NCBI GenBank assembly: GCA_963827205.1
Contig: CAWHAH010000002.1
Coordinates: forward strand, 194,433-258,432
Length of the DNA: 64,000 bases
Origin: an uncultured Verrucomicrobiae bacterium
GTDB taxonomy: Bacteria; Verrucomicrobiota; Verrucomicrobiia; Limisphaerales; UBA11358
Direction of reading: 5' to 3'
Shown: positions 1 through 64,000 of the stretch, in pieces
Layout of the letters: each line of letters begins with the position of its first letter
How positions within the stretch are numbered: position 1 is the stretch's first letter
Notes under the pieces: generated by a model
The model's input: the letters and a program-made list of their open reading frames with translations, nothing else
The model's database searches: none
Told to the model about the DNA's origin: nothing
Position numbers and translations under genes: made by a program

Positions 1-163
1 TCCGACGATGTCCCAGTATCAGGCGTTGGCGTGGTGAAGCCGACAAATAGCGCGCGTTCCGAGCGAAACGACGTGGAGTTAGTCCCACCGAGCGACTGGA
101 GAATTCGAGGCGGTTTCTCTTTCTGGTATTCTTCGGGACTGCACTTGGACGACAAAAGGCGCG

Positions 164-907
164 TCAAATTTCGATCACGCCGATTCCAAAACCGCCTAAG
201 TGCGGATTCTCAATGTATTCCCACGTTTTGTAGCGCGACCGGATCTCGCTCCAAAACCGGTCCACGTGGCAGTCCATTTCCGGCGGATGGGCACAAATAT
301 CGTGCAAAACCACCAAACCACCCCGGCGCACAAGCGGTGAATACAATTCGAAATCAGTTTTCACCCCATTGTAAGTGTGGTCTCCGTCAATGAATAGAAA
401 ATCAATTCCATCGGGCGGCAGGATGGCCTTTAAATTGTCACGGGTGCCCGGTTGATGCGAATCCGCACGGAGCAAATGCAACGATTGCTCCGACTGGGCG
501 AAATGACGGTAAACCAGCGTTTTCCAATAAGGATAGCCGCCGCCGTGAATTCCACCTGGTAGATCAATGCTGATGATCACCGCCTTGGGGTCTGCCAGTG
601 CGCACCAGATGGATAAAGTTCCACCGTTGGCCGTGCCGATTTCGACAACCCCGCGCGGCTTCCTTTGCCGGACCAATTCGGCCAACTGGAGGATCTCGGA
701 TCGAACTTGTCCTGGATATATCAGTCTCCCGGGTGTATTGAAACTGAAATCCACAACTTCGGCTGGTGGCGCGCCATGCGGCATACGCGTTACCAAAAAA
801 CGCGGTGCGCAAAGCAGTTGACGAAAATAAAGGAAGATTTTTATCAAGAGCGGCTTGACGCCTTCTTTTCGCAGGGTCTTAATGGTAATCTTTAATTCGT
901 AGATCAT
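164..907 (-). CDS. class I SAM-dependent methyltransferase (Methyltransf_24 / CmcI-like)
   Basis: 247-aa ORF; SAM motif VVEIGTANGG and FLFIDGDH..GGLVVLHD typical of this family. Confidence 0.75.
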   Translation of the reverse strand: MIYELKITIKTLRKEGVKPLLIKIFLYFRQLLCAPRFLVTRMPHGAPPAEVVDFSFNTPGRLIYPGQVRSEILQLAELVRQRKPRGVVEIGTANGGTLSIWCALADPKAVIISIDLPGGIHGGGYPYWKTLVYRHFAQSEQSLHLLRADSHQPGTRDNLKAILPPDGIDFLFIDGDHTYNGVKTDFELYSPLVRRGGLVVLHDICAHPPEMDCHVDRFWSEIRSRYKTWEYIENPHLGGFGIGVIEI

Positions 908-976
908 TTGCAGGTTTTGAAAAAATCTAAATTTGGTAGTCCTTTCCCATCACGTTGCTGGAACCGTTGTCACCTG

Positions 977-1999
977 TCAGGGATGTAATACCGGCGCGAG
1001 TTTTACCTGATCAAAAACAAGGCCTGCGCTTGTCCGATCATCAGGAGTAGTGTTTATGAAACTGACGGTTGCGTCTTGAATGCCGTCAGGCAGGGCGAAT
1101 TTTAATTTGTGGTGGCGGAAACCGAATTTGCCATGAAGTGAGCCAATACTTTTTTGCGTGTAGCTCCGCCGGGTTATTTGTCTCCCGTCAGCGCCGACGA
1201 CCACGTCCCAAGTCGCGCGGGAAGGCGAGTTGGTGCCCGCGTAACTTGCACTGTCGAAATCAAGCCGGTAAAGGCCTGGCTGGGGACAGTTAAATATTTG
1301 TGAAAGAACCGCTCCGGTCGAGCCTTCCCTGCCGAGGCTGGCGGAAAAATACCCGTCCGTGCCAATGGGTCTGTCGGGTTTGTGGCCAACAATTGAACAA
1401 TCGTCATCTGCATTCCACCCATCCCATTTGCGCTCGAAGCTGGAGTTTATAAGGCAATTCCCATCGCGGCGCAGCGGGCGAACACCCGCGTGATCCAATC
1501 CGGTATCCACGTGTAAGCCGCCACCGGGTGTCGTGTCAGTGAAACTGACCGTGGCGGTGGTGGTAGCCGGCCCGGTGTGAAACCTGACCGATCGCGGCAC
1601 AAATCCGAAATTGCCCGCCGGTTGCCCGACATTTTTCTGGGAACAGGACTTTTCTGCGAGCACCGTGTCACCGTCGGCGATTTTAACCTGCCATTGGGTG
1701 ATTTGGGTCAGATCATCACCCGCGTTGCAGACGCTATCAAATGTCAGGAGGTAATCGGTGTCCGGTTCGCAATTGAAAGTCTGTGACAACACCGCGCCGG
1801 CGATGTCACCCCCGCTCAGATCCGCACACACCTGACCGTGTGTGCCAATCGGCTCTGTTCCGGGATGGCCGATGATAAAACAACCGGGAGTTGTTTTCCA
1901 ACCGGCGAAGCCATTTTCAAAGCTGCCATTGACAATTTGCGAAAATGAATCAACAGCAACCACGCAGGCTAACGTCATCGGCAGCCATGTTTTTTTCAT
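977..1999 (-). CDS. secreted protein with two tandem beta-sandwich (DUF642/CBM-like) repeats
   Basis: ORF 977..2101 trimmed to ATG 1999 (MKKTWLPMTLACVVAV signal-like). Two ~150-aa internal repeats share NGSFE/NSSFE, GAVLSQxFNC and ATVSFxxTTP. Confidence 0.6.
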   Translation of the reverse strand: MKKTWLPMTLACVVAVDSFSQIVNGSFENGFAGWKTTPGCFIIGHPGTEPIGTHGQVCADLSGGDIAGAVLSQTFNCEPDTDYLLTFDSVCNAGDDLTQITQWQVKIADGDTVLAEKSCSQKNVGQPAGNFGFVPRSVRFHTGPATTTATVSFTDTTPGGGLHVDTGLDHAGVRPLRRDGNCLINSSFERKWDGWNADDDCSIVGHKPDRPIGTDGYFSASLGREGSTGAVLSQIFNCPQPGLYRLDFDSASYAGTNSPSRATWDVVVGADGRQITRRSYTQKSIGSLHGKFGFRHHKLKFALPDGIQDATVSFINTTPDDRTSAGLVFDQVKLAPVLHP

Positions 2000-2205
2000 A
2001 GGCAGAACATGGAGAAGGATAGACTTCTTAACTTTGGCAGCCAACTGGAAAGAACACGACGGGGTTGCCAACGGGCGCAAAAACAGCCTCTTCCATTCCA
2101 CGCCCGCTCATGTGAAGTTCTGCCTTGTCAAGGCGGCATTGGCTCGCTTGACAAAATCATTGGCAGACCTCCCGCCGTTTGCTAATTTGAACCAAAGCCG
2201 GAATT

Positions 2206-3486
2206 ATGAAGCGTTGGATTTCCCTCGCAACCGCCGGGTTGGTTCTTGGCGCGGCCCCGGAAACGTTCGGGGCGCAAGTCGGGCTGATTAAAATTGACGG
2301 GGCCATCGGCCCGGCCACGGCCAGTTACGTTGGCCGCGCCCTGGAGGTAGCCGCGGCGCAGCACGATGAGTGCCTCATCCTCCAGCTCAACACGCCCGGC
2401 GGCCTGCTGGATTCGGCGTCCGAAATCGTCCGGGATTTCTACGACTCGAAGGTGCCGACGGTGGTTTATGTGGCGCCGGCGCCGGCGCGGGCGGGCAGCG
2501 CCGGCGTGTTCATCACCATGGCGGCCGACGTGGCGGCAATGGCACCCTCCACGCGCATCGGCGCGGCGCATCCGGTGGAATTGGGCACCGGCGGCGAGGT
2601 CGAAAACCCCGGCAAGACGATGGAAACGAAGATCGAGAACGACACGGCCATTTTCGCGAAAACCATCGCCGAGAAACGGCACCGCAACGCCAACTGGGCC
2701 ATGGCCTCCGTGCGCGAAAGCGTTTCCACCAATGCCGAGGCGGCACTTCAGTTGAACGTCATTGACCTGATCGCGAACGACCTGCCCGATTTGCTCAAGA
2801 AACTGGATGGCCGCAAGGTCGGCGACAAAATCCTTCACACCGCCAACGCGACGGTTGTCGAAATTCCCATGAACGCTTGGGAACAGTTTTCCCGCTTGTT
2901 TCTGCGGCCAGAAGTCATGTTCATCCTGATGTTGGTGGTGATTTACGGCTTCATCGGCGAGTTGAGCAGCCCGGGCGCCATCCTGCCGGGCATCGCCGGC
3001 GCCATCGCCCTCCTGCTCGTGCTTTACATGTCGTCCATCCTGCCCGTCAACGTCACCGGACTCGTATTGATCGGGCTGGCGATTACATTGTTCATCGTGG
3101 ACATCTTTGCGCCAACGCACGGTATCTTGACCGCGGGCGGCATCGTGGCTTTTTTCCTCGGCGCGATGATGCTGTTCAGCCAGGCCGGGCCGGGCTTCGG
3201 ATTGTCTCCCGCCTACGTCATTCCGGCGACAATCCTCACGGCGGCGTTTTTCATTTTCGTCGTCGGCAAGGGAATTCGCGCCCAGTTCAGACCCGTCCAG
3301 TCTGGCAAGGAAACGATGCTCGGCCGGACGGTGAAGGCGCTGTCGCGGATTGACTCACAGGGCGGCAAGGTGTTTATCGAAGGCGAAAACTGGAACGCCG
3401 TGAGCGAAACACCGGTGGAAGCCGGGCAACCGGTCGAAGTGACCGGCATCGAAGGCCTGACGTTGAAAGTGAAACCCAAAATGTAG
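2206..3486 (+). CDS. NfeD-family membrane-bound ClpP-class serine protease
   Basis: 426-aa ORF with signal peptide, protease domain (NTPGGLLDSA, GSAGVFI), multiple TM helices and a C-terminal NfeD OB-like domain; lies directly upstream of a stomatin gene. Confidence 0.85.
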   Translation: MKRWISLATAGLVLGAAPETFGAQVGLIKIDGAIGPATASYVGRALEVAAAQHDECLILQLNTPGGLLDSASEIVRDFYDSKVPTVVYVAPAPARAGSAGVFITMAADVAAMAPSTRIGAAHPVELGTGGEVENPGKTMETKIENDTAIFAKTIAEKRHRNANWAMASVRESVSTNAEAALQLNVIDLIANDLPDLLKKLDGRKVGDKILHTANATVVEIPMNAWEQFSRLFLRPEVMFILMLVVIYGFIGELSSPGAILPGIAGAIALLLVLYMSSILPVNVTGLVLIGLAITLFIVDIFAPTHGILTAGGIVAFFLGAMMLFSQAGPGFGLSPAYVIPATILTAAFFIFVVGKGIRAQFRPVQSGKETMLGRTVKALSRIDSQGGKVFIEGENWNAVSETPVEAGQPVEVTGIEGLTLKVKPKM

Positions 3487-3500
3487 AAACGGAGAAAATT

Positions 3501-4274
3501 ATGAACGACCTCATCATTAACATAGTGCACACCCTCGGAGCGTGGGTGGTCATCGCCATCGTGCTGGCAGTCATCATTTTGCCGCAGGCGCTGCGCATCC
3601 TGCGCGAATACGAGCGCGGCGTCATTTTCCGGCTTGGCAAACTGCTCCGCGCCAAGGGGCCGGGGCTGATCTTTCTCATTCCCATCGTGGACAAGATGGT
3701 GCGGATGGATTTGCGCGTCGTGACCATTGACGTTTCCAAGCAGGAAATCATGACCAAGGACAACGTGCCGGCCACGGTGGACGCGGTGGTTTATTTCCGC
3801 GTGATCAACCCGACCGACGCGGTGATCAAGGTGGAAAATTTCTGGAAAGCGACCTCACTCATCGCGCAAACGACGCTGCGCAGCGTGCTCGGCCAGGCGC
3901 CGCTGGACGACTTGCTCTCGCAACGCGACGTGATCAACCAGAAGTTGCAGGAAATCATTGACCGCCAGACCGAGCCGTGGGGCATCAAGGTTACTGCGGT
4001 CGAGGTAAAAGACGTGGCGCTGCCGGACAGCATGAAGCGCGCGATGGCCAAACAGGCCGAGGCCGAGCGCGAACGCCGCGCAAAAATCACCAACGCGGAA
4101 GGCGAATTTCAGGCCGCCGAAAAAATGGTGCAGGCCGCCGCCTTGATCAGCAAGGAACCGATTGCGCTGCAATTGCGCTATCTCCAGACCATGCGCGAAA
4201 TGGCCAGCGAACACAACACGACCACCTTCCTGCCACTGCCAATAGATCTGTTCAGCGCGTTTTTGAAGAAGTAA
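3501..4274 (+). CDS. SPFH/band-7 (stomatin-like, slipin) protein
   Basis: 257-aa ORF with N-terminal TM helix and SPFH core (REYERGVIFRLGK, VDAVVYFRV, AMAKQAEAERERRAKI). Confidence 0.9.
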   Translation: MNDLIINIVHTLGAWVVIAIVLAVIILPQALRILREYERGVIFRLGKLLRAKGPGLIFLIPIVDKMVRMDLRVVTIDVSKQEIMTKDNVPATVDAVVYFRVINPTDAVIKVENFWKATSLIAQTTLRSVLGQAPLDDLLSQRDVINQKLQEIIDRQTEPWGIKVTAVEVKDVALPDSMKRAMAKQAEAERERRAKITNAEGEFQAAEKMVQAAALISKEPIALQLRYLQTMREMASEHNTTTFLPLPIDLFSAFLKK

Positions 4275-4312
4275 AAATCGGCTCCGCAAATTTCGCGCTG
4301 TTTCGGGTTGAG

Positions 4313-4337
4313 CAACCGGGAGTCTCTCCCGGTGTTG
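4313..4337 (+). terminator. candidate stem-loop after the stomatin gene
   Basis: caaCCGGGAGtctCTCCCGGtgttg: 7-bp perfect GC stem, 3-nt loop, weak T tract, 11 nt before the next ATG. Confidence 0.25.
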
Positions 4338-4347
4338 GAATTCCAAT

Positions 4348-5112
4348 ATGAACTCGCGCCGACAGTTTATCCTCGAAGGTTTGAAACAAGCCGGCTGGAT
4401 ATTCGGAGCGTTCTTGTTGTTGGGTGTTATCGGCTGGATTGGCCTATACACCGTCAGGGCATTTCACAATCATGTGGTCTTGGTTTTGTTCGGTTTAACG
4501 ACTGTTTGTAGCGCAAGCGTCTTAATCGGCCCAGTTCCCACGCTACTGAGTTTGTTCGACATTAGCGACAAACAACTTCTAGTATTGTCGTGCGTGCTCA
4601 TAATTCCATATTGGGCTTGTCTTGGAACAATCACCGGACTCCTTCAATGGCCAAATCAAAGTTTAGATGCAAATCAGCAACACAATTTGTCCGCGAGACA
4701 AACAGCAAAACAGATTCGTTGGACAATAGGAATTGCTGCTTTTGTTATCGCAGCTATCTTTTTTGTGAAAGGACCGATCGCCGGACCAAAATACGTCTCG
4801 AACGGTCGTTATTCTGCCGGTGCATTTAAATACGCTGTCATCAATAATCTCCGGCAGGTTGATGCCGCTAAGAACGAATTCATCTTGGAAAAGAATCCAC
4901 CGACCAATTACGTTCCGACGGAAGCCGACTTGACACCTTATATCAAATTGAACGCAGAAGGGAAAATTCCGCATGTTGGACCGGAGCGTTACGTTTTGAA
5001 TCCCTTAAACCAGCCGGTTTATGCCATACTTGATTCGGATTGGAGAATCCGCAGACGCGGCTGGCATGAGGGATTTATGTTTACAAACGGCACTGTTTTC
5101 CAACTTCCTTGA
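4348..5112 (+). CDS. hypothetical membrane protein
   Basis: 254-aa ORF with several hydrophobic helices; no family recognised; visibly AT-richer than its neighbours. Confidence 0.5.
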   Translation: MNSRRQFILEGLKQAGWIFGAFLLLGVIGWIGLYTVRAFHNHVVLVLFGLTTVCSASVLIGPVPTLLSLFDISDKQLLVLSCVLIIPYWACLGTITGLLQWPNQSLDANQQHNLSARQTAKQIRWTIGIAAFVIAAIFFVKGPIAGPKYVSNGRYSAGAFKYAVINNLRQVDAAKNEFILEKNPPTNYVPTEADLTPYIKLNAEGKIPHVGPERYVLNPLNQPVYAILDSDWRIRRRGWHEGFMFTNGTVFQLP

Positions 5113-5165
5113 AATATTTGTAACTTCCTGCAAAATTGATCTTGGATTTTGGTTGAAGCGAAATC

Positions 5166-5411
5166 ATGCCTCTTTACGAATACGAGTTGTGCGAAGGCGA
5201 GTGCAAGGTGTGCGGCGGCAAGTTCACCCTGCGCCGGCCGTTGAGCGCGCCGGAGTTGACGAAATGTCCGGCTTGCAAAAAGCCGGTGCGCAAAATCTTC
5301 TCCGCCTTCAGCACGCCGCACAAGCTCAAGCCGCTCTCCATCACCGACGCCAAAAAAGCCGGGTTTACCGTGCTCAAACGGCTCGGCAAAGGGGAATATG
5401 AGAAACAGTGA
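5166..5411 (+). CDS. FmdB-family zinc-ribbon protein
   Basis: 81-aa ORF starting MPLYEYELC with CKVCG...CPAC (CxxC_CxxC_SSSS signature). Confidence 0.8.
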   Translation: MPLYEYELCEGECKVCGGKFTLRRPLSAPELTKCPACKKPVRKIFSAFSTPHKLKPLSITDAKKAGFTVLKRLGKGEYEKQ

Positions 5412-5488
5412 AAGTGGAAGATTGACAAGAATAAGATAAAACGAATTTTGACGCGGAGTGTCTATTACATTAGCATATCACCCTGACA

Positions 5489-6547
5489 ATGAGTTTTCGT
5501 CGGGCAAATTTCAGAATGCCGCTGTTGGCCAGCGCATTGGCGGCGGTGGTTTTGTCCGCCGCGGCGCAGAAAGACGCGCCGCCCTCGAGCAAGCCCATCA
5601 TTTTTTCCGCGCCTGCGGGGGAGAATGCCGTTTCCAATGCGCCGTTGCTTTTGCCGCGACTTTCAGAGCCGCCGAATTTCGGCAACGAAGTGCGGGCGCC
5701 GGTGTCAATTTTCGACGCCCAAACCCCGGACCTGCCATTGCCCGTTTCCCCACCGGCGCCCGCGCTTTCGCGCGCCGACGTGCGGCGGCTGCAAAAGATG
5801 CTGGATGAGCGGGAAAACTGGGCGCTGCTGACGCCGGAGGAAATTCTTGGTGTGGACACATCCAGGAATACGCTCCGAACGCCGGAGCAGGAAGCCGCCG
5901 ATGATCAAAAAAAACTGACCGTCGTCGGGCGTTTTTTGGAACGACAACAGCAATTGCACACGGCGGCCACCAACGAAAACTATGGCGGCAATTCTTCATC
6001 AGGCTGGGATTTTTCACGGAACCGGGGCGGCGTGACAAACGGCAGTGCATCCGATCCCGGGCGCATCGGGTCGCCGACCGCGGCGCAAATTTTGGATCGG
6101 TTTTTCAATGGCACGTCGGCCAACAATCAGTTCGGGGGACCGGACGGAAACCGAAGCGCGGGCTGGTTCAAATCGCTCGGCCTGCCCCCGCAGCCGGCAC
6201 CGCCAACTCCCGAACAACTGGCGGAGCGGGCCCGGTTCAGCCAATTGCTGGATCCAAGCTCGTACTCCGACACGGGGGCGAAATCCTCGCCGGACGACAA
6301 ATTCCTCTCCGTACTGCAGCCATTGTCGGACACGACACCCAATCAAGAACCGACAGCGAGTCCGGTAGGCGCTTCGTTCGCACCGTTGAGCAGTGGGATT
6401 GGCCGGCCGATGGGTTTGACGCCCTTGCCGGGCATTGCCGGAGCTACCAACTGGCAATCGTCCGCCGCCCCGGCTTGGGCGCCGCAACCGCCTCCGTGGT
6501 TGGTGCAAGCACCTCAGCCTTTCACCATACCACAGCGGAAATTCTGA
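5489..6547 (+). CDS. secreted Pro/Ser/Gly-rich hypothetical protein
   Basis: 352-aa ORF with signal peptide MSFRRANFRMPLLASALAAVVLSAAAQ; low-complexity body. Confidence 0.55.
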   Translation: MSFRRANFRMPLLASALAAVVLSAAAQKDAPPSSKPIIFSAPAGENAVSNAPLLLPRLSEPPNFGNEVRAPVSIFDAQTPDLPLPVSPPAPALSRADVRRLQKMLDERENWALLTPEEILGVDTSRNTLRTPEQEAADDQKKLTVVGRFLERQQQLHTAATNENYGGNSSSGWDFSRNRGGVTNGSASDPGRIGSPTAAQILDRFFNGTSANNQFGGPDGNRSAGWFKSLGLPPQPAPPTPEQLAERARFSQLLDPSSYSDTGAKSSPDDKFLSVLQPLSDTTPNQEPTASPVGASFAPLSSGIGRPMGLTPLPGIAGATNWQSSAAPAWAPQPPPWLVQAPQPFTIPQRKF

Positions 6548-6553
6548 GCGCAG

Positions 6554-8293
6554 TCAGTGCGCCGAGGTAATCAACAAAACCTGTTCCAACGTGGAAACGC
6601 CCTCGCGCGCGCGATCGAGGCCGATCATGCGGAGCGTGCGCATTCCTTGGCTGATGGCGACCTTGGCCATTTCGCGGCTGCTGGCGCGGGCGATGATGAG
6701 TTTGCGAATCTGATCGGTGATGGTCATGGCCTCAATGATCGCGAAGCGGCCGGCATAACCGGAATTCTTGCAGCGCTCGCAGCCGCGTCCCCGGTAAAGT
6801 TGCACGCCGTTGAACATGGCGATGTCAATGCCGAGGTCTTCATACATTTTGGGCGGATACGTCACCGGTTCGCGACAATGCGAACAAACGCGGCGCATGA
6901 GGCGTTGCGCGCAGGCGAGAATCACCGAAGAGGAAATGAGGAAGGGCGCAATGCCCATGTCGTCAAGGCGCGCGATGGCACCCGGCGCGTCGTTGCAGTG
7001 CAGTGTGCTGAGCACCTGGTGGCCGGTGAGCGCCGCTTCAATGGCAATCTCCGCGGTCTCGGTGTCACGGATTTCACCGATCATGATGATGTCCGGGTCC
7101 TGGCGCAGGATGGACCGCAGCGCATTGGCAAAAGTGAGGCCGATTTCCTTTTTGGTCGGCACCTGGTTAATGCCGGGAATTTGATATTCCACAGGGTCCT
7201 CGACCGTAACGATGTTATAAATTGGATTGTTGAGTTCATTCAACGCGGAGTAGAGCGTCGTGGTTTTTCCCGAACCGGTCGGCCCCGTGACCAGAATAAG
7301 TCCGTGCGGCGCGTCAATGGCCGCCTTGAACTGCCGGAAGGTGTCGGGATCCAAACCGAGTTTGTCAACACTCGCGGAGAGAGAGCTCTTGTCGAGGACG
7401 CGGAGAACGATTTTCTCGCCGTGAACGGTGGGCAGGACGGAAACACGCAGGTCGTAATCCTTGCCACTGACACGCACGCGCATGCGACCGTCCTGCGGCA
7501 GGCGGCGCTCGGCGATGTCGAGGCTGCTCATGATTTTGAAGCGCGAGGCGAGCGCCAGTTGCAGTTGTTTGGGTGGCGGCGTCGCGTCCAGCAGCGCGCC
7601 GTCAACGCGATAGCGCAGCCGCATGCTTTTCTCGAACGGCTCCAGATGCACGTCGCTGGCGTGGTCTTTGATGGCTTGGACGATGATGAGGTTTGCGAGC
7701 TTGATAACGGGCACTTCTTCGCTGGAAGCGGCGAGCTTGTCGAGGTTGACCTCTTCGAGAGCTTCCCGGACGGTTTCGATACTATCGGCGTCTGCATCCG
7801 CCTCGCTTTTTTTCTGCGCGTCTTGAATGATGTCTTCCATCGAGCCGCTTTTGGCGGCGTCAAGGGCGTTGAGTTTGTCAATGATGGCCTTTTCGGACGC
7901 GATCAGCGGCGTGATTTCGAGCTTGGTCATCCGCTTCACGTCGTCCAGGGCGAGGACGTTCAACGGGTCGGCCATCGCCAGGAACAATTTGTTTTCCAGC
8001 CTCGAAATGGGAATGACCTTGTGGTTGTGCGCGGTGTCATGCGGCAGCAGTTCAACGATCTCCGGCAGAATGTTCACGCGGGCGATGTTAATCGGCAGGA
8101 CATTGAGCACACGGCCCATCGAAACCGCCAGGTCCTGTTCGCTGACATAGGCTTTATCAACGATGAGCTTGACGAGACGCGCGCCTTCCTTCTTTTGCTG
8201 TTCAAGCAGTTCCTGCACTTGGGCCGCGCTCAACAATCCGTCCTCGACGAGGGCGTCGGCGATGCGTTCTCCGAATGATTTGACTTTGGCCAT
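6554..8293 (-). CDS. GspE/PilB-family type II/IV secretion ATPase with N-terminal MshEN-type domain
   Basis: 579-aa ORF with Walker A GPTGSGKTT, Asp/His boxes, tetracysteine CSHC..CERC and an N-terminal T2SSE_N domain. Confidence 0.9.
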   Translation of the reverse strand: MAKVKSFGERIADALVEDGLLSAAQVQELLEQQKKEGARLVKLIVDKAYVSEQDLAVSMGRVLNVLPINIARVNILPEIVELLPHDTAHNHKVIPISRLENKLFLAMADPLNVLALDDVKRMTKLEITPLIASEKAIIDKLNALDAAKSGSMEDIIQDAQKKSEADADADSIETVREALEEVNLDKLAASSEEVPVIKLANLIIVQAIKDHASDVHLEPFEKSMRLRYRVDGALLDATPPPKQLQLALASRFKIMSSLDIAERRLPQDGRMRVRVSGKDYDLRVSVLPTVHGEKIVLRVLDKSSLSASVDKLGLDPDTFRQFKAAIDAPHGLILVTGPTGSGKTTTLYSALNELNNPIYNIVTVEDPVEYQIPGINQVPTKKEIGLTFANALRSILRQDPDIIMIGEIRDTETAEIAIEAALTGHQVLSTLHCNDAPGAIARLDDMGIAPFLISSSVILACAQRLMRRVCSHCREPVTYPPKMYEDLGIDIAMFNGVQLYRGRGCERCKNSGYAGRFAIIEAMTITDQIRKLIIARASSREMAKVAISQGMRTLRMIGLDRAREGVSTLEQVLLITSAH

Positions 8294-8296
8294 GGC

Positions 8297-9148
8297 TTAA
8301 CGAAACGCTTTGCGGAGGTTCACAATTAATTCCGTCGGCGCGGCCAGATACCACAACAGCCGGTGTGAGGTGGCTTCGGCCAGTTCCTTGGCCGCCTGCT
8401 GGTTGAACGGGTTGGCCGTTGCCACCAGAATCGCCTTGCTCATCCGGTCAAACGGCAGCACGCACCAGCGCCGGCAAACTTCCGCCGGAAAACCCCGCGT
8501 CAAGTCAATGTCCACGTCATAACGATCCAGTGGCATGAACGCCGTGCGCGACTTGTCGCTCAACAGCTTGAGTGATTTTTCAATATGGAACAGGTTTTTT
8601 TCGTGCAGCATGTGGATGAACGGTTCGCACACGTCCGGCAGCGCCACCGTCAAGTCCGGCGTGCGCCAGCACAAGTCAAAATCCCCCGCGCTGATGAGCT
8701 TGCTGTCAACGAAAATCTTTTGCATCGCCTGACGGCCATCATTGATTTCCGCCGCCTCCGCCGTGCGCGCCTTTTTGCGCAGTTTCGTCTCTTCGGCCGG
8801 GGCCGCCAGCGCCGCCGGCTCCACGCCCGCCGCCTCCACCGCCACGTTACTGGCCCGGTCTTCAATTTGCTTGAGCGCCGCCTGCACGTCCGCGTCGTCC
8901 GGGCGGCGTTGCAACACCGTCTCGTATTCCAGGATCGCCGACGAGAGCTGGCCTTGCTGCATGTACGCCTGCGCAATCCGCTTGGACGTGTTGATCACGT
9001 CCTGCTCGCGACCCAGCTTCGAGTAAGCCTCCTTGAGAATTTCCAGTGACTGGCAATCGTTCGGCTGCGATTGCACAATAACCTCGAACATCTCAATCGT
9101 TTGCAATAATTGAGCTTCTTCGCCCTGCGTTTGTGTCAGCGTTGCCAT
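8297..9148 (-). CDS. TPR-repeat protein with C-terminal T2SSE_N-like domain
   Basis: 283-aa ORF ending 3 nt before the ATPase start. N-terminal TPR-like helices; C-terminal ~110 aa (CVLPFDRMSKAILVATANPFN) resembles the GspE N-terminal domain. Confidence 0.65.
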   Translation of the reverse strand: MATLTQTQGEEAQLLQTIEMFEVIVQSQPNDCQSLEILKEAYSKLGREQDVINTSKRIAQAYMQQGQLSSAILEYETVLQRRPDDADVQAALKQIEDRASNVAVEAAGVEPAALAAPAEETKLRKKARTAEAAEINDGRQAMQKIFVDSKLISAGDFDLCWRTPDLTVALPDVCEPFIHMLHEKNLFHIEKSLKLLSDKSRTAFMPLDRYDVDIDLTRGFPAEVCRRWCVLPFDRMSKAILVATANPFNQQAAKELAEATSHRLLWYLAAPTELIVNLRKAFR

Positions 9149-9287
9149 GTTGTTGGATTCCCCCGCGCAGAGGGATTAATAGCAATCTTTGCGCCATTTT
9201 TAGGCGTTTTTTCCTGCAAACTAGCGTTGCTTTCCGCCTGTGTCTGCGGAATCGTAACACCGTCCGGCAGTCAACCCCGGAGTTAAA

Positions 9288-12200
9288 ATGGCGTATCCGA
9301 CACTCGTTATGGCACCGGCACCCGGCGAACGCCTCCTGCGCTTCGTCGGTGACCGCGTTCGCTTCTCCGTCCGCGGTGCGGGCGCGTTCTCCGCCCGGCG
9401 CACCCTGCTGCGCACCAATCTCGGCCGCGCCGCCGCGCGCCGCCGCGAAATCATCGCCGCCCACGCGGGTGGTGCCGCTCACGCCGGGGCCTCCTGGCGC
9501 GATGTGCCAATGCAAAAAACCGGCAACGGCTGGGAAATCGAATTGCCGCTGGCTGAAGTTGGTTTCTTCAAGGCCAAGGCTTATCTGCTGGACGAAAAAA
9601 ACTGGCAGCATTGGCCGGAAGGCCCGGATGTTGGCATCAGTGTTCATCCGGATTTTGCCCGCACCGCCAACACCATTTACTGCGCCTTCACGCGGTTGTT
9701 CGGTGCAACAAGGACTCTGGCTGCCACGCGCGACGAGAAACTCGAAGCGCAAATCAAATCGCTCGACAGGAAAAACTTCACCGTCATCCCGCCCTCCGGC
9801 AAACTGCGCGACCTCGCACGCCGGCTGCCGCACATCATTCACACTCTCGGCTGCCGCATCGTTCACCTGCTGCCGGTGCAGCCCGTGCCAACGACGTTCG
9901 CGCGGTTTGGCCGCTTCGGCAGCCCGTATGCGAGTCTCGATTTGACGGCGATTGACCCGGCGCTGGTCGAATTAGACCGCCGCACCACCGGCGTGGAGCA
10001 GTTTTGCGAATTGGCCTGCGCCGCGCATTCGCTCGGCGCGCGGGTTTTCCTCGACATTGTCACCAACCACACCGGCTGGGGTTCGTCCTTGCAGGAAAAT
10101 CATCCCGGATTTTTCGTGCGCCAGCCCGACGGCACCTCCGCCAGCCCCGGCGCGTGGGGAACCACCTGGGAAGACCTGGTCGAACTGAAGCAGGGCAGCG
10201 TCGCGCTTTGGGACAAAATCGCCGATGCGCTTTTGATCTGGTGCCGGCGAGGCGTGGATGGTTTCCGGTGTGATGCCGGATACAAGATTCCCGTGCCCGC
10301 GTGGCAATACATCATTGCCTGCGTGCAGGATGAATTTCCCGAAACCATTTTCCTGCTCGAAGGCCTGGGCGGCTCGTGGGAAACCACCGAAGCGCTGTTG
10401 ACCGACGGAGGCATGCAGTGGGCTTATTCGGAACTTTTCCAAAATTATTCCGGTCGCCAGGTCGCCGATTACCTCGATTACGTAAACCGCCAGAGTTCGC
10501 GCGTCGGTACTTACATTCATTACTCCGAAACGCACGACAACGACCGCCTCGCTGAAAAGGGCCGTGCGTGGTCGCTGCTGCGAAATCGTCTTTGCGCGTT
10601 GGCCAGCGCCAATGGCGGATTCGGCTTCACCGGCGGTGTCGAATGGCTGGCCGCCGAAAAAATCCGCGTCCATGGCTGCACCGGACTGAATTGGGACAGC
10701 CGCGATAACATCATTCCCGAACTCGCACAACTGAATAAACTGCTCGCCGACCATCCATGCTTCTTCGATGGCGCAAAGCTCACACGCCTGAGCGCGCCCG
10801 ACTCGGTGGTCTATGCACTGCTCCGCGAATCCGCCGAGGGCAAAGATTCCGTTCTCGTCCTCGTCAACACGGACGTTGGGGAGGGAAATTTAATCACGAT
10901 TTCCAATTCCGAATTCCGAATTCCGAACTCCGAAATTGATTTGCTCGGCCAGCCGTTGCCAGAACCGTCTGCCGAAAACGACAAAATCACCTTTAAGCTC
11001 GCACCCGGTGCCTGTCATTGCCTCGCGCCGACGGCGGAACCGCGCGGTTTGAGCGGCGATGCCTACCGCCGCGCCCGCGCGCAGGCCGCGTTTGCGATTC
11101 AGGCGTTGAACCAAATTTTGCCGATTGAAAACGTTGACGGCTTGGATTGGCGCTGGCTCGCGGAACAGGTCGAAGCCTCGCCCTCAAATTTCCTCGCTGC
11201 CGCCAGCGCATTTGCCGCGCAGGGAGCAAAGAGTTCGCTGGCCGAACTGTTGCGCAAGGGTGCACAAGGAGAAAATTTCCCCCGCGTTGTCACTTGGACC
11301 TTGCTCGACCATCGCCGGGTCACGCTCGTACCGCCAGGTCACTGGCTGCTGATTCAAGATTCGACGCCATTCCGCGCCACGCTCTCTCCCCGGACGCCGG
11401 ACGTCAAACCCCGGAACCCGATCCATGTCCAGTCCATGCCTGTCCGCGACGGCCACGTCGCCTGCTTCGCGCCGCGCGAAATCGCGGCGGATGCCGAATT
11501 GGTTTTGGAACGCTATGCCACCATCTCGCAAAAAGTTTCTGCGACCATTCGCTTTCTTTCCACCCTTCCGAACTCCGAACTCCGGACTCCGAGCTCCGAC
11601 GCCCTCGTCCTGCTCACGAACGGACGCGGCGGCATGGCGCGGATTGGCGTGGACTTGGGCCGCGTGAATTCCAAATACGACTGCGTGCTCGGCGCCAATC
11701 TCGATGCAAACCTTCCCGTGGACCGTCACATCTTCGTCAAACGCCTCCGCGTCTGGGTCAACGCCGACGGTTTTCTCTCGCCGCTCGATTTCGAAAATCT
11801 CGCGGGCTTCAACGTCGGCCCGTCTGCGCACTGGCGGTTCGTCGCCAACGCTGGCGATGGCCGCACGGTGGAAATAGAACTGCGAGCTGAAATGCTTGAA
11901 GGCAAAAATACGACGGTCTTGCGCTTCAGCCGTCCGGACGCCGACCACGCCGCCGGTAAACAATTGCCCGCCGATGCCGACGTGCGCCTGACGGTGCGTT
12001 TCGACATTGAAGACCGGAATTTCCATTGGGAAACGAAACGCAACGGGGGCGCGGACTATCATTTTTCAACGAACACGCACAAATTCCCGGACCCCGGACC
12101 CAAGCGCCAGGACTCGATTTGCGGTTTTGACTTCAACCCCGCGCCGGATCGCCAGCTTCGCGTCTTTGCCGATAGCGGCGAATACCATCCGCAACCGGAA

Positions 12201-13721
12201 TGGTGTGAGAACATTCCGCACCCGGTCGAGCAAAGTCGCGGGCAGACCGGCAGCGGCGACGCGTACAGTCCCGGCTGGTTTGAATTGCCTTTGCCGAAAG
12301 GCGCAAGCGTCACCCTGGTCGCAACGGCGGAGGCAGTGGATTCGTGCTCCCTCACCCCGGTCCTCTCCCCGGAGGAGAGGGAGAATCGTCGTCAGTCGGT
12401 TGGCGAATCGGGTGGGGCTGGAACTGACGCGGGACGAACTTTGCTGTTCCCTCTCCCCGAGGGAGAGGGTCAGGGTGAGGGGAAACCGGCTGGTAATTTC
12501 TTTGAAGCGCAGTTAATTCGCGGCGCCAAACAATTTGTCGTCCGCCGTGACGAAGGCAAAACTGTCATTGCCGGTTATCCGTGGTTTCTGGATTGGGGGC
12601 GTGACACGTTCATTTGCGCGCGCGGTTTGCTGGCCGCGGGGATGGTCGAGGAGGTGAAGCAAATTCTGCTCACGTTCGCAAAATTTGAAAAGGATGGCAC
12701 ACTGCCGAATGCAATTCACGGCCAGGATGCCTCCAACCGCGACACGTCCGACGCGTCGCTGTGGTTCGCGCTTGCGTGTGAAGAATTTTCACGCGCCGCG
12801 CAACGCGATTTTTACTCAGCGCCCGTTGATTCCAACCGCACCATTCGTGATGTGCTGACAAGCATCGCGGAAAATTACGCACGCGGCGCGCCCAATGGCA
12901 TCCGCCTGGACGCGGATTCAGCGTTGATCTGGAGTCCGGCTCATTTCACCTGGATGGACACAAACCATCCCGCCGGCACGCCGCGCGAAGGGTATCCGAT
13001 TGAAATTCAGGCGCTGTGGGTCCGCCTGCTGCGGTTGCTTGAAAAAATCGGCGCCGCCGCCGACCAAAAAAGATGGCGCGACCTCACCAACCATTCGCTG
13101 GCTTCGCTGGAAAAATATTTCTGGCTCGAAGAGAAAGGCTGGTTCGCCGATGTGCTGCTGGCCGAACCCGGTGTCACTGCGCGTGAAGCCAAACCCGATG
13201 ATGCGTTACGCAGCAATTATCTGTTTGCCGTCAGTCTCGGCCTGGTGACCGGCGAACGCGCCAAACGCTGCGTCACCGCCGCGCAAAAATACCTCGTCGT
13301 GCCCGGCGCGTTGCGTTCGCTGGCGCCGCTGCCGGTTTCCGTTCCGCTGCCGGTTTACGGCAACGACGGCCGGCTTTTGAACAATCCGGTCGAACCGTAT
13401 TGGCCGCGGTACGAAGGCGACGAGGACACACACCGCAAACCCGCGTATCACAACGGCACGGCGTGGACATGGACTTTCCCCGGTTTTTGCGAAGCACTGG
13501 CCCGGGCTTGGGATTTTCACCCCGACGCGGTGGCGGCAGCAAAGGCGTACCTCGGCAGCATGGAACAGTTGATAAACGCGGGCTGTCTCGGCCAAATCCC
13601 GGAAATTCTCGACGGCGATGAACCACACACCCAGCGCGGTTGTGACGCGCAAGCTTGGGGAGTGACGGAAGCGCTGCGTGTCTGGAAATTGCTGTCGGGA
13701 AAGCAGGAAATCATCCCTTGA
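9288..13721 (+). CDS. GH13 alpha-amylase-family domain fused to glycogen debranching enzyme (amylo-alpha-1,6-glucosidase, GDE_C)
   Basis: 1477-aa uninterrupted ORF. GH13 regions DIVTNH, GFRCDAGYK, LLEGLG, YSETHDN. C-terminal GYPWFLDWGRDT and HNGTAWTW match the (alpha/alpha)6 GDE fold. Confidence 0.85.
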   Translation: MAYPTLVMAPAPGERLLRFVGDRVRFSVRGAGAFSARRTLLRTNLGRAAARRREIIAAHAGGAAHAGASWRDVPMQKTGNGWEIELPLAEVGFFKAKAYLLDEKNWQHWPEGPDVGISVHPDFARTANTIYCAFTRLFGATRTLAATRDEKLEAQIKSLDRKNFTVIPPSGKLRDLARRLPHIIHTLGCRIVHLLPVQPVPTTFARFGRFGSPYASLDLTAIDPALVELDRRTTGVEQFCELACAAHSLGARVFLDIVTNHTGWGSSLQENHPGFFVRQPDGTSASPGAWGTTWEDLVELKQGSVALWDKIADALLIWCRRGVDGFRCDAGYKIPVPAWQYIIACVQDEFPETIFLLEGLGGSWETTEALLTDGGMQWAYSELFQNYSGRQVADYLDYVNRQSSRVGTYIHYSETHDNDRLAEKGRAWSLLRNRLCALASANGGFGFTGGVEWLAAEKIRVHGCTGLNWDSRDNIIPELAQLNKLLADHPCFFDGAKLTRLSAPDSVVYALLRESAEGKDSVLVLVNTDVGEGNLITISNSEFRIPNSEIDLLGQPLPEPSAENDKITFKLAPGACHCLAPTAEPRGLSGDAYRRARAQAAFAIQALNQILPIENVDGLDWRWLAEQVEASPSNFLAAASAFAAQGAKSSLAELLRKGAQGENFPRVVTWTLLDHRRVTLVPPGHWLLIQDSTPFRATLSPRTPDVKPRNPIHVQSMPVRDGHVACFAPREIAADAELVLERYATISQKVSATIRFLSTLPNSELRTPSSDALVLLTNGRGGMARIGVDLGRVNSKYDCVLGANLDANLPVDRHIFVKRLRVWVNADGFLSPLDFENLAGFNVGPSAHWRFVANAGDGRTVEIELRAEMLEGKNTTVLRFSRPDADHAAGKQLPADADVRLTVRFDIEDRNFHWETKRNGGADYHFSTNTHKFPDPGPKRQDSICGFDFNPAPDRQLRVFADSGEYHPQPEWCENIPHPVEQSRGQTGSGDAYSPGWFELPLPKGASVTLVATAEAVDSCSLTPVLSPEERENRRQSVGESGGAGTDAGRTLLFPLPEGEGQGEGKPAGNFFEAQLIRGAKQFVVRRDEGKTVIAGYPWFLDWGRDTFICARGLLAAGMVEEVKQILLTFAKFEKDGTLPNAIHGQDASNRDTSDASLWFALACEEFSRAAQRDFYSAPVDSNRTIRDVLTSIAENYARGAPNGIRLDADSALIWSPAHFTWMDTNHPAGTPREGYPIEIQALWVRLLRLLEKIGAAADQKRWRDLTNHSLASLEKYFWLEEKGWFADVLLAEPGVTAREAKPDDALRSNYLFAVSLGLVTGERAKRCVTAAQKYLVVPGALRSLAPLPVSVPLPVYGNDGRLLNNPVEPYWPRYEGDEDTHRKPAYHNGTAWTWTFPGFCEALARAWDFHPDAVAAAKAYLGSMEQLINAGCLGQIPEILDGDEPHTQRGCDAQAWGVTEALRVWKLLSGKQEIIP
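10901..10934 (+). repeat. in-frame heptamer array (TTCCGAA)x5 inside the GH13-GDE gene
   Basis: ttccaa ttccgaa ttccgaa ttccgaa ctccgaa; translates ISNSEFRIPNSEI; palindromic around GAATTC. Confidence 0.85.
11566..11600 (+). repeat. in-frame heptamer array (YTCCGRN)x5 inside the GH13-GDE gene
   Basis: ttccgaa ctccgaa ctccgga ctccgag ctccgac; translates LPNSELRTPSSD. Confidence 0.85.
12349..12481 (+). repeat. ~133-bp palindromic (MITE/REP-like) element inserted in frame in the GH13-GDE gene
   Basis: Left end ccctcaccccggtcctctccccggaggagaggga matches the reverse complement of right end tccctctccccgagggagagggtcagggtgaggg (about 27/34). Each end also contains its own small hairpin. Translates LTPVLSPEERE...PLPEGEGQGEG. 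Confidence 0.75.
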
Positions 13722-13728
13722 GCGCACC

Positions 13729-14859
13729 GTGCACATTCTGATCGCCCCCAACGCCTTTAAAAACAGCTTGGACGCTACTGCCGTGACCGAGGCCATCCGC
13801 AAGGGATTGCAACGGAGCAAACTGAAATGTACCTGCGAATGTTTCCCAATCGGTGACGGGGGCGATGGCACGGCAAGCCTGTTAATCCAAAGATGCCGTG
13901 GCAAAGTTGTGCCCGCCCAAGTCCACGATCCGCTCGGAAGAAAAATCCGCGTCAGGTTCGGATTGATTGACAGTGGCGCCACGGCGGTGATTGAAATGGC
14001 CGACGCCTCCGGCTTGCGGTTGCTGCGCCGTGAAGAGTTTGATCCGTTGCATGCCAACACCTTTGGCACCGGCGAGCTGATAAAATGTGCGCTGGACCGG
14101 GGCGTCAATAAAATCATCATCGGAATTGGTGGCAGCGCCACGGTGGATGGCGCCACCGGTATCTTGCAGGCATTGGGCGTGCGTTTTCTAGATGCCGGCG
14201 GAAAAAATTTATCGAACCTGCCGGCAGACCTTGCTGACTTGGAATCCATTGATCTGTCCGGCTTGGACCAAAGGATATCGCATTGTGCCCTGACCATTCT
14301 TTGTGACGTGGAGAATTTTCTGCTGGGTGAAGAAGGCGCGGCAAAAGTTTTCGGCCCGCAAAAAGGAGCAAGCAGACTGGTCATAAAAAGGCTGGAAGCC
14401 GCCCTCACAAAATTGCGTGACGTCGTGTTGCGGCAAACCGGCAAAGATCTCGCCGCGATTAAACATGGAGGCGCGGCTGGCGGCGTGGCCGCCGGATTAC
14501 ACGGATTTCTGAACGCAAAGCTGGTAAAGGGAATAGACTATTTCCTGGATGTCACCGGTTTTGAGGATGCTTTGCAAAAAGCCGACCTCGTCATCACGGG
14601 TGAAGGGCGCTTGGACAAACAAACGTTGCGCGGCAAGGGACCGTTCGGGGTTGCGTTGAGAGCCAGCGGAAAAAATATTCCGGTGATTGGCCTGGCCGGC
14701 CAGGTGGCGCTGGCGGCGAATGCACCATTGCGACAATATTTTGTCCAGTTGTTGGCCATCGGCCATGCGTCCGTTGAATTGGACAAAGCCATGAAGAATA
14801 CCGCGCAAGACCTGCGGCGGACGGCGATGGAACTGGGGAACCGGCTGGCTGTGAAATAA
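13729..14859 (+). CDS. glycerate kinase
   Basis: ORF from 13678 trimmed to in-frame GTG 13729 (upstream gene stops at 13721). Family signatures ILIAPNAFKNSL, FPIGDGGDGT, ITGEGRLDKQTL. Confidence 0.85.
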   Translation: MHILIAPNAFKNSLDATAVTEAIRKGLQRSKLKCTCECFPIGDGGDGTASLLIQRCRGKVVPAQVHDPLGRKIRVRFGLIDSGATAVIEMADASGLRLLRREEFDPLHANTFGTGELIKCALDRGVNKIIIGIGGSATVDGATGILQALGVRFLDAGGKNLSNLPADLADLESIDLSGLDQRISHCALTILCDVENFLLGEEGAAKVFGPQKGASRLVIKRLEAALTKLRDVVLRQTGKDLAAIKHGGAAGGVAAGLHGFLNAKLVKGIDYFLDVTGFEDALQKADLVITGEGRLDKQTLRGKGPFGVALRASGKNIPVIGLAGQVALAANAPLRQYFVQLLAIGHASVELDKAMKNTAQDLRRTAMELGNRLAVK

Positions 14860-15041
14860 GTCTGGTCACCTCGTCTCCGACATAAATAACGGATGGTAGA
14901 GCGGGCACTCCGTTGCCTGCCGATGGGTTGCGAATGGACAACGGCGCGCACGGACTGCCGCGCCCTGACAAGTAACAGCGAGGGTGGATCTGTCGCGCCG
15001 TAGCCGGGCGAACGCGGAAGGGAACTCTTTTCCTGAAATCA

Positions 15042-16778
15042 TTATCCTAATTTGTGTAGCTGCTGCTGTGCAAAGGCGACCTCGTTGTTTTGGGGTGGTG
15101 CCACTGCGATGTAATTACGGTAACTCTGTCTCGCTTCCCGTAAACGTCCGAGAGTCTGTTCTGTTTTTGCTTTCCACAACCAGGCATTGGCGTAGTGCGG
15201 ATTTATTACCAAAGCGTTATCGAGGCATCTAATCGCCTCACGATCCCGGCGAAGCTTAAGCAAAGCGTTGGCTTTTTGGAACCAAGAGATAGCGTTTCTG
15301 GGGTCGAGTGCTAAAGCCTTGTCGAAATTGGTAATTGCCTCGTCTAGCCGGCCAAGCTCGCAGAGCGTCACTCCGCGGTTACTCCACACGGCGAAGTCCT
15401 TTGGATTGATTGCGAGTGCCTTATCATAACACCGAATTGCCTCCTTGTGCGTTCTGAAGCGGGAATAGCAGTCACCCATTCCACTCCAAGCTTGAGCGAA
15501 ATTTGCATCAAATCCCAGTGCTTTCTGGAAGCAAGCTCCTGCTTCCTTGTAACGCCCCAATTTATAAAGAGCGCTGCCTTTGTTATACCAGTTATCCGCC
15601 GCTAATGGCTCGATTGCCAAAACCCTGTCGAAACATGCGATTGCCTCATCCGCCCGGCCGAGGGCGACGAGAGAGCACCCCTTGTGGTTCCAGAAAATGA
15701 CTGACTCTGTGTCCGTTACCGGCGCTTGAACTGTTCTTCCGGTTCGTTCGCGTAGTATCTTTTCGAGGTCAGAACGCAAATCGCGAAAACCGCCATAGCG
15801 CTGCGATGGTTCCGCTTGGAGGCACTTTCCAATTACCGACCGCAGCGGCCCATTAACACGAGGCAATAGGCCAGACATCTGCTGTCTGTAAATAACCTCC
15901 AGATAGTTTTCGATTTCTGGACAATGTTGACCAGCAAAGGGAGGTGCGGGACTTCCGTTAGCCATTTGCGCAAGGACAAGCCCAAAACTGTAAACGTCAC
16001 TTCTTTCATCTGCAGATTCTCCACGATAAACTTCTGGAGCTATGTAACCCGGCGTGCCGCAGACCTGCCTCCCGCCCACTTGAACCAAACTCAAGCCGAA
16101 CTCGCCTTCCTTGCCGCTGGTAGCGAAGGAATCGCCTCCGGCTCCTTGTGCATGCTTAGCCATCGCCGCACCAGCGGCGAGCCCAAAATCAGCAATTTTG
16201 ACCGTTCCCTTGCCTGTAATTAAGATGTTCGCGGGTTTGATGTCTTGATGGCACCTGACTCCGAGGGCGCTGGCATGCTCCATGCCAAAGCAGAACTGAA
16301 TTGCCCAGTCCAAGCTCTGATTTGTATCCAAAGGACAGTTACTCCGCTTCAAGTGGTCTCGAAGGCTTATCCGTCCGTTCTGATCAACGACACACTCCAT
16401 CTCCACGAACAATCGTCCGGAGTATTCAAAAACTTTATACGCTTCTAAGATGTTGGGGTGTTTCCCCAAACTCACCCGGACCGATAATTCCCGCTTAAAT
16501 GCTTCGCGCGTGGCAGCACTTGCCAGAAATTCATCACGGAACGTCTTAAGTGCGTAAAATTGCTGGTCCGATAGGCGTAAGACGAGATACACGACGCCAC
16601 CACCCCCTTTTCCTAGCATGCCGACAACTTCGTACCCACCGCCGATACGATCTCCCGCTTGGTAGATTGCCCCAGGCTCACATGGAAATATTTCTCCAAG
16701 CCCCTTCTTCAGATTGGGTTTCTTGGCGTCTTCCCTGCCACCGAAAACGTTGCCAAAGAATTTCTGGAAACCTTCCAT
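15042..16778 (-). CDS. Ser/Thr protein kinase with C-terminal TPR repeats
   Basis: 578-aa ORF with Hanks motifs (YALKTF, HQDIKPANILI, KIADFGLA, GTPGYIAPE) followed by about 6 TPR units. Confidence 0.85.
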   Translation of the reverse strand: MEGFQKFFGNVFGGREDAKKPNLKKGLGEIFPCEPGAIYQAGDRIGGGYEVVGMLGKGGGGVVYLVLRLSDQQFYALKTFRDEFLASAATREAFKRELSVRVSLGKHPNILEAYKVFEYSGRLFVEMECVVDQNGRISLRDHLKRSNCPLDTNQSLDWAIQFCFGMEHASALGVRCHQDIKPANILITGKGTVKIADFGLAAGAAMAKHAQGAGGDSFATSGKEGEFGLSLVQVGGRQVCGTPGYIAPEVYRGESADERSDVYSFGLVLAQMANGSPAPPFAGQHCPEIENYLEVIYRQQMSGLLPRVNGPLRSVIGKCLQAEPSQRYGGFRDLRSDLEKILRERTGRTVQAPVTDTESVIFWNHKGCSLVALGRADEAIACFDRVLAIEPLAADNWYNKGSALYKLGRYKEAGACFQKALGFDANFAQAWSGMGDCYSRFRTHKEAIRCYDKALAINPKDFAVWSNRGVTLCELGRLDEAITNFDKALALDPRNAISWFQKANALLKLRRDREAIRCLDNALVINPHYANAWLWKAKTEQTLGRLREARQSYRNYIAVAPPQNNEVAFAQQQLHKLG

Positions 16779-16838
16779 ACAAAATTGATAGGTAGCATGA
16801 AAGCTGCCCGAATCGCAAGCAAGTTACCGTGTTGTCGC

Positions 16839-17385
16839 TCAACCGTAAGGTTTCCTGTGAAACGCGTCCTGGCAATGCGCACCCCACACGTCCGAGGGGT
16901 ATAGGCCGATGAGCCGCGCGGCCCCATAAGCATCGAAATCCGTGTGGTCCGCCACCCAAATCTCAGCGAAACCAGCGGATACAAAATCACCGGCAAGACA
17001 CTGCTCCGAGAACCAGCGCAGCGATCCAAATGTGTAATCAACCAGCTTAACAACCAAAATGGTGTTCGCCAGCAGTCGCCAGTGGCCGCGCAGCCGCTTT
17101 CGTGCTTTCTGGGCGACTATGCGTGAATGCATCGGGAAGATCATAGGTATCCATCGCCATGCTCTCTGCCCAAATGCGGTCCCGCGTCGCTATCTCGTAA
17201 TCATGTTGCGGTCGGGTTAGCTCGACACCAACAAGCTCTCCCGTGGGTCGCCTGCAAATGAAGTCCGGACGCTCTCCACACCCAACGACCTCCAGCGCTT
17301 GGCCGGTAACTTCCGCGTATGCGTCTAGAAAGTGATATAAATCCTCTTCCTCAACCATTTTCTGTCCAATATATTGGTCTGACAT
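16839..17385 (-). pseudogene. possible frameshifted hypothetical gene (PD-(D/E)xK-like N-terminal part?)
   Basis: ORF from ATG 17385 (MSDQYIG..GERPDFICRR..VGVELT) stops at 17047. A second frame is open from about 17175 to 16839. Together they would give roughly 180 aa. Confidence 0.3.
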
Positions 17386-17492
17386 TTTCGTACTTTCTGC
17401 CGACGAACCTAAACCTAAACTCGGAAAAATCCACCCCATCCTCACGTTGTCACAGATCAACGCGCTCTTTGAAGGGGTCAGTCGGTGGTGTC

Positions 17493-17846
17493 CTAACTCA
17501 CTATTGCTGTTAATTTGACATTCTCTTCTTTTAGGCGGTGAATTTCCGCAATCAATTCTGGAATGTCTGTCCGAGAGTGTGCTATAAGTTCGCAAGTCCT
17601 TTCGAACCGTTTGCCAATGTCAGCCTCCGAGCATGAGATCACGTATCCATTATCATCTCGAACAATCAATTCACTGATTCGCTGGTGTTTTTCTGGCGGC
17701 AAAAGCTCCGGCAAAATTCGCACTACAGATTCATCATGCGTGGCAATTACAATCCGACCGTTTTTCCCTATACCAACCATCCACGGCCCACGCTGCGCAG
17801 TATTACAACGACTTTCGATTTCTTCGAGTTTAGCTTCAGTCAACAT
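17493..17846 (-). CDS. hypothetical protein (small phage-associated Ea22-like type?)
   Basis: 117-aa ORF. PW motif near the N-terminus and AHSRTDIPELIAEIHRLKEEN near the C-terminus recall small prophage proteins; assigned from memory only. Confidence 0.45.
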   Translation of the reverse strand: MLTEAKLEEIESRCNTAQRGPWMVGIGKNGRIVIATHDESVVRILPELLPPEKHQRISELIVRDDNGYVISCSEADIGKRFERTCELIAHSRTDIPELIAEIHRLKEENVKLTAIVS

Positions 17847-18064
17847 AACTTTACCTTGTTTTGGAACATGCCCCGACTGGCTTGGTAGGAGCTGCCAGTC
17901 TCACCCTCCGCCGGACGTATCAGCCTACGTTGCCCTTGCGGGGGATGGAGAAATAAAACACAAAATTCGCAATAGTCAAACTACCCGCCCGGAGTTGTCG
18001 GCAATGGTATCGGACAATACGCCCGCAAAATGCGGAGCAAATAATAGGTATTCGGCGGTAGAGC

Positions 18065-18370
18065 ATGCACAACGGCTTGCACAGTTGTTTTCGCCGTGGT
18101 CTTTGTGAGCATAAATTTATGAAAACAAATTTGCGAATTTCATTCAGGAGTTATTGCCGGAACAAGCCGAATGCGTCGGCGGCGCTGGCGGCGAGCGGAG
18201 CGTTGCCGGAGAATGTGAATTACGCGGTCAAGAGCAGTTTTCTGTTGAGTTTCCTCGAGTCTGTCCCAGACGTGGCAAACAAGCTGAAAGCGCCAGTCAC
18301 GGTTGACCGGAAGTTTGAAGACGTGGTGAAGTCGGCGCAGGATGCGGCAGTGCTGGTGCTGGTGTATTGA
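18065..18370 (+). pseudogene. 3-prime remnant of a larger gene (trypsin-like/TPR protein C-terminus?)
   Basis: Only the last ~65 codons (NVNYAVKSSFLLSFLE...AAVLVLVY) look protein-like; no credible N-terminal domain or start. Confidence 0.3.
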
Positions 18371-18510
18371 AGATTTTTGCCGCAAAAGAACGCAAAGAAC
18401 ACATAGAAAAGAGGATTCACAAAATTACAACCAAGTTCTTCTCTTTGCGCTCTCTGCGTTCTCTTGCGGCTCAATTTTTTCGTGTAGTTCGTGTGTTTCG
18501 TGGTTTAATT
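18371..18510. repeat. palindromic intergenic repeat (ttgccgcaaaagaacgcaaagaac hairpin plus ttcgtgtgtttcgtggtt unit)
   Basis: 18377-18415 pairs imperfectly with 18437-18474. 18481-18508 carries cgtgtagttcgtgtgtttcgtggtt, whose reverse complement recurs at 19066-19090. Confidence 0.7.
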
Positions 18511-18578
18511 CTTTTTACTGCATCTTTGCTGTTTTCAAAATCGTTGCCAAGTGGCGGCGGGTGGACAAGAATTGCGCC

Positions 18579-19064
18579 GTGCATTTCCGCGACAAAATCA
18601 TTGCCTGGGACAAATTAGCAGCCTGGCGTGCGACGTTTCGTGCGACCGGCAAAAAACTGGTCGTGACCAACGGTTGCTTCGACATTCTGCACTTGGGCCA
18701 CGTGAGTTATCTGGAATCGGCACGCAACCTCGGTGACGCGCTGCTCGTTGGCATCAATGGCGATGCCGCAACGCGGCAGTTGAAAGGCCCGGGGCGCCCG
18801 GTGAATTCCGAGGCCGACCGCGCCGCCGTGCTCGCCGCGCTGGCGAGCGTGGACGGTGTCTGCATTTTCGCGGACAAGACGGCGACGGAATTCCTTTCGG
18901 CGGCCAGGCCCGATATTTATGTCAAAGGTGGCGATTACACCCCGGACACGTTGAACCATGCGGAGCGCCGCTCGGTCGAATCGGCGGGCGGAAAAATAGT
19001 GATTCTTCCGCTGGTCCCCGGCAAATCCACAACGGCGATGCTGGAGAAAATTTCGCGATTGTGA
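18579..19064 (+). CDS. hldC: D-glycero-beta-D-manno-heptose 1-phosphate adenylyltransferase (RfaE domain II type)
   Basis: ORF from 18342 trimmed to GTG 18579 (GTG 18561 is an alternative). Cytidylyltransferase motif NGCFDILHLGHVSYL; about 160 aa. Confidence 0.8.
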   Translation: MHFRDKIIAWDKLAAWRATFRATGKKLVVTNGCFDILHLGHVSYLESARNLGDALLVGINGDAATRQLKGPGRPVNSEADRAAVLAALASVDGVCIFADKTATEFLSAARPDIYVKGGDYTPDTLNHAERRSVESAGGKIVILPLVPGKSTTAMLEKISRL

Positions 19065-19065
19065 G

Positions 19066-19162
19066 GAACCACGAAACACACGAAATGACACGAAAAAACG
19101 CCGCGCTGGCAATTATGTCTTTTGTATTCCGTTTGTGTGTTTAGTGTATTTCGTGGTTTCAT
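19066..19162. repeat. palindromic intergenic repeat (aaccacgaaacacacgaa family)
   Basis: ggaaccacgaaacacacgaaatgacacgaaaaa pairs imperfectly with ccgtttgtgtgtttagtgtatttcgtggtttc. Confidence 0.7.
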
Positions 19163-19166
19163 CTGA

Positions 19167-20252
19167 ATGAAAATTCTGGTCATTTCCCTGGCGGGCATCG
19201 GCGACGCGCTGCTGGCCACGCCGCTCATCCACGAGCTGCGCGCGAATTTTCCTGACGCAACGGTTGACGCGCTGGTATTGTGGGCGGGATCGCGGGACCT
19301 GCTGGAAAACAATCCGCACCTCAACCACATCCACCAGAAGAACCTCGTCACTGCTGGCAAATTGGACACCGCCGGCAAGCTGAAAGCGCTGCGATTTTTC
19401 TGGTCGCTGCGGCGCGAGCGTTACGACGTCTCGATCAACACGCACCCGCAGAGTCAGAGGCTTTACCGCATGGCGGCACGCATCGTCGGCGCCCCCACGC
19501 GCATCAGCCACGAATACGAATGTTTCGGCGCCCCCGACCGGCGGCTCGTGAACCGCACGTTGCCGCAGGATTATACGCGGCACTCGATTGAAAATAATTT
19601 TGATGCGCTGCCTCTGCTCGGCGCGCAAAAAAAACTGCCGGCGCACGAAATCGAAATTTTCCTGACACCGGAGGAGGAGGAGTGGTCGGGCAATTTTCTG
19701 GTAAACCATAAATTGACGGGACAAAAACTGCTGGGCGTTCACGTCGGTTCCGGCGGCACAAAAAACCTGCCGCTCAAGCGTTGGCCGCTGAAAAATTACA
19801 TTGGACTGGTCCGGCGCTTGAACCGGGAGCGGCGCGACATCAGCGTCCTGCTTTTTGGCGGCCCGGATGAAGCCGTGGATCATGAGGTGATTTTGGCGCA
19901 AACCGACCGCGACCGTGTATTTCAAGTCGGGGCGAAAAATCTTCGCCAGGCAGCGGCGTTGATAAAGCGTTGTCATTCCTTTCTCAGTGTGGACACGGCG
20001 TTGATGCATCTCGCGGCGGCGGTGAAAACACCCGCACAGATTGTCATCGAAGCGCCGACCCTGAATGTGACGAATCTCCCGTATGGCAATCCTTTCACGC
20101 TCGTGAAAAATCCGGTCGTGAACGGGCGCGGGCTGGATTTTTACCGTTACGATGGCGGCGACATCAAGGGCACGCGCGAGGAACTGCTGGCGTGCATGGC
20201 AGCGGTAAAAGTTGAGGATGTGTTTGCGACAGTGACAACGCTGATCAAATGA
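19167..20252 (+). CDS. glycosyltransferase family 9 (LPS heptosyltransferase)
   Basis: 361-aa ORF with MKILVISLAGIGDALLATP N-terminus and overall GT9 pattern. Confidence 0.85.
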   Translation: MKILVISLAGIGDALLATPLIHELRANFPDATVDALVLWAGSRDLLENNPHLNHIHQKNLVTAGKLDTAGKLKALRFFWSLRRERYDVSINTHPQSQRLYRMAARIVGAPTRISHEYECFGAPDRRLVNRTLPQDYTRHSIENNFDALPLLGAQKKLPAHEIEIFLTPEEEEWSGNFLVNHKLTGQKLLGVHVGSGGTKNLPLKRWPLKNYIGLVRRLNRERRDISVLLFGGPDEAVDHEVILAQTDRDRVFQVGAKNLRQAAALIKRCHSFLSVDTALMHLAAAVKTPAQIVIEAPTLNVTNLPYGNPFTLVKNPVVNGRGLDFYRYDGGDIKGTREELLACMAAVKVEDVFATVTTLIK

Positions 20253-20385
20253 CTAAACCACAATGACGAATGACTAAAAAATTCCGAATAACGAATGACC
20301 CAATTCCAATTCAAGCGGCGGGTCGCGCATTTGTCATTCGGGCTTCGTCATTCTTTAGTCATTAGGTTTTAGTCATTCGTCATTA
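20248..20385. repeat. ~135-bp palindromic GTCATT-rich repeat, copy 1 (reverse orientation relative to copy 2)
   Basis: Its reverse complement aatgacgaatgactaaaacctaatgactaaagaatgacgaagcccgaatgacaaatg... aligns with 21709 onward. Confidence 0.8.
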
Positions 20386-21102
20386 CAGTGAAAATCCTGC
20401 CGCCTTCGCGTCCGCGGCAAACATTTTCACCGTGTCGAGCGACATCTCCTTCAAGCCAATCCCCGCAAGCTTGAAGGCCTTGTTCAGGATGTCGTGCGTA
20501 ACGGTCACGATGTCGCAGCCGCAGGCATCAGCCTGAAAAATGTTCAGCACCTCGCGCACGCTGGCCCAAAGCAGCTCGGCTTCCGGCAGGCCAGCCAGCT
20601 TCTTTTTGGCCTCGCGCATGTGGGGCATCGGGTCCACGCCGGTATCAGCGATGCGTCCGGCGAACACGGACACGACGGCGGGCACCTTGGAGTTGAGCGC
20701 CTGCGCGACACCGGCGATCTGCTCCTGCGTCAGAATGGCCGTGACATTGATTTTTACGCCCTCCTGCGTCAGATCGCGCACCAGCGGCAATGACGATTCG
20801 CCGCGTGTGTTGGTGATGGGAATCTTGACATAGACGTTTTTCGCCCAGCCGTTGATTTTGAGTGCCTGCCGCCGCATTTCGGGAAATTCATCGGAAAACA
20901 CCTCAAACGAGATTGGCTTCACGGTGATGGTTTGCAGAATGTCCTTGGCGAACGCCTCAAAATCCGTCAGCCCGGCTTTGCGCATGAGCGTGGGATTGGT
21001 GGTCATGCCTTTGATGAGCGGATTGGCGTTCAATTGGAGCATCCCCGCCCGGTCCGCGCCGTCGGCGAAAAGTTTTACTTTTAAGTCTTTCAATGTACTC
21101 AT
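20383..21102 (-). CDS. tal: transaldolase-family protein (short Tal/FSA type)
   Basis: 239-aa ORF with LFADGAD, TTNPTLM and VYVKIPIT (Schiff-base Lys). Confidence 0.8.
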   Translation of the reverse strand: MSTLKDLKVKLFADGADRAGMLQLNANPLIKGMTTNPTLMRKAGLTDFEAFAKDILQTITVKPISFEVFSDEFPEMRRQALKINGWAKNVYVKIPITNTRGESSLPLVRDLTQEGVKINVTAILTQEQIAGVAQALNSKVPAVVSVFAGRIADTGVDPMPHMREAKKKLAGLPEAELLWASVREVLNIFQADACGCDIVTVTHDILNKAFKLAGIGLKEMSLDTVKMFAADAKAAGFSL

Positions 21103-21124
21103 GATTCAAAGCAGCCGGTGAACT

Positions 21125-21706
21125 TCAGTGATTTTTCGATTCGCGCAAGATAATGTCCGCAGCCTGGGCCAGATTGCCAGCCGAAAAGTGCGGTTTTTGC
21201 CGTAGTTCCTCCGCGTAACCGCGATCAATGAAAATCGTCCGGCACCCGGCGGCGTGCCCGCAATCCACGTCGCGCCAGCGGTCGCCGACCATCCAGCTTT
21301 GCGCCAAATCAATATGCAGTTCGCGCGCGGCGCGCAGCAACATGCCGGGTTTGGGCTTGCGGCAATCACAATCCGATTGCCCCTGGCCGGGGTGGTAACA
21401 GACCTCCACCCGGTCAATCGGAAGCCGGCGGCACATTTCGGCATGAATCGTTTCCACCGTTTCCCTTTTGAGCGTGCCGCGGCCTACATCCGGCTGATTG
21501 GTCGCCACGACCAGCGAAAAGCCGGCCTGCTTGAGCCTGGCGCACGCAGTGGCAACGCCGGGCAAAATACAAAATTCGCTCAAATTCCCCGGCGGATACG
21601 GCTTGCCGTCGCGCTCCAACGCACGGTTGATGACGCCGTCGCGGTCGAGGAAAACCGCGCGGGCCAGCTTGGACGATTTTTCCGAATATGGGGGCACGGG
21701 TGGCAA
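21125..21706 (-). CDS. gmhB: D-glycero-D-manno-heptose 1,7-bisphosphate phosphatase (HAD-IIIA)
   Basis: 193-aa ORF (TTG start). FLDRDGVIN, VVATNQ, and CYH..C.C Zn site followed by RKPKPGM. Confidence 0.8.
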   Translation of the reverse strand: MPPVPPYSEKSSKLARAVFLDRDGVINRALERDGKPYPPGNLSEFCILPGVATACARLKQAGFSLVVATNQPDVGRGTLKRETVETIHAEMCRRLPIDRVEVCYHPGQGQSDCDCRKPKPGMLLRAARELHIDLAQSWMVGDRWRDVDCGHAAGCRTIFIDRGYAEELRQKPHFSAGNLAQAADIILRESKNH

Positions 21707-21836
21707 TGACTAATGACTAAAACCTAATGACGAAAGAATGACGAAGCTCGAATGACAAATGTGCGCGCCGCCCAATTGGAGTTTTTGTCATTTGGAATTC
21801 TTTAGTCATTAGGATTTAGGAATCAGGGTTTCCTCC
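21705..21836. repeat. ~130-bp palindromic GTCATT-rich repeat, copy 2
   Basis: aatgactaatgactaaaacctaatgacgaaagaatgacgaagctcgaatgacaaatg...tttgtcatttggaattctttagtcattaggatttagg; fills the gmhB to four-helix-bundle gap. Confidence 0.8.
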
Positions 21837-22220
21837 TCATGATTTTCTCCATATAGCGGCAAAAATAAGATGCAATTCCTTCGCTTTCTGCCAAAGTCTG
21901 CGCGCTTCAATTTTTAATTCCGGTTCGGCGGTCGCAAGCATTCGCAGCCATAATTTGGTTTCGCGAGATTCCTTGCGGCAAGTTCCGATCTTGTTTTTGA
22001 AATCCTTTTTTGAGACTGCATCATCCGCCTCGCAGTAATTTGCTGCTACGCTCGTTCCAGAACGGACGATTTGATCAATCAGCGGCAATGTGACCGGATT
22101 CCTGGGGATCGTTTTTGCAAAATGAACCACAGCCTCTCCGAACATCGCAGTCCGCTCCTCCAAATCGAATGATGCCCGGCTATTGGATTCGCCATTCGGA
22201 TTTAGAAATTCGTTAGTCAT
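21837..22220 (-). CDS. four-helix-bundle protein (23S rRNA intervening-sequence protein family)
   Basis: 127-aa ORF; SVAANYCEA and KDFKNKIGTCRKESRETKLWL match the TIGR02436-type family. The N-terminus MTNEFLNPNGESN is encoded by repeat-like DNA. Confidence 0.85.
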   Translation of the reverse strand: MTNEFLNPNGESNSRASFDLEERTAMFGEAVVHFAKTIPRNPVTLPLIDQIVRSGTSVAANYCEADDAVSKKDFKNKIGTCRKESRETKLWLRMLATAEPELKIEARRLWQKAKELHLIFAAIWRKS

Positions 22221-22237
22221 TAGGGTTTAGAAATTAG

Positions 22238-22861
22238 TCATTTCGTAGATTCCCATTTCGTCTGGCCGACCTTCAATTTCGGATGCGACACGAGCAGATG
22301 CCAGATGACGGCCTGAAATGCTTCGCTATGCGGCGTCACGTGCGCTGGATTTACTGTCGGCACGATGACGCAAGCGGTCGCTTCCTTTGCAGTATAGCCG
22401 CCGTCGCGCCCGACGATGCCGATGATTGCGGCGCCAGCTTTTTGGGCGAGCTGAATGGCACTGACGAGATTCGGACTGACATTCTTTTCCAGATTGCCGC
22501 CGCCGACGGAGAAAATAAGCAGGCCGTCCTTCGCGTTGAGCCGGCTGCCTTTGAGCCACTCGGCAAAAATCGTCGCCCAGCCTTCGTCGTTCGTGCGCGC
22601 GGTCAATTCGGAAACGTTGTCGGTGGGCGCGTAGGCTTCGAACCCGCAGATTTTGCGGAAATCATTGACGGCGTGGCTGGCGTTGGCCGCACTGCCGCCG
22701 ACGCCGAGGATGAACAGCCGTCCGCCGCGTTCGCGCACGCGCGCCAGTTCATCCGCTGCCTTTTCGATGGCGTCGGAATTCAGTTGCGCAACCAGTTTTT
22801 GGACTTCGTCGAGGAATTGTTTGGCAAAACTCATGGTTTGTTGTGGCGTGAATGAAAACAC
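22238..22861 (-). CDS. gmhA: phosphoheptose isomerase (SIS domain)
   Basis: 207-aa ORF with LFILGVGGSAANASHAVNDF and IFSVGGG; the start may be ATG 22834. Confidence 0.8.
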   Translation of the reverse strand: MFSFTPQQTMSFAKQFLDEVQKLVAQLNSDAIEKAADELARVRERGGRLFILGVGGSAANASHAVNDFRKICGFEAYAPTDNVSELTARTNDEGWATIFAEWLKGSRLNAKDGLLIFSVGGGNLEKNVSPNLVSAIQLAQKAGAAIIGIVGRDGGYTAKEATACVIVPTVNPAHVTPHSEAFQAVIWHLLVSHPKLKVGQTKWESTK

Positions 22862-22995
22862 AGTTGCGGGAAAAATGAAACCCTAATTCCTAAATCCTAG
22901 TGACTAAATAATGACCAAATCTGAATAACGAACAAAAGGCGACGGTTGTTTTGGGGATTTTGTCATTGGGGATTATTTAGTCATTCGGATTTGTG
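22862..22995. repeat. GTCATT-rich palindromic repeat, degenerate copy 3
   Basis: cctaaatcctagtgactaaataatgaccaaat...ttttgtcattggggattatttagtcattcggatttgtggtttagtcatt; its right end encodes the C-terminal tail (MTKPQIRMTK) of the next gene. Confidence 0.65.
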
Positions 22996-23752
22996 GTTTA
23001 GTCATTCCGGCTGTTCCACCCTGAAGTAATTTCTCAAGCTCGGTCAAGCCGGCCGGCGAGCCGATTTCATAAAAGCGTTCGCACACTTCATAACCGGCCA
23101 GTTGTCTTTCATGGACGAGCCTGCCCATGACTTCGGCCAGATCAAAAGGCTGGCCGGCCGGGTATGCGTCAAACGCAGTGGCTTGGAACAGACTCAAGCC
23201 GTAATCAATATGGTGCATTTCCGGCAGGCGGTTCTTTTTGTCATAAACCACGATGCTGCCGTCGCGGAAAACGACGTTGCTGGTGTCGTAGCGGCCTTCG
23301 TTGCGGTAAACGGTCATGCAGCCGAGCTTGCCGCTGCGCCGGAAAAATTCCGCGATGGGACGATACTCAATCGGCAAATACGAATCGCCGTAGAGCACAA
23401 AAAATTCCATGCCGAGCAACGGCAACGCGCGCTTGAGCGCGCCGCCGGTGCCGAGCAATTGGGGGCCGTCCGCCTCCGCTGCGCTACGGCGCGACGAGTC
23501 GAAGGAATAATCCAGCTTCACGCCAAAGGCACTGCCATCGCCAAATTCGCGCTGAACCATTTCGCCGAGGTACCCGACGCAGAGCACAACGCGGCGGATG
23601 CCGCGCGAACGGAGCAATTCAAGTTGATGCGCCAGAAACGGTTTGCCGGCGACGGGGATGAGTGATTTTGGAATTTTTTCGGTGATGGGACGCAGCCGCG
23701 TGGCGAGTCCGCCGGCGAGGACGGCAACGGGAATTTCCAGCGGCGCACTCAC
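22973..23752 (-). CDS. hddC: sugar-1-phosphate nucleotidyltransferase, probable D-glycero-alpha-D-manno-heptose 1-phosphate guanylyltransferase
   Basis: 259-aa ORF with NTP-transferase N-terminus VAVLAGGLATRLRPITEKIPK; overlaps the GHMP kinase gene by 4 nt; sits in a gmhA/gmhB context. Confidence 0.7.
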   Translation of the reverse strand: MSAPLEIPVAVLAGGLATRLRPITEKIPKSLIPVAGKPFLAHQLELLRSRGIRRVVLCVGYLGEMVQREFGDGSAFGVKLDYSFDSSRRSAAEADGPQLLGTGGALKRALPLLGMEFFVLYGDSYLPIEYRPIAEFFRRSGKLGCMTVYRNEGRYDTSNVVFRDGSIVVYDKKNRLPEMHHIDYGLSLFQATAFDAYPAGQPFDLAEVMGRLVHERQLAGYEVCERFYEIGSPAGLTELEKLLQGGTAGMTKPQIRMTK

Positions 23753-24729
23753 GAAATCACCAGCTTTGTGCCCTCGAAATCGAACCGGAACCGGACTTCC
23801 TTAAGCCCGGCCTGTCGCATGGCGTGGCGGAGCTTGGCCTTGTCCTCGGCGTAAAACATGAGAAAACCGCCGCCGCCCGCGCCGATGAGCTTGCCGCCCA
23901 GTGCGCCATTAGTCATTGCAAGGTCATACCATTCGTTAATCTTCGGGTTGCTCATGCCACCGCTGCGCTGTTTTTTGCGCTGCCAGTGCACGTCCATGAG
24001 GCGCGCGAATTCGCGGAGGTCCCCGTTTTCGAGCGCGTGTTGGCTTTGCCGCCCGAGCTCTTTGACAAAGTGCAGATTCTCAATCATGGACTGGTCGTCC
24101 TGTTTCGATTTCTGATCCTGTTCCTTCAAAATGGCGGAGGCCGAGCGTGAATAACCGGTGAAAAACAGCAGCAGATTGTCTTCCAGACTGTCCCGCGTTT
24201 CCCGGGAAAGCTTGAGCGGCCAGGCCTCGACTTTCCCGTTCTCCAGGAATTTAAAGCAGGTGATACCGCCGTAGGCGGCAATGTATTGGTCCTGCTTGCC
24301 GATCGGCTCCTTCAGCCGGCCGAGTTCAATCTCGCAGGCTTGTGCCGCAAGGTCGGCGGGATGAACGAGACTGTTTTGGTGGGTATGTAATGCCTTAAGC
24401 AGGGCGGTCGTGAAACTGCCGGATGAACCCAGCCCGGTGCCCGCCGGAATGTCGGCCATCGAGGCCAGCTCCAGCCCGCGACCGTCCATGTCGAGCAGCG
24501 CAAACGCTTCACGGATGATCGGGTGTTCAAGTTTGCCGGCCTCGCTCACGCGCTCCAGTCGCGAATATTTCACAATCAAGTCGGGCGTGAAATTCTCATG
24601 CAGCGTGATATAGACATACCGGTCAATCGCTGCGGCGATGAGGAATCCGCCGAATTTTTCGTAATACGACGGCAAATCCGTGCCGCCGCCGCCCAAAGTA
24701 ACGCGCAAAGGTGAACGAACAATAATCAT
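23749..24729 (-). CDS. hddA: GHMP kinase, probable D-glycero-alpha-D-manno-heptose 7-phosphate kinase
   Basis: 326-aa ORF with GHMP motif PAGTGLGSSGSFTTALLKAL; operon context. Confidence 0.7.
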   Translation of the reverse strand: MIIVRSPLRVTLGGGGTDLPSYYEKFGGFLIAAAIDRYVYITLHENFTPDLIVKYSRLERVSEAGKLEHPIIREAFALLDMDGRGLELASMADIPAGTGLGSSGSFTTALLKALHTHQNSLVHPADLAAQACEIELGRLKEPIGKQDQYIAAYGGITCFKFLENGKVEAWPLKLSRETRDSLEDNLLLFFTGYSRSASAILKEQDQKSKQDDQSMIENLHFVKELGRQSQHALENGDLREFARLMDVHWQRKKQRSGGMSNPKINEWYDLAMTNGALGGKLIGAGGGGFLMFYAEDKAKLRHAMRQAGLKEVRFRFDFEGTKLVIS

Positions 24730-24743
24730 TTCGATTCCCGGAT

Positions 24744-25751
24744 TTAGGATTTCGGCCGCGCGGAGTCAAAGTGAAATCCGCATTTTCGGTAAATTTTTTC
24801 CACGACCCGCAGCGCGGCGCGGACTTCCTTCAGACCCGTACCGGGTTTCCGTTTCAATTGAATATCCTTTTCGAACTCAATCATCTCGTTTCGCCACGAT
24901 TCATCCGGGCCGGGAAATTCATATAACTTCGTGTCCGGCGGCCCCATTTCCGGCTTCATCTGGTAATGATAAAGTTTCTCGACCCCGTAACTGCCGCCCA
25001 AGCCTTCAATGTGCAGCTTGGCATTGCGCCCGTAAATTTCAAACGAGAACAGATTCTTCCATTCCGTGCAACTGACGTGCAGCCACGCCGTCTTTCCTTT
25101 GGCCGTGCGCAACTCCAGGAAGGCATTGTCGTCCACCGGCATGTTCCAAAAAAAGGTTGCCGCATGGCCGTTGACCTTTGTGAAGCGGCCCAGAAACCAA
25201 CTGGCAAGATCAATCAAGTGAACCCCTTGGTCAATCAGTTCCCCGCCGCCGGAGAGTTTCGGATCGGCGCGCCATTCCTGGTCGTAGCCCACGCGTCCAC
25301 CGTGGCCGTAACGCGCACGAATGAACATCAAATCGCCCATCACGCCGGATTCGAAAATCTCCCGCGCCTTCCGGAAGGCGGGATGATAACGATGATTGAA
25401 ACCGGCCCGGACACAAACGCCGTGTTCTTTGGCAAGCGCGATCAATTCGTCAATCTGGCGGACGGAAACACCCGCCGGTTTTTCCACCAGCACGGGTTTG
25501 CCCGCGCGAATCGCCGCAGCCGAAACTTCCGCCAGCGCCGCGTTGACTGTGGCCACGATCACCGCGTTCACTTGCGGATCGGCGACGGCCTGCCGGTGAT
25601 CGGCAACCGCACGCCCAGACCCGGCCAGTTTCACGAGTTCTTCGGCGCGCGCCAGGTTTGTGTCGCAGGCCAGGGCGAGTTTTGAACCGGCGGGCAGGCC
25701 CGCCAGCCGCTTTTTTCCAATCAGTCCGCAACCGATGATGGCGTAATTCAT
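24744..25751 (-). CDS. Gfo/Idh/MocA-family oxidoreductase
   Basis: ORF trimmed to MNYAIIGCGLIGKKR (Rossmann fold); its ATG overlaps the upstream stop (ATGA at 25748-25751). Confidence 0.8.
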   Translation of the reverse strand: MNYAIIGCGLIGKKRLAGLPAGSKLALACDTNLARAEELVKLAGSGRAVADHRQAVADPQVNAVIVATVNAALAEVSAAAIRAGKPVLVEKPAGVSVRQIDELIALAKEHGVCVRAGFNHRYHPAFRKAREIFESGVMGDLMFIRARYGHGGRVGYDQEWRADPKLSGGGELIDQGVHLIDLASWFLGRFTKVNGHAATFFWNMPVDDNAFLELRTAKGKTAWLHVSCTEWKNLFSFEIYGRNAKLHIEGLGGSYGVEKLYHYQMKPEMGPPDTKLYEFPGPDESWRNEMIEFEKDIQLKRKPGTGLKEVRAALRVVEKIYRKCGFHFDSARPKS

Positions 25752-26551
25752 TTGTCTCCCCATGTCTTTCCGCGATCCTTGGGCACGATGCGGCGCAGCG
25801 TGTAGATGTCACTGTCCAGGTCCTTCTTGAATTGGTGAAGTTTTTCCCAAGGGTCCCAGACCGCGCTGATGAGTTTGCCGGTGATGCCGTCACTTTTTGA
25901 TGACAAAAGAAACTCGATCAACCCCAGAACCTTCTCGAGTTGCGTGTCCTTGTCGCGCGATTGTCTGGCGGCGCGCTCAAATTCAATCTTGCCGGCCGCC
26001 GCCGCCCCGCGCGCCAGAACCTGCTCGGTCATGCGGGTGAAAATGGCGCCGGGGGCCACGGCATTGATGTCCAGCGGCTGGTCCTGCCATTCAGCGGCGA
26101 GCGTTTCCACTAATCGCACGACGCCGGCTTTGGACACGCCGTAAGCCGCAAAATTCGGACGCGGCCTCGTCGCGCCACCGCCTGAAAAACAAACGATTTT
26201 TGCGCGCCGGTTCGTTTTGCGCAGCAACGGATAGAACGCGCGGATGGCGAAGAACGTGCCGTCGAGATTCGCCGCCAGCGTGGGACGCCAGGCGGCCGGA
26301 TCAATCTCCATGGCCGGCCCGATGGGTTCCTGAATGGCGGCGCAACAAATCAATCCGTCCACCGCCCGCCATTTTCGCGCCGCGCTTTTCGCGCAATTTT
26401 GCAGCGCCAGCCAGTCGGCGACATCGCATTGGAAGCTGAATCCATCCTGCGGCGAGCGCGCGAGGCGGCACACCGCATGGCCTTTGGCCGCCAGCGAGTC
26501 CGCGAGGAATTTGCCGATGCCACTGCTGCTGCCCGTGATGACGAGGTTCAT
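25748..26551 (-). CDS. SDR-family oxidoreductase
   Basis: ORF trimmed to MNLVITGSSSGIGKFLA (TGxxxGxG); ATGA overlap with the upstream gene at 26548-26551. Confidence 0.8.
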   Translation of the reverse strand: MNLVITGSSSGIGKFLADSLAAKGHAVCRLARSPQDGFSFQCDVADWLALQNCAKSAARKWRAVDGLICCAAIQEPIGPAMEIDPAAWRPTLAANLDGTFFAIRAFYPLLRKTNRRAKIVCFSGGGATRPRPNFAAYGVSKAGVVRLVETLAAEWQDQPLDINAVAPGAIFTRMTEQVLARGAAAAGKIEFERAARQSRDKDTQLEKVLGLIEFLLSSKSDGITGKLISAVWDPWEKLHQFKKDLDSDIYTLRRIVPKDRGKTWGDK

Positions 26552-27519
26552 CGGCGTTGGAGAACCCACTGGTTTTTTTGGAGCCATTGGAGCGTGCGAA
26601 TGATGGATTGCTCGATGGTGAGCGTCGTCTTCCAGCCGGTCGCGCGGATTTTTTGGGTATCCAGGAAGATGAATGGATTGTCGCCCACCCAGCCTTTGTT
26701 GCCGCCGGTATATTCCAGTTCCGGTTTCACCCCAAGCGCGCGGCAGATAAATTTCACCGACTCGTTGACTTCTACGTATTCGTCCGTGCCAAGGTTGTAG
26801 GTCTCGACATTATGCCCGGCTTGCCTGGCCGTGGTGCGATTGACCACGTGCAACATCGCGTCGAGGCAATCGCCGATATAAAGATAGGATTTCCGCTGGG
26901 TGCCGTCGCCGAGCACTTTCAAACGGTCGGGATGAGCGAGCAGTTGTTTGTAAAAATCCAGCACGTGGCCGTGGGTGTAGCGTTCACCGAGAATGGAAAC
27001 AAACCGGAAAATGTAACCCTCGAAGCCGTAGCCCTCGCAATAGGCGTGGATGAAGCCCTCGCCGGCGAGTTTCGAGGCCGCATACAACGAAGTTTGCACC
27101 GGGAACGGATGATTTTCCGGCGTCGGGATGATTTCCGCCTCGCCATAAACACTGCCGGTGGAGCTGAAGGCGATGCGTTTGATGCCGTTGTCGCGCATGG
27201 CCTCGAGCACATTGAACGTGGCGACGGCGTTTTGCTGGAAATCCTTGTGCGGATGATCCAAACCGAAGCGGACGTCCGCGTTGGCGGCCAGATGAAAAAC
27301 GAAATCGCATCCCGCCATCGCGCGAATCAGGGCGGACAAATCCAAGCAATCGCCCTCGACCAATTTGAAGTTCGGGTGCTTCAGCGCCGATTCCAGGAAT
27401 TCACGCTGGCCGGTGGAAAAACTGTCCCAACCTACAACATGCTGGCCGTCGGCGAGAAGCCGGTCCACGAGGTTGCTGCCAATGAATCCGGCGGCGCCGG
27501 TCACGAAGATTGTGTTCAT
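26548..27519 (-). CDS. NAD-dependent epimerase/dehydratase (extended SDR)
   Basis: ORF trimmed to MNTIFVTGAAGFIGSNLV; YAASK catalytic motif. Confidence 0.85.
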   Translation of the reverse strand: MNTIFVTGAAGFIGSNLVDRLLADGQHVVGWDSFSTGQREFLESALKHPNFKLVEGDCLDLSALIRAMAGCDFVFHLAANADVRFGLDHPHKDFQQNAVATFNVLEAMRDNGIKRIAFSSTGSVYGEAEIIPTPENHPFPVQTSLYAASKLAGEGFIHAYCEGYGFEGYIFRFVSILGERYTHGHVLDFYKQLLAHPDRLKVLGDGTQRKSYLYIGDCLDAMLHVVNRTTARQAGHNVETYNLGTDEYVEVNESVKFICRALGVKPELEYTGGNKGWVGDNPFIFLDTQKIRATGWKTTLTIEQSIIRTLQWLQKNQWVLQRR

Positions 27520-27672
27520 CTGTGAAGGCGGAGTGTAGCCGCCATCGCCGGCCATCGCCAGCAATTACTGCCCCACCAACTGCACTTGCGCGGCGGGCGT
27601 ATCACCCGGACATGTCAAAAAGTGGATTGACCGTGCCGGGGGTTCGCTGTCAGCGTTGGGGTGGTTTGCCCG

Positions 27673-28329
27673 ATGAATGCATACCTGCCAACCCACATGA
27701 CGGTTGACGATCCCGACGCGGAACTCGTGCGCCGCGCCAAGGCCGGTGAACTGGCCGCTTTTGAAACTTTGACCACCCGTTACGAACAGCGGGTCTATTC
27801 CCTGGCCATGCGCATGTTGCGGCAGGAACAGGATGCCGAGGATGTCACCCAGCAAACCTTTCTCAGCGCCTTGGAAAATCTGAACCGATTTCGCGGCGAA
27901 GCCAGCTTTGCCACTTGGCTGCTGCGCATTGCTACTCACGCGGCGCTCAAAGTCATCCGCAAGCACAAAGGGCTGAAAACTATTTCACTGGAGGAGGCCA
28001 CTGAAGAAACGGACCGGGTTGATTCCGTTCCTCACCCCGACTTCATTGCAGACTGGCGGCAATCCCCCGAGCAACTGGTGCCAAAACGCGAAATCCAACG
28101 GTTGCTGGACGAGGCGCTGGCCAGACTGGACGAAAAACACCGGCTCGTCTTCCTGTTGCGCGACGTTGAAGGATTGTCGGTAAAGGAGACGGCCGAGGCC
28201 TTGGGCCTTAGCGAGGCCAACACCAAGGTGCGCCTGTTGCGGGCCCGGCTCCAGTTGCGCGAGCAATTGACCCGCACCCTTGGCGACCCGGACAAACGAG
28301 TGGCGCAGAAACGTGACCATGCGCATTGA
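27673..28329 (+). CDS. ECF (group IV) RNA polymerase sigma factor
   Basis: About 218 aa with region 2 (FETLTTRYEQRVYSLAMRML, DAEDVTQQTFL) and region 4 (LSVKETAEALGLSEANTKVRLLRAR). GTG 27661 is an alternative start. Confidence 0.85.
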   Translation: MNAYLPTHMTVDDPDAELVRRAKAGELAAFETLTTRYEQRVYSLAMRMLRQEQDAEDVTQQTFLSALENLNRFRGEASFATWLLRIATHAALKVIRKHKGLKTISLEEATEETDRVDSVPHPDFIADWRQSPEQLVPKREIQRLLDEALARLDEKHRLVFLLRDVEGLSVKETAEALGLSEANTKVRLLRARLQLREQLTRTLGDPDKRVAQKRDHAH

Positions 28330-28437
28330 ACCATCATCCGCATGAACCCGGAGAACATCCAACATTCAACATCGAACGCCCGGCACCCAATGCTGATCCG
28401 GATGGAACCCTTGGGATGTTCGATGTTTACCAGCTTT

Positions 28438-28465
28438 GTAACTTTCTTGGAGCTGACGGCTCAAA
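28438..28465 (+). promoter_or_regulatory. ECF-type promoter P0 (GTAACTT-N13-GGCTCAAA) upstream of the anti-sigma gene
   Basis: One of five sites with the same -35/-10-like boxes and an identical 13-nt spacer; 19 nt upstream of ATG 28485. Confidence 0.6.
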
Positions 28466-28484
28466 AGAATCAATACGACACACC

Positions 28485-28742
28485 ATGAAGTGCGAGGAAC
28501 TGTTGGCGATGCTGAATGAATACGTGGACGGCACGATTGATCCTGCCGTCTGCGAAGATTTTGAGAAGCACATGGCCGGATGCAATCCCTGCCAGGTGGT
28601 CGTGGACAACATTCGCAAGACCATTACGCTTTACAAGGCCGGCAAACCCTACGAATTGCCGGTGCAGTTCCGCGAACGGCTCCACAATGTCCTGCGGCAG
28701 CGTTGGAAGGAAACCCATGCCAGGCCAAAGCACGGAAAATAA
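28485..28742 (+). CDS. zinc-binding (ZAS, HxxxCxxC) anti-sigma factor, cytoplasmic
   Basis: 85 aa from ATG 28485 (MKCEELLAMLNEYVDG); HMAGCNPC = H-x3-C-x2-C; no TM segment. A TTG at 28326 would add 53 aa. Confidence 0.7.
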   Translation: MKCEELLAMLNEYVDGTIDPAVCEDFEKHMAGCNPCQVVVDNIRKTITLYKAGKPYELPVQFRERLHNVLRQRWKETHARPKHGK

Positions 28743-28747
28743 CAGCC

Positions 28748-29125
28748 ATGCACTGGGGTTTTATATTGATTGCCGGGTTGGTGGTGGCGGCGACACTGGC
28801 GCTGAAACGTGTGGGATTGGTTTCGGCGGAAACGGCCCGGGCTTATCTGAAACAAGGTGCGCTCGTCGTGGACGTGCGCAGCACTGAAGAATTCAAAGCC
28901 GGACACCTGTCCAGCGCAATCAACATGCCGCTGAACGAATTGCAAACCAGCGCCATCCGCCGCGTGCCGGATCAAGACCAGGTTCTACTGTTGCACTGTC
29001 TGAGCGGGACACGCAGTGGTTTAGCGAAACGGAGGCTCAAGGGCATGGGCTACAACAACGTCTTCAATCTCGGCTCGCTCACTCGTGCTCGGAAAATCGC
29101 CGGCACCAGCAGCGGTGTCGCGTAA
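28748..29125 (+). CDS. rhodanese-domain sulfurtransferase with N-terminal TM helix
   Basis: 125 aa from ATG 28748; active-site loop HCLSGTR (CxxxxR). Confidence 0.8.
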   Translation: MHWGFILIAGLVVAATLALKRVGLVSAETARAYLKQGALVVDVRSTEEFKAGHLSSAINMPLNELQTSAIRRVPDQDQVLLLHCLSGTRSGLAKRRLKGMGYNNVFNLGSLTRARKIAGTSSGVA

Positions 29126-29137
29126 AATGGAGTCACA

Positions 29138-29737
29138 ATGGACGCCGCCTTTTGGAACAACCGCTACGCCGTCGCCAGCCATGTTTATGGTGAGACGCCT
29201 AATGCTTTCGTGGCGGAAGTCGCGCCGGAAATTCCCGCCGGGCCGGTGTTGTGCCTGGCCGAAGGCGAGGGACGCAATGCCGTTCATCTTGCCACTCTTG
29301 GCCACCGTGTGACCGCCGTGGACCAGTCAGAGGTCGGACTGACCAAAGCGCGGCGGCTGGCCAAAACGCGCGGCGTGAAAATCGAAACGGTGATGACTGA
29401 TCTGGCCGATTACACCATCGCCGCCAGCGCCTGGGCGGGCATCGTCGCAACGTTTGCGCATCTGCCGCCGGCCTTGCGACGACGGGTTCATCGCGACGCG
29501 GTGGCGGGGCTGCAGCCCGGCGGCGTGTTCATCCTCGAAGCCTACACGCCGGCGCAACTGGCGTTCGGCACTGGCGGACCGAAATCACCCGAATTGCTCA
29601 TGACCCTGGCCGGTCTCCGCGACGAACTTTCAGGATTGGACTTGCTGATTGGACGCGAGATTGAACGCGAAGTCATCGAAGGCGGCGGGCATACCGGCCG
29701 CGGCGCGGTAGTGCAAATTCTCGCCCGGCGGCTTTGA
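29138..29737 (+). CDS. class I SAM-dependent methyltransferase (TehB/TPMT-like)
   Basis: 199-aa ORF; LCLAEGEGRNAVHLA motif I and GGVFILE post-I motif. Confidence 0.75.
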   Translation: MDAAFWNNRYAVASHVYGETPNAFVAEVAPEIPAGPVLCLAEGEGRNAVHLATLGHRVTAVDQSEVGLTKARRLAKTRGVKIETVMTDLADYTIAASAWAGIVATFAHLPPALRRRVHRDAVAGLQPGGVFILEAYTPAQLAFGTGGPKSPELLMTLAGLRDELSGLDLLIGREIEREVIEGGGHTGRGAVVQILARRL

Positions 29738-29787
29738 AGGCAGCCGCTTTCGGGCTGATTCTCATCAAACCGCAATTTGAACGCCGC

Positions 29788-30630
29788 TTAACGCTCAAAT
29801 TCAAACCGGCGGCCCACGCCGGGTGCGGCGCAGCGTCCGGGAAAACTTTCCCACAACCGCGCGACAGCCGCTGCGCCGGTGCAGTGCGCCGGCACGAGCA
29901 GCGGAATCTTCCGTTGTTGCAGCGCCTCGACCGTTGCGGCCAGCCGTTCCGGCGAAGCGTTAAGCAGGTGCAGGCCGCCCAGCACGGCGCGAACCGGCCG
30001 GCCGGGATGGAATCCCTGAATATAATCGAGCGTGTTGACCACGCCGGCATGGGCGCAACCCAGCAACACCACGACGCCGTCGGACGTGTCAAAAAACACC
30101 GCCTGATCGTCCCGCACCAGATCGGGCTGCGTGGCGCGTTCGTCCAGAAAGAAGCGTCCGCCCGGATCCTCGTAAGGTGTGTGGCGGGGAATTTCTCCAG
30201 TGACGAACAAGCCTTTGACCACCTCCGTGCAGGTTCGCGTTTCAATAATCCGCGCTTGATGGTGCATGAGAAAAGCGTGGCTGGCTTCGGGCAGACCGAT
30301 AAAACGCGGCGTGCCATCGGGTTGAAGGCTGAATTTCGGTTCCCGCGCCGCCGGGTGCAGGAAAACCGGAGGACACGACGAAGCTGCGACCACTGCCGCC
30401 AGACCGCCAGTGTGGTCGTAATGGCCGTGGCTCAAGACGATGGCGTCGAGCCGGTCCAGGCCAATGCCGAGCTGGCGGGCGTTTTCGACCAGCAAATTCG
30501 TCTGCCCGGTATCGAACAAGACCTGATGCGATCCGAATTGAATGTGCCAGGCCAGTCCGTGTTCGGCCTTGAGGCCGCGCTCGTGGACCGAATTTTCCAC
30601 CAGAACGGTGATGCTGATTTTTTGGCTCAT
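29788..30630 (-). CDS. MBL-fold metallo-hydrolase
   Basis: 280-aa ORF with HGHYDHTGG metal motif; N-terminus ITVLVEN..GLKAEHGLA is typical of the family found beside NifX-like genes. Confidence 0.8.
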   Translation of the reverse strand: MSQKISITVLVENSVHERGLKAEHGLAWHIQFGSHQVLFDTGQTNLLVENARQLGIGLDRLDAIVLSHGHYDHTGGLAAVVAASSCPPVFLHPAAREPKFSLQPDGTPRFIGLPEASHAFLMHHQARIIETRTCTEVVKGLFVTGEIPRHTPYEDPGGRFFLDERATQPDLVRDDQAVFFDTSDGVVVLLGCAHAGVVNTLDYIQGFHPGRPVRAVLGGLHLLNASPERLAATVEALQQRKIPLLVPAHCTGAAAVARLWESFPGRCAAPGVGRRFEFER

Positions 30631-31067
30631 GCGGGTTTCATGAATTTGCCGGTGGCACTCGCCTTGACCGTGCCGCCCTGCGAGAGTTTGGCGTGCAATT
30701 GAAACAGCCCTTGAGAGTCATCCTCCACCCAAGCCCGCAGCAGCGACTCTTCAGCAGCGACAACGCCGGCATGGTAACGGACTTTTAATTCTACGGTCAA
30801 ACCGCGAATTCCCCGCGCGAAGAGGCAGTTGGTCATTGCGCCGTCGAGCAACGCAGCAATCACGCCTCCGTGCAGTAAACCCGGATACCCCTCCAGCGCG
30901 CAGTGGCCAAGAAAATTTGCGCTCACGCTGCCGTCCGGCTGTGGCGTGTAGCGCAGCGCCAGCCCCATCGGATTCGACCCGCTGCACACAAAACAAAACG
31001 GATGCGCCTCCGCTTGCATGTTTTGGAAGCGGGTTTGAATGCTGTCGGGTGCAGGCGAGTTCGTCAT
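30627..31067 (-). CDS. PaaI-family (hotdog) thioesterase
   Basis: CFVCSGSNPMGLAL and LHGGVIAALLD motifs; ATG 31019 is an alternative start; 4-nt overlap with the MBL gene. Confidence 0.7.
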   Translation of the reverse strand: MTNSPAPDSIQTRFQNMQAEAHPFCFVCSGSNPMGLALRYTPQPDGSVSANFLGHCALEGYPGLLHGGVIAALLDGAMTNCLFARGIRGLTVELKVRYHAGVVAAEESLLRAWVEDDSQGLFQLHAKLSQGGTVKASATGKFMKPA

Positions 31068-31078
31068 GGGGTTGAGCA

Positions 31079-31094
31079 AAGCAGCGGCAATGCC
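31079..31094 (-). promoter_or_regulatory. candidate sigma-54 promoter (TGGCAT-N5-CTGCT) for the thioesterase/MBL operon
   Basis: Minus strand reads TGGCATtgccgCTGCT with canonical GG-N10-GC spacing. It is divergent from the sigma-54 activator gene, and the shared 12-nt motif lies ~125 nt upstream. Confidence 0.5.
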
Positions 31095-31192
31095 ATCGGT
31101 GCAAAACCGTTGTTGCCCGTTGAAAACCCGCCATTTCGCACAAACTGCGGCATGGTTAAGCGTGCAAGACCCCACGATTTCCCCGACTGACC

Positions 31193-31204
31193 GTGGCAAA
31201 ATGC
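31193..31204. promoter_or_regulatory. candidate enhancer (UAS) site GTGGCAAAATGC, inside palindrome TGGCA-N3-TGCCA
   Basis: Exact 12-mer shared with 32949..32960, in the same orientation and at a similar distance relative to each sigma-54 promoter candidate. Confidence 0.45.
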
Positions 31205-31230
31205 CATTGCGAACCCGGCCCCGATGGCGG

Positions 31231-32586
31231 ATGATGGAATGGCGGATTCGCCTCCGCGCCCAAATGCAGGAAACGCTTCATAACCAGTTGCTCGATTCGG
31301 TGCCCGACGGTGTGTTCACCGTGGACGCCGATTGGCGCGTCACCTTTTTCAATCGCGCCGCCGAGCAGATCACCGGCATCCGCCAGCAAGAGGCGCTGGG
31401 CCGGCGCTGTTGTGGTGTGTTCCGCGCCTCCATCTGCGAAACCGCCTGCGCGTTGAAGCAAACGCTGGCCACCCGCCGGCCCGTGGCCAACAAGGTCGTC
31501 TATATTGTGAACGCGCGGGGCGAGCGCATCCCGATCAGCATCTCCACCGCCGCACTCACGGATGCGCGCGGCAAAACCATCGGCGGCGTGGAGAGTTTCC
31601 GCGACCTGCGATTGGTGAACGAACTGCGCCACGAAGCCGAGCAACAGGATTCGTTTTCGGACATCATCGGGCGCAGCGCAGCGATGCGGCAATTGTTTGA
31701 TCTGCTGCCGCCCGTGGCCGAGAGCGACAGCACGGTGCTCGTGGAAGGCCCCAGCGGCACGGGCAAGGAACTGTTTGCCCGGGCCATCCATCAGCTTTCG
31801 CGTCGGCACGCGAAGAAGTTCATCGCTCTCAACTGTGGCGCGCTGCCGGACACCTTGCTGGAAAGCGAATTGTTCGGCTACAAAGCCGGCGCGTTCACTG
31901 ACGCACGCAAGGACAAACCTGGCCGCTTCGCGCTGGCCGAGGGCGGAACCATCTTTCTGGACGAAATCGGCGACATCTCGCCGGCCATGCAAACACGGTT
32001 GTTACGCGTATTGCAGGAGCGCGTTTATGAACCGCTCGGCGGCGTGGAAACCCTGCGCTGCAACGTGCGGGTGATCGCCGCATCGAACAAGCCGCTCCAG
32101 GAGCTGGTGAAGGAGGGAAAGTTTCGTGAAGACCTGTTTTATCGCGTGCATGTGGTCCGGCTGGAACTGCCGCCGCTGCGCGAGCGCCGCGAGGATATCC
32201 CCCTGTTGGTTGACCACTTCGTAGCACGATACAACCGCCTCAAGGGACGGGACGTTGCCGGTGTGTCCGATGCCGCCCTCGCGCGGCTGATGGAACATGA
32301 TTTTCCCGGCAATATTCGCGAACTGGAGAACATCATCGAACACGCCTTCGTGCTCTGTCGCAGCGGCCTGATTGAGTTGTCGCACCTGCCGCCGCATCTG
32401 CGCGGCGCGGAAGACGAAGTCCGCTCCGGGCTGCCGTCCGGCCTGACGCTGGTGGCGATGGAAAAGCTGCTCATCCGCGACGCATTGCGGCGGCACGAAG
32501 GAAATCGTGCCGCTGCCGCCCGCGAACTGGGCATTGACGTGAGCACGCTGTTTCGGAAAATCAAGGCGCTGAAATTAAAAGGCTGA
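31231..32586 (+). CDS. sigma-54-dependent Fis-family transcriptional activator with N-terminal PAS domain
   Basis: PAS (VPDGVFTVDADWRVTFFNRAAEQITG), AAA+ Walker A GPSGTGKE, GAFTDA loop, C-terminal HTH AAARELGIDVSTLFRKI. Start is ambiguous (31201, 31231 or 31264). Confidence 0.85.
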   Translation: MMEWRIRLRAQMQETLHNQLLDSVPDGVFTVDADWRVTFFNRAAEQITGIRQQEALGRRCCGVFRASICETACALKQTLATRRPVANKVVYIVNARGERIPISISTAALTDARGKTIGGVESFRDLRLVNELRHEAEQQDSFSDIIGRSAAMRQLFDLLPPVAESDSTVLVEGPSGTGKELFARAIHQLSRRHAKKFIALNCGALPDTLLESELFGYKAGAFTDARKDKPGRFALAEGGTIFLDEIGDISPAMQTRLLRVLQERVYEPLGGVETLRCNVRVIAASNKPLQELVKEGKFREDLFYRVHVVRLELPPLRERREDIPLLVDHFVARYNRLKGRDVAGVSDAALARLMEHDFPGNIRELENIIEHAFVLCRSGLIELSHLPPHLRGAEDEVRSGLPSGLTLVAMEKLLIRDALRRHEGNRAAAARELGIDVSTLFRKIKALKLKG

Positions 32587-32613
32587 AAGCCCAAAAGATG
32601 ATAACATAGAACC

Positions 32614-32889
32614 ATGCTGAACGAGCACGACCAGGATCTTCTTCTGCGTTGCCGCCGCCTCGGCCACGAGGTGACTTTCGGCTATTGCCCGCGAGAAACA
32701 GGCGGAAAGCCCTGCCGCCTGATTCTGGACTGCTGGTGGGAACAATTTGACGTGCGCTCCTTCCTGCAGGCGCATCTGTCGAAGGAGGACATGGCCCAAG
32801 TCGAGCGCCGCCAGCGCCTCTCCCCCTCCCAGCAAGATGTTGAGCCTGGTGGAGATAATCCAGCAGGCAAAGGATCGGCTGAAGCGTAA
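32614..32889 (+). CDS. small Cys-containing hypothetical protein
   Basis: 91-aa ORF 27 nt after the activator stop; Cys pattern C-x12-C-x9-C-x6-C followed by WW; no family recognised. Confidence 0.45.
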   Translation: MLNEHDQDLLLRCRRLGHEVTFGYCPRETGGKPCRLILDCWWEQFDVRSFLQAHLSKEDMAQVERRQRLSPSQQDVEPGGDNPAGKGSAEA

Positions 32890-32948
32890 ACCATGACACT
32901 CCCCCCGGCGGTGACGCAGATTGCGCTGGATCGCTCCCGTTACCCGTT

Positions 32949-32960
32949 GCATTTTGCCAC
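32949..32960. promoter_or_regulatory. candidate enhancer (UAS) site GCATTTTGCCAC
   Basis: Exact reverse complement of 31193..31204; ~120 nt upstream of the predicted start of the 33049 promoter candidate. Confidence 0.45.
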
Positions 32961-33048
32961 TAAGCACACTCTCTCTGCTTGGATCAATAATTACAGTCCC
33001 CCCTGATTTCAAAGGAAATTTCGATTTGTCTGCCAGCCAATTGGGGGC

Positions 33049-33064
33049 TGGCATGAATCCCGCA
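33049..33064 (+). promoter_or_regulatory. candidate sigma-54 promoter (TGGCAT-N5-CCGCA) for the NifX-like/def/radical-SAM operon
   Basis: GG-N10-GC spacing is correct but the -12 box is weak, and the predicted start falls within 1-2 nt of GTG 33076. Overlaps palindrome TGCCAGCC-N7-GGCTGGCA. Confidence 0.4.
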
Positions 33065-33075
33065 CTACGGCAAGT

Positions 33076-33504
33076 GTGCTGATTGCCATTCCCGTTTTGC
33101 AGGAACGCATTTCGCCGGTGCTCGACGCTGCGGCGCGGTTGCTTTTGGTTACCCACCGGCGCGGGAAGGAAGTGGCGCGGCGCGAATTTGTTCTTGGTCC
33201 GCTTACGCCGGAAGGACTGGCGCGGAGCGTAGCGGAATTGCGCGTGGATGTGCTGCTCTGCGCCGCACTGTCCAAACAGTTGCTGCGGGCTTTGGAACGG
33301 CGCGGCGTGCGGGTCAAACCGCATCTCTGCGGCGAGGTGGAGTCGGTCTTGCGCGCCTTCGACTGCGGCCATCTCCAGCGGGATGAATTCCGCATGCCGG
33401 GCTGCTGGGGACAACATTCGCACGGCAAATACTGCCGTCATCAGCGTGTTGCTCAGAACGGTAAGCCCAGTGGGAAAGAAACACGAACCCAAATTTCGGC
33501 ATGA
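33076..33504 (+). CDS. NifB/NifX-family (dinitrogenase FeMo-cofactor-binding fold) protein 1
   Basis: 142-aa ORF, GTG start. The (M)LIAIPV N-terminus and VDVLLCAALS match the family; Cys/His-rich C-terminus. Confidence 0.7.
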   Translation: MLIAIPVLQERISPVLDAAARLLLVTHRRGKEVARREFVLGPLTPEGLARSVAELRVDVLLCAALSKQLLRALERRGVRVKPHLCGEVESVLRAFDCGHLQRDEFRMPGCWGQHSHGKYCRHQRVAQNGKPSGKETRTQISA

Positions 33505-33707
33505 CAGCATCACCATCAAATCATCGGCCTGCTGGAAAGCGCAAGGTTCGCAGCGGCAAACGCCACCGGTTCCAAATCACCGGATTGCCCGGCTGGAAAC
33601 GCGCGCAACTGGGTGGGCCCGCGTTTGGCGAAGCAAACTGCAATCTTCCTCCGAAATCACGGAACGCCGAACTCCGGCCCGGCGCGAATGTGTCCGTTGA
33701 ACCATGA
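33501..33707 (+). CDS. small basic hypothetical protein (68 aa)
   Basis: ATGA overlaps with both neighbours (33501-33504 and 33704-33707) argue for translation; pI clearly basic (K/R-rich). Confidence 0.5.
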   Translation: MTASPSNHRPAGKRKVRSGKRHRFQITGLPGWKRAQLGGPAFGEANCNLPPKSRNAELRPGANVSVEP

Positions 33708-34306
33708 ACTCGCCCCAGCCCAACCTCACTTCCAAAGCGGACCCGCCGTCCGAAGGCCGCATATCCCGGCACCGGCTGCATCCGTTGACCCTTGTGCATT
33801 ACCCGGACCCGATGTTGCGGAAGGAGTGCGTGCCGGTGGAACGGTTCGACAGCACGCTGCGGGACATCGCGGACGAGATGACTGCGCTAATGCAGTCCCA
33901 TTCCGGAATCGGCCTGGCCGCGCCGCAGGTTGGACTCGAACAACGGCTGCTGGTGTGCGGCATCGAAACCCAGCTCATTGCCCTGGCCAACGTGCAGATT
34001 CAAGAAGGCACCCAGACGGGGGAATTCGTGGAAGGCTGTCTAAGCCTGCCCGGCATCAAGGTCAACGTCTGGCGTCCGGAGCGCATCCGCGTGAGCGGTT
34101 ATGACGTTCAGGGGCACCGGAGGAGCTTCGCCGCAACCGGCCTGTGGGCGCGGGTGATTCAACACGAACTGGATCACTTGAACGGCGTGCTGATTTGTGA
34201 TTATGGGCATCCGTTGGCCGAAGGCTGCGGGGAATGCCCGCTCACGTTGCCAGCGGTGCTGTTGGAAGAGCGCAAGCACCGGTCACGCCCCTCCCGTTCA
34301 CATTAA
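33704..34306 (+). CDS. def: peptide deformylase paralog with N- and Cys-containing C-terminal extensions
   Basis: All three catalytic motifs are present: GIGLAAPQ, EGCLS, QHELDH. Confidence 0.85.
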   Translation: MNSPQPNLTSKADPPSEGRISRHRLHPLTLVHYPDPMLRKECVPVERFDSTLRDIADEMTALMQSHSGIGLAAPQVGLEQRLLVCGIETQLIALANVQIQEGTQTGEFVEGCLSLPGIKVNVWRPERIRVSGYDVQGHRRSFAATGLWARVIQHELDHLNGVLICDYGHPLAEGCGECPLTLPAVLLEERKHRSRPSRSH

Positions 34307-34316
34307 CGCAACTGCT

Positions 34317-34961
34317 ATGACCAATTCACAAATCGAGAGCCGCCGAAACCATCGCTTGATGAAACAGCGCGAGGCGTTGTTCCGACGCTTCGGCTACGAT
34401 TCGGTGGCAAGCCGCAAGTTCGTTCTTAAGAAAGTCATGCCGTTGCCTGGGCACGTGCTCGAAATCGGCACCGGCAAAGGCCGCTTTCTCGCCGTGCTGG
34501 CGAAGCACGCGGATCGTATCACGACGTTGGACGCGGACGCGAAACAGCAACGCGCGGCAAAGCTGCACATCCGTCAGACGCGGGCTGGCCACCGGATTCG
34601 ATTTATCGTCCATGATGCCGAACATCTGCCTTGGCCTGACGCCAGTTTCGACACCGTGGTCACTGTGAACACTTTTCATCATCTGGCGCGCCCGATGCGG
34701 GTGTTCAAGGAGATGTTGCGGGTGTTAAAGCCGGGCGGGAAACTTGTCTTGAGCGATTTTTCTCCGCGCGGCTTTCAAATTTTCGACAGGATTCACCAAT
34801 TTGAAGGCGGAACGCATCCCCGCCTGAAAAATGGTTTGGCTGGGTTCGCGCACCGGCTTGGCCGGCCCGGCTGGAAAACCAGACGATTTAAAGGATGCAA
34901 TCAAGAGATTCTGGTGGCGACGGCGCCACCCGTCCCAACGAAAGGCAAAAAGCACACATGA
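34317..34961 (+). CDS. class I SAM-dependent methyltransferase (Methyltransf_11 type)
   Basis: 214 aa from ATG 34317; VLEIGTGKGRF motif I and LKPGGKLVLSDF. Confidence 0.8.
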   Translation: MTNSQIESRRNHRLMKQREALFRRFGYDSVASRKFVLKKVMPLPGHVLEIGTGKGRFLAVLAKHADRITTLDADAKQQRAAKLHIRQTRAGHRIRFIVHDAEHLPWPDASFDTVVTVNTFHHLARPMRVFKEMLRVLKPGGKLVLSDFSPRGFQIFDRIHQFEGGTHPRLKNGLAGFAHRLGRPGWKTRRFKGCNQEILVATAPPVPTKGKKHT

Positions 34962-35395
34962 TTACCATCGCAATTCCCTCAGCCGAAGGCCGGCTTCACG
35001 GACACTTTGGCGGCTGCCGGGAATTCACGCTCGTGCAAGCGGACCCCGAGCACCGAACAATTGTCAGCATCCGGCCAGTGACACCGCCGCCGCACGCGCC
35101 GGGACTTTTCCCGCGCTGGCTGCGCGAGCAGGGCGCGAACGTTATTATTGTGGGTGGCATTGGCCAGCGTGCGCTGGCCATCTTCGCCCAGGAAGGCATC
35201 GAGGTTCGCGCCGGACTTCCAGACGCGCCGGTGGAACAGTTGGCAACCGCTTATTTGAACGGCCAGTTGACCGCGACGCCGGAAGGCTGCGAACACCACG
35301 GCCATCGGCACGACCATGAGCATGGTCATCATCACCATCGCGAGCATGATCACGACCATGAAGGTTGTGACCACGGAGCCGAAACGGGGCATTGA
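34958..35395 (+). CDS. NifB/NifX-family protein 2 with His-rich C-terminal tail
   Basis: MITIAIPSAEGRLHGHFGGC and ANVIIVGGIGQRA match the family; tail EGCEHHGHRHDHEHGHHHHREHDHDHEGCDHG; ATGA overlap with the upstream gene. Confidence 0.8.
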   Translation: MITIAIPSAEGRLHGHFGGCREFTLVQADPEHRTIVSIRPVTPPPHAPGLFPRWLREQGANVIIVGGIGQRALAIFAQEGIEVRAGLPDAPVEQLATAYLNGQLTATPEGCEHHGHRHDHEHGHHHHREHDHDHEGCDHGAETGH

Positions 35396-35398
35396 GCG

Positions 35399-36292
35399 AT
35401 GAAAAGCGCCTTGGATTGCCTGCCTTGTTTCGTGTCGCAAGGACTGAACGTCGCGCGCATGGCGACTTCGGACCCGCGCGTTCAGGAACAGATTCTGCGC
35501 GAAGTGCTGCGCCGCGCCAGTCAGTCGGATTTGGCCAAGTCGCCGCCGCTGTTTGGCCGGAGCCTTCACCAGTGGGTGCGCGAGCTTGCGGGCCAGGCAG
35601 ATCCGTATTTGGCCGTCAAACAGGAATCAAACCGGCTCGCGCTGGCGCTGTTGCCCGCCTGGCGCGAGCGGCTGCGGACGGCGGAAAACCCGCGCCAGAC
35701 CGCCGTGAAAATGGCCATTGCCAGCAACGTCATTGACTATGGCATCAAGGGCGATCTTACGGCGGAAATAATTCCCGCTGCGCTGGAAAGGTCTTTTGCC
35801 GGGCCGTTCATGGGCGACGTGGACGGATTTTTCGCGGCGGCGGAGCGCGCGACCGAGATTCTTTTTCTGGCGGACAACGCGGGGGAACTGGTCTTTGACC
35901 GGCTACTCCTCGAATTGCTGCCGCGCGAAAAAATCACCGTCGTGGTCAAAGGCGGCCCGGCCATCAACGACGCCTTGCGCGCGGACGCCACGGTGGCCGG
36001 CCTCGACGGCTGGGTGGCGGTGACGGACACCGGCTGCGACGGCGCGGGCATTGAGCTGGCAGCGTGCAGCCCGGAGTTTCAGCGGCGGTTTGCGCGGGCC
36101 GATCTGATCATCGCCAAGGGACAGGCGAATTTCGAGTCGCTGGACGGCTGTGGGCAAAACATTTTTTTCATGTTCAAGGTCAAGTGTTCCGTCGTGGCCC
36201 GGCATATCGGCCACGCGGTCGGGAGCCTGGTCTTGCACCGCAATGTTCCCGAGGCGGCGGAACTGGTCCTCGCCAAAACAACAAAAGCTTGA
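35399..36292 (+). CDS. DUF89-family protein (damage-control phosphatase ARMT1-like)
   Basis: 297-aa ORF; CLPCF N-terminus, LADNAGELVFD metal motif, IAKGQANFESL. Confidence 0.8.
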   Translation: MKSALDCLPCFVSQGLNVARMATSDPRVQEQILREVLRRASQSDLAKSPPLFGRSLHQWVRELAGQADPYLAVKQESNRLALALLPAWRERLRTAENPRQTAVKMAIASNVIDYGIKGDLTAEIIPAALERSFAGPFMGDVDGFFAAAERATEILFLADNAGELVFDRLLLELLPREKITVVVKGGPAINDALRADATVAGLDGWVAVTDTGCDGAGIELAACSPEFQRRFARADLIIAKGQANFESLDGCGQNIFFMFKVKCSVVARHIGHAVGSLVLHRNVPEAAELVLAKTTKA

Positions 36293-36318
36293 GCCATAAA
36301 CAGGCAACGAATGACACC

Positions 36319-36729
36319 ATGAAAAAGAATCAACCAACAAATGCTGCCTCTACTACCGACGGCCTGAATCTCGTCGCCCAAGCATGGGAGAACCGCGAAG
36401 GACCGGCGGTATTCGCGACCGTGGACGCGGCGAAAACGCCCAACGCCATTTACGTCGGCGAAATCCGCCACGTTCCCGGCGAAGGGTTCATTGTGGCGGA
36501 CAATTATTTCTGCAAAACCCGCGCCAACATCAAGAGCGGGACAAAAGGCGCCGTTTTGTTGCTGACGAAGGACCGGAAGTCGTTTCAGGTGAAAGGTCCG
36601 CTGACCTATCACACTCAAGGCCCCGTCTTCGATAACATGCGGTCTTGGCATCATTCGAAACTTCCAGGCGCGGCGGCGACGCTCCTGCGGGTTGAAGAGG
36701 TTTACAGCGGCGCAGAAAAATTGTATTGA
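36319..36729 (+). CDS. pyridoxamine 5-phosphate oxidase-like FMN-binding split-barrel protein
   Basis: 136 aa from ATG 36319; pattern AVFATVDAAKTPNAIYV...FCKTRANIKSGTKGAVLL fits the PNPOx-like fold (by eye). Confidence 0.6.
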   Translation: MKKNQPTNAASTTDGLNLVAQAWENREGPAVFATVDAAKTPNAIYVGEIRHVPGEGFIVADNYFCKTRANIKSGTKGAVLLLTKDRKSFQVKGPLTYHTQGPVFDNMRSWHHSKLPGAAATLLRVEEVYSGAEKLY

Positions 36730-37742
36730 TGCATTCGACATCCCAACCGCGCGGCCATGTTTTCGGCCCGGTGCCCTCCCGCCGCCTCGGGCGTTCGCTG
36801 GGCGTGGACCTGGTGCCGCTCAAGACCTGCACCTTCGATTGTATTTACTGCCAGTTGGGCCGTACGACGAAAAAAACCGTTGAACGCAAGGAATGGACGC
36901 CGACGAACGCGGTGCTGGATGAGTTGAAACGCAAGCTCGCCTGCCGGCCGGACTACATCACCTTAAGCGGCTCGGGTGAACCGACACTGCACTCGGGCCT
37001 CGGCGACATCATCGAGCATATCCAGGCCTTGACGGACGTGCCGGTGGCGGTATTGACAAACGGGTCGCTGCTGTGGCAGCCGCAGGTGCGCGCCGAACTG
37101 GCCCTGGCCGACGTGGTTCTGCCCTCGCTCGATGCCGGCGATGCCTTCAAATTCGAGTTCATCAACCGGCCGCACGCCAGTCTTTCGTTTGACCAGGTGG
37201 TCGGGGGCTTGGTCGCGTTCCGACGCGAATTCCCGGGGCAGTATTGGCTGGAAGTGTTCCTCTTGGCGGGTTGCACAGCCATCCTCGCCGACGTGGATCG
37301 CATCGCCGCGTTGGTCAAAAAAATCAGGCCTGACCGCGTGCAACTGAACACCGTCGCGCGTCCGCCAGCGGAGGAATTTGCCCTGAGCGTGGCGCCGGCG
37401 GAACTGGCCCGTTGGGCGCGCCGGTTCTCTCCTCGCGCCGAAGTGGTGGCCGAGCGGCCCTCGCGGCTGGCCCACAAGTCGCGGACGCTGGACGCGCGCA
37501 CCGTGCTCGACCTGCTATTGCGGCGTCCCTGCACCGCCGAGGACATCGCGCGGGGCTTGGGCGCGAACCGGCTGGAGATTCTCAAGCGGCTGGAGGCGCT
37601 CGTTGCGCGAGGCGCACTCGAAATATCCCGCCATGAAGGTGAAATTTATTATCGCGCCAGTGCGATCCCATCCGGTCATCCACCGGAGGGTTCATTCCGC
37701 TGCTCGAAGAAACGAACAACCAAACAAAAGAATCATGAATAA
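36729..37742 (+). CDS. radical SAM protein (COG0731-like) with C-terminal winged-helix-like region
   Basis: GPVPSRRLGRSLGVDL then CTFDCIYC (CxxxCxxC); its ATG shares one nt with the upstream TGA. Confidence 0.85.
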   Translation: MHSTSQPRGHVFGPVPSRRLGRSLGVDLVPLKTCTFDCIYCQLGRTTKKTVERKEWTPTNAVLDELKRKLACRPDYITLSGSGEPTLHSGLGDIIEHIQALTDVPVAVLTNGSLLWQPQVRAELALADVVLPSLDAGDAFKFEFINRPHASLSFDQVVGGLVAFRREFPGQYWLEVFLLAGCTAILADVDRIAALVKKIRPDRVQLNTVARPPAEEFALSVAPAELARWARRFSPRAEVVAERPSRLAHKSRTLDARTVLDLLLRRPCTAEDIARGLGANRLEILKRLEALVARGALEISRHEGEIYYRASAIPSGHPPEGSFRCSKKRTTKQKNHE

Positions 37743-38154
37743 AGACAAATTGATCCAAGGATTAAACCAAGATCTCGCTGCCGAACTCGGCACCGTCATC
37801 CGTTACACCTATCAAGCCGCTAAATGCTACGGCCTGTTGGCGGCGGAATTGCGCGAACTGCTGGCGAAGGAAGCACAGGACGAACTGGGCCATGCCGCCT
37901 TTCTGATGGACGTCATTCAAGACCTGGGCGGCGAACCTGCCACCACGCCAAAGCCGTTCGAGAAGCCCGCCGACCTCAAAGGAATGCTCGAACTGGACGT
38001 GAAGATGGAGGCGGAGGACGTGGCCAACTATCTGGCGCACGCCAAACTGGCGGAACAGCTCAACCTTCCCGAACTCAAGATGAAGCTGGAAGAGATGGCC
38101 GCCGACGAGGCGGGTCATGGCCGCGAGCTGCGCCGACTCGTGAAAGGACTCTAA
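37735..38154 (+). CDS. ferritin-like (bacterioferritin/Dps-fold) di-iron protein
   Basis: 139 aa from ATG 37735; two ExxH motifs (QDELGHA, ADEAGHG); 8-nt overlap with the radical SAM gene. Confidence 0.7.
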   Translation: MNKDKLIQGLNQDLAAELGTVIRYTYQAAKCYGLLAAELRELLAKEAQDELGHAAFLMDVIQDLGGEPATTPKPFEKPADLKGMLELDVKMEAEDVANYLAHAKLAEQLNLPELKMKLEEMAADEAGHGRELRRLVKGL

Positions 38155-38158
38155 AGAC

Positions 38159-38686
38159 ATGAACAGTGGAGACAAACCTCTAGCCGGCCAGCGCATTGGC
38201 ATGTTCGGCCGCGGTGAACACAGCGACACCCTCCGGCAGAAAGACTATTTCAAGAAAAACAGGTTTGACCGCGACCTGCTCGCCCAACTGCCGCCGGGCA
38301 ACTTCACCGTCGCCGTGCGCGGCGCTCCGGTGCTCAATGGCGCCACGCTGGCGGACGCCGAGTGGGCGGGTTTGGCCGGGTTTTGCGAGATCATCACCAA
38401 CGGCTCGGACGCGCCGGGCACGCTGCTCGGAGATTGTTCACCGGAATTTCGCGCGCGGTTTGCGGCGGCGGACGTGGTCATTGCCAAGGGCCAGGTGAAT
38501 TACGAATCGCTGGCCGGCGTCAACCAGAACATTTTCTTTCTGCTCAAGGTCAAATGCCCGGTAATCGCGGAGCGGTTGCAATGTCCGGTTGGTGGCCTTG
38601 TGTTACACCATTTATTGCCGACCACGCTGCTCGAAGAAAAGAAACGCCGGGCACAGGATTCAGGTTCAAAGAAAGGCAAGTTTTGA
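38159..38686 (+). CDS. truncated DUF89 paralog (C-terminal half only) with an unrelated 38-aa N-terminus
   Basis: Residues ~39-150 align by eye with the C-half of 35399..36292 (CSPEF.RRFA.AD..IAKGQ.N.ESL....QNIFF..KVKC.V). The N-terminus includes the 66-bp repeat. May be a pseudogene. Confidence 0.5.
   Translation: MNSGDKPLAGQRIGMFGRGEHSDTLRQKDYFKKNRFDRDLLAQLPPGNFTVAVRGAPVLNGATLADAEWAGLAGFCEIITNGSDAPGTLLGDCSPEFRARFAAADVVIAKGQVNYESLAGVNQNIFFLLKVKCPVIAERLQCPVGGLVLHHLLPTTLLEEKKRRAQDSGSKKGKF
38207..38272 (+). repeat. 66-bp direct repeat, copy 1
   Basis: ggccgcggtgaacacagcgacaccctccggcagaaagactatttcaagaaaaacaggtttgaccgc; 64/66 identical to 40990..41055. Confidence 0.9.
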
Positions 38687-38732
38687 TGACCAACTCATTC
38701 TCCATTTCGGTCAAAAAAGGAAAACACAAACT

Positions 38733-40448
38733 ATGAAGCCCACTCGCATTCTCATCATCGGCGGCGTGGCCGCCGGCGCCAAGGCAGCGGCCCGCGCCCG
38801 ACGCCGCGACCCGCACGCGGACATCACCCTCGTCGAACGGGGACGGCTGTTGTCCTACGCCGGTTGCGGCATGCCCTATTATATCCAAGGCCAAGTCCAC
38901 GATTTTCACGAACTCATGTCCACGCCCGTGGGCGTGATCCGCGACGGGACGTTCTTCCAGAACGTGAAAGCCATCCGCGTGCTCAACCAGACGCTCGCGG
39001 AGAAGATTGATCGCGCCGGCAAAACGCTCAACACCGTCAATGTTGCCACCGGCGAAAAGACCGATCTGCCCTACGACAAACTCGTGCTGGCCACGGGCGG
39101 CATTCCGGTCGAACCGCGCATGGAAGGCGCGGACCTCAATCGCGTGTTTCGCCTGAATTCGCCCGACGACGCGCTGGCGATTCGCGAGGCCACCGAGCAT
39201 GGCAATGTCAAACGGGCCGTGCTGATCGGCGGCGGGTTGATCGGTTTGGAAACCGCCGAGGCGTTTGTCGCCCGCGGCATTCAAGTCACCATCGTCGAGA
39301 TGTTGGACCAATTGCTGCCTGCCTTGCTGGACTGGGAAGTGGCGGCGTTCCTGGAAAAGTATCTGCGCGGACGCGGCCTTGACATCCGGCTCGGCCAGAA
39401 GGTTACGCGGCTGGAAGGCGATGCGGACGGCAACGTCGCGCGCGTGCAGGCCACGGCCGGCACAATCGAGGCGCAAATGGTGTTGATCGCCATCGGCGTC
39501 CGCCCGAACGTCCAGCTCGCCAAAGACGCCGGTCTGGCCCTCGGCACGACTGGCGCGATTGCCGTCAACGACCAGCTTCAGACGAGCGACCCGGACATTT
39601 ACGCTGGCGGCGACTGCGTGGAATGCACGCATTTGCTCACCGGGCAGAAGGTGTTCGTGCCGCTCGGCTCGACGGCCAACAAACATGGCCACGTCATCGG
39701 CGACAATATCACCGGCGGCCAGTCCCGTTTCCCCGGCATCCTCGGCACGACGGTGTTCAAGGTGCTCGATTACAATCTCGCGCGCACCGGCCTGACCGAA
39801 AAGCAAGCGCGTCAACTGGGTTACAATGCGCTGACCGCGCTGGTGCCTGGCCCCGACCGCGCCCACTACTATCCGACGGCGGCCACCTTGCTGGTGAAAC
39901 TTGTCGCCGACGCCGCCAACGGACGCTTGCTAGGTGCGCAGGCTCTTGGCCCCGGCGACGCGGTGAAACGCATTGATGTGTTGGCGACCGCGCTGACGTT
40001 CGGCGCAACGATTGATCACTTGCCGGACTTGGACCTCGGCTACGCCCCGCCATATTCGTCGGCCGTTGACCCGCTGGCTCATGCCGCCAACGTGTTGCGC
40101 AACAAACGCGACGGCTTGGCCAAGGCGCTCACGCCGCAAGAACTGAAAGCCAAACTCGACACTAACGCTCCCGTCGTGCTGCTGGATGTGCGCACGCCGC
40201 CGGAGCGCGACCAGGGGCAACTGCGCGACCCGCGCGTGGTCTGGATTCCGCTGGGCCAGTTGCGAAACCGGCTGGCCGAACTGCCGCGCGACAGGGAGAT
40301 CGTCTGTTTCTGCAAAGTCAGCCAGCGCGGTTACGAAGCGCAGCGGGTGCTGGATGGCGAAGGATTTGCCAACGCCAAGTTTCTCGATGGCGGCCTGGTC
40401 GCATGGCCGTATCCGCTTCAAGCCGGCAACCACAAAGAAAGGCAGTGA
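38733..40448 (+). CDS. CoA-disulfide reductase-type FAD oxidoreductase fused to a C-terminal rhodanese domain (persulfide-reductase type)
   Basis: 571 aa from ATG 38733. GGVAAGAKAA FAD motif, single active Cys in SYAGCGMPY, second Rossmann GGGLIGLE, rhodanese loop CKVSQR. Confidence 0.85.
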   Translation: MKPTRILIIGGVAAGAKAAARARRRDPHADITLVERGRLLSYAGCGMPYYIQGQVHDFHELMSTPVGVIRDGTFFQNVKAIRVLNQTLAEKIDRAGKTLNTVNVATGEKTDLPYDKLVLATGGIPVEPRMEGADLNRVFRLNSPDDALAIREATEHGNVKRAVLIGGGLIGLETAEAFVARGIQVTIVEMLDQLLPALLDWEVAAFLEKYLRGRGLDIRLGQKVTRLEGDADGNVARVQATAGTIEAQMVLIAIGVRPNVQLAKDAGLALGTTGAIAVNDQLQTSDPDIYAGGDCVECTHLLTGQKVFVPLGSTANKHGHVIGDNITGGQSRFPGILGTTVFKVLDYNLARTGLTEKQARQLGYNALTALVPGPDRAHYYPTAATLLVKLVADAANGRLLGAQALGPGDAVKRIDVLATALTFGATIDHLPDLDLGYAPPYSSAVDPLAHAANVLRNKRDGLAKALTPQELKAKLDTNAPVVLLDVRTPPERDQGQLRDPRVVWIPLGQLRNRLAELPRDREIVCFCKVSQRGYEAQRVLDGEGFANAKFLDGGLVAWPYPLQAGNHKERQ

Positions 40449-40451
40449 GTT

Positions 40452-40913
40452 ATGGGAGAATACAGCCTCTCTACACTCGTGGAATTGCCCTTCGAGCGGG
40501 CACTCCGCGAAACGCGCCAGGCATTGGAACAGGAAGGTTTCGTCCTCATCACTGAAATTGATCTACAAGCGCAGTTGGCGGTGAAATTGAACCGGCAGAT
40601 TCGTCCCTACACCATCCTGGGCGTGTGGGTGCCCGCGTGGGAATACGAGGCATTGAGTCGCGAACCGGACATCGGGCTGCTCATGCCCAGCCACGTCTGC
40701 CTGTGGGACAACGGAGATGGCACTTGCACGTTGGCCACCGCCGACCTCAAACACCTGTGCCACACGGAAAAGAACCCGCCTCTGGCCGAAGCCGCCCGCG
40801 CCGTCAACGCCCGGCTGCGGGCAGTCGTGGCTTCGGTGCAGTTTGCCCGGACGACGGACACGCCCCAGCCGTCTTCGCCCGCTGAACGTTCGGACACCGA
40901 ATACAACAAATGA
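40452..40913 (+). CDS. DUF302-domain protein
   Basis: 153-aa ORF; FVLITEIDLQA...YTILGVW...LLMPSHVCLW matches the DUF302 pattern. Confidence 0.75.
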   Translation: MGEYSLSTLVELPFERALRETRQALEQEGFVLITEIDLQAQLAVKLNRQIRPYTILGVWVPAWEYEALSREPDIGLLMPSHVCLWDNGDGTCTLATADLKHLCHTEKNPPLAEAARAVNARLRAVVASVQFARTTDTPQPSSPAERSDTEYNK

Positions 40914-41128
40914 AACTGAAATTCACACCCATCGGTCTGATTCATTCGCCGCATCGTCAGGCGGAAGGCACCCCGATTCAACCGCGCTGGGCGGCGGTGA
41001 GCACAGCGACACCCTCCGGCAGAAAGACTATTTCAAGAAAAACAGGTTTGACCGCATCCCCGCTCTGTTTGAGGAATGAATTCTTTGACCACGGTATAAC
41101 CCATCGAAGCGCCGTGGCTCAGCAATAA
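40910..41128 (+). pseudogene. TrmO/TsaA N-terminal fragment (about 28 codons) truncated at the 66-bp repeat
   Basis: MKLKFTPIGLIHSPHRQAEGTPIQPRWAA compares with the intact paralog MKLELTPIGLIHSPHHQAAGTPIQPPWAA (42283). Homology ends where repeat copy 2 begins. Confidence 0.65.
40990..41055 (+). repeat. 66-bp direct repeat, copy 2
   Basis: ggcggcggtgagcacagcgacaccctccggcagaaagactatttcaagaaaaacaggtttgaccgc. Confidence 0.9.
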
Positions 41129-41141
41129 AAGGCACGTGCTT

Positions 41142-41552
41142 ATGAATAACGTGATTGAAATCCCGGGCGCGCAGTTTGAGCTTGAAATGCGAACTGCGAC
41201 GCAGCCTGTGTTGGTGCATTTCTACACTTCGTCGTCAGGTCAATGTCGCATTCTGGCTCAGTCACTGGAAACGCTCGCCAGCGAGCTTGCCGGCGGACTG
41301 AGCATTCGCCAGGCAAACCTGGATGACCACGCTGAACTGGCGCGGCGTTACAGCATCACTGATGTTTCGACGTTGATTCTGTTCGACAACGGCGCGCCGA
41401 TCGCGTGCTTTGCCGGGTCAATCTGTCCACGCGAGCTAAAGGCGCATTTGCATGGCCTGCTTGCGGACTATGCGCCGCCGCGCGGGAGGGGGCAGCGGCA
41501 CCTGGGACGCGCGGCCCCGCAATTAACAGATGACGCGGCCAGAACCGGCTGA
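41142..41552 (+). CDS. thioredoxin-fold protein with monothiol SxxC site
   Basis: VLVHFYTSSSGQCRIL replaces the WCGPC motif; the rest (ITDVSTLILFDNG) is Trx-like. Confidence 0.6.
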   Translation: MNNVIEIPGAQFELEMRTATQPVLVHFYTSSSGQCRILAQSLETLASELAGGLSIRQANLDDHAELARRYSITDVSTLILFDNGAPIACFAGSICPRELKAHLHGLLADYAPPRGRGQRHLGRAAPQLTDDAARTG

Positions 41553-41580
41553 CGCTGCTTGAGCAACTGAAGGTGCATCT

Positions 41581-42276
41581 ATGAAAGTGATTGGACTGAT
41601 TGGCGGAATGAGTTGGGAATCTACGGTCGAATACTACCGCCTGATGAACGAATCCGTGAAAGAGAAGCTGGGTGGGCTGCATTCTGTCAAGTGCGTTCTT
41701 TACTCGGTTGACTTTGCCGAAGTGGAGGGGTTGCAACGCCGGGGGCAGTGGGCGAAGGCGGCTCAACTCCTGGTGGACGCCGCCCAAAACGTGGAGAGAG
41801 CCGGTGCTGACCTGGCGCTCATTTGCACCAACACGATGCATAAGCTGGCCGACACGGTTCAAGCCGCCATCGGTATTCCCCTGTTGCACATCGCCGACGC
41901 CACAGCGGAAAAGGTCAAGCAGGCTGGAATTCAGCGAGTCGGGTTGCTGGGCACTCGATTCACGATGGAAGAAGATTTCTACCGGGGCCGCTTGACCGAT
42001 CAATTTGGTTTGGAAGTGGTGATTCCCGACCCCGAGGACCGGGAAACGGTGCATCGCATCATTTACGAGGAACTCTGCGTCGGCACGATCCGGCCCGAGT
42101 CGAAAGCGCGGGTTGCCGGCATCATGAGCCGACTGGTTGAGATGGGCGCCCAAGGAATCATCCTGGGATGCACGGAACTGGGTCTGCTACTCGATGCCCA
42201 GGACAGCCGCGTGCCGCTCTTTGACACGACGCGCGTGCATGCGATGGCCGCCGTGGAACTCGCGTTCAAATCATAG
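41581..42276 (+). CDS. aspartate/glutamate-family racemase (aspartate racemase type)
   Basis: 231-aa ORF; IGLIGGMSWEST, CTNTMH and GCTELG catalytic Cys motifs. Confidence 0.85.
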   Translation: MKVIGLIGGMSWESTVEYYRLMNESVKEKLGGLHSVKCVLYSVDFAEVEGLQRRGQWAKAAQLLVDAAQNVERAGADLALICTNTMHKLADTVQAAIGIPLLHIADATAEKVKQAGIQRVGLLGTRFTMEEDFYRGRLTDQFGLEVVIPDPEDRETVHRIIYEELCVGTIRPESKARVAGIMSRLVEMGAQGIILGCTELGLLLDAQDSRVPLFDTTRVHAMAAVELAFKS

Positions 42277-42282
42277 TCACCC

Positions 42283-42777
42283 ATGAAGCTCGAACTCACA
42301 CCCATTGGTCTGATCCACTCGCCGCATCATCAGGCAGCAGGCACGCCGATCCAACCGCCATGGGCGGCAGGCATCGAAGGCACGGTGGTTTTACTCCCTG
42401 AATTCGCGCCGGGCTTGCGCGACCTCGCCGGCTTTGACCGCGTCTGGTTGATCTACTGGTTCGACCGGGCGCGCGCGGCGCAACTTGAAGTCGTCCCCTA
42501 CCTCGACACGCAGACACGCGGAGTCTTTGCCACGCGCGCCCCGAGCCGGCCCAATCCCATCGGGCTTTCCTGCGTGCGGCTCTTGGCCGTCGAAGGGTTG
42601 CTGCTCCGCGTGGCGGATCTGGACGTGCTGGACGGCACGCCGCTGTTGGACATCAAGCCTTACGTGCCGGATTTCGACATGTTTCTGACCGAACGGATTG
42701 GATGGTATGCCCGCGCTCGCGGAACGCGGATCGCCGACGGACGCTTCGCGAAAGGTGCAAAGAACCAATCAACATGA
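42283..42777 (+). CDS. trmO: tRNA m6t6A37 methyltransferase TrmO (TsaA/YaeB family)
   Basis: 164-aa ORF; PIGLIHSP, FATRAPSRPNPIG and DGTPLLDIKPY signatures. Confidence 0.85.
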   Translation: MKLELTPIGLIHSPHHQAAGTPIQPPWAAGIEGTVVLLPEFAPGLRDLAGFDRVWLIYWFDRARAAQLEVVPYLDTQTRGVFATRAPSRPNPIGLSCVRLLAVEGLLLRVADLDVLDGTPLLDIKPYVPDFDMFLTERIGWYARARGTRIADGRFAKGAKNQST

Positions 42778-43010
42778 GCACCCGGAAAGCATCCTCATTC
42801 GACAAGGCCCTGGCCAGGGTCTGCGCGAACTGCCCAGTCGGCCGGCGCGCCCGAAAGCGGCAACTCGGCCTCGCCTTCTGGCTGGTGAAGCACGTCGAAG
42901 CCAGGCTGTGCCCCTTCTGCCGCGCATACGAACGGGTCTATGGACGCCCGGCACACGAGGCGTCAACAAGTCATCAATCATCCCCGCAGGCCAAAACTCC
43001 AACACCATGA
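42774..43010 (+). CDS. small Cys4 (CxxC...CxxC) hypothetical protein
   Basis: 78 aa; ATGA overlaps with trmO (42774-42777) and psd (43007-43010); CANC...CPFC. Confidence 0.5.
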   Translation: MSTRKASSFDKALARVCANCPVGRRARKRQLGLAFWLVKHVEARLCPFCRAYERVYGRPAHEASTSHQSSPQAKTPTP

Positions 43011-43738
43011 AAGAAAACTCCAAAGCCTTGGCGGCGGGGCGGCGCATCGTTGGGCGCGCGCTGGGGTGGCTGCTGATCTGGCTCGCCGGCGCAGGTCTGG
43101 CGTTATGGTTGAAGTCGTCGTTTATCGCCGTCGCACTGGCAGTTGCCGGCATGTGGATTCTGTTTTCAGCGTTCACGTTTTACTTCTTCCGCGATCCGGA
43201 ACCGCGCGTGCCCATCGCCCCGGAAGCAGTGATTGCTCCGGCGCATGGTTTGGTGGATTGCCTGGACGAAACGACGGAGCCGGAGTTTCTGAACGGCCCA
43301 TGCCGCCGGATTTCGATTTTTCTCTCGGTATTGGACGTGCATGTGCAAAACGCGCCTGTGGCCGGCAAAATTGTCTTTGTCAAACATCGTCCCGGCCGGT
43401 TTCTGAGTGCTCTGAAAACCGAGTCGGCAGAATTTAACGAGAGCGTGCTTATTGGGATTGAATCGCTCGAACAGCCCGGCGAGCGAATGGCCGTGCGCCA
43501 GATTGCCGGCGTGATTGCCCGGCGGATTGTGTCCTGGGTTGGCGTTGGCGACACGGTCGCGCGCGGCCAAAGGCTGGGATTGATTCAATTCGGCTCGCGC
43601 TGCGATTTATATCTTCCGTTGACCGCGCGAATCCAGGTCAAGCGGGGCGACCGTGTGGTCGGTGGTGAAACTGTGGTGGCCACGTGCGGCGGCGCAAAGG
43701 CCCTCTCAACCGACCCGACGCTTCTTTGCGATTTCTGA
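43007..43738 (+). CDS. psd: phosphatidylserine decarboxylase-family proenzyme (short, membrane-anchored type)
   Basis: 243 aa from ATG 43007; two TM helices, FFRDPEP, self-cleavage-type FGSR motif. Confidence 0.75.
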   Translation: MKENSKALAAGRRIVGRALGWLLIWLAGAGLALWLKSSFIAVALAVAGMWILFSAFTFYFFRDPEPRVPIAPEAVIAPAHGLVDCLDETTEPEFLNGPCRRISIFLSVLDVHVQNAPVAGKIVFVKHRPGRFLSALKTESAEFNESVLIGIESLEQPGERMAVRQIAGVIARRIVSWVGVGDTVARGQRLGLIQFGSRCDLYLPLTARIQVKRGDRVVGGETVVATCGGAKALSTDPTLLCDF

Positions 43739-43745
43739 CACTCCT

Positions 43746-44129
43746 ATGACTTCCCCAAATACGCTCATCGAAGTCACCGACAGTTCATTTGATGAACAGG
43801 TCATTCAATCCAAGACACCGGTTTTCCTGGCGTTTTGCGCCGACGGCTGTCCCGCCAGCCAAAGGCTTTTGGCGATGTTGGCGAGTGCGGTTCCGCGTTG
43901 CCGTGGCTTGGTAACATTTGCGAAAGCCAGCCCCGCCAAAGCTCCCGGACTGGGCGCCCAACTCGGTGTCGCGTCAGCCCCCAGCCTCCTGTTATTGCGT
44001 GGTGGCGCAGTCAGTTTCCAATTTGTCGGCGATTTGTCCCCGCGCGAGTTGGACGATTTGCTGGCTCACGCCGCTGGAGAAAATTTCATGAACCATAACC
44101 ATGCTATAACTGCCAAGCCATGCTCCTGA
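43746..44129 (+). CDS. thioredoxin-fold protein with atypical CxxxC site
   Basis: PVFLAFCADGCPAS replaces WCGPC; C-terminal LLLLRGG..FVG is Trx-like. Confidence 0.55.
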   Translation: MTSPNTLIEVTDSSFDEQVIQSKTPVFLAFCADGCPASQRLLAMLASAVPRCRGLVTFAKASPAKAPGLGAQLGVASAPSLLLLRGGAVSFQFVGDLSPRELDDLLAHAAGENFMNHNHAITAKPCS

Positions 44130-44542
44130 AAATTGCCATCCCGGTGCTCGATGGCCAGTTGCTCAGCCATTTGGGGGAAACCAGACATTTCGCGTTGGTG
44201 GACGCGGATTCCGGAAACCGCGTCATGTTCCGCACGCAAATCGTCGCCGCGCCGCCGCACGAACCGGGTTCGTTCCCGCGCTGGTTGCGCGAACAGGGCG
44301 TTCAAGTTCTCATTGCCGCCCGCAACGGCAGTGGCCAGCGCGCGCTCGACAATTTGGTTCATCACGGCATTGAGGTGCGCGCCGGGCGGCCCGGTTTGCC
44401 GGTTGCAGCACTCGTGGTCGCCTGTTTGGCAGGACAGTTGCCTCCGATACGGGAAGGCTGCGATCACCGGCACGATTCAACCGCCGGGAAGCACGAGTGC
44501 CAACTCGCCGGCTACTTGAAGGGACAAACGTCCGTTCGCTGA
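44120..44542 (+). CDS. NifB/NifX-family protein 3
   Basis: MLLKIAIPVLDGQL...FPRWLREQGVQVLIA parallels protein 2 (FPRWLREQGANVIIV). Confidence 0.75.
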   Translation: MLLKIAIPVLDGQLLSHLGETRHFALVDADSGNRVMFRTQIVAAPPHEPGSFPRWLREQGVQVLIAARNGSGQRALDNLVHHGIEVRAGRPGLPVAALVVACLAGQLPPIREGCDHRHDSTAGKHECQLAGYLKGQTSVR

Positions 44543-44626
44543 ACCCGCCGCTATGAGATTCGTCAGCGCTATTTTGGTTGGCTTGCCACCGGTGAAAACA
44601 GTCGGCGAGCCGGCATGGGACAGATT

Positions 44627-45427
44627 ATGAGCATGAATTTGAGCGCCTGCGAGTTGTTGGAAAAGGTGCGCCGGGTCAGCCCAGTGGTGCATCACTTGAC
44701 CAACTGGGTGACGATTTACGATTGCGCCCAAATCGTTAAAACCCTTGGCGCGTCACCCATCATGGCCCATGCGCCGGAGGAAGCAGCCGAGATGGCCGGG
44801 ATTGCCTCGGCACTCGTGCTCAATATAGGGACGTTGACCGTCGGCATGGTGGAAGCGATGAAGCTGGCAGCGGCCCGCGCGAATCAGAAGGGCATCCCGG
44901 TGGTTCTGGACGTGTGCGGCGCGGGCGCCACGGAATTCCGCGACCGCAAGGCGTTTGAGCTGCTGGATCAGGCCAAAATCAACATCATCAAGGGAAACAC
45001 TTCCGAAATTGCCCGCGTCAGCGGAGCCAAAATCCGAACCAAAGGCGTTGATGCCACTGAAGTCACGGCGGATTTGGAGACGCTGGCTCAAGCACTTGCC
45101 GTTCGCCGCCAAACCACGGTAGTGATCACGGGCCAAGTGGACATTGTGGCCGATGAGCAAGGAATTTATCGCGTCAAAAACGGGGATGCACTGATGACGC
45201 GCGTCGTTGGCACGGGCTGCATGGCCACGTCCATCATCGGCGCTTTCGCCGCCGTTGAGCCTGATTGCAGCAAAGCCGCCGCCTGCGGTTTGGCCTGTTA
45301 CGGGATTGCGGCTGAACTGGCCGCGAAAAAATCGCGCGGCCCGGCGTCATTCAAAGCCGCGTTGTTTGACTGCCTCTACAACCTTGACCCGCCAACCATC
45401 GAAAGGATGCAGCGCATCGAATCATGA
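44627..45427 (+). CDS. thiM: hydroxyethylthiazole kinase
   Basis: VHHLTNWVT, GASPIMA, NIGTL and VVGTGC motifs; ATG 44615 is an alternative start. Confidence 0.85.
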   Translation: MSMNLSACELLEKVRRVSPVVHHLTNWVTIYDCAQIVKTLGASPIMAHAPEEAAEMAGIASALVLNIGTLTVGMVEAMKLAAARANQKGIPVVLDVCGAGATEFRDRKAFELLDQAKINIIKGNTSEIARVSGAKIRTKGVDATEVTADLETLAQALAVRRQTTVVITGQVDIVADEQGIYRVKNGDALMTRVVGTGCMATSIIGAFAAVEPDCSKAAACGLACYGIAAELAAKKSRGPASFKAALFDCLYNLDPPTIERMQRIES

Positions 45428-45915
45428 AGGAGGTATCCGCATTGACCAGCCATTTGCGAGAGCAGATGTGCAAAGTCACTGGCCCGCGTCTGGCGATTCT
45501 GAAAATTCTGCGGCAACATCCGCATCCGCTCGCAAACCGGGACATTCTCTGCCTTCTGCCCAAGGGTCTGTGCGACTTGGCTACGATTTACCGCACGTTG
45601 CATCTGCTGGAGAGAATGGGCATGGTGAAGCGGTTTGATTTCAGTGATGGCGTGGCGCGGTATGAATTGCTGGGCGAGGGCGACGACGGTCATCATCATC
45701 ACCTGGTTTGCACGCACTGCGGCAAGGTGGTTAGAATTGAAGAATGTTTCGTGCGGGAAATGGAAGCCCGTATTGCCGCCGCCAGCGGTTTCGCCGCCGT
45801 GACGCACAAGTTGGAATTTTTCGGGCTATGTCCGCGTTGCCAACTGAAATGGCCGTCATGCCGAAAAGACGTAAGAGGTGAGAAAAACGCTTGCGCGAGA
45901 ATTAGCCAGGACTGA
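45424..45915 (+). CDS. Fur-family metalloregulator (Fur/Zur/PerR; subtype not resolvable)
   Basis: 163-aa ORF; wHTH TIYRTLHLLERMGMV, HHHHLVCTHCG and CPRC Zn site; ATGA overlap with thiM. Confidence 0.85.
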   Translation: MKEVSALTSHLREQMCKVTGPRLAILKILRQHPHPLANRDILCLLPKGLCDLATIYRTLHLLERMGMVKRFDFSDGVARYELLGEGDDGHHHHLVCTHCGKVVRIEECFVREMEARIAAASGFAAVTHKLEFFGLCPRCQLKWPSCRKDVRGEKNACARISQD

Positions 45916-45971
45916 AAACCCTGGCACTTATCCCGGCCGACACATTCCGTAGCCGACTAAAGGGCCATCTT

Positions 45972-45999
45972 GTAACTTTTCCCACCCACGGGGCTCAAT
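45972..45999 (+). promoter_or_regulatory. ECF-type promoter P1 (GTAACTT-N13-GGCTCAAT)
   Basis: 11 nt upstream of ATG 46011; same boxes and spacing as the other four sites. Confidence 0.6.
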
Positions 46000-46010
46000 T
46001 AAGACATAAC

Positions 46011-46169
46011 ATGGAAAGCTTAATCTGGATTTTGGCAGGCGCACTGATAGTCATCAGTGTCTGGCCGGCACAATGCGTCAGTCAATGGTGGCGGTTGTTT
46101 ACGATCCTTGTTGGTGGATCCTTGGTTGTGTCGGGCTTCACTGGCTTTTGTCCGGTGAAGAGTTTTTAA
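46011..46169 (+). CDS. DUF2892 (YgaP-like TM domain) mini-protein, 52 aa
   Basis: Not in the ORF track (under 60 aa); read by hand as MESLIWILAGAL...VVSGFTGFCPVKSF. The GF(T)GFCP motif is typical of DUF2892. Confidence 0.6.
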   Translation: MESLIWILAGALIVISVWPAQCVSQWWRLFTILVGGSLVVSGFTGFCPVKSF

Positions 46170-46193
46170 AGAAAATGCTTGGCGAAAAGGAGG

Positions 46194-46745
46194 ATGATCG
46201 TGAAGTCATTGATGATTAGTGTGCTGATTGGCGGCGGATTGGGAGCGCTGCTCGGCCATTTCGGCAAATGTTCGTCCGGGACTTGTCCGCTGACTTCGAC
46301 GTGGTGGCGCGGTGCCATTTACGGGGCATTGTTGGGCGGCTTGTTTTATTATGTCTCCAGCGGAAGCAGTCCCGCTTCCCTGAATAAATCCACGGCGAAC
46401 GTGAAACTCATCACGGAAGGCCAGTTTGACGCGGAAGTCATCCAGTCGCCTTCGCCCGTCGTGGCGGATTTTTACGCGCCATGGTGTGGGCCATGCAAAA
46501 TCCTGTCGCCCATGCTGGATGAACTGGCGGGAACGCTGACCAATAAAATCAAATTCGTCAAAATCAACGTGGACGAGGCACCCCGGTTGGCACAACGCTT
46601 CAATATTCAGGGCATTCCCACGCTCTTGTTTTTCAAGCACGGCAAGGTCATGGATAGTTTGGTCGGATTACCTCCGGCTGATACGTTGAAAACGCGACTG
46701 GAATCCTTTGCGGGACCAGACACTCCTGCCAAAAACTCTGGTTGA
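46194..46745 (+). CDS. thioredoxin with N-terminal DUF6132-like membrane module (GxCxxGxCPLTS)
   Basis: WCGPC thioredoxin C-domain. The N-domain is homologous to the stand-alone 52007..52174 product. An aaggagg SD favours ATG 46194 or GTG 46200. Confidence 0.8.
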   Translation: MIVKSLMISVLIGGGLGALLGHFGKCSSGTCPLTSTWWRGAIYGALLGGLFYYVSSGSSPASLNKSTANVKLITEGQFDAEVIQSPSPVVADFYAPWCGPCKILSPMLDELAGTLTNKIKFVKINVDEAPRLAQRFNIQGIPTLLFFKHGKVMDSLVGLPPADTLKTRLESFAGPDTPAKNSG

Positions 46746-46802
46746 ATGGCAAGAACCGGGTAAAGTCAGCGTGCCGTTGGTGCAGCCAGCACCGCGGCTG
46801 TT

Positions 46803-47267
46803 ATGAGCAGCAATTTCATCCAACGCGGCGGGCTGTGGGTCGCAGGCCAGAGCGGGCTTCTGTTCGCGGTTATTATTCTCGGCGTGGTCTTCCACGGCGG
46901 CGGAAAGAACCTTCCGATCATGGCCTGCGGCGCGGGTTTTTTCGCGATAGCCCTTGGCTGCGGCCTCGCGGGTGCCGTTGCGTTGGGCCGCAACCTTACC
47001 CCTTTTCCCAAACCATTCACGCACACGCAATTGGTTCAAGGCGGCATCTACGGTCTGATGCGCCACCCGCTTTACACCGCGGTGTTTTGTGGATCGGTCG
47101 GCTGGGCGCTGGTCTGGCAAAGCTGGCCGGCCTTGGTCACTTCATTGGCGCTGGGTGCGTTCTTCGACGCCAAGGCCCGACACGAAGAGCGTTGGTTGCG
47201 GCAGCAATTCCCCGATTATGACGGTTACGCGCAAAAAGTTTGTCGTTTCATTCCCTGGGTTTATTGA
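46803..47267 (+). CDS. isoprenylcysteine carboxyl methyltransferase (ICMT/PEMT)-family membrane methyltransferase
   Basis: 154-aa ORF; GGIYGLMRHPLYTAVF and HEERWLRQQFPDY signatures. Confidence 0.75.
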   Translation: MSSNFIQRGGLWVAGQSGLLFAVIILGVVFHGGGKNLPIMACGAGFFAIALGCGLAGAVALGRNLTPFPKPFTHTQLVQGGIYGLMRHPLYTAVFCGSVGWALVWQSWPALVTSLALGAFFDAKARHEERWLRQQFPDYDGYAQKVCRFIPWVY

Positions 47268-47307
47268 TGGTGCGCGGAGTTGAATTGTCCGGCGGGCCAG
47301 ATGGCTT

Positions 47308-47335
47308 GTAACTTTTCGGAGTCTGGCGGCTCGGA
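47308..47335 (+). promoter_or_regulatory. ECF-type promoter P2 (GTAACTT-N13-GGCTCGGA)
   Basis: 39 nt upstream of ATG 47375. Confidence 0.5.
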
Positions 47336-47374
47336 ATACAGTGAAGCGCCCATGAAAAACGAAGAATAAAACTT

Positions 47375-48268
47375 ATGAAAACACCAACGGCCTTTCATCC
47401 CGCCAGCATTCTCTGCCCCGTAGATTTCAGCGAGCTTTCCGATCTCGCCTTGAAATATGCCGCCGCTGGCGCGCGGGTGTTTGACGCCACGCTCGTGGTG
47501 TTTCACTCGGCGCGGTTCGAGTTGCCTGCCTACTTCACCAGTGCGCAGTCGGAGGCGTTGAAGCGACAACATCGGGAGCAACAAAAGCACGTGAAAGACT
47601 TCCTGCGTCGCCACGCCCGGAAAGTGCTCGGCCAGGCAGCCAGCCGGATTCACCTTCAGTTCGACACGAACGACACGCATCCGGTGGACGCCACCCTGGC
47701 CGCCGCCAGGAAGAGCAAGGCTGGCTTGATTGTGATGGGCACACATGGCCGTGATGGCGCCAAGCGGCTCTGGCTTGGCTCGGTCGCAGAAAATGTGGTC
47801 CGTCAGGCGGATGTCCCGGTATTTATCGTGCGGCAGAAACAGCACGAATTAATCAACCCCTCTGATCCGCAGTCCGCTCCCGGTTTGGCAACCATTCTGT
47901 GCCCGGTCAATTTCAGCGAAACGTCGCGTTCTGCCCTTTGGCACGCCGTGTCCCTGGTCCAACAGTTCAAAGCGCGGTTGATCACCCCGTGCGTCATTGA
48001 ACCCGACGATGAACGGGGTCTTGCCGAAGCCAAACGTGAATTGGCCGCGTGGCTGGATGAAACAACCGCCGGAAAGTGTGATGCTCAAATCGTGACGAAG
48101 CGAGGGCAGGCCGCCGAACAAATCGTGTTGCTTGCGGCCAAAACGAAAGCCGATCTGGTGGTCATGGGCGCACAACGCCGCGCTTCACTTCAGACCTGGC
48201 TTTCAGGTGACACCACGGAATCGGTACTGCGTCACGCCCCGGCCCCGGTGCTCGTCGTGCCGCATTGA
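47375..48268 (+). CDS. tandem universal stress protein (2x UspA domain)
   Basis: 297-aa ORF; two repeats each ending ..GSV(A/T)E.V.R.A..PV..V. Confidence 0.85.
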   Translation: MKTPTAFHPASILCPVDFSELSDLALKYAAAGARVFDATLVVFHSARFELPAYFTSAQSEALKRQHREQQKHVKDFLRRHARKVLGQAASRIHLQFDTNDTHPVDATLAAARKSKAGLIVMGTHGRDGAKRLWLGSVAENVVRQADVPVFIVRQKQHELINPSDPQSAPGLATILCPVNFSETSRSALWHAVSLVQQFKARLITPCVIEPDDERGLAEAKRELAAWLDETTAGKCDAQIVTKRGQAAEQIVLLAAKTKADLVVMGAQRRASLQTWLSGDTTESVLRHAPAPVLVVPH

Positions 48269-48333
48269 ACTCATGTTCGGTTTGACAACCCGAAGAAAGA
48301 ACCGGCAGCAGGCGTGATGCGGTGAATCAGTTT

Positions 48334-49266
48334 TCATGCAGCCGCGCCCGGCGGACGGGGAGTTCGCGCGTTCAACACCTCCAGAAATTTTGCCAGCGCC
48401 GGGCTTTGGCTCCGACCGCGGATGCGCTGCAAATGGAGCGGACGCTGGATGGTCAAATCTTTAAGCGGGAGGGTGCTCAAAGAGCCGGCCTGCAATTCCA
48501 AGGCGACAATCAGTCGCGACACAATGGCGATGCCGGCTCCGGCGGCGACCAGATTCTTGATTGCTTCCGGGCTGGCGAGCGACAGCAGCGGCTTGATCTT
48601 GAGGCCATGCCGGCGCAAGGCCCGCTCCACCACCGCGCGCGTGCCGGAACCTTCCTCGCGCAAAATAAACGGCTCGCGGCAAATTTCCCGGACGGTCACG
48701 CGGCGTTTTTTGAGCAGCGGATGGCCGGCGGGCGCGATGGCCACCAATTCGTCCTTGAAAAACACCGTGGATTCCAGTTCCTCGGATTCCACCGGCCCCT
48801 CGGTCATGCCCAGTTCAATCGTGCCGGCCAGCAACGCTTTCTGAATGTGCCCGGTGTTGGCCATTTCGATTTGCAATTCGATTTCGGGAAACCTCCGGTG
48901 AAACTCCGCGAGCACGCCGGGCAGCAGATAGCCGCCAATCGTCAGGCTCGCGCCGATGGCCAGCCGTCCGCGTTTCAAGCCGCGATACTCCTCAATCGCC
49001 CGCGCCGCGTCGTTTTCCAGCGAGCGCCAGCGTTGCGCGTAGTCCGCCAGGATTTTTCCCGCCTCGGTCAGCCGGCAGCCGCGCGGCAGGCGTTCCAGCA
49101 GGCGCACGCCCAGCGCGTCCTCCAATTCGGCGATTTGTTTGGACACCGCCGGCTGGCTCACGCGCGCCGCCTCGGCGCCGCGACTGATCCCGCCAGCTTG
49201 GGCAACCACGTGAAACAAGGCCAGATGATTTCGATTCATGGCATAATTATAAAGTATGGCTGGCAT
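48334..49266 (-). CDS. LysR-family transcriptional regulator
   Basis: 310-aa ORF; N-terminal HTH LALFHVVAQAGGISRGAEAARVSQPAVSKQI; divergent from the rhodanese-DUF2892 gene. Confidence 0.9.
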   Translation of the reverse strand: MPAILYNYAMNRNHLALFHVVAQAGGISRGAEAARVSQPAVSKQIAELEDALGVRLLERLPRGCRLTEAGKILADYAQRWRSLENDAARAIEEYRGLKRGRLAIGASLTIGGYLLPGVLAEFHRRFPEIELQIEMANTGHIQKALLAGTIELGMTEGPVESEELESTVFFKDELVAIAPAGHPLLKKRRVTVREICREPFILREEGSGTRAVVERALRRHGLKIKPLLSLASPEAIKNLVAAGAGIAIVSRLIVALELQAGSLSTLPLKDLTIQRPLHLQRIRGRSQSPALAKFLEVLNARTPRPPGAAA

Positions 49267-49317
49267 ATAAACAATGTATTTGTGCTATGTATAAGACCGG
49301 CTACCTTTGACCGCAAT

Positions 49318-49905
49318 ATGAAGGTTTCACTTACGATCAACGCCAACAACGTGACGCCGCACGAACTCTACGAACTGCTCGACGAAAACGCCGATGTCGA
49401 GCTGCTCGATGTCCGCACCCCCGGCGAACACGCCGCCGCCCATGTGCCGGGCGCAAGGCTCCTGCCGCTCGACGATCTCCACCCGCCGGCCTTTTTGAAT
49501 CAGCGACGCGCGCCGGAGAAACCCATTTATGTGATTTGCCAGACTACCCGGCGTGCGCGCAAAGCCATCAAAAAATTTCAGAGCGCGGGTTTTGACCGCT
49601 GCGTGCTGGTCGAAGGCGGGACGCAGGCGTGGCTGGCCGCCGGCCTGCCGGTGAATCGCGGCGCCAGCACGGTGCTGCCGCTGATGCGCCAGGTGCATAT
49701 CGCCGTCGGCCTGATTTCCGGCACGGGTGCGGTGCTGGCGCTCACGGTGAATCCGCATTTTGCATTCGTGCCGCTGTTCACGGGCTACGGATTGCTGGTG
49801 GCAGGCTTGACTGGTTTCTGCGGACTGGCACTGTTGCTGGCCAAAATGCCGTGGAACCGTTTGGGCAAGGCGCGCGCCAATGCCGGCTGTGAACCGAAAC
49901 GCTGA
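49318..49905 (+). CDS. rhodanese fused to DUF2892 membrane domain (YgaP-like sulfurtransferase)
   Basis: 195 aa from ATG 49318; active loop CQTTRR; C-terminal LVAGLTGFCGLA. Confidence 0.8.
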   Translation: MKVSLTINANNVTPHELYELLDENADVELLDVRTPGEHAAAHVPGARLLPLDDLHPPAFLNQRRAPEKPIYVICQTTRRARKAIKKFQSAGFDRCVLVEGGTQAWLAAGLPVNRGASTVLPLMRQVHIAVGLISGTGAVLALTVNPHFAFVPLFTGYGLLVAGLTGFCGLALLLAKMPWNRLGKARANAGCEPKR

Positions 49906-49944
49906 CAATTCCAAGCAATCGCGTTTCGTCGCGCCATTGAATTT

Positions 49945-50700
49945 ATGTTCAGCCTTGCGCTTGTTTTGGCGGCGTTGATCGGTCTTTCGCTGGGACTGCT
50001 CGGCAGCGGTGGCTCGATCATCACCCTGCCGGTGCTCGTTTATGTCGCAAAAGTCCCCGCGCAACAAGCTGTCGGCATGTCGCTGGTCATCGTGGGCGGC
50101 ACGAGCGCGCTTGGCACGCTGCTCAATTTGCGGCAAGGCGCTTTCGATTGGCGGGCGGGGGCGTTCTTTTCCGTGAGCGGAATGGCCGGCGCATTCGTCG
50201 GCGCAAAATTCACCCATCTGGTTTCCGCGCCGATGCTGATGTTTCTCTTTGGCGCGCTGATGCTCGTCGTCGGCATCCGGCTGTTGCGAAAAGGCGAGGT
50301 GAAGGCGGCGGCGCAGGAATGTCGTCCATTGCGCTGTCTCGCGGTCGGCATCGCCGTGGGCGTGCTGACGGGATTTCTCGGCGTTGGCGGCGGGTTTCTC
50401 ATTTTGCCCGCGCTCGTTTTGTTTGCCGGGCTGGAAATGAAGCCGGCCATCGGCACGTCGCTGGCCATCATCGCCATTAATTGCGTTGGTGGTCTGGTCG
50501 GCCAACTGCGCTATGCAAACTTTGACTGGCGACTCACGCTCGGATTTCTGCTGGTGGCGATGGCGGGAATGATTGCCGGTGCGGCGCTCACAAAAAAATT
50601 ATCCGCCGCCGTCTTGCGGCAGGGCTTCGCCTGGTGTGTGGTGCTGCTGGGCGTCGCGCTGGTCGCGTGGAACTGGCTGGCTTTGATCGGCGCGCGTTAA
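49945..50700 (+). CDS. TauE/SafE-family sulfite/organosulfonate exporter
   Basis: 251-aa ORF, 7-8 TM helices, two GxGGG(F/S) repeats (GSGGSIITLPVLVY, GVGGGFLILP). Confidence 0.85.
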   Translation: MFSLALVLAALIGLSLGLLGSGGSIITLPVLVYVAKVPAQQAVGMSLVIVGGTSALGTLLNLRQGAFDWRAGAFFSVSGMAGAFVGAKFTHLVSAPMLMFLFGALMLVVGIRLLRKGEVKAAAQECRPLRCLAVGIAVGVLTGFLGVGGGFLILPALVLFAGLEMKPAIGTSLAIIAINCVGGLVGQLRYANFDWRLTLGFLLVAMAGMIAGAALTKKLSAAVLRQGFAWCVVLLGVALVAWNWLALIGAR

Positions 50701-50736
50701 GTCCTTCAGAAGGCGCCGACACGCGTTCACAGTCTA

Positions 50737-50764
50737 GTAACTTTCTCGGCCCTCCCGGCTCAAT
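50737..50764 (+). promoter_or_regulatory. ECF-type promoter P3 (GTAACTT-N13-GGCTCAAT)
   Basis: 17 nt upstream of the 50782 start. Confidence 0.55.
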
Positions 50765-50781
50765 ACAATCGAAGCGACAAA

Positions 50782-51468
50782 TTGCTCGCAGCCATGAAAT
50801 CAATTCGTCCACTTTTGTGGTTTTTGTGGATGGCCGCAGTGCTGGCTTTGAAGGCGGCTGATCCGGCGGTTCAATCGCCGCCAGTTGATTCGCTGTCCCC
50901 AATCTTGTCCGCACCGGAACCTTCACGTGCCGACATCTGGCAGGGCGGAATTGGCGAGGGATTTCGATCCACAACGCAGACCATAAACTTCATTGCCGGG
51001 GCCAGTCAGGGGGTGGCCGCTTTCGGCAGCCGACTTCAGCATGACCTCGTCCTGGTCAGCCTTTCCTATGGTCATATGTTCGGTCCGGTGAGGGGCGAGG
51101 GCCACTGGTATCGCGGAAATTGGGAATGGCGCGGGGAGCTTTTCACCGGCGCCGAATTCTCGCCCGGCACGACTTGGGGCGTGGGGCTGACGCCGCATCT
51201 GCGCTATGATTTCGCCACCGGCACACGCTGGATTCCGTTTGCCGACATCGGCGCGGGTGTGACGGCGACCGGCGAGCGCCCGCCGGATTTGGGCGGCGCG
51301 TTTGAATTCAATCTCCAGGCCGCCACGGGCGTGCAATGGTTTATTCGGGACAACGTGGCCGTAACGGTTGAAGCTCGCTACCTGCACGTGTCCAGCGCCA
51401 GCATCTACACGCCAAACTTGGGCTTAAACACCATTGCCGGACTGGTCGGCGTCACGTGGTTTTTTTAA
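50782..51468 (+). CDS. acyloxyacyl hydrolase / PagL-like outer-membrane beta-barrel (lipid A deacylase family)
   Basis: 228-aa ORF with signal peptide, alternating beta pattern, terminal VGVTWFF, and HVSSA (His..Ser) motif near the C-terminus. Confidence 0.65.
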   Translation: MLAAMKSIRPLLWFLWMAAVLALKAADPAVQSPPVDSLSPILSAPEPSRADIWQGGIGEGFRSTTQTINFIAGASQGVAAFGSRLQHDLVLVSLSYGHMFGPVRGEGHWYRGNWEWRGELFTGAEFSPGTTWGVGLTPHLRYDFATGTRWIPFADIGAGVTATGERPPDLGGAFEFNLQAATGVQWFIRDNVAVTVEARYLHVSSASIYTPNLGLNTIAGLVGVTWFF

Positions 51469-51589
51469 CGTGGAAAGCTTGCCCTTCCGCCCTGTTCCGG
51501 TTCCCACTGCCGGCTTCCGCGTTTTATCGCAGCCGGGGAAGAAGAGATGCCCAACCTTTTCAAGCCGGTTTAGCTCGCGCACATACTGT

Positions 51590-51617
51590 GTAACTTTTCC
51601 GGCTCTCGCGGTTCAGT
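51590..51617 (+). promoter_or_regulatory. ECF-type promoter P4 (GTAACTT-N13-GGTTCAGT)
   Basis: 13 nt upstream of the trxA ATG at 51631. Confidence 0.55.
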
Positions 51618-51630
51618 AAAAATAGCAACG

Positions 51631-51987
51631 ATGGAATCTGCCATGAAAAACATCATCGAACTGACGGAAAAAAGTTTTGAAACAGAAGTGTTGAAAGCCA
51701 CCGGCCCGGTGCTGGTGGATTTTTACGCGCCGTGGTGCGGGCCGTGTAAAATGCTCGCGCCATTGCTTGAACAACTGGCGGGAGAATTCGCCGGCAAGGT
51801 GAAGTTCGTGAAGTTGAACGTGGACGATGCGCCGGAATTGTCTGCCGACCACGAGATTACCGGGGTACCGACGCTGATGTTGTTTTGCGGCGGCAAGGTG
51901 GTTGACCAAGTTGTGGGGTTCCCCGGGCCACGTCTGCTTAAAGCGTGGCTGGACAAAGCGGTCGGCCCGGCAGTTTCAACCAAATGA
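51631..51987 (+). CDS. trxA: thioredoxin
   Basis: 118-aa ORF; canonical VDFYAPWCGPCKMLAP and GVPTLMLF. Confidence 0.9.
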   Translation: MESAMKNIIELTEKSFETEVLKATGPVLVDFYAPWCGPCKMLAPLLEQLAGEFAGKVKFVKLNVDDAPELSADHEITGVPTLMLFCGGKVVDQVVGFPGPRLLKAWLDKAVGPAVSTK

Positions 51988-52006
51988 TCCAATGAAAGGA
52001 AGGACC

Positions 52007-52174
52007 ATGATCTTGCGTATTCTCATCGGAGCAATAGTTGGAGCCGGACTCGGTTTCGGCTGGTATAAACTCGTGGGTTGTCCCACCGGTGCCTGTCCGC
52101 TCACCAGTCATCCTGTCATCACTATGATTTATGGCGCGGTTTTTGGCGTGCTGGTTACGGCCAGTTTTCACTAA
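52007..52174 (+). CDS. DUF6132-like membrane mini-protein (GCPTGACPLTS)
   Basis: 55 aa from ATG 52007 (ggaagg SD); homologous to the N-domain of 46194..46745. Confidence 0.6.
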   Translation: MILRILIGAIVGAGLGFGWYKLVGCPTGACPLTSHPVITMIYGAVFGVLVTASFH

Positions 52175-52194
52175 AAATCCAAAACGCAAACTAT

Positions 52195-52428
52195 ATGAAA
52201 ATGCACATGCTCATCCGCCGGTTCGCCGGCACGTTTATCCTCATCAGCCTGCTGCTCGCGCATTATTACAGCCCAAACTGGCTCTGGTTCACCGCGTTTG
52301 TCGGCTTCAACCTGCTGCAATCGTCGTTCACGAACTTTTGTCCGTTGGAAATGGTGTTGAAGAAAATGGGCGTCGGCGGGTCTTGCTGCGCCACTGAAAA
52401 ATCAGGAGACTCCTGCTGCACCAAATGA
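52195..52428 (+). CDS. DUF2892 (YgaP-like) membrane protein with CC..CC tail
   Basis: 77 aa from ATG 52195; SFTNFCPLEMVLKKMG motif; C-terminal GGSCCATEKSGDSCC. Confidence 0.65.
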   Translation: MKMHMLIRRFAGTFILISLLLAHYYSPNWLWFTAFVGFNLLQSSFTNFCPLEMVLKKMGVGGSCCATEKSGDSCCTK

Positions 52429-53735
52429 AACTGTGTTTGGGAATTCTTGCGCTGTCGCTGGCCTTTGCGCGGACGGTCATTGCGGATGAACCGTGGACGC
52501 TTGAGCGCGCCTTGGATTATGCACAATCCCACAACCCGGACGCACGCATCGCACAACAGCGCATCGCGGCCGCCCAAGCCGGGTTGGAACAGGCCGATTC
52601 GGCCTTCTGGCCGCAGTTGCAGGTCCAGTCCGGCTACACGCGCACCGACAACCCGATGATGGTCTTTGGCGATATTCTGGCCCAGCGCGCCTATAACTAC
52701 GCTTCGCCACCGGATTTCAACAACCTGCCCGACGTGGATGATGCCAACGTGCAGGGCCTCGTCACCGTGCCGCTCTACGCAGGCGGGCGCAATGCGGCGA
52801 ACCGGCAGGCCGCCAAGGCGAACGCCGAGGCGGCGAAGCTGGACAGCGCGGCCGTCCGCAATGCGCTGGGCTTTGAGGTTTCACGGGCATTTTTCACCGT
52901 GTTGAAGGCGCGGCAATTTGTTCAGGCGGCCGAGGCGTCGGTTAATTCATTTCAGACCAATTTGGTTGTCGCCCGGAAGCGACTGGATGGCGGCACGCTG
53001 CTGAAATCCGATGTGCTGGACATTGAAGTCCGGCTAGCGCAAGCGCAAGAAGACCTGGTTCGCGCCCGCAATGCCAACACGCTGGCCGAACGCGCCCTGC
53101 GCAATCTGCTTGGCATCGAGGACGGCGACTTCACCGTAGCCGACACCGCACCCGTCGTCCGCGCTCCGTATGCGGACGATTTTTCGCAACGCCCGGAACT
53201 GGCCGCCGCGCGCGATCGCGAAAGCGCGGCGCAGGCGCAGGTCCGGGGCGCAAAGAGCGGCTACCAGCCGCGCGTCAGCGCCTTCGGAAGTCTGGACCGT
53301 GACTACGGCTGGGTGACGGGCGGAAATGGAAACAGTTACACCGCCGGCGTGATGTTGCAGTGGGATTTGTGGGACGGCTTTTCCACCCGCGCCAAGAAAC
53401 GCGAGGCCGAGGCCAATTTGGAATCCGCCCGCGAGGCGCAGCGCAAGTTGCGGCTGGCGCTGGATTTGGAAGTGGAACAGGCCCGGCTCGATCTCAACGC
53501 GGCGGACGAGCGCCTGGCCGTCACCAGCAAAACCGTGGAGCAGGCGGAGGAAAGCGCGAGCCTCACCCGCAACCGTTTCGCGCAGGGACTGGCCCTCTCG
53601 ACGCAACTGATTGATTCCGAAGCCGCGCTGGTCGCGGCCCGCGTGCGCCGTGCGGAAGCCGAGTCGGACCGGCAAATCGCCATTGCCGCGTTGCGCAAGG
53701 CGCTCGCGCTGCCGCAACTGGATTCTGGCAAATGA
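52425..53735 (+). CDS. TolC-family outer membrane efflux protein
   Basis: 436-aa ORF with signal peptide and two coiled-coil/barrel repeats; ATGA overlaps on both sides. Confidence 0.85.
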   Translation: MKLCLGILALSLAFARTVIADEPWTLERALDYAQSHNPDARIAQQRIAAAQAGLEQADSAFWPQLQVQSGYTRTDNPMMVFGDILAQRAYNYASPPDFNNLPDVDDANVQGLVTVPLYAGGRNAANRQAAKANAEAAKLDSAAVRNALGFEVSRAFFTVLKARQFVQAAEASVNSFQTNLVVARKRLDGGTLLKSDVLDIEVRLAQAQEDLVRARNANTLAERALRNLLGIEDGDFTVADTAPVVRAPYADDFSQRPELAAARDRESAAQAQVRGAKSGYQPRVSAFGSLDRDYGWVTGGNGNSYTAGVMLQWDLWDGFSTRAKKREAEANLESAREAQRKLRLALDLEVEQARLDLNAADERLAVTSKTVEQAEESASLTRNRFAQGLALSTQLIDSEAALVAARVRRAEAESDRQIAIAALRKALALPQLDSGK

Positions 53736-54940
53736 TTATGAAATGCACGTTCAAAAGCAATTTATCCGCTCCGTTCCAGCACCGTCTGAACTGCCGGCAG
53801 GTTTTGGACTGCGCCAGCCCGCTAGCGCTTTGGGCGGGTGGTCAGTCGTGGCCAAAGCGGTGGAGGGCCACCGCAGTCCAAGACGCTATCGCGCCAGCAC
53901 CAGCCCCTTTCATTGCGCAAGCCTTGTTGCTCGCGCTCCTGCCGTTCGCAATTTTATTGGCTGGCTGCGGCGCGAAACACGAAAAAGAGAATGCTGCCAC
54001 TCTTCCGACGGCCCGGGTCCGCGTGCAGACCGTTGAAAACAAATCGCGAATGGTGGCCAACGACGAGGTGGGCACCGTGCGCGCAAAACTGCACGCGACG
54101 CTCGAAGCCCGGTTGAGCGGACGCATCGCGGAGCTGCCGGTGACGCTCGGCGAGACGGTTCAGCAAGGCCAGTTGATCGCCCGTTTGGACGCCGCCGAAG
54201 TGGCCGCGCGGCTGGCACAGGCGCAAGCGTCGCTGGAGGAAGCCGACCGGGATTGGAAACGCACTTCCGCCCTGTTCGCCCAGCAGAGTGCGACCCGCGC
54301 CGAATACGATTCCGCGCAGTCTCGCCAACAGATTGCCCAAAGCGCCGTCGCCGAGGCCCAGGCCATGATGAGCTACGTGGAAATCAGGGCGCCGTTTGCC
54401 GGCGTGGTCACGAAGAAGTGGGCCGACGTGGGCGATCTCGCCGCGCCGGGCAAGCCGTTGGTGAACCTCGAAGATCCTTCCGCGCTGCAATTGTGGGCCG
54501 ACGTGCCGGACGCGCTCGGTGGAAATGTGAAATCGGGTGACCGATTGGCCGTGCGCATTGGCACCGCGACGAATGAAGTGGAAGGCACCGTCGCTGAAGT
54601 TTCGCCCGCCGCCGACCCGGACAGCCGCACGTTTTTGATGAAGCTGGATTTGCCGTCCGCGCCGGGGTTGCGCTCGGGTCAGTTCGGTCGCGTCGCCGTG
54701 CCGGTGGGTGAGGCGAACGCGATCCGCGTTCCTCTCACTTCGGTGATCCAGCGTGGACAGATGGAGCTGGTTTTCGTCGTCGCAAATGGCCGTGCGGAAT
54801 TGCGTCTCGTCAAAACCGGCGATCGCGTCGGCGATGAAGTCGAGGTGGTCTCCGGCTTGAATTCCGGGGAGCAGGTCGTGACCGAGGGCGCGACCGACTT
54901 GGTGGACGGGCAACCGGTTTCAATTCAAAATGCAAAATGA
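53732..54940 (+). CDS. RND efflux periplasmic adaptor (MFP)
   Basis: Lipobox LLAGC, then coiled-coil, lipoyl and beta-barrel pattern. The 60-aa stretch before the lipobox is encoded largely by a palindromic repeat, so the start is uncertain. Confidence 0.8.
   Translation: MIMKCTFKSNLSAPFQHRLNCRQVLDCASPLALWAGGQSWPKRWRATAVQDAIAPAPAPFIAQALLLALLPFAILLAGCGAKHEKENAATLPTARVRVQTVENKSRMVANDEVGTVRAKLHATLEARLSGRIAELPVTLGETVQQGQLIARLDAAEVAARLAQAQASLEEADRDWKRTSALFAQQSATRAEYDSAQSRQQIAQSAVAEAQAMMSYVEIRAPFAGVVTKKWADVGDLAAPGKPLVNLEDPSALQLWADVPDALGGNVKSGDRLAVRIGTATNEVEGTVAEVSPAADPDSRTFLMKLDLPSAPGLRSGQFGRVAVPVGEANAIRVPLTSVIQRGQMELVFVVANGRAELRLVKTGDRVGDEVEVVSGLNSGEQVVTEGATDLVDGQPVSIQNAK
53804..53881. repeat. 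78-bp palindromic element (translates PPQSKTL / GLRQPS.ALG in other frames)
   Basis: ttggactgcg (53804-53813) pairs with cgcagtccaa (53872-53881); inner hairpin gtggcc..ggccac at 53849-53872. Confidence 0.7.
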
Positions 54941-54995
54941 AAAATTAAAAATGAAGTCATTGGCGCGCGTCGGCTATTTTTTAATTTTGCATTTT
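54927..54995. repeat. AT-rich inverted repeat between the MFP and RND genes
   Basis: aaaatgcaaaat (54927-54938) and attttgcatttt (54984-54995) are perfect 12-bp inverted repeats inside an AT-rich 80-bp patch. Confidence 0.7.
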
Positions 54996-55009
54996 TATTT
55001 TTAATTTCC

Positions 55010-58000
55010 GTGAAAAATTCACCTAACCAGCCAGATCAAACGCCGCCCGGCATCGCGGGCCGCATCGCGCATGCGTTCATTGATTCCAAATTGACGTTGC
55101 TCATCGTGATCGCGTCGCTGCTGCTGGGCGTGTTCGCCGTGATGATGCTGCCGCGCGAGGAGGAGCCGCAGATCAAGGTGCCGATGGTGGACGTAATGGT
55201 TTCCATGCCCGGCGCCGGCGCGAAGGAGGTCGAGGACCGCGTCACCCGCCCGATGGAAAAACTGCTCTGGGAAATTCCCGGCGTGGAATACATCTACTCC
55301 ACCTCCCGCGAAGGCGAGTCGCTGGCGATCGTGCGATTCAAGGTGGGCGAGGACATGCAGACCAGTCTGGTGCGGCTGAACCAGAAGCTCCAATCCAACT
55401 ACGACAAGATTCCGCACGGCGTTTCACCGCCGCTCATCAAGGCGTGGTCCATTGACGACGTGCCGATTCTTTCCCTGACGTTTCACAGCGCGCATTACGA
55501 TCATCTCATGTTGCGCCGGCTCGTTGCGCAGGTGGATGACGCGGTGAAACAGGTGCCGCTGGTCGCCGGGACGACCATTATCGGCGGCGAACACCGGCAG
55601 ATACGGGTGCTGCTCGACCCCGTGAAACTCGCGTCGCGCGGCCTTTCCGCCGTCGGCCTGGTGCCGATCATCCAGCAGGCGAACCGCCAGAATTTCGCCG
55701 GCGATCTGACCGGCGACAACCACGAGGTGATCGTGGAAACCGGCGCGTTTCTGCGCAATGCCGAGGACGTGGGCAACGTGGTCGTGGGCGTTTACGTCGG
55801 CAAGCCGGTTTATCTCCGCGATGTCGCGACCATTGTGGATGGCGGCGAGGAGCCGAGCCAGTATGTGTTCTTCGGCTCGGGCGCGGCGAACGGAATTTCC
55901 GCCGATCAGCCGGCCGTCACGCTTGCCATCGCCAAGCGGCCGGGGGCGAATGCCATCACGGTGGCCGATGAGGTGCTGAAGAAACTGGACACGCTCAAAG
56001 GTTATATCATCCCGTCCGATGTTCAGGTGACGGTCACGCGCAACTACGGCCGCACCGCGGAGGAAAAATCCAACGAGCTGCTCTGGCACATGCTGCTTGC
56101 CGTCGTGAGCGTGTCGTTCCTGATCCTGCTGGCGCTCGGCTGGCGTGAGTCGCTCATCGTGCTGCTGGCGATTCCCGCGACGCTCTCACTGACGCTGCTG
56201 GTGTTTTATCTCTACGGCTTCACGCTGAACCGCATCACGCTCTTCGCGCTGATCTTCTCCATCGGCATCCTCGTGGACGACGCGATCGTGGTGGTGGAAA
56301 ACATCGTCCGCCATTTTCATCTGCCGAAAAATGCCGGGCGCAGCCGCATTGCCGTGGCGGTCGAGGCTGTTGGCGAGGTCGGTAACCCAACTATCCTGGC
56401 GACCTTCGCCGTGATCGCCGCCGTGCTGCCGATGGCGTTCGTCGGCGGACTGATGGGGCCGTATATGCGCCCGATTCCGATCGGCGCGAGCGCGGCAATG
56501 GCTTTCTCGCTGGCCATTTCCTTCATCGTCACGCCGTGGGCGGCGGTCCGCGTTCTGCAATGGCGAAAGAAAATTCATGCCGCCGCTGACCACACGCCCG
56601 ACCGCGAGGCGGCCAGTGAGAATTTCTTTGGCCGCATGTATCGCGGCTTGATGAACCCGCTGATCGCCCATGCGAAACGGCGTTACATATTTCTCGCAGC
56701 GCTCGTCGTGCTATTGCTCGGCTCAATGGCGCTCGTCGGCGTCGGCTGGGTGAAGGTGAAAATGCTGCCGTTCGACAACAAGAGCGAATTCCAGATCATT
56801 CTCAACATGCCGGAAGGCACTTCGCTGGAACGCACCGCCCAATGCGCGCGCGAAATCGCCGCCGCCGTCCGCACCGAACCGGAAGTGACGGACTATGAAA
56901 TTTACGCCGGCGTCGCGTCGCCGTTCAATTTCAACGGCCTCGTGCGCCATTACTTCCTGCGGCGCGGCGCGAACGTGGCGGATTTGCAAATCAACCTGGT
57001 GCCGAAAGGCGAACGCAAGGCGCAGAGCCACGACATCGCCAAGCGCGTGCGACCGCGCGTGGCGGAGATTGCCGCTAAATATGGTGCGCGGGTGGCCGTG
57101 GCCGAAGTGCCGCCCGGCCCGCCGGTGTTGCAGACGCTGGTCGCCGAGATTTACGGGACGACCGAGCAGGACCGCCTCGCGCTCGCGCACAAGGTCATTG
57201 ATATTTTTCACAACACACCCGGCGTCGTGGACACCGACTGGTATATCGAAGCCGACCAGCCAAAGGTGGAATTCGTGATTGATAAGGAAAAGGCGGCGCT
57301 GAACGGCATCAGTGCGGCGACGATTGCGCAGACGCTCCAGATCGCCGTGGGCGGCGACTCGGTGGATCTGCTGCATGTGCCACGCGAGCGCGAGGACGTG
57401 AACATCGTCCTGCAACTGCCGCAATCCAGCCGCAGCAACCCCGAGGAATTGCTCGCGCTGCGGGTGCGTTCCGGCAACAACCCCAACGCGCCGCTCGTGC
57501 CCTTGCGCGAACTCGTTACGCTCAAGCACACCATCATTGACAAGAGCATCTACCACAAAAACCTCATGCCCGTCACCTACGTCATCGGCGATGTCGCGGG
57601 CGTGGTGGAAAGTCCGGTGTATGCGATTCTAAAAATGGACAAGCCGCTGGCGAAGCTCGACACCAAACAATTCGGCGGCGACGGCTCGCCGTTGAAAATT
57701 TTGAACTATGACATGCCGTTCACCGATCATCAGCCGCTGTTGAAATGGGACGGCGAATGGCACATCACCATCCGGGTGTTCCGGGATTTGGGCATGGCGT
57801 TCGCCGCCGTGCTGGTGCTGATTTACATTTTGATGGTTGGCTGGTTCAGGTCGTTCCTCACGCCGTTGATTGTCATGGTGGTGATTCCCTTTTCGCTCAT
57901 CGGCGTTTTGCCGGCACACGGAATCTTGCACGCCTTTTTCACCGCCACTTCCATGATTGGCTTCATGGCCGGTGCAGGTATTGTCGTTCGCAATTCCATT

Positions 58001-58264
58001 ATTCTCGTGGACTTCATTGAAATGCGGCTGGCGGAAGGGCATCCACTCGCCGAAGCGGTGGTTGAGGCGGGCATGGTTCGTTTCCGCCCCATCATGCTCA
58101 CGGCGCTGGCGGTCGTGGCGGGTGCTAGCGTGATCCTAAGCGACCCGATTTTCCAAGGTCTGGCGATTTCGCTGATGGCCGGCAGTTTGATTTCCATGTT
58201 CAGCGCGCCGGTGGCCGTGCCATTGCTTTACTTCATGGCTTACGGACGGAAGAAGAAAGCTTGA
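55010..58264 (+). CDS. RND efflux permease (AcrB/CzcA superfamily)
   Basis: 1084-aa ORF (GTG start); 12-TM architecture; [10 protein letters not shown] motif. Confidence 0.9.
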
Positions 58265-58880
58265 CAAACCGCAACTTGGAGTGCGGACCTATCCCCGCTT
58301 CCACACGCGCATCCAGCGGCTGGAAGCTCACGCCGATCGCATCGGCTGGGGCTACGGGGATTATCTGCGGGCGCAGGTTGGATTCCTCGAAAACGAACTG
58401 GGGGCCGAATCGCAATAAATCCCATTCCGCCCAGGTTTCTGGCCAAAGCCTTCCGGGGGAGTTGTGGCCACGTTTCTCAGGCAAACTTGGAAAGCGCGGA
58501 AAAATTTCTGAATCCAATGGAGACGACAATTTATGGCCGACAGCACCTATCTCGGGCAAGCGGTTGATCCGGCTATTTTTCCATTCCATACACCAGGATC
58601 TTGAACGTGCCCGGGACCATCCTCGGCTGTCATAGACCCGGCCGGCGTCCTTCACACCCGCGCTGCTGGCCAAAGCCTTCCAGGGAGAATCATGAGCGCG
58701 CCCATGTCGGCGCGCGGTCCCGCTTCCCGGGACCGCTTCACCGTCCGAACCGCGAACCGCCCCCTGTTTTTTTCCGGCGCCCAGGAACATTGCACATTGA
58801 AGCGGAATATATTCCGCGCTCCGAACGGCACGTTGGCAAAACTTTTTGACACCATGGAGATCAGCCTTTAACTTTGAGCC

Positions 58881-59129
58881 ATGAAAGTTTTGCTCACGCC
58901 GCATCAGCGGAAATTCGTCGGCCAAAAGATGAAGGGCGGCGGCTACCTTTCCGAAGACGAGGTGGTCCGCGAGGCATTGCGGGTGTATGAACTGGTCGAG
59001 CAGGAGGACAACGATCCGCGGCTGGAAGCGGCGTTGCGTCATTCTCTCCGCAGTCCGCTGAAGAAATACAAACGCGGCCACTTCGCCGCGCTGGCCACCC
59101 GCAACGGTCGTCGCGCCCTCGCCGCGTGA
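58881..59129 (+). CDS. parD: ParD-family (RHH) antitoxin
   Basis: 82-aa ORF; GGGYLSEDEVVREALRVYE matches the ParD/COG3609 signature. Confidence 0.75.
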   Translation: MKVLLTPHQRKFVGQKMKGGGYLSEDEVVREALRVYELVEQEDNDPRLEAALRHSLRSPLKKYKRGHFAALATRNGRRALAA

Positions 59130-59134
59130 ACCGG

Positions 59135-59447
59135 ATGGAAATTTTTGTCCGGCACGACGCCGAGTTGGAGGCCTTCGGTTACTTCCAGCGCATCTTGGAA
59201 CACAACCCCGCCGCGGCCACCCGTTTTTTTGGAAGCGATTGACCTGACGATTGAGGGACTCGTGCGGCATCCGCTCAAAGGCCGGTTGCGAACATTTCGC
59301 GGCAGGGATTTGAAAAACATCCGCTCGTGGCGCGTGGATGATTTTGAGAACTACCTGATCTTTTATCGTTTCAACGGAATGCGATTGGAAATCCTCCGCC
59401 TCAAGCACGGCGCAATGGATTTCCCCCAAGCATTACGGCAAGATTAA
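59135..59447 (+). pseudogene. parE: ParE/RelE-family toxin disrupted by +1 frameshift in a T7 run
   Basis: ATG 59135 frame reads MEIFVRHDAELE..NPAAATRFFGSD*. The next frame continues LEAIDLTIEGLVRHPLKGR...YLIFYRF..LEILRLKHGAMD. The junction is at T7 (59224-59230). Confidence 0.65.
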
Positions 59448-59548
59448 CCCGGCAGCAGCCCGGGTCAGCAAGCAAGACTTGCCATGCCTCGCGTTTCACC
59501 AAAGCAGATTAGGGCGATTCTGATTCCGTTGCCGTCACGCGGTAAATC

Positions 59549-62500
59549 TTATTCGGGCAACCCGTTGGACCGGCGAGGGTTCGCATCTGTTGGGCGGCGA
59601 AATTTTTCAAATGAGCGCAGGATGTAATAGGCCACCGGCGTCGCCACGAGTGATAGCAGCACGGAAATACACAACGCGCCGATGACGGCAACCGCCAGCG
59701 GCCGGAGCATGTCCGCCCCCGCGCCGATGCCGTAGGCCAGCGGCAACATGCCCAGTGCGGCGGCCAACGATGTCATCAGCACCGGGCGCAGACGGCGGTG
59801 GCCGGCACGCACGAGCGCTTCTACCAACTCCACGCCGGTGTCCTGCAAATGGCGGGAAAAATCCAGCATGAGGATGCCATTCTTGGCGACGATGCCGACA
59901 CCGATGATGGCGCCGAGGTAAGAAACAATGTTCAGCGTGATGCCGGTGAGCCATAACGCGGCGACGGCGCCGAACAGCGCCAGCACCGAGCCGAAGACAA
60001 TTGCCACCGGCTCGTAGAACGAACGGAATTCAATCACCAGCACGCTAAAGACCAGGAGGATGGCGGCGGCAAGAACCACCACGAGGTTGCGGAACGATTC
60101 CTGTTGCAACTGGTAATGCCCGCCGTATTCCACCGTGCCGGGTGGCAGCGATTTGTCCCGGCTCAGTTTCGCCTGGATGTCCTTCATTACGCTGCCGAGG
60201 TCGCGGCCCTCGAGTGCTGCGGACACGATGATGTCCTGCCGCAAATCGTCGCGGACCAGCTCGACTTGACTGGGTTCCACGCTCACCTCGGCCACCTGAT
60301 CCAGCCGCACCACCGCGCCATCGGGCGCACGCAGCGGCAATTCGCGCAACTTGGCGACGCTGTTGACGGACGATGGCTCGCCCAGCACGCGAATGCTGAC
60401 CACGCGGTCGCCTTCGAGCATGGACGACGCGACGTTACCCAACAGTGCGGTGTTGGCGGCCTCAGCGATGTCCTGTGCGGTGAGGCCGAACCGCTCGGCG
60501 TCGGCAGGGCGGACGTGGACATTGATGGAAGGGCCGGTTTCGGTGAGGCCATCGAACGTGTCCACGACGCCGGGGACGTTCGTGATTTCGTTCTGAACGC
60601 GCGGCGCGGCCTGTTGTAGCCATTTCAAGTCCGGCGAAAACAATTTGATTTCAATCGGATTGGGCGCCAGTTGCAAATCGCCGATGACATCGGTAAGAAT
60701 GCCAGGGAATTCCCAGCGCATCATCGGAAAGCGTCCGGCGAATTCATGGCGCAATTCCGCGATGACTTCGTCTGTGGAATGTTTTCGGTTGGGCTTGAGC
60801 TTGACCGCGAAGTCACCTACATACGGCTCGGTGATGAACATGCCCATTTCCGCGCCGAGCCGCCGGGAATAACCCTCGACATCCGGGTTGGCGCGGAGAA
60901 TGTCCTCGGCTTCGTTGAGAATGCGCGACGTTTCGGTGAGGCTCGTGCCGGGCGGAGCCCAGTAATCAATAATAAAACCGCCTTCGTCGAAGTCGGGCAG
61001 GAAATCGGATTGCAGGTTTTGGTAAATGAAAATACCGGCGGCAAAAACCAGTCCGCATGCCAGCAGCGTCAGCCAGCAATGCCGCAACGCCACGCGCACA
61101 ACGCGTTCATAAATCCGGATGACCCGCGTCAGCAGAAATCCGCCTTCCAATCCCGTGGGCGTGTGGCCGTGCTCCATTTTTTCGCGATCGCGGATGAACC
61201 ACGCCGCCAGCGACGGCGTCAGCGTGAGCGCGAGGACGAGCGACACGAGCAGCGACACGACCATTGTCAGCGCCAGCGCGCGGAAAAACACGCCGGCGAC
61301 GCCGGTCAAAAACGCAAGCGGGATGAACACCACCACCGGCGTCAGGGTCGAGCCGATGAGTGGATAAAAAATTTCGCCGATGGCCTCCTGGATGCCCGCC
61401 AGTCGCGGCGGCCGGTGGCAATTTTCACGCACATTGCCTCCACGACGACGATGGCGTTGTCAATAATGAGACCGATGCACGCGGCGATGCCGCCGAGTGT
61501 CATCATGTTGAAAGTCATGTGCGCCAGTTTCATGGCGACGAACGTGATGAGCACGGTGATGGGAATGGTGACGATGGCGGTCCACACGCTGCCCCAGTTT
61601 TTCAGGAAGAAATACAAAATGAACACCGACAGGATGAGGCCGAAGAGAATGGCGTCCCAGACGCTGCCGACCGAGTCGCGCACGAATTGCGATTGGTCGT
61701 AGTAAAACGAGAGGTGCATGTCCAGCGGCAATTCCTGCCGGAGCTGCTGCATCTTCGCCTTCAGCGCGGTGGCAATGTCCAGCGTGCTGCCGTCCGGCTG
61801 GCTCTGAATGTTCAACAAAACCGCCTTCTGGCCCTGCGCGGTAATGTCAGTGAAGGCTGGCGCCGGCCCACGCTCGACGCGCGCCACGTCCCGGATGCAA
61901 ATCGGATGGCTGTCGCGGACGGCAATCACTACATGGCCGATGTCGTCCGGCGAATGGACGCGCCCATCCACCGTGGTCAGGTAAAGATGATAATTTTCCT
62001 CGATCATGCCGGCAGGCGCGACAAGGTTGTTTTTCGTTAGCGCGTCGCTCACGTCCGGCAAGCCAAGGCCGGCAGCCTGCAATTTCAGCGGGTTCACGAT
62101 GACGTGATATTCCGGCACGTGGCCGCCGAGGATTTCCACCTTCGCAACGCCGGGGATTTGCAGGAAGAGCGGCTTCAATTCGTAATACGCCGTCTCCCAC
62201 AAATCCATGAGGTCGCGGTTCGAGCTGGTGAGGCTGATGCCGATGATGGGAAACGCCGAGAACGTCACGCGCTCGACTTCGGTGCCGGCGGTCGCGGGCA
62301 AATCGCCGCGGATTTGCGACAACCGGCCCAGCACGTAAAGTTCCGAGCGCTCCATGTCCACGTGCCAGTTGAAGAAAATGTTGATTTGGGCCGAGCCGCG
62401 CTTGGTCGCCGAGCGCACGGACACCGCGCCCGGAATGTCCTTCATCGCCTCCTCGATGGGCCGCGTGACCGTGGCCATCATTTCGTCGGCGGGCATGATA

Positions 62501-62673
62501 CCGTTGTCCACGAGAATGACGATGCGCGGAAAATCCGTTTGCGGAAAAACCGACGACGGCGTGTGCAGCGCCGCGAGAACGCCCGCCAGGCACAACGCCA
62601 CCGCAATGAACGTGATGGACAGCGCGTGCCGCGTGGCGAACCGGCCCAGAGGCGAGGAGGGAGTGGCGGTCAT
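59549..62673 (-). pseudogene. RND efflux permease split by a frameshift (443-aa N-part plus 627-aa C-part)
   Basis: ORFs 61342..62673 and 59549..61432 overlap by 91 nt in different frames and together equal one full-length pump. The frame switch lies near DNAIVVVEAM..RLAGIQEAIGEI (about 61395-61425). Confidence 0.75.
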
Positions 62674-62699
62674 TGAAATTTTACCGGGAATGAACCAAC

Positions 62700-62835
62700 T
62701 GAACTCGAGGAATGACTAATGACGAGAGAATGACGAAGCCCGAATGGCGAATGGCAGTTTGAGCAGCGAAATTCCATTCGGCATCTGTCATTCGGCATTG
62801 GAAATTCTTTAGTCATTCGGAATTCGGAATCAGTC
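62700..62835. repeat. GTCATT-rich palindromic repeat, copy 4
   Basis: ggaatgactaatgacgagagaatgacgaagcccgaatggcgaatgg...tgtcattcggcattggaaattctttagtcattcggaattcggaatcagtcat aligns with 21709-21835. Confidence 0.8.
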
Positions 62836-63874
62836 ATTTTTGCTCGCCGCCATTTGGGTTAACCACGTTAATTTTTGTCTTTTCCGGCAACCCGTAGGCG
62901 CCCGTTGTCACGACCGACGCGCCTTCTTTGAGTCCGGCGCCCGCAACTTCCACCCAGCCGTTCTCGCGCAAACCGGTCTGCACTGGCGTTTGCGTGGCTT
63001 CATCGCCGTGTACCAGCGCGATGACACTTTTGCCGCTTTCGTCGGTCACCACGCTCTCCGCCGGCGCGGCCAGGCAATTTGTGTGGACCGCCGTGACAAT
63101 TTTCAATTGCACAAATTGGCCGGGCCGCAGCCCGCTGTCCGCCGGCAACAGCGCCCACGTCAGGACCGTGCCGTTCTTCGCATCCATCGCCGGACTGACG
63201 AACGACAACGTCGCCGTCACCAGCGTTTCACTTTGCACCTGCACCTCCTCGCCGATTTTCAAAGCCGCCGCCTCCACCGCCGGAACATCCGCGCTGACGG
63301 CGAGCCGGGTCAAATCAATGACCTCCGCGACCGGCATATTCACGTCCACCGCCTCACCCGGCTTGACGGCAAGCCGCGTGACGGTGCCGGACAAAGGCGC
63401 GACAATTTCAAGCGCGGCCAGTTGCGCCTCGGCGTCCTGCAAACTTTTCAGCGACGTGTTGTTTTGCGCGAACAATTTTTCCTGGCGTTCGGCTTCGGCC
63501 TGCGCGGAATCAAACGTCGTCACGCCGGAATTCAATTCCACCAGCGTATCGCCTTTCTGAACCTGCTGGTCGGCGATGACGTTGAGTTTGGCCACCACGC
63601 CGGCTGCCGGTGCGGCCAGTTGCGCGCCCGCCGCCGGCGCGTCCGCCGTGGCCGGCGCGGCTTCGACTGTGCCATAGCCGCTGACGTAGCGGCGCAATGT
63701 CATTTGTTTGAGCGCGCCGACCTGGACAGCGACGACGGACGGCACATTTTCCGCCGGTCCGCCTTCTTCGTCCGAGTCCGATGACGCCGCGTGGGGCGAT
63801 TTAATAATCGCGTAAATGCCAAGCCCAAGAGCAACGATAATCACGCCGCCGATGATGATTTGTTTGCGCTTCAT
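62834..63874 (-). CDS. RND efflux periplasmic adaptor (MFP)
   Basis: 346-aa ORF with N-terminal TM/signal anchor and lipoyl, coiled-coil and barrel pattern. Confidence 0.85.
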   Translation of the reverse strand: MKRKQIIIGGVIIVALGLGIYAIIKSPHAASSDSDEEGGPAENVPSVVAVQVGALKQMTLRRYVSGYGTVEAAPATADAPAAGAQLAAPAAGVVAKLNVIADQQVQKGDTLVELNSGVTTFDSAQAEAERQEKLFAQNNTSLKSLQDAEAQLAALEIVAPLSGTVTRLAVKPGEAVDVNMPVAEVIDLTRLAVSADVPAVEAAALKIGEEVQVQSETLVTATLSFVSPAMDAKNGTVLTWALLPADSGLRPGQFVQLKIVTAVHTNCLAAPAESVVTDESGKSVIALVHGDEATQTPVQTGLRENGWVEVAGAGLKEGASVVTTGAYGLPEKTKINVVNPNGGEQK

Positions 63875-64000
63875 TTTTCAGTTTTGGAAAGATTGTTTTG
63901 CGCCGCGTCGAGCGTTTCCGCCGGCAGCGTCAACGGGCTTTGGACGGCGTCCTCCAACTGGCCGAGCGCCTGCCGGGCTTGGACCAGTGCGTTGAGGCGG
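63871..64000 (-). CDS. C-terminal end of an upstream gene, probably a TolC-family protein (partial, runs off the window)
   Basis: Hand translation ..RLNALVQARQALGQLEDAVQSPLTLPAETLDAAQNNLSKTEK*; its stop overlaps the MFP ATG (ATGA); mirrors the gene order at 52425. Confidence 0.45.
   Translation of the reverse strand, partial: RLNALVQARQALGQLEDAVQSPLTLPAETLDAAQNNLSKTEK

Follow-up and report, generated by a model that had tools for sequence, protein, structure and literature searches.

We describe here the arrangement of five bipartite motifs in a stretch of 64,000 nucleotides from an uncultured Verrucomicrobiae bacterium (the window). The first of these lies between the genes of an ECF sigma factor and a soluble zinc-binding (ZAS) anti-sigma factor, and the other four precede units that encode small membrane proteins, thioredoxins, a tandem universal stress protein (USP), a PagL-family protein and an efflux system (Table 1). 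The rhodanese of the P0 operon is PspE/GlpE-like in NCBIfam with the active-site loop CLSGTR, and it is followed by a methyltransferase with a TehB-like N-terminal part. In the P1 unit the DUF6132-thioredoxin fusion scores above the NCBIfam thioredoxin cut-off, and the last gene matches isoprenylcysteine methyltransferase below cut-off. The PagL gene has an alternative TTG start at 50782, and its homologs are annotated at source as lipid A 3-O-deacylase or acyloxyacyl hydrolase. Three genes situated between the USP gene and P3 (LysR, a YgaP-type rhodanese and TauE) are not preceded by the motif in the window, and neither a thioredoxin reductase nor a methionine sulfoxide reductase was seen. 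The Pfam and NCBIfam annotations agree with the gene content that an earlier note, made from the sequence alone, had given for the five units. Its P2 unit does end at the tandem USP, but its ICMT-like gene had to be corrected: the PEMT/ICMT gene is 46803-47267, and the open reading frame 46742-47221 merely overlaps it.

Table 1. Motif sites and genes of the locus, in window coordinates
Feature	Coordinates	Strand	Description
ECF (group IV) sigma factor	27673..28329	+	Pfam Sigma70_r2 and Sigma70_r4_2; upstream motif-free
P0	28437..28465	+	TGTAACTT-N13-GGCTCAAA; gap between sigma and anti-sigma
Anti-sigma factor	28485..28742	+	Soluble, 85 aa, zinc-binding (ZAS); Pfam zf-HC2, E=7e-10
Rhodanese	28748..29125	+	Single-domain, N-terminal hydrophobic segment; 2nd gene of P0 operon; Pfam Rhodanese
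Methyltransferase	29138..29737	+	Class I SAM; 3rd gene of P0 operon; Pfam Methyltransf_25/11, TehB
P1	45971..45999	+	TGTAACTT-N13-GGCTCAAT
YgaP-like TM (DUF2892) protein	46011..46169	+	P1 unit; 52-aa membrane protein, FCP motif; Pfam PF11127
DUF6132-thioredoxin fusion	46194..46745	+	P1 unit; membrane domain plus thioredoxin (WCGPC); Pfam DUF6132, Thioredoxin
PEMT/ICMT-family methyltransferase	46803..47267	+	P1 unit; membrane protein; Pfam PEMT, ICMT
P2	47307..47335	+	TGTAACTT-N13-GGCTCGGA
Tandem universal stress protein (Usp x2)	47375..48268	+	Pfam; monocistronic P2 unit in the window
LysR regulator	48334-49266	-	Convergent with the USP gene
YgaP-type rhodanese	49318-49905		Between USP and P3
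TauE	49945-50700		Between USP and P3
P3	50737..50764	+	GTAACTT-N13-GGCTCAAT; A replaces conserved T at -1
PagL-family beta-barrel	50794..51468	+	P3 unit; outer membrane, putative lipid A deacylase; Pfam PagL, E=6e-18
P4	51589..51617	+	TGTAACTT-N13-GGTTCAGT
Thioredoxin TrxA (WCGPC)	51631..51987	+	P4 unit; Pfam; NCBIfam TIGR01068, 114 bits, cut-off 96.8
DUF6132 protein	51992..52174	+	P4 unit; small membrane protein (CPTGACPLT); Pfam DUF6132
YgaP-like TM (DUF2892) protein	52195..52428	+	P4 unit; small, Cys-rich tail SCC...SCC; Pfam PF11127
TolC-MFP-RND efflux genes	52425..58264	+	TolC-like channel 52425-53735, membrane-fusion protein 53732-54940, RND pump 55010-58264; Pfam OEP, HlyD_D23, ACR_tran

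Five co-oriented sites

On the + strand, exact matches to GTAACTT-N13-GGYTC begin at 28438, 45972, 47308, 50737 and 51590, each co-oriented with the genes downstream of it, and none was found across 100 dinucleotide-preserving shuffles of the window; this confirms the five-fold motif with a constant 13-nt spacer reported earlier. Scored with a position weight matrix derived from them, the five sites reach 43-49 bits, with the runner-up position on either strand of the window at 9 bits, and the scan reveals neither a sixth site nor one upstream of the sigma gene. The absence of the motif before the sigma gene had been missed in the earlier note. Elsewhere in the window GTAACTT occurs four more times, at 1241, 5120, 16821 (on the - strand) and 17306, each time lacking the second box. 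Each of the five sites occupies a gap between genes, 109, 57, 41, 37 and 122 nt from the upstream gene's stop (P0 to P4), and the start codon follows 19, 11, 39, 17/29 and 13 nt after the 8-nt second box, as in the range of 11-39 nt originally given. Flanks and spacers are unrelated among the five copies, which have only the two boxes in common, and no Rfam family overlaps the sites. The putative -35 box reads TGTAAC(T/c)TTT and the putative -10 region reads cGGCTC(A/g)(A/G)T; GTAACTT and TCAAT are separated by 16 bases, as in the sigmaE promoters of E. coli.

Conservation in related genomes

The motif was compared across 80 orthologous sigma loci from Verrucomicrobiota MAGs (sigma identity 68-91%), with 1.21 Mb of sequence around them. 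This contains 76 exact matches relative to a Markov-resampled expectation of 0.1, and 119 matches with at most one mismatch relative to 4.7. Of 77 loci from other Verrucomicrobiota (Limisphaerales-type) genomes, 67 have the motif no more than 600 nt beyond the stop codon of the sigma gene, and 114 of the 119 matches are on the sigma strand. The spacer is N13 at 103 sites, N14 at one, and N11, N12 or N15 at none, and its sequence drifts while the two boxes are invariant. Positions that were not part of the search are conserved as well, with T at -1 in 100 of 100 related sites (and in four of the five window sites, with A at P3), T8 and T9 in 92%, and C20 in 85%.

At 100 of the 119 related sites, one of the regulon genes of the window has a homolog that begins no more than 200 nt away in the same orientation, and there is comparative support for each of the five units as regulon members, as had been proposed. 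Counted from the first base of the motif, the anti-sigma ATG is at +48 in 40 of 64 orthologs (the motif being ~47 nt before the ATG), and the rhodanese is the next gene in most related loci. Orthologs of the soluble methyltransferase are downstream of the motif in 13 loci, and PEMT/ICMT homologs occur in 20, mostly behind the soluble methyltransferase. Sites before YgaP-TM/DUF2892 genes are equivalents of P1, and those before TrxA/DUF6132/YgaP-TM-efflux operons are equivalents of P4; the first gene after the motif is the P1-type DUF2892 paralog at eight sites, the P4-type paralog at 14, and the DUF6132-thioredoxin fusion at seven. More than 20 loci have TolC-MFP-RND genes behind the motif and YgaP-TM. 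An exact motif precedes the USP orthologs (loci L087-L091) but is separated from them by an additional copy of the anti-sigma gene, and for PagL orthologs the motif either immediately precedes the gene (L121, L123) or heads the operon (L122, L124). The motif in relatives precedes DUF2892/YgaP-TM, DUF6132(-thioredoxin), TrxA, rhodanese, TolC-MFP-RND, TauE, USP and PagL genes, together with additional members encoding a CoA-disulfide-reductase-rhodanese (CoADR-rhodanese), an SQR-like flavoprotein, TusA, C_GCAxxG_C_C and a YeiH-like transporter, and in some genomes (e.g. L123, L002, L007) the whole regulon forms one island beside the sigma gene. The notion that the five copies play no part in regulation, having arisen by chance or been left behind by a dispersed repeat or mobile element, has nothing in its favor beyond the small copy number in one window, and we regard it as refuted, with a negligible residual probability, by the shuffle and resampling counts (a chance expectation of zero matches in the window), by conservation that is confined to the boxes amid unrelated flanks and spacers, and by the position and orientation kept over about 80 genomes.

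The candidate sigma factor and its anti-sigma partner

The sigma protein matches the NCBIfam sigma70-ECF model TIGR02937 at 118.6 bits (cut-off 42.9) and is nearest by sequence to the envelope-stress sigmas SigW, AlgU and RpoE, and less near to SigR, with 106.9 bits relative to an RpoE equivalog cut-off of 236. The architecture of the sites is near-identical to that of E. coli sigmaE (RpoE) promoters, GGAACTT-N16-TCAAA, for which GGAACTTTT and (T/C)GGTCAAAA are the experimentally derived motifs (PMC1312014). The recognition helix of sigma4, NxKVRLLRAR, does not vary across 79 orthologs, and alignment to sigmaE shows that R176, which contacts the -35 G, is conserved, that R171, which contacts the G opposite -31 C, is replaced by K, and that S172, the reader of -34, is replaced by V, where -34 is T instead of G. 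The systems also differ in that the anti-sigma factor is soluble here and the membrane protein RseA in E. coli, and in that the regulon here is other than outer-membrane protein/LPS assembly. The earlier interpretation of the sites as ECF promoters is well matched by a motif that is bipartite, AAC-containing, rigidly spaced, co-oriented just upstream of genes, and near the sigmaE consensus. We think it likely that the ECF sigma of 27673-28329 reads the five sites as promoters and that the proposed circuit operates as a whole; the motif is assigned to the neighboring sigma/ZAS pair, already named as its candidate reader, because 67 of 77 related loci retain it beside that pair.

Another regulator, either an ECF sigma encoded elsewhere or an operator-binding protein, might read the motif instead, leaving the adjacent pair as a mere target. 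Verrucomicrobiota genomes usually encode many ECF sigmas, and binding of this one to the motif is a prediction from sequence. It also lacks the motif before its own gene, whereas most ECF sigmas autoregulate (PMC7826278). We nonetheless consider a different reader improbable, as the motif is tied to the pair at a fixed position in those 67 genomes, its consensus has no operator-type dyad or direct-repeat symmetry, the sigma4 helix residues match the -35 bases, and a sigma-dependent promoter before the anti-sigma gene only has proven precedent.

That precedent is SigH-RshA of Corynebacterium glutamicum, an ECF12 system of thiol-oxidative and heat stress in which the sigma gene is likewise followed by that of a small soluble ZAS anti-sigma factor. 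Transcription of sigH does not use a SigH-type promoter, and a SigH-dependent rshA promoter serves the anti-sigma side only and is proposed to end the response fast (PMC3489674). This feedback layout is common to both systems, as is a thioredoxin system in the regulon (PMC3489674). They differ in phylum and ECF clade, and in that mycothiol, heat-shock and SOS genes are prominent there, whereas rhodaneses, DUF2892/DUF6132 proteins and an RND pump dominate here. The promoter here is of the sigmaE-like form GTAACTT-N16-TCAAT, unlike the SigH type, GGAA-N18/19-GTT. Because none of 78 sigma orthologs has the motif within 400 nt upstream, with one mismatch allowed, only the anti-sigma is fed back; P0 lies between the two genes, and its activity would raise the inhibitor and not the sigma.

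Four residues of the anti-sigma factor, C3, H29, C33 and C36, do not vary among the window protein and its 64 orthologs, and a fifth, C23, is 98% conserved; the orthologs are 78-94 aa long, and one of the sequences extracted was a 44-aa fragment. The spacing of the four ligands is identical to that of C11/H37/C41/C44 in RsrA of Streptomyces coelicolor, also a soluble protein, and to that of MseR, and C23 is aligned with RsrA C31. However, the top NCBIfam match, antisig_RsrA, is at 33.6 bits and below its equivalog cut-off of 62.5, and the redox-tuning residues E39, E40, L45 and E46 of RsrA are replaced by A, G, Q and V. The nearest PDB entry is the anti-sigma domain of RsiW, which has the same Cys-His-Cys-Cys ligand set and is reported to be insensitive to thiol oxidants (PMC3177212). 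SigR is also positively autoregulated, from sigRp2, and the Verrucomicrobiota sigma is not. The resemblance to SigR/RsrA drawn in the earlier note thus stands as an analogy of logic, with thioredoxins among the targets that would close a homeostatic loop, but not as family membership, given a sigma nearer to SigW/AlgU/RpoE, a sub-cut-off anti-sigma and the absent redox residues. The sigmaE-MseR pair of Neisseria meningitidis is a further Gram-negative ECF sigma with a small cytoplasmic ZAS anti-sigma (ligands Cys4/His30/Cys34/Cys37; PMC2893595), and the -10 box here resembles its TCAAA (PMC2893595). The meningococcal operon is autoregulated, however, its regulon is tiny (msrAB), its -35 box differs (GTAAGGTT), and no oxidant has been found to induce it.

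Plausible inducing signals

The regulon is probably aimed at thiol or reactive-sulfur stress, a signal suggested by gene content. We retain the thiol/sulfur-stress label because it fits the conserved genes and is strengthened by the CoADR-rhodanese, SQR-like, TusA and TauE members in relatives. Similar functions are found in operons controlled by CstR, BigR, SqrR and FisR, which include rhodanese/TusA sulfurtransferases, SQR, CoA-persulfide-reductase-like enzymes and a TauE exporter (PMC5823870); the persulfide-responsive cst operon, for example, encodes SQR, CstA, CstB and TauE (PMC12934615). Those regulators are one-component repressors or a sigma54 activator, in contrast to the putative ECF sigma/anti-sigma control here, and in the literature searched we found no ECF or anti-sigma factor linked to sulfane sulfur sensing. 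We regard the system as an uncharacterised member of the ECF/ZAS stress regulons, in the genome of a soil/freshwater Verrucomicrobiota bacterium, and as a well-supported but conventional circuit.

We propose that at rest an ordinary promoter ahead of the sigma gene would drive weak joint transcription of the sigma and Zn-Cys anti-sigma genes, with the anti-sigma keeping the sigma inactive; a simple scan of the + strand detects no terminator-like site in the gap between them. Cytoplasmic thiol-reactive stress, either reactive sulfur species (sulfide-derived persulfides or polysulfides) or disulfide stress, could then modify C3, C23, C33 and C36 and release the sigma, which would transcribe the five units P0-P4, whose membership is based on comparative genomics. 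The induced inhibitor and thioredoxins should switch the response off quickly, by negative feedback only.

The same sigma, promoters and regulon could alternatively be triggered by damage to the envelope, by a toxic xenobiotic, or by thiophilic metals or metalloids such as tellurite, selenite, Cd, Hg or Cu, with the thioredoxins and Cys-rich membrane proteins handling the metal or electrophile and the RND pump exporting the toxicant. We consider this unlikely, although it has more to commend it than a different reader of the motif. The sigma is most similar to envelope-stress sigmas and the promoter is sigmaE-like, the PagL, TolC-MFP-RND and USP genes are envelope and generic stress functions that count against a thiol/sulfur signal, and the anti-sigma lacks RsrA-type redox determinants. 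The TehB-like methyltransferase, the CusB/CzcB-type similarity of the membrane-fusion protein, the SCC...SCC tail and the nearby LysR of 'selenium metabolism-associated' type (228 bits, cut-off 250) also speak for this alternative. However, an anti-sigma with no transmembrane or periplasmic part rules out direct envelope sensing, and NCBIfam does not resolve the subtype of the RND pump, which is not classifiable as the heavy-metal (CusA/CzcA) type. Moreover, the core conserved across genomes, consisting of rhodaneses, thioredoxins, TauE, CoADR-rhodanese, SQR-like protein and TusA, reflects the chemistry of sulfur transfer and persulfides, not metal resistance.

Proposed promoter motif and transcription units of the window

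The 64-kb window (G+C content 58.5%) contains exactly five matches to GTAACTT-N13-GGYTC, the sites P0 to P4 of the table, and 100 dinucleotide-preserving shuffles yielded no match. With a weight matrix derived from them, the sites score 43-49 bits and no other position on either strand exceeds 9 bits; by this measure there is no sixth or degenerate copy in the window, including the regions upstream of the ECF sigma gene and of the YgaP-TauE genes. The four other GTAACTT heptamers of the window lack the second box. All five sites are intergenic, and each is followed by a gene of the same orientation whose start codon is 11-39 nt past the end of the 8-nt second box, in full agreement with the earlier note, which had read the motif as five plus-strand intergenic copies at these distances. 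A search of the whole window against Rfam found no structured-RNA family, and hence none over the sites.

The earlier identification of the motif as an ECF-type promoter is also well founded. It is bipartite, a -35 box that contains AAC being followed at a fixed distance by a short -10 box, and it lies upstream of genes in the same orientation; in a consensus of 100 sites from related genomes the AAC, which has a role in group IV -35 elements (PMC1540707), is invariant, and the motif is asymmetric, without the symmetry of an operator. The spacing is rigid, with N13 at 103 sites, N14 at one, and N11, N12 or N15 at none. The boxes closely resemble the experimentally defined motifs of E. coli sigmaE, GGAACTTTT and (T/C)GGTCAAAA (PMC1312014), with 16 nt between GTAACTT and TCAAT if the GGC is counted as spacer. 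Transcription would then start 5-9 nt past the GGCTCAAT boxes of P0-P4. At several targets (45999-46011 in the window, and before YgaP-TM genes in the related loci L021, L035, L037, L046 and L049) the start codon follows the -10 box at only about 11-20 nt, so that the mRNAs would have a very short leader or almost none, and no obvious Shine-Dalgarno sequence was seen at these short-leader targets. P3 is peculiar in having an A at position -1 (50736), where the other four window sites and all 100 orthologous sites have T, and it is possibly a weaker promoter.

Coordinates of the motif sites and genes in the window
Feature	Coordinates	Strand	Basis or remark
ECF sigma	27673-28329	+	Pfam/NCBIfam
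P0	28438	+	exact motif
P0 unit, zf-HC2 anti-sigma, 85 aa	28485-28742	+	Pfam
P0 unit, rhodanese	28748-29125	+	Pfam/NCBIfam
P0 unit, class I methyltransferase	29138-29737	+	Pfam/NCBIfam
P1	45972	+	exact motif
P1 unit, YgaP-like-TM/DUF2892 protein, 52 aa	46011-46169	+	Pfam/NCBIfam
P1 unit, DUF6132-thioredoxin fusion	46194-46745	+	Pfam/NCBIfam
P1 unit, PEMT/ICMT-family membrane methyltransferase	46803-47267	+	Pfam/NCBIfam
P2	47308	+	exact motif
P2 unit, tandem universal stress protein (USP)	47375-48268	+	Pfam/NCBIfam
LysR regulator	48334-49266	-	Pfam/NCBIfam
YgaP-type rhodanese, 195 aa	49318-49905	+	motif absent
TauE	49945-50700	+	motif absent
P3	50737	+	exact motif
P3 unit, PagL-family outer-membrane protein	50794-51468	+	Pfam/NCBIfam
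P4	51590	+	exact motif
P4 unit, TrxA	51631-51987	+	Pfam/NCBIfam
P4 unit, small DUF6132 protein	51992-52174	+	Pfam/NCBIfam
P4 unit, small DUF2892 protein, Cys-rich tail	52195-52428	+	Pfam/NCBIfam
P4 unit, TolC, MFP, RND	52425-58264	+	Pfam/NCBIfam

The gene list of the earlier note agrees with Pfam and NCBIfam, with two corrections. The ORF at 46742-47221 has no Pfam match, and the ICMT/PEMT gene lies in another frame. The ORF at 48322-49905 (527 aa), which at first sight resembles a large rhodanese fusion after USP, is antisense to the LysR gene over its first ~330 residues (two thirds), and the YgaP-type rhodanese and TauE genes are divergent from LysR. Because 48322-49905 is not a gene, LysR is on the convergent side, and the rhodanese and TauE genes lack the motif, P2 would drive USP alone in this genome. 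TauE is found behind the ECF motif in relatives and seems to have moved under LysR control here. In NCBIfam the LysR protein comes closest to the model 'selenium metabolism-associated LysR', with 228 bits where the cut-off is 250.

The sigma factor and its zinc-binding anti-sigma

The sigma contains only the Sigma70_r2 and Sigma70_r4_2 domains, and scores 118.6 bits with TIGR02937 against a cut-off of 42.9, consistent with group IV. A profile of its 79 orthologs, which is clade-specific and could miss very distant ECFs, matches only this one gene in the window, as the earlier note had proposed. Assignment within the ECF sigmas is less straightforward. Among solved structures it is closest to SigW (3.7e-22), AlgU (1.3e-21) and RpoE (1.5e-19), with M. 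tuberculosis SigH (1.9e-12) and the SigR sigma4 domain (4.9e-4) further away, and together with the sigmaE-like promoter this argues against the SigR/SigH group ECF12, as judged by similarity rather than by ECF-group HMMs. Nor is it an RpoE (ECF02) system, since TIGR02939 gives 106.9 bits against a cut-off of 236 and the anti-sigma is a soluble ZAS protein rather than a membrane protein of the RseA type. All scores with the RsrA, RpoE and SigW equivalogs are below their cut-offs, and the nearest NCBIfam model, NF008888, gives 176.7 bits against 204. The main text of Casas-Pastor 2021 mentions neither Verrucomicrobia nor rhodanese or thioredoxin contexts, and the closest sigma relatives (the best 120 of 4786 at E<=1e-20) carry only generic database names.

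The sigma4 recognition helix, NxKVRLLRAR, is invariant in the 79 orthologs. When aligned with E. coli sigmaE (PMC1540707), the arginine that reads the -35 G (R176) is kept, R171, which reads the G opposite the -31 C, is replaced by K, F175, with its van der Waals contact at -33', by L, and S172, which reads the -34 G, by V, with T at position -34 of the motif here. We infer that the helix fits the -35 bases, and this fit and the constant adjacency of gene and motif make the neighbouring sigma the most likely reader of the motif.

The anti-sigma gene adjoins the sigma gene and encodes a class I ZAS protein, with a zf-HC2 domain (PF13490, 39.2 bits against a cut-off of 22.2) and the HxxxCxxC motif. 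It has no hydrophobic segment, and its cysteines and histidine are C3, C23, H29, C33 and C36; across the window protein and 64 orthologs, which are 78-94 aa long, C23 is 98% conserved and the other four residues do not vary. The earlier note had likened the pair to SigR/RsrA, and the likeness holds for the ZAS character and for the ligand geometry: C3 is situated 26 residues before H29, C3/H29/C33/C36 have the spacing of RsrA C11/H37/C41/C44 and of meningococcal MseR C4/H30/C34/C37 (PMC2893595), and C23 aligns with RsrA C31. It fails for the sigma similarity and for other properties of the anti-sigma. The best NCBIfam match is indeed the RsrA model TIGR03988, but the score of 33.6 bits falls short of the 62.5-bit cut-off. 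The residues that tune the diamide sensitivity of RsrA (E39, E40, L45 and E46, an acidic pair before the first CxxC cysteine and a leucine and a charged residue after; PMC3177212) correspond to A31, G32, Q37 and V38. RsiW, which with the DdvA anti-sigma domain provides weak matches among solved structures, has the same ligand set and is reported to be insensitive to thiol oxidants (PMC3177212). The spacing of the ligands, the RsrA score below cut-off and the missing RsrA residues thus place the protein among soluble ZAS anti-sigmas outside the RsrA equivalog, one that could sense through its own thiolates.

Positive autoregulation is the rule for most ECFs (PMC7826278), and this system appears to depart from it. 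There is no motif upstream of sigma in the window, and at up to one mismatch none within 400 nt upstream of sigma in any of 78 orthologs. A simple scan found no plus-strand terminator-like site between sigma and anti-sigma. The two genes are likely co-transcribed at a low constitutive level, with additional sigma-dependent transcription beginning after sigma, such that induction would raise the anti-sigma and the detoxification genes and leave sigma unchanged. Exactly this layout is seen in C. glutamicum sigH-rshA, where only rshA is transcribed from the SigH-dependent promoter, whose proposed role is to end the response quickly (PMC3489674).

Conservation of the regulon in related genomes

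The sigma protein retrieved 80 loci (68-91% identity, 1.21 Mb in total), nearly all from MAGs that carry the label Verrucomicrobiota, Limisphaerales or subdivision-3. Near-identical contigs of the same species turned up as well. The 80 loci contain 76 exact copies of the motif and 119 at up to one mismatch, compared with 0.1 and 4.7 in Markov-resampled sequence, and 114 of the 119 are oriented with sigma. Of 77 loci with enough sequence, 67 have a copy within 600 nt past the sigma stop, usually 10-45 nt past it, so that the comparison of orthologous loci suggested in the earlier note comes out in favor of the motif. The anti-sigma ortholog is the next gene in 64 loci; counted from the start of the motif, its ATG lies at +48 in 40 of them and between +42 and +50 in 59. 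The remaining copies precede DUF2892 (22), DUF6132-thioredoxin (seven), TrxA (three), DUF6132 (three) or rhodanese (one) genes, in operons that continue into TolC/MFP/RND, both methyltransferases and TauE. The spacer sequence varies between genomes while boxes and spacing are fixed, and positions outside the search pattern are conserved too (position -1 is T in 100/100, positions 8-9 are T in 92%, and position 20 is C in 85%), giving the extended consensus TGTAAC(T/c)TTTt-N9-..gCGGCTC(A/g)(A/G)T.

The USP and PagL units are not near sigma in relatives, and we examined their own orthologs. Five metagenome loci with USP orthologs (83-93% identity, L087-L091) all have, in this order, an ICMT-like gene, the exact motif, an extra anti-sigma copy, USP and TauE. 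For PagL orthologs from four genomes (65-79% identity), the exact motif is directly upstream in L121 and L123 and at the operon head in L122 and L124. Conservation at the sigma-linked units and at both of these provides independent support for all five window units. L123 is a single island with four motifs that encodes sigma, anti-sigma, CoA-disulfide-reductase-rhodanese, rhodanese, SDR, PagL, TrxA, DUF6132, DUF2892, TolC, MFP and RND, and in the genome described here the island is split by ~17 kb of unrelated genes. Additional genes behind the motif in relatives encode a Pyr_redox_2 plus rhodanese protein (CoA-persulfide-reductase-like), an SQR-like flavoprotein, TusA with an FlpD-like protein, C_GCAxxG_C_C proteins and a YeiH-like transporter.

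Several loci have unusual arrangements. The second anti-sigma copies of L087-L091 (e.g. L088 704-940) lie between the motif and USP-TauE, and such orphan paralogs could alter the strength of feedback; at L044 (~13320) an SQR-like gene separates sigma from anti-sigma. The near-identical contig L084 (9213-14305) contains two mutually inverted copies of the module made up of sigma, anti-sigma, rhodanese and methyltransferase, which may be a true duplication or may have arisen in assembly. In L010 (~8930), which lacks an adjacent anti-sigma, sigma is followed by a different ECF-like motif, GAAACC-N16-CGTCTA, which hints at rearrangement with another ECF system.

The inducing signal and the genomic surroundings

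We infer the signal only from gene content. The thiol and sulfur theme that the earlier note assigned to the targets stands, in that the conserved core consists of rhodaneses, two kinds of thioredoxin, small Cys membrane proteins and TauE, to which relatives add CoADR-rhodanese, an SQR-like protein and TusA. These contents resemble cst and similar persulfide-responsive operons, cst encoding SQR, CstA, CstB and TauE (PMC12934615), and the two methyltransferases, one soluble and one membrane-bound, recall by general type MddH and MddA, which S-methylate H2S and methanethiol (PMC11445057), and may offer a lead. The same sigma and regulon could nonetheless answer to a metal, a metalloid or a xenobiotic, for which PagL, USP, the RND pump and the TehB-like similarity of the methyltransferase leave room; every NCBIfam model that would type the pump as heavy-metal or multidrug scores far below its own cut-off. 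Under a thiol or sulfur trigger there is a more specific proposal, which we regard as possible but rather unlikely: that this is the first ECF sigma/zinc-thiolate anti-sigma switch to sense sulfide-derived persulfides or polysulfides, as opposed to a classical disulfide or envelope sensor, and that its conserved targets form a previously unrecognised membrane-associated pathway for removal of sulfane sulfur or sulfide, comprising the small Cys membrane proteins DUF2892 and DUF6132, a membrane-tethered thioredoxin, two methyltransferases that might act on H2S or methanethiol, and a dedicated RND exporter.

The system combines a sigmaE-like promoter, RsrA-like ligand geometry and a feedback layout like that of C. 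glutamicum, and because its mechanism departs in nothing from the known ECF/ZAS kind of stress regulon we count it as an uncharacterised further member. To our knowledge no stress regulon has been described so far for Limisphaerales-type Verrucomicrobiota of peat, soil and lakes. The regulon is moderately interesting, well defined and very testable, and gives an abundant uncultured clade one sigma, one anti-sigma, a 29-nt promoter model and ~20 target gene families. It also offers the first functional context for DUF6132, for which we found no paper in the literature searched, and for stand-alone DUF2892/YgaP-TM proteins, by tying them to thioredoxin, rhodanese and RND efflux. The literature searched likewise held no paper linking ECF or anti-sigma factors to sulfane sulfur, and if the signal is reactive sulfur, an ECF-type sensor would join the repressors and the single sigma54 activator that make up the field so far. 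Synthetic biology could also use the compact set of sigma, anti-sigma and promoter as an orthogonal ECF switch.

We also note several features of the surroundings. Beside the sigma operon are genes for a metallo-beta-lactamase-fold protein (29788-30630, - strand), a 4HBT thioesterase (30627-31199, - strand) and a PAS-containing sigma54-dependent activator (31039-32586, + strand), a layout that recalls FisR-type sulfide-responsive systems with a persulfide dioxygenase, for which the metallo-beta-lactamase-fold protein would be at most a candidate. Upstream of P1 (43653-45915) are genes for a divergent thioredoxin-like protein, with no CxxC seen at the usual place, a Nitro_FeMo-Co-type protein, hydroxyethylthiazole kinase and a Fur-family regulator, none of which has the motif. 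On the minus strand at 58233-61432, there is a second RND-type ORF (59549-61432), whose similarity to the AcrB profile is confined to the C-terminal 60% of the profile; it is upstream of a 398-aa ORF with no Pfam match, and this may be a split or truncated pump gene.

Follow-up and report, generated by a model that had tools for sequence, protein, structure and literature searches.

The 64 kb stretch of verrucomicrobial DNA analyzed here (the window) contains a gene cluster that is probably a reduced, verrucomicrobial form of the ORP ("orange protein") system known from anaerobes, apparently controlled by an OrpR-type sigma-54 activator. Given the combination of a presumed redox-sensing sigma-54 activator, two divergent operons, and NifX-fold carriers accompanied by changeable helper enzymes, the cluster is a variant of a known gene system and not a wholly new pathway. 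An earlier note on this DNA was aware of no characterized pathway with this combination of families, yet Desulfovibrio vulgaris has a matching regulator and NifX-fold core in its OrpR/ORP system (PMC8359166; PMC6345978). The window retains the activator, one NifX1-type protein, a remnant of a DUF5320 protein and two NifX2-type proteins; the MinD-ferredoxin ATPases, Mrp and the orange protein itself are absent from it. Because these defining proteins of the ORP complex are missing, the label "ORP system" is used here for the regulator and for the carrier fold alone. Our best reading is that the cluster would constitute a regulon switched on at low redox potential, which supplies Fe-S or metal-sulfide carriers together with oxygen-sensitive helper enzymes.

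Gene content and coupling

All the genes listed in the earlier note are in place, with identities from profile searches against Pfam and NCBIfam where these gave a match. The features of the region are the following.

29788..30630, minus strand: MBL-fold hydrolase of the TM1679/COG1237 type, gene 2 of the divergent operon (Pfam Lactamase_B)
30627..31067, minus strand: hotdog-fold (4HBT) thioesterase, gene 1 of the divergent operon (Pfam 4HBT)
31080..31095, minus strand: predicted sigma-54 -24/-12 promoter TGGCATTGCCGCTGCT of the 4HBT-MBL operon (PSSM)
31194..31206, no strand assigned: putative activator-binding palindrome (UAS) TGGCAAAATGCCA (match to the TKGCANNNTGCMA motif)
31231..32586, plus strand: OrpR-type sigma-54 enhancer-binding protein (Pfam/NCBIfam PAS, Sigma54_activat and HTH_8)
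32614..32889, plus strand: small 4-Cys protein (C-x12-C-x9-C-x4-C), no Pfam/NCBIfam family match
32947..32959, no strand assigned: putative activator-binding palindrome (UAS) TTGCATTTTGCCA (match to the TKGCANNNTGCMA motif)
33049..33064, plus strand: predicted sigma-54 -24/-12 promoter TGGCATGAATCCCGCA (second-best PSSM match in the window)
33076..33504, plus strand: NifX1-type carrier, first gene of the plus-strand operon (PF02579 weak, E 8e-4, below the Pfam cut-off)
33501..33707, plus strand: truncated DUF5320-like basic protein, the "68-aa basic protein" of the earlier note (HMM built from DUF5320 neighbors; pI 11.8)
33704..34306, plus strand: peptide deformylase with a Cys-rich C-terminal extension (TIGR00079, 134 bits, cut-off 104)
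34317..34961, plus strand: class I SAM methyltransferase (Pfam Methyltransf_11; no specific family reached)
34958..35395, plus strand: NifX2-type carrier with a His-rich tail of 19 His (PF02579, E 1e-18)
35399..36292, plus strand: DUF89/ARMT1-type metal-dependent phosphatase (PF01937, 202 bits; DNAGE metal motif present)
36319..36729, plus strand: PNPOx-like FMN-binding split-barrel protein (PF01243, E 1e-6)
36729..37742, plus strand: radical SAM enzyme of an uncharacterized COG0731-like family (CX3CX2C at C35/C39/C42, CTFDCIYC)
37735..38154, plus strand: ferritin-like four-helix-bundle protein (PF00210, E 5e-18)
38159..38686, plus strand: C-terminal half of a second DUF89 gene, a fragment (PF01937 profile positions 189-309 only)
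38733..40448, plus strand: CoA-disulfide/persulfide reductase-type flavoprotein fused to a rhodanese domain, CoADR-rhodanese (profile searches)
40452..40913, plus strand: DUF302 protein (profile search)
42283..42777, plus strand: TrmO/TsaA-like SAM-binding protein (PF01980, E 1.5e-39)
44120..44542, plus strand: NifX3, a second NifX2-type carrier (…GCDH…; PF02579, E 6e-11)

The ATGA or other short overlaps that the earlier note described at 33501, 33704, 34958, 36729 and 37735 are directly visible in the sequence. Because the gaps between genes are tiny or negative and no credible terminator was found between 33076 and 40913, transcription of the plus-strand array as a single unit is plausible. 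The co-directional array also holds three thioredoxins, rhodanese proteins and TauE, and genes for a rhodanese and for an ECF sigma factor are located upstream.

Several of the assigned proteins retain the expected functional residues, namely all the deformylase motifs (GIGLAAPQ, EGCLS, HELDH) and the di-iron ligands of the ferritin-like protein (E / ExxH / E / ExxH). The DUF89 protein scores 154 bits against the NCBIfam damage-control phosphatase, under the cut-off of 440, and the MBL protein matches the structures 3H3E (E 5e-33) and 2P4Z (E 1e-31). Traces of rearrangement are seen downstream, where the 5' end of the fragmentary second DUF89 gene is formed by a 66-nt repeat and a 29-codon fragment of a second TrmO/TsaA-like copy is present at 40910-40996; DNA repeats D3 and D5 are common to the NifX3 and NifX2 genes.

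The activator and the predicted promoters and binding sites

The PAS domain of the activator contains the cysteines C60-x8-C69-x3-C73 plus C61; an HTH_8 domain and an AAA+ domain carrying a GAFTDA loop are also present. The C-x8-C-x3-C triad is invariant in 15 of 15 PAS-bearing homologs, nine of which also share the GAFTDA loop. The published features of OrpR are C52/C61/C65, D/E54 and GAFTDA (PMC8359166; table in PMC4641369), and an Fe-S cluster has been demonstrated in this protein (PMC8359166). The regulator of the window shares with OrpR the cysteine spacing in the PAS domain, the GAFTDA loop, a site between divergent operons, and the GCA-TTT-TGC core of the binding site. Unlike the OrpR homologs, all of which have Asp or Glu at position C+2 when a PAS domain is present, the window activator alone carries Gly there. 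Judging by these published signature features, the activator is a putative ortholog of OrpR (DVU2106).

The proposal of sigma-54 control made in the earlier note finds support in conserved -24/-12 promoters and putative activator-binding palindromes. The two top sigma-54 PSSM matches in the 64 kb flank the activator gene. The highest, TGGCATTGCCGCTGCT, which was itself in the training set, is conserved at -25/-26 in two other loci (L004 and L006), and the start codon of the thioesterase is 2 nt past the inferred transcription start (~31069). The predicted start of the TGGCATGAATCCCGCA promoter (~33075) is 1 nt ahead of the GTG of NifX1 at 33076, a spacing that suggests a leaderless arrangement; of 24 loci, 18 have a TGGCA[CT]-N5-..GC. 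match 5' of the NifX1 homolog, 12 of these matches lying at -27/-28.

The TKGCA-N3-TGCMA palindrome (TKGCANNNTGCMA) has only two matches in the 64 kb, each some 120-130 nt upstream of one of the two promoters. TGGCAAAATGCCA precedes the minus-strand transcription start by ~130 nt and is just 5' of the activator start codon, and TTGCATTTTGCCA lies at -129 from the NifX1 start, an equal position (-128/-129) being observed in the relatives L086 and L100; a weaker site, GACGCAGATTGCGC, lies upstream of it (~32917-32930). Both palindromes have the GCA-TTT-TGC core in common with the OrpR box, GGGCGYRTTTTGCGCCC (PMC8359166), and TTGCA-N3-TGCAA sites are found in many phyla. A motif scan of the 64 kb window, which was not exhaustive, detected no RpoN box, no nifH-like P-loop motif and no second deformylase; an rpoN gene was likewise not found in the window.

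The data show the gene identities, the promoter and UAS motifs with their conservation, the signature residues of the regulator and the synteny across phyla, whereas sensing by an Fe-S cluster, the direction of the redox control, the cargo of the carriers and whatever substrate the radical SAM enzyme has are inferred. The mechanism would run as follows. Cys60/69/73 of the PAS domain, perhaps together with Cys61, would bind a redox-labile [4Fe-4S] cluster. When the redox potential is low, the activator, positioned at 31194-31206 and 32947-32959, would remodel sigma-54 RNA polymerase at the two divergent promoters (31095-31080 and 33049-33064), yielding two essentially leaderless transcripts. 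The minus-strand transcript would encode the thioesterase and the MBL hydrolase, and the plus-strand transcript NifX1, the DUF5320 remnant, deformylase, methyltransferase, NifX2, DUF89, the PNPOx-like protein, the radical SAM enzyme and the ferritin-like protein, probably extending into the CoADR-rhodanese and DUF302 genes.

Putative NifX-fold carriers and related clusters

NifX1 is a divergent member of the NifX fold and has a basic tail (pI 10.2) as well as a C-terminal MPGC[CW] motif that is kept across phyla in this subfamily. NifX2 ends in G-x-L...C-[DE]-H and matches the MrpORP C-terminal domain (E 4e-29); in the PDB it matches TM1290 and TM1816, and the orange protein 2WFB only at E 1.4e-3. 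The 33501..33707 ORF occupies the place that DUF5320 has in canonical clusters. An HMM built from the DUF5320 neighbors in 19 loci, a family confirmed as PF17253, was run against 6587 ORFs and ranked this ORF first among those of the window (E 1.6e-4; motif RHRFQITGLPGWKRA). The suggestion of the earlier note that NifX-fold proteins serve outside nitrogen fixation is counted as supported. Their relatives Orp8, the MrpORP C-terminal domain and IssA carry or store anionic Fe-S or metal-sulfide species. By likeness to these proteins, the NifX-fold proteins of the window probably do the same, and the strongly basic NifX1 and 68-aa protein resemble the cationic tail with which IssA binds thioferrate (PMC5524996).

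Related clusters span more than eight phyla, with a core (activator, NifX-fold proteins, DUF5320, MinD-ferredoxin ATPases and Mrp-NifX) that corresponds to the Desulfovibrio ORP system. Mrp-NifX fusions are present in related loci, and one of these (L072) encodes a true orange-protein ortholog (E 1.7e-20 against 2WFB). The 4HBT-MBL pair is conserved as well, divergent from the activator in Verrucomicrobia and in the order NifX2-4HBT-MBL in Planctomycetes. Among 35 radical-SAM-anchored loci that extend 5 kb or more in either direction, NifX genes are present in 25 (within 10 kb of the radical SAM gene), MBL in 17, MinD-ferredoxin and DUF5320 in 16 each, and the activator in 14. The 33 activator-anchored metagenome loci, each of at least 8 kb, contain NifX in 29 cases, MinD-ferredoxin in 14, the radical SAM enzyme in three, PNPOx in two, and DUF89 and deformylase in one each.

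In tblastn searches of 85 loci, homologs near the radical SAM gene were found for the MBL protein in 33, the TrmO/TsaA-like protein in 21, CoADR-rhodanese in 16 and deformylase in seven (L004, L006, L007, L063 and L084, distinct from the window, and the near-identical contigs L001/L002). The PNPOx-like gene recurs in the vicinity of the radical SAM gene (8-9 loci), and by tblastn the ferritin-like gene is found there only in near-identical contigs; the methyltransferase-NifX2 pair is kept in L004 and L006.

Accessory enzymes and alternative readings

The radical SAM, DUF89, deformylase, methyltransferase, PNPOx-like and MBL/thioesterase genes recur in a shuffled order. A single linear pathway is unlikely because the first five of these are facultative and gene order is reshuffled between close relatives (L088, L090, L099, L103). 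These genes would instead form an accessory set that varies by lineage and consists of metal-, thiol- and flavin-dependent enzymes that are co-expressed under reducing conditions and are not steps of one fixed pathway. The main idea of the earlier note, a dedicated pathway for one undescribed cofactor or metallocluster, in which the radical SAM enzyme acts on a NifX-held cluster by analogy with NifB/NifX and the methyltransferase, DUF89, PNPOx-like and MBL proteins perform further steps, is accordingly improbable, although it fares best among the alternatives. It is favored by the NifX genes near the radical SAM gene, the tight coupling in the window, the placement of the radical SAM gene between MinD-ferredoxin genes (gaps of 3-6 nt in L049, +4/-4 nt in L080), its fusion to an IscU/NifU-like domain in L081, and the presence of NifB (7JMB, 7BI7) among the structural neighbors. 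However, the fold search yielded only generic radical SAM matches (TM ~0.4), and the only invariant cysteines are C35, C39, C42 and C269, the latter in a C-terminal winged-helix domain, with no SPASM, twitch or conserved auxiliary-cluster cysteines. Moreover, NifX is missing from many radical SAM loci, and the radical SAM, DUF89, deformylase and PNPOx genes are rare in activator-anchored clusters.

Somewhat less likely still is a regulon for sulfide or sulfane-sulfur (persulfide) stress, in which the PAS cysteines would sense polysulfide via S-bridged crosslinks and the operon would detoxify or traffic reactive sulfur. FisR, a sigma-54 activator whose cysteines detect sulfane sulfur, provides a precedent (PMC8469610), and the many sulfur-handling genes downstream (CoADR-rhodanese, DUF302, thioredoxins, rhodanese proteins and TauE in one co-directional array) would fit such a response equally well. 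The rhodanese and ECF sigma factor genes upstream and the recurrence of CoADR-rhodanese near the radical SAM gene also speak for it. Against this, OrpR, an Fe-S protein (PMC8359166), has matching cysteine spacing, GAFTDA loop and UAS core, it is NifX and MinD-ferredoxin genes and not sqr or pdo that accompany the activator most constantly, no sqr gene was seen, the MBL protein is of the TM1679/COG1237 type without a match to ETHE1/PDO, and the sulfur genes lie beyond the rearrangement scar and may use other promoters.

Very doubtful is a RiPP-like modification of the small Cys-rich protein or another small peptide by the co-occurring radical SAM enzyme, methyltransferase and N-terminal deformylase; the earlier note had allowed for modification of a small protein. 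The conserved 4-Cys ORF that adjoins the cluster is an unlikely substrate because it starts 27 nt past the activator gene, in the transcription unit of the activator and 5' of the UAS and the sigma-54 promoter, and is rare: homologs are present in five of the 82 other radical-SAM-anchored loci clustered (L003, L004, L006, L007, L015), the same five being returned by tblastn. In addition, the extra domain of the radical SAM enzyme is a helix-helix-helix-hairpin winged helix and not an RRE, and a protease and an exporter are both absent. The C-terminus of the small ORF is frameshifted in the window, the conserved frame ending at 32895.

A fortuitous juxtaposition of unrelated, separately regulated genes, to which the differing accessory content of close relatives and the recent shuffling implied by the scar and gene fragments might point, can be set aside since the neighborhood comparison called for by the earlier note finds the gene set co-occurring in other genomes, the core and several accessories recurring across more than eight phyla, with genes joined by stop/start overlaps, an array free of terminators, and a conserved promoter and UAS.

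Gene content of the array and its predicted carrier proteins

By its gene content, regulator and predicted control elements, the locus appears to be a variant of the "orange protein" (ORP) system, found here in Verrucomicrobia without the ATPases, rich in accessory genes and with sigma-54 promoters of a leaderless type. ORP is conserved in anaerobes and its function has been unclear since 2011, with proposals of a role in cell division, in Fe-S delivery or with a Mo-Cu-S cluster. The earlier note had seen in the locus a candidate undescribed cofactor or metallo-sulfur system; that it is sigma-54 controlled, metal-sulfur related and not linked to nitrogenase stands, whereas the ORP/OrpR core, already known and with a function unresolved in the literature, had been missed. 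The genes are as follows.

Genes of the array and the adjoining divergent operon
29788-30630, minus strand: MBL-fold hydrolase (family HMM assignment)
30627-31067, minus strand: hotdog thioesterase, ATG at 31067 (family HMM assignment)
31231-32586, plus strand: sigma-54 activator with PAS (PF08448/PF00989), Sigma54_activat (PF00158) and HTH_8 (PF02954) domains
33076-33504, plus strand: NifX1, GTG start at 33076 (weak PF02579 match, E 8e-4)
33704-34306, plus strand: peptide deformylase (TIGR00079, 134 bits, cut-off 104)
34317-34961, plus strand: Methyltransf_11 enzyme (family HMM assignment)
34958-35395, plus strand: NifX2 with a 19-His tail, clearly NifX-like
35399-36292, plus strand: DUF89/ARMT1 protein (PF01937, 202 bits)
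36319-36729, plus strand: PNPOx-like protein (family HMM assignment)
36729-37742, plus strand: radical SAM enzyme (family HMM assignment)
37735-38154, plus strand: ferritin-like protein (family HMM assignment)
44120-44542, plus strand: NifX3, NifX-like

All the ORFs listed by the earlier note are present, and HMM searches left its family assignments in place. Direct reading of the sequence likewise showed the reported stop/start overlaps at 33501, 33704, 34958, 36729 and 37735, and the deformylase, which scores above the TIGR00079 cut-off, has the complete set of motifs claimed for it (GIGLAAPQ, EGCLS and HELDH). The array extends beyond 38154, where it had been taken to end, to about 50700, and encodes there a DUF89 C-terminal fragment, a CoADR-rhodanese fusion, DUF302, thioredoxins, an Asp racemase and a TrmO-like protein, followed by PSD-like and ThiM-like (kinase) proteins, a Fur-family regulator, Usp, a rhodanese membrane protein and TauE. 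A terminator scan, which gave fewer matches than shuffled controls, found no credible intrinsic terminator in 33076-40913. The DUF89 protein carries the metal-binding D-N-x-G-E motif (LADNAGELVFD) and scores 154 bits with the NCBIfam damage-control phosphatase equivalog, under the cut-off of 440. In a PDB sequence search the MBL protein matched only uncharacterised structural-genomics entries; a persulfide dioxygenase was ruled out, with no ETHE1/PDO match.

The three NifX-fold proteins belong to two types. Members of the NifX1 subfamily share a C-terminal MPGC[CW] motif and a basic tail, and in most loci their gene directly follows the promoter. NifX2 and NifX3 end in the pattern G-x-L…C-[DE]-H and match the C-terminal domain of MrpORP (E 4e-29 and 3e-20, respectively) as well as TM1290/TM1816; their common DNA segments are 74-79% identical, which indicates paralogy inside the array. 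The His tail of NifX2 is probably metal-binding, and its coding region (35299-35374) consists of imperfect tandem CAT/CAC-rich repeats. The 68-aa basic protein (orf68, 33501-33707), which had been listed as an ORF with no family, proved to be real and not an artefact, and can now be placed as a DUF5320-like remnant: it ranks first among window ORFs in a search with an HMM for the DUF5320 proteins of neighbouring genes (E 1.6e-4, 6587 ORFs searched), carries the motif RHRFQITGLPGWKRA and occupies the DUF5320 position of canonical clusters, with the N- and C-terminal parts of the family missing. Both NifX1 (pI 10.2) and orf68 (pI 11.8) are strongly basic.

An OrpR-type activator and its predicted promoters

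The activator consists of a PAS sensory domain, an AAA+ sigma-54 interaction domain and a C-terminal HTH, and its gene is flanked by a pair of divergent sigma-54 operons, in both of which a palindrome lies upstream of the promoter. The model for comparison is OrpR (DVU2106), the sigma-54 regulator of the orp operons in Desulfovibrio vulgaris Hildenborough described by Fievet et al. (PMC8359166, PMC3897727). The PAS cysteines of the activator, C60, C69 and C73, have the C-x8-C-x3-C spacing of C52, C61 and C65 in OrpR (PMC8359166) and are invariant in 15/15 aligned PAS-bearing homologues from several phyla. The sigma-54 contact loop, at 31888, reads GAFTDA, an unusual variant that is also given for DVU2106 (PMC4641369). 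Two residues after the first cysteine OrpR has a conserved Asp/Glu (position 54; PMC8359166), as do all 14 other homologues aligned (D or E), whereas the window activator has Gly62 (CCGVF) and an extra adjacent cysteine, Cys61, which might stand in for the acidic residue. Taken together, the published signature features and the gene context argue for an activator of the OrpR type. A near-identical strain, with proteins 98-99% identical, has a DDE transposase gene (L001, 163-1503) directly upstream of NifX1 in the place of the activator gene and the small Cys ORF, and keeps the -27 promoter.

A scan of the window with a generic sigma-54 consensus, allowing up to 2 mismatches, was uninformative (25 matches against 43 expected), and the promoters were found solely through comparative alignment. 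In the aligned upstream regions of NifX1 homologues, the element TGGCA[CT]-N5-(T/C)(T/C)GC(A/T) is present in 18 of 24 loci, and in 12 of the 24, from several phyla, it begins at position -27 or -28 relative to the NifX1 start codon; this spacing is less regular in loci anchored on the activator, for which the offsets are less reliable because start codons were taken from crude ORF queries. The NifX1 promoter of the window is predicted at 33049-33064 (plus strand); if its GC element is taken as -12, the transcription start would fall 1 nt ahead of the GTG (33076). The promoter of the divergent operon, 31095-31080 (minus strand), is conserved in two related loci (L004 and L006) and would set the transcription start 2 nt ahead of the ATG of the thioesterase gene (31067). 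These are the top two sites on both strands of the 64 kb with a PSSM built from the comparative sites, a ranking that speaks for their uniqueness and not for independent discovery, since the training set included both. With 11-12 nt between the end of each promoter and the start codon, the predicted mRNA leaders are 1-2 nt long; sigma-54 promoters in this position would, if confirmed, produce unusual leaderless transcripts. The D. vulgaris orp operons, in contrast, have reported Shine-Dalgarno sequences (PMC3897727).

Many loci have one or two TTGCA-N3-TGCAA palindromes upstream of the promoters. In the window, TKGCANNNTGCMA occurs exactly twice (31194-31206 and 32947-32959; 0.54 expected by chance), each copy about 120-130 nt upstream of one predicted transcription start; a close relative, L100, has its palindrome at -129 and promoter at -27, and in L086 the palindrome is at -128. 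In D. vulgaris the OrpR box GGGCGYRTTTTGCGCCC lies at about -88, with IHF sites between box and promoter (PMC8359166, PMC3897727). The two share the central GCA-TTT-TGC and the 3-nt spacer and differ in the arms, T(T/G)GCA in the window and GGGCGCA in D. vulgaris. The palindrome at 31194-31206 lies just before the start codon of the activator itself, a position that recalls the negative autoregulation described for orpR in D. vulgaris (PMC8359166, PMC3897727). The conserved -24/-12 elements and the upstream palindromes thus lend support to the sigma-54 control proposed at the outset.

Recurrence of the locus and its likeness to known systems

Verrucomicrobial clusters that closely resemble the one in the window (L001-L004) encode close homologues of the radical SAM enzyme. 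Scanning a single genome from each species yielded 80 loci anchored on the radical SAM gene, spanning Verrucomicrobiota, Planctomycetota, Spirochaetota, Thermodesulfobacteriota, other "Deltaproteobacteria", Bacteriovoracaceae, Anaerolineales, Eisenbacteria and others. Homologues of window proteins near the radical SAM gene were counted by tblastn in 85 such loci, and an independent sample of 33 loci of at least 8 kb was drawn from metagenome contigs anchored on the PAS domain of the activator.

Families encoded in radical-SAM-anchored loci (tblastn, of 85) and activator-anchored loci (of 33)
MBL: 33/85; 11/33
NifX2-type: 31/85
NifX1-type: 24/85
NifX: 29/33
MinD-ferredoxin: 14/33
TrmO: 21/85
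DUF89: 17/85; 1/33
Activator: 16/85
CoADR-rhodanese: 16/85
Thioesterase: 14/85; 10/33
Methyltransferase: 14/85; 8/33
PNPOx: 8/85; 2/33
Deformylase: 7/85; 1/33
Radical SAM: 3/33

Unbiased clustering of conserved ORFs, with conservation-weighted selection (longest-ORF-first selection picked antisense ORFs in high-GC DNA), revealed families that are present in related loci and absent from the window, with identities confirmed by Pfam. These include MinD/ParA ATPases with an inserted di-cluster ferredoxin domain (23 loci, mostly paired), DUF5320 (19 loci), NifU/IscU-like and RACo-like ASKHA proteins, FmdB zinc ribbons, Thi4, a 1-Cys peroxiredoxin and FMN-reductase/Isf-like proteins; Mrp/NBP35-NifX fusions came from the longest-ORF-first clustering. 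Of the 35 loci that extend at least 5 kb to either side of the radical SAM gene, 25 encode NifX, 17 MBL, 16 MinD-ferredoxin, 16 DUF5320 and 14 the activator. The accessory genes 3′ of the promoter vary even among the close relatives of the window.

Gene orders 3′ of the promoter in four close relatives
L088: NifX-MT-NifX-TrmO-NifX-Trx
L090: NifX-NifX-Trx-MT-PNPOx
L099: MT-TrmO-small Cys ORF-NifX-NifX-PDF
L103: NifX-NifX-DUF89-PNPOx-TrmO-Trx-NifX-Trx

Such variable gene content is easier to reconcile with a condition-specific regulon than with a fixed linear pathway. The radical SAM gene prefers an ORP context, yet most ORP clusters lack it.

In the orp locus of D. vulgaris, a PAS sigma-54 activator gene lies between divergent operons that encode NifX-fold "Di-Nase" proteins, paired MinD-ferredoxin ATPases and an Mrp-NifX fusion (PMC8359166, PMC6345978, PMC3897727). 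The window shares with it the NifX-fold (PF02579) proteins NifX1, NifX2 and NifX3 in divergent sigma-54 operons, a palindrome about 100 nt upstream of each promoter, and a predicted OrpR/sigma-54 promoter directly upstream of NifX1. The operons of the window lack Orp3/4 (MinD-ferredoxin), Orp8 (orange protein) and the Mrp domain of Orp9, and instead encode MBL, thioesterase, deformylase, methyltransferase, DUF89, PNPOx-like, radical SAM and ferritin-like proteins. For the MinD-ferredoxin and Mrp ATPases tblastn gave no match in the window, and the MrpORP profile matched NifX2 at positions 265-365 of 365 alone, its C-terminal domain. The best window match of the orange protein family (2WFB) is NifX2, at E 1.4e-3 not a close orthologue, whereas a 120-aa NifX-fold protein of the related locus L072 is a true orthologue of the Desulfovibrio gigas protein 2WFB (E 1.7e-20). 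Unlike MrpORP (Orp9), whose C-terminal Di-Nase domain binds an Fe-S cluster (PMC6345978), NifX2 and NifX3 stand alone, without the Mrp/NBP35 ATPase domain, and NifX2 has a long His-rich tail.

A second relevant system is IssA of Pyrococcus furiosus, a thioferrate Fe-S storage protein with an IPR003731 NifX-fold domain and a cationic tail, which is made when iron and sulfide are abundant and is controlled by SurR (PMC5524996). Related loci resemble it in their Gly/Arg-rich tails and common DUF5320 partners; in the window NifX1 likewise joins a NifX fold to a basic tail, which is short and neither Gly- nor aromatic-rich, and the predicted regulation is of the sigma-54/OrpR type instead of SurR. 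The encoding of a radical SAM enzyme together with NifX-fold carriers, and the presence of NifB among the structural neighbours of that enzyme, recall nitrogenase assembly by NifB/NifX/NafY. However, the window enzyme lacks the extra cluster ligands of NifB and has no NifX domain attached, NifX/NafY match the window proteins weakly (1P90, E 5e-3), and a motif scan of the window found no nifH-like motif or nitrogenase genes. Literature searches found no link among DUF5320/COG1433/PF02579, among COG0731/COG1237/COG1578, or between DUF89 and radical SAM.

The OrpR-type redox switch and its binding-site logic would reach far beyond sulfate reducers, to Verrucomicrobia, Planctomycetes, Anaerolineales and other phyla, and such a regulon can apparently occur without the ORP ATPases. 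It repeatedly recruits an uncharacterised radical SAM family, TM1679-type MBL, DUF89 and TrmO-like proteins, which are concrete, testable partners for the NifX-fold carriers and point to a wider "low-redox, iron/sulfide-rich" regulon with oxygen-labile enzymes such as the Fe(II) deformylase and sulfide-dependent Thi4.

The radical SAM enzyme and the possible function of the regulon

The radical SAM family is large and well conserved, with more than 8000 matches, and the best 120 matches listed are all at least 59% identical (an exact-sequence look-up of the window protein gave no match, and a 99%-identical homologue served as query). Its only invariant cysteines are C35, C39 and C42 of the SAM cluster and C269. 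An AlphaFold model (pLDDT 67.7) has a partial TIM barrel and a C-terminal three-helix/hairpin winged helix. Foldseek returned generic matches (LipA, viperin, Cfr, MiaB and NifB, TM about 0.4; NifB 0.43-0.47) and, with the model of moderate quality, structure yields no functional assignment. JGI names the family after TYW1 (COG0731, "wyosine synthetase"), and archaeal TYW1 2YX0 is the sole, weak PDB sequence match (E 1e-3); the TIGR03972 score of 29.5 bits against a cut-off of 318, the lack of the second-cluster cysteines, the winged helix and a context of ORP type rather than tRNA modification rule out TYW1. The NifB type was rejected for want of auxiliary Cys ligands and nif context and for the winged-helix rather than NifX-like C-terminus, and a SPASM maturase for want of SPASM cysteines.

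Under the mechanism we propose, for which the regulatory part rests largely on motifs and analogy, the OrpR-type activator would bind the two palindromes and, with a redox-sensitive [4Fe-4S] cluster in its PAS domain intact at low redox potential, turn on the two divergent, apparently leaderless sigma-54 transcripts. The NifX-fold proteins would carry or store anionic Fe-S or metal-sulfide species; as precedents, Orp8 binds a Mo-Cu-S cluster and IssA binds thioferrate via its cationic tail (PMC6345978, PMC5524996). The accessory proteins would be enzymes that need reduced metals, thiols or flavins, among them the Fe(II)-type deformylase, radical SAM, DUF89, PNPOx-like, ferritin-like, thioredoxin and CoADR-rhodanese proteins in the window and peroxiredoxin, Isf and sulfide-type Thi4 in other loci. 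Their usefulness would plausibly be limited to, or greatest in, reducing settings rich in iron and sulfide. A further step, which we regard as rather improbable, is that the radical SAM enzyme, the TM1679-type MBL, the thioesterase and DUF89 form an unrecognised enzymatic arm of ORP across anaerobic phyla, acting on the NifX-carried metal-sulfide and switched by the Fe-S sensor via leaderless sigma-54 transcripts. If so, this arm would build, modify or repair metal-sulfide species, as a non-nitrogenase analogue of NifB/NifX chemistry.

Among the alternatives, a dedicated cofactor pathway built around the radical SAM enzyme is still backed in part by the association of radical SAM and NifX genes and by a radical SAM-IscU fusion, and is weakened by the facultative, shuffled gene content. 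A FisR-like sulfane-sulfur sensor with a detoxification regulon (PMC8469610) would agree with the sulfur genes downstream in the array but does not fit the regulator, given its OrpR-like signatures and the genes most regularly found near it. RiPP-like modification of the small Cys ORF product (32614-32889), raised in the earlier note as modification of a small protein, is unlikely because this ORF lies upstream of the promoter, outside the sigma-54 operon, has homologues in only 5 of the 82 other radical SAM loci clustered, and is accompanied by a radical SAM enzyme devoid of SPASM/RRE features. Chance juxtaposition of the genes, which that note had proposed to check through gene neighbourhoods, is excluded by the synteny data, the gene set recurring in other genomes.

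The fusion (L081 9992-11383, Anaerolineales) joins a radical SAM homologue to a C-terminal NifU/IscU-like domain, and stand-alone NifU_N proteins are encoded in 8 related loci. MinD-ferredoxin genes flank the radical SAM gene on both sides in L049 (gaps of 3-6 nt) and in L080 (+4/-4 nt). A Thi4-family thiazole synthase gene adjoins the radical SAM gene in 8 loci (L017, L030, L048, L051, L059, L062, L066 and L081); in 5 loci a Thiamine_BP (PF01910) protein is encoded beside the methyltransferase, followed by a RACo-like or MinD-ferredoxin gene; and the array of the window includes a ThiM-like hydroxyethylthiazole kinase (44615-45427). These occurrences suggest a recurrent thiamine/thiazole link. 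A RACo-like gene (2Fe-2S ferredoxin and ASKHA ATPase; PF14574/PF17651) lies immediately 3′ of the radical SAM gene in L024, L029, L058, L064, L065, L069 and L073, which are planctomycete loci (mostly Phycisphaerae) and one from Hydrogenedentota, most without NifX genes nearby; this pairing is a second, distinct conserved context of the family.

Several features of the window sequence deserve mention. The C-terminus of the small Cys ORF (32614-32895) is out of frame relative to its homologues in L004, L006 and L007, and the conserved ending LSLVE(M/I)IQQAK can be read in a different frame, which stops with a TGA (32893-32895); the frame changes within a C-rich run near 32815-32825, and either a sequencing error or a genuine frameshift could account for this. 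Direct repeats of 66 nt (38207-38272 and 40990-41055, 97% identical, the sole copies in the window) bracket a 2.8-kb block with the C-terminal half of DUF89, CoADR-rhodanese, DUF302 and a TrmO-like gene cut off after its first 29 codons. The array also has complete DUF89 and TrmO-like genes in other places, L004 has DUF89-CoADR-DUF302-TrmO intact in the same order, and the block looks like a rearrangement or duplication scar. Just upstream of the MBL gene, 27661-29737 encodes an ECF sigma factor and a zf-HC2 anti-sigma factor (the pair at 27661-28742), a rhodanese and a TehB-like methyltransferase; L004 keeps this order, with one extra short-chain dehydrogenase gene between rhodanese and methyltransferase, and the region is a possible second regulatory layer for sulfur genes. 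Finally, a 28-nt motif, CTTGTAACTTTTC…GGCTC, occurs in three intergenic regions (45969-45996, 47305-47332 and 50734-50761), 40-70 nt upstream of plus-strand genes for a small membrane ORF (46011), Usp (47375) and a PagL-like protein (50782), and could be a shared promoter or operator.

What the first reader, a model, noticed from the sequence alone, without database searches (positions are those of the whole stretch)
31193..32960. An exact 12-nt motif lies ~120-130 nt upstream of both sigma-54 promoter candidates (putative enhancer)
GTGGCAAAATGC occurs at 31193-31204 and its exact reverse complement GCATTTTGCCAC at 32949-32960. Relative to the two outward-facing promoter candidates (minus strand TGGCATtgccgCTGCT at 31079-31094; plus strand TGGCATgaatcCCGCA at 33049-33064), both copies have the same orientation. 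They sit about 129 and 120 nt upstream of the predicted starts, a difference of roughly one helical turn.

The first copy lies inside a TGGCA-N3-TGCCA palindrome; the second has one arm mismatch (TTGCA-N3-TGCCA). That is what a dimeric NtrC-family enhancer site looks like. My rough estimate of a chance 12-mer match between two ~200-bp windows is well under 1%. Site 1 overlaps ATG 31201, which argues that the activator starts at 31231 or 31264.
Basis: seen in the sequence. Interest (0 to 1): 0.6.

Follow-up and report, generated by a model that had tools for sequence, protein, structure and literature searches.

The report
OrpR-type enhancer sites flanking a σ54 activator
The repeated 12-letter motif is real and is almost certainly the DNA landing site of a redox-sensing σ54 activator of the OrpR type, switching on the two gene clusters either side of its own gene; the system is known from Desulfovibrio and is seen here in a soil Verrucomicrobium.

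Summary
GTGGCAAAATGC occurs only at 31193-31204 (+) and 32949-32960 (-). Each copy lies in a TGGCA/TTGCA-N3-TGCCA palindrome, about 131 and 122 nt upstream of the predicted starts of the only two good σ54 promoters in 64 kb.

The gene between them encodes a PAS/σ54-AAA+/Fis-HTH activator. It has the OrpR signatures: a C-x8-C-x3-C triad in the PAS domain and the rare GAFTDA loop. The experimentally mapped D. vulgaris OrpR site, GGGCGYRTTTTGCGCCC, shares its core GYRTTTTGC with the 12-mer.

In 80 related loci from at least four phyla:
- the same NNGCA-TTT-TGCNN palindrome is 10-14 times enriched beside the activator gene;
- sites often come in pairs 31-33 bp apart, as in D. vulgaris;
- site-to-promoter distances are phased with an 11-bp period.

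The activator starts at ATG 31264, so site 1 lies in its promoter region, which suggests autoregulation.

This is a new member of a known kind. The most novel by-product is that the enhancer-linked σ54 promoters are placed so that transcripts would start at the start codon (leaderless). This geometry is conserved across phyla but has not been tested experimentally.

The parts
31194..31206 (.). Enhancer site 1 (UAS-left): perfect palindrome TGGCA-AAA-TGCCA. Its centre at 31200 is about -131 from the predicted start of the leftward σ54 promoter, and it lies 56 nt upstream of the activator's start codon.
   Evidence: It scores 22.9 bits with the family weight matrix, and the next best hit in the window outside the two sites is 14.9 bits. 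It is conserved in L001-L009 and L043.
32947..32959 (.). Enhancer site 2 (UAS-right, strong): TTGCA-TTT-TGCCA. Its centre at 32953 is about -122 from the predicted start of the rightward σ54 promoter.
   Evidence: It scores 22.7 bits and is conserved in L002, L003 and L004.
32914..32926 (.). Weak partner of site 2: ACGCA-GAT-TGCGC, 33 bp upstream of site 2. It keeps the GCA-N3-TGC core.
   Evidence: It scores 8.5 bits. It is conserved at the same offset in L002-L004. Spacing of 31-33 bp is the family's characteristic pair distance, and D. vulgaris orp1 has a 31-bp pair.
31080..31095 (-). σ54-type promoter (-24/-12) TGGCATtgccgCTGCT, driving the thioesterase and MBL-hydrolase genes. The predicted start is about 31069.
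   Evidence: GG and GC are invariant while the spacer varies in L001-L009 and L043.
33049..33064 (+). σ54-type promoter TGGCATgaatcCCGCA, driving the NifX-like gene and probably the downstream genes. The predicted start is about 33075.
   Evidence: TGGCA and GC are invariant in the alignment of ten loci.
31264..32586 (+). Activator gene (440 aa), an OrpR-like enhancer-binding protein. It has a PAS domain with Cys49/Cys58/Cys62 (plus Cys50), a σ54-interaction AAA+ domain with GAFTDA, and a Fis-type HTH.
   Evidence: Pfam. Start codon fixed by conservation. Cys triad 81/81 and GAFTDA 80/81 among homologs.
30627..31067 (-). First gene of the left operon, a hotdog-fold (4HBT) thioesterase. Its ATG at 31067 is 2 nt from the predicted transcription start.
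29788..30630 (-). Second gene of the left operon, an MBL-fold metallo-hydrolase. It overlaps the thioesterase stop codon.
   Evidence: The thioesterase+MBL pair is conserved next to the activator in many loci.
33076..33504 (+). First gene of the right operon, a NifX-like protein with a weak Nitro_FeMo-Co match. Its GTG at 33076 is 1 nt from the predicted transcription start.
   Evidence: The N-terminus M-x-[IV]-A-[IM]-P...R[IV]SPV[FL]D is conserved from residue 1.
31207..31235 (+). Candidate σ70-type promoter of the activator gene (-35 TTGCGA 31207-31212, 17-nt spacer, -10 GATGAT 31230-31235), abutting site 1. This is an inference only.
   Evidence: TTGC and GATGAT/GATACT are conserved in close relatives. 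The consensus scan did not call it. The analogy is the OrpR σ70 promoter that overlaps its binding site.

Best explanation
The two motif copies are upstream activating sequences (enhancers) for an OrpR-type σ54 activator encoded between them.

Proposed mechanism:
1. Dimers of the activator bind the palindromes NNGCA-TTT-TGCNN through the C-terminal Fis-type HTH.
2. Under reducing conditions, an Fe-S cluster held by the PAS-domain cysteines permits the AAA+ domain to oligomerise.
3. The oligomer contacts σ54-RNA polymerase, bound about 100 bp away at the -24/-12 promoters, by looping the DNA on the correct helical face.
4. ATP hydrolysis then opens both promoters. This co-induces the leftward thioesterase/MBL-hydrolase operon and the rightward NifX-like operon.

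Site 1 also sits in the activator's own promoter region, so it probably represses the activator's own transcription, as in D. vulgaris.

Shown here: the sites, the promoters, the protein signatures, cross-phylum conservation of position, pairing and phasing. Inferred: binding, σ54 dependence, the redox signal and autoregulation.
For: - Only two copies exist, and their placement has chance P = 0.002-0.006.
- They lie by the only two strong σ54 promoter matches in 64 kb, each about 100 nt downstream of a site.
- The activator has PAS + Sigma54_activat + HTH_8 domains.
- Its Cys spacing C-x8-C-x3-C equals OrpR C52/C61/C65. The triad is invariant in 81/81 homologs.
- It carries GAFTDA, as listed for DVU2106, and 80/81 homologs do too.
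- The published OrpR site GGGCGYRTTTTGCGCCC, established by EMSA and ChIP-seq, has the core GYRTTTTGC, which the 12-mer contains.
- D. vulgaris orp1 has two sites 31 bp apart and an enhancer-binding site at -131.
- In 80 related loci, weight-matrix hits occur at 2.29/kb upstream and 1.55/kb downstream of the activator, against 0.16/kb elsewhere.
- Secondary sites pile up at 31-33 bp from strong sites: 41 cases against about 0.5 expected per offset.
- Site-to-promoter distances have an 11.0-bp period, R = 0.55 against a null maximum of 0.36.
- The site-plus-promoter module is in 52/80 loci and in 0 shuffled loci.
- The neighbours include Nitro_FeMo-Co proteins, one of which matches the C-terminal domain of MrpORP.
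Against: - There is no experimental binding, transcription-start or expression data for this organism.
- The metatranscriptome contigs come from relatives and do not resolve a start. Some of them run through the promoter.
- rpoN is not in the window, and its presence in this genome could not be checked.
- Site 1 has no detectable partner site within 105 bp.
- No IHF consensus lies between the sites and the promoters.
- The window protein has Gly where OrpR homologs have the Asp/Glu proposed as a cluster ligand.
- The weight matrix was trained on the same flanks in which enrichment was measured, although background rates and shuffles control for this.
- Related loci are not phylogenetically independent.
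- Identity to DVU2106 itself was not measured.
Confidence: 0.85

Rival explanations
1. Chance match: two unrelated 12-mers that happen to coincide near two chance σ54-like strings.
For: Repeated 12-mers are common in the window (1181 distinct ones).
Against: P = 0.002-0.006 for the placement. The same palindrome, the same promoter pairing, the 31-33 bp pairs and the 11-bp phasing recur in loci of other phyla that share no other intergenic similarity. No module appears in shuffled loci.
Confidence: 0.01
2. The palindromes are operators for a different, conventional regulator, or serve only for autorepression of the activator. They would not be enhancers for σ54 transcription.
For: Site 1 lies in the activator's own promoter region, 56 nt before ATG 31264. 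The orientation of the asymmetric TTT spacer is not conserved, as expected for a simple dimeric operator.
Against: Site 2 is downstream of the activator gene and has no gene start nearby other than the σ54-driven one. Sites track σ54 promoters at phased distances of 64-131 bp, which is typical of enhancers and not of operators. The core equals the site that OrpR is known to bind. No other regulator gene is conserved in the neighbourhood.
Confidence: 0.06
3. Dispersed repeat or mobile-element remnant (REP- or MITE-like palindrome), unrelated to regulation.
For: It is a short palindrome present more than once.
Against: There are only two copies in 64 kb, even at one mismatch. The next best weight-matrix hit in the window is 8 bits lower. 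The similarity does not extend beyond 12 nt. The position relative to the activator gene is conserved in other phyla.
Confidence: 0.01
4. The -24/-12 strings are not functional promoters. The flanking genes are transcribed by read-through or from σ70 promoters, and the activator acts at targets elsewhere.
For: Metatranscriptome contigs of relatives cover the intergenic DNA upstream of 33049. The predicted starts leave no room for a ribosome-binding site.
Against: GG and GC are invariant while the spacer and flanks vary. The promoter-to-start-codon geometry is conserved across phyla. Contig depth in run X26 rises from about 13 to 54-105 just after the promoter. The RNA libraries may contain DNA, and assembly contigs break at strain variants, so contig ends are not transcript ends.
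Confidence: 0.07

Closest known systems
OrpR (DVU2106) and the orp1/orp2 operons of Desulfovibrio vulgaris Hildenborough (PMC8359166, PMC3897727; Fievet et al. 2011, not readable here)
   Same: - The activator gene lies between two outward-facing σ54 operons.
- It has PAS-AAA+-HTH architecture, a Cys triad with identical spacing and the GAFTDA loop.
- One palindromic site lies upstream of each operon, with the identical core GYRTTTTGC.
- Sites pair at about 31-33 bp.
- One site is at about -131.
- One site overlaps the activator's own promoter region.
- The regulon includes Nitro_FeMo-Co (orange-protein-like) proteins.
   Different: - The outer bases differ: TGGCA/TTGCA...TGCCA here, GCGCA...TGCGC in D. 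vulgaris.
- The host phylum is Verrucomicrobiota, from soil or peat metagenomes.
- The left operon encodes a thioesterase and an MBL hydrolase, and no Mrp/ParA-type ATPase genes were seen.
- A 91-aa ORF sits between the activator and site 2.
- No IHF consensus was found.
- D. vulgaris promoters have leaders with Shine-Dalgarno sites, whereas here the start codons sit at the predicted transcription starts.
- The window protein has Gly at the Asp/Glu54-equivalent position.
NtrC enhancer at glnAp2 (enteric bacteria); from general knowledge
   Same: Dyad-symmetric sites about 100-140 bp upstream of a -24/-12 promoter. Tandem sites about three helical turns apart nucleate the oligomer. Activity depends on the helical face. 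The same sites repress an overlapping σ70 promoter.
   Different: NtrC is a phosphorylated response regulator with a different site (TGCACC-N5-GGTGCA type). Here the sensor is a Cys-rich PAS domain.
PexR of Myxococcus xanthus (PMC12754779)
   Same: A single-component enhancer-binding protein, transcribed divergently from its target. Multiple conserved UASs lie in a short intergenic region. A leaderless transcript is discussed at the locus.
   Different: In PexR it is the regulator gene that is proposed to be leaderless, and from a σA promoter. Here the σ54-driven target genes appear leaderless. The sensor domain, signal and site differ.

Membership tests
OrpR-type enhancer-binding protein and its UAS | Activator with an N-terminal PAS domain, a central σ54-interaction AAA+ domain and a C-terminal Fis-type HTH | tested here: met
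   Pfam: PAS_4 (1.4e-11), Sigma54_activat (7.8e-67), HTH_8 (2.6e-11).
OrpR-type enhancer-binding protein and its UAS | Three conserved PAS cysteines spaced C-x8-C-x3-C (OrpR C52, C61, C65), which hold the [4Fe-4S] cluster | tested here: met
   The window has Cys49, Cys58 and Cys62 counted from ATG 31264 (RRCCGVFRASICETAC). They are invariant in 81/81 homologs. The definition comes from PMC8359166. Cluster binding itself was not tested.
OrpR-type enhancer-binding protein and its UAS | Accessory feature, not defining: an Asp/Glu two residues after the first Cys (OrpR position 54), proposed but unproven as a fourth ligand | tested here: not met
   The window has Gly51. It is the only one of the 81 sequences with the RRCCG pattern; all other patterns listed carry D or E. 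An extra Cys50, present in 76/81, could serve instead.
OrpR-type enhancer-binding protein and its UAS | GAFTDA variant of the σ54-contact loop | tested here: met
   The window has KAGAFTDA. DVU2106 is listed as GAFTDA (PMC4641369). 80/81 homologs have it.
OrpR-type enhancer-binding protein and its UAS | An imperfect palindrome with core GYRTTTTGC upstream of each of the two operons that flank the activator gene | tested here: met
   GCATTTTGC is present in both copies. The published site is GGGCGYRTTTTGCGCCC, and the D. vulgaris sequences are. The outer bases differ.
OrpR-type enhancer-binding protein and its UAS | Two outward-facing σ54 (-24/-12) promoters downstream of the sites | tested here: met
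   Sequence level only: 31080-31095 (-) and 33049-33064 (+). They are unique in the window and conserved. σ54 dependence was not tested.
OrpR-type enhancer-binding protein and its UAS | The regulated genes encode orange-protein-complex components (Nitro_FeMo-Co proteins and Mrp/ParA-type ATPases) | tested here: inconclusive
   NifX-like genes are present at 33076-33504 (weak Nitro_FeMo-Co match, 8.4e-4) and at 34955-35395 (1.2e-18; it matches the MrpORP C-terminal domain). No Mrp/ParA ATPase was found among the ORFs examined. The left operon encodes a thioesterase and an MBL hydrolase.
OrpR-type enhancer-binding protein and its UAS | Direct binding of the activator to the sites, and redox-dependent activation | not testable with these tools
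   This needs EMSA or footprinting and reporter assays.
OrpR-type enhancer-binding protein and its UAS | A functional IHF site between the UAS and the promoter | tested here: inconclusive
   No WATCAANNNNTTR match with two or fewer mismatches was found in either interval. Conserved blocks exist at 31120-31143 and 33003-33042, but their role is unknown.
OrpR-type enhancer-binding protein and its UAS | Sequence identity to DVU2106 itself | not tested
Homologs from Desulfobacterota are 60-65% identical to the window protein.
Generic NtrC-family enhancer (UAS) | Dyad-symmetric site(s) 70-150 bp upstream of a -24/-12 promoter, with face-of-helix dependence | tested here: met
   The distances are 106.5 and 97.5 nt to the GG. 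Family-wide, the distances have an 11.0-bp period.
Dispersed repeat (REP/MITE) | Many copies scattered through the genome irrespective of promoters | tested here: not met
   There are two copies in 64 kb, and no other weight-matrix hit above 15 bits.

The most novel reading that the evidence does not exclude
The OrpR module is an ancient redox switch shared across phyla: Verrucomicrobiota, Planctomycetota, Acidobacteriota, Desulfobacterota and others. Its σ54 promoters are built so that transcription starts at, or within about 3 nt of, the start codon of the first gene. That would give leaderless, σ54-dependent mRNAs. It combines a promoter class that needs an enhancer with an mRNA class that needs no ribosome-binding site, and I found no description of this in the papers searched. 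In that case, the first codons of the NifX-like gene (M-K-V-A-I-P...) would also be the initially transcribed region of the promoter.
Probability: 0.45. Interest if true: 0.6.

Novelty: new member of a known kind. Interest (0 to 1): 0.4.

Why it matters
It extends a regulator studied in a single Desulfovibrio species to uncultured soil and peat Verrucomicrobiota and several other phyla.

It also provides:
- a family-wide binding motif, NNGCA-TTT-TGCNN;
- architectural rules, namely pairs of sites about 32 bp apart and 11-bp phasing to the promoter;
- a predicted regulon of NifX-like proteins, a thioesterase, an MBL hydrolase, DUF89 and a radical-SAM enzyme. This could help to work out what orange-protein-type systems do in anaerobes.

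The apparent leaderless σ54 transcripts, if confirmed, would be an unusual way of coupling transcription initiation to translation.

Tried and rejected
- **RNA evidence.** Only metatranscriptome assemblies of relatives at 85-95% identity hold the region. Contig ends reflect strain variation, and some contigs cross the promoter, so no 5' end could be assigned.
- **Array of three sites at site 1.** I considered further sites at 33-bp steps (31134, 31167, 31200). The weight matrix gives no score of 3 bits or more within 105 bp of site 1, so I rejected this.
- **IHF consensus.** Nothing was found between the sites and the promoters.
- **Activator's own promoter.** The σ70 consensus scan did not call one. 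Only a weak, manually found candidate remains.
- **Known RNA element.** Rfam gives no match in 30500-33700.
- **Literature.** The 2011 D. vulgaris paper (PMC3133258) and the 2021 supplementary alignment are not held, so identity to DVU2106 was not measured.
- **Covariation of the recognition helix with the outer bases of the site.** There is a lineage trend, but it cannot be separated from phylogeny.
Full report
**Observation**

The 12-mer GTGGCAAAATGC occurs at 31193-31204 on the plus strand and at 32949-32960 on the minus strand. There are no other copies in the 64-kb window, even with one mismatch allowed. Site 1 is the perfect palindrome TGGCAAAATGCCA (31194-31206). Site 2 is TTGCATTTTGCCA (32947-32959). 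The similarity between the two regions does not extend beyond the 12 nt.

The two σ54-like promoters are the only TGGCA-N6-YYGCW matches in the window. The right one is at 33049-33064 as reported.

A first-order Markov simulation of the two 200-nt upstream regions gives P = 0.0024 for a shared 12-mer in the same orientation and 0.0063 in either orientation. Repeated 12-mers in general are common in the window (1181 distinct ones).

**Surroundings**

- *Activator.* Between the two sites lies a gene for a PAS / σ54-interaction AAA+ / Fis-type HTH activator.
- *Left operon.* To the left, on the minus strand, are a hotdog-fold thioesterase (30627-31067) and an MBL-fold hydrolase (29788-30630).
- *Right operon.* To the right, on the plus strand, are a 91-aa ORF with no family match (32614-32889), then site 2 and the promoter, then a NifX-like gene (33076-33504). 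Further downstream are a peptide deformylase, a methyltransferase, a clear Nitro_FeMo-Co protein (34955-35395), a DUF89 phosphatase and a radical-SAM enzyme. The Nitro_FeMo-Co protein matches the C-terminal domain of MrpORP.
- *Activator start.* An alignment of 15 close relatives shows that ATG 31264 is conserved in all of them. The stretch 31209-31263 is variable and has indels that are not multiples of three. The activator therefore starts at 31264, and site 1 lies 56 nt upstream of its coding sequence. The ATG at 31201 is simply part of the palindrome.

**Link to a known system**

In Desulfovibrio vulgaris Hildenborough, the σ54 activator OrpR (DVU2106) lies between two divergent σ54 operons, orp1 and orp2. 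EMSA and ChIP-seq show that it binds a 17-bp imperfect palindrome, GGGCGYRTTTTGCGCCC, upstream of each operon (PMC8359166).

- *Shared core.* The core GYRTTTTGC is contained in the window 12-mer GCATTTTGCCAC. Read as GCGCA-TTT-TGCGC, the D. vulgaris site has the same GCA-N3-TGC dyad as TGGCA-TTT-TGCCA.
- *Cysteines.* OrpR senses redox potential through a [4Fe-4S] cluster that needs PAS cysteines C52, C61 and C65. The window protein has cysteines with exactly that spacing (Cys49, Cys58, Cys62; RRCCGVFRASICETAC).
- *σ54-contact loop.* DVU2106 is listed with the unusual loop GAFTDA (PMC4641369). The window protein also has GAFTDA.
- *Promoter architecture.* The published orp promoter sequences show two OrpR sites 31 bp apart at orp1. 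The enhancer-binding sites are at -131 (orp1) and -88 (orp2), and the σ70 promoter of orpR overlaps its binding site, giving negative autoregulation (PMC3897727). In the window, the site centres are at about -131 and -122 from the predicted starts.

**Comparative test**

A genome scan returned 80 loci encoding relatives of the activator at 60-96% identity. They come from Verrucomicrobiota (the closest are Limisphaerales MAGs from bogs and soils), Planctomycetota, Acidobacteriota, Desulfobacterota, Sumerlaeota and others.

- *Protein signatures.* All 81 proteins keep the three cysteines, and 80 keep GAFTDA.
- *Gene neighbourhood.* It is conserved but shuffled. A NifX-like gene lies either downstream of or divergent from the activator, together with thioesterase+MBL, a second NifX-like gene, DUF89 and radical-SAM genes.
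- *Weight matrix.* A 17-nt matrix built from the flanks has the consensus cATTGCATTTTGCAATg and 18.3 bits of information.
- *Enrichment.* Hits of 10 bits or more occur at 2.29/kb in the 410 nt around the activator start and at 1.55/kb in the 650 nt after its stop. The rate is 0.11/kb inside the gene and 0.16/kb elsewhere.
- *In the window.* The two sites score 22.9 and 22.7 bits, and the next best hit is 14.9 bits.
- *Pairing.* Secondary sites cluster at 31-33 bp from strong sites, with 41 cases against about 0.5 expected per offset. Site 2 has such a partner at 32912-32928 (ACGCA-GAT-TGCGC). It is weak by score but conserved in L002-L004. Site 1 has none.
- *Phasing.* Distances from a site to the -24 GG fall into classes near 64, 75, 85, 97, 106, 117 and 129 nt. 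The best period is 11.0 bp, with R = 0.55 against a null maximum of 0.36 in 2000 simulations.
- *Module count.* A site of 13 bits or more lying 40-150 nt upstream of a σ54 match occurs in 52 of 80 loci and never in shuffled loci.
- *Promoter footprint.* In the alignments, GG and GC are invariant while the spacer and the flanks drift.
- *Orientation.* The orientation of the asymmetric TTT spacer relative to transcription is not fixed: 52 sites share the direction of transcription and 27 oppose it.

**Mechanism**

The best-supported model is the OrpR model moved into a new host. Activator dimers occupy the palindromes. When the Fe-S cluster in the PAS domain is reduced, the AAA+ domains assemble, loop the DNA to the σ54 holoenzyme and open both promoters. 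Site 1 probably also dampens the activator's own transcription.

The sequence features and their conservation are shown here. Binding, σ54 dependence, the redox signal and autoregulation are inferred. rpoN is not in the window. Published surveys report that Verrucomicrobia usually encode it (PMC3372290).

**Differences from D. vulgaris**

- The outer bases of the site differ.
- The left operon encodes a thioesterase and an MBL hydrolase, and no Mrp/ParA ATPase genes were seen.
- No IHF consensus was found.
- The window protein has Gly at the position of the Asp/Glu proposed as a fourth cluster ligand. It is the only one of 81 sequences with the RRCCG pattern.
- The promoter-to-gene geometry is different, as described next.

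**By-product: apparently leaderless transcripts**

In the window, the predicted starts (16-mer start + 26) are 33075 and 31069. The start codons are GTG 33076 and ATG 31067.

Across the loci, 35 of 55 enhancer-linked σ54 promoters (64%) have the start codon of an ORF of 70 aa or more within -1 to +6 of the predicted start. The figure is 12.5% at random positions. The NifX-like N-terminus (M-K/R/T-I/V-A-I/M-P...R-I/V-SPV-F/L-D) is conserved from residue 1. D. vulgaris, in contrast, has leaders with Shine-Dalgarno sites.

Metatranscriptome contigs of relatives show that the region is expressed. In one run, depth rises just after the promoter. They cannot define a 5' end. In the papers searched, I found no description of σ54-driven leaderless genes.

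**Verdict**

In kind it is already understood: an OrpR-type enhancer. It is new for this phylum, and the comparison yields family-wide rules that go beyond what the literature I could read describes. I rate it a new member of a known kind with moderate interest. The leaderless geometry is the element most worth an experiment.

Noticed in passing
window 33049-33078 and 31065-31095; L002, L004, L006, L026, L027, L032, L049, L053, L057, L063, L065-L080 and others: The enhancer-linked σ54 promoters sit 9-15 nt before the start codon, so the predicted transcription start is 0-5 nt from the ATG or GTG (leaderless). This holds for 64% of enhancer-linked promoters against 12.5% of random positions. 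The D. vulgaris orp promoters have Shine-Dalgarno leaders instead.
   Followed up: partly
window 32614-32889 (+): A 91-aa ORF with four Cys and no Pfam or NCBIfam match lies between the activator and site 2. It is conserved at 67-84% in L001-L004 and L018. In L018 it stays next to the sites and the NifX-like gene even though it is 2.5 kb from the activator. Metatranscriptome contigs of relatives cover it. A σ70-like match at 32534-32561 lies just upstream.
   Followed up: partly
window 31120-31143 and 33003-33042: There are conserved blocks between each enhancer site and its promoter: TTGAAAACCCGCCATTTCGCACAA on the left, and an A/T-rich block with three GATTTC/G repeats on the right. They are conserved in the closest relatives, do not match the IHF consensus, and their role is unknown.
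   Followed up: partly
window 31414-31416 (residue 51 of the activator): The window activator has Gly where the other listed homolog patterns have Asp or Glu. This is the position equivalent to OrpR D/E54, the proposed fourth ligand of the Fe-S cluster. An adjacent extra Cys (Cys50) is present in 76 of 81 sequences.
   Followed up: partly
L001-L080 versus the HTH of the activator: The outer bases of the half-site follow lineage: TGGCA in the window's clade, TTGCA in most others, and CGCA in L046, L049 and L053. Those three have a recognition helix reading PATLFRKAK or PATLYRKAK in place of PSTLFRKIK. This may be protein-DNA covariation, but it is confounded by phylogeny.
   Followed up: partly
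window 33425-33704: One metatranscriptome contig (run X26) joins 33425 to 33704. A relative therefore lacks the 278 nt between the end of the NifX-like gene and the deformylase gene.
   Followed up: no
window 33629-33645 (-): A weaker match to the site matrix (GATTGCAGTTTGCTTCG, 14.1 bits) lies in the gap before the deformylase gene, with no σ54 match nearby. It is probably background.
   Followed up: no
window 35399-40448: Downstream on the same strand is a run of redox- and cofactor-related genes: DUF89 phosphatase, a PNPOx-like ORF, a radical-SAM enzyme, a ferritin-like protein, a second DUF89 fragment and a CoA-disulfide-reductase/rhodanese fusion. They may belong to the same redox-controlled unit.
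   Followed up: no
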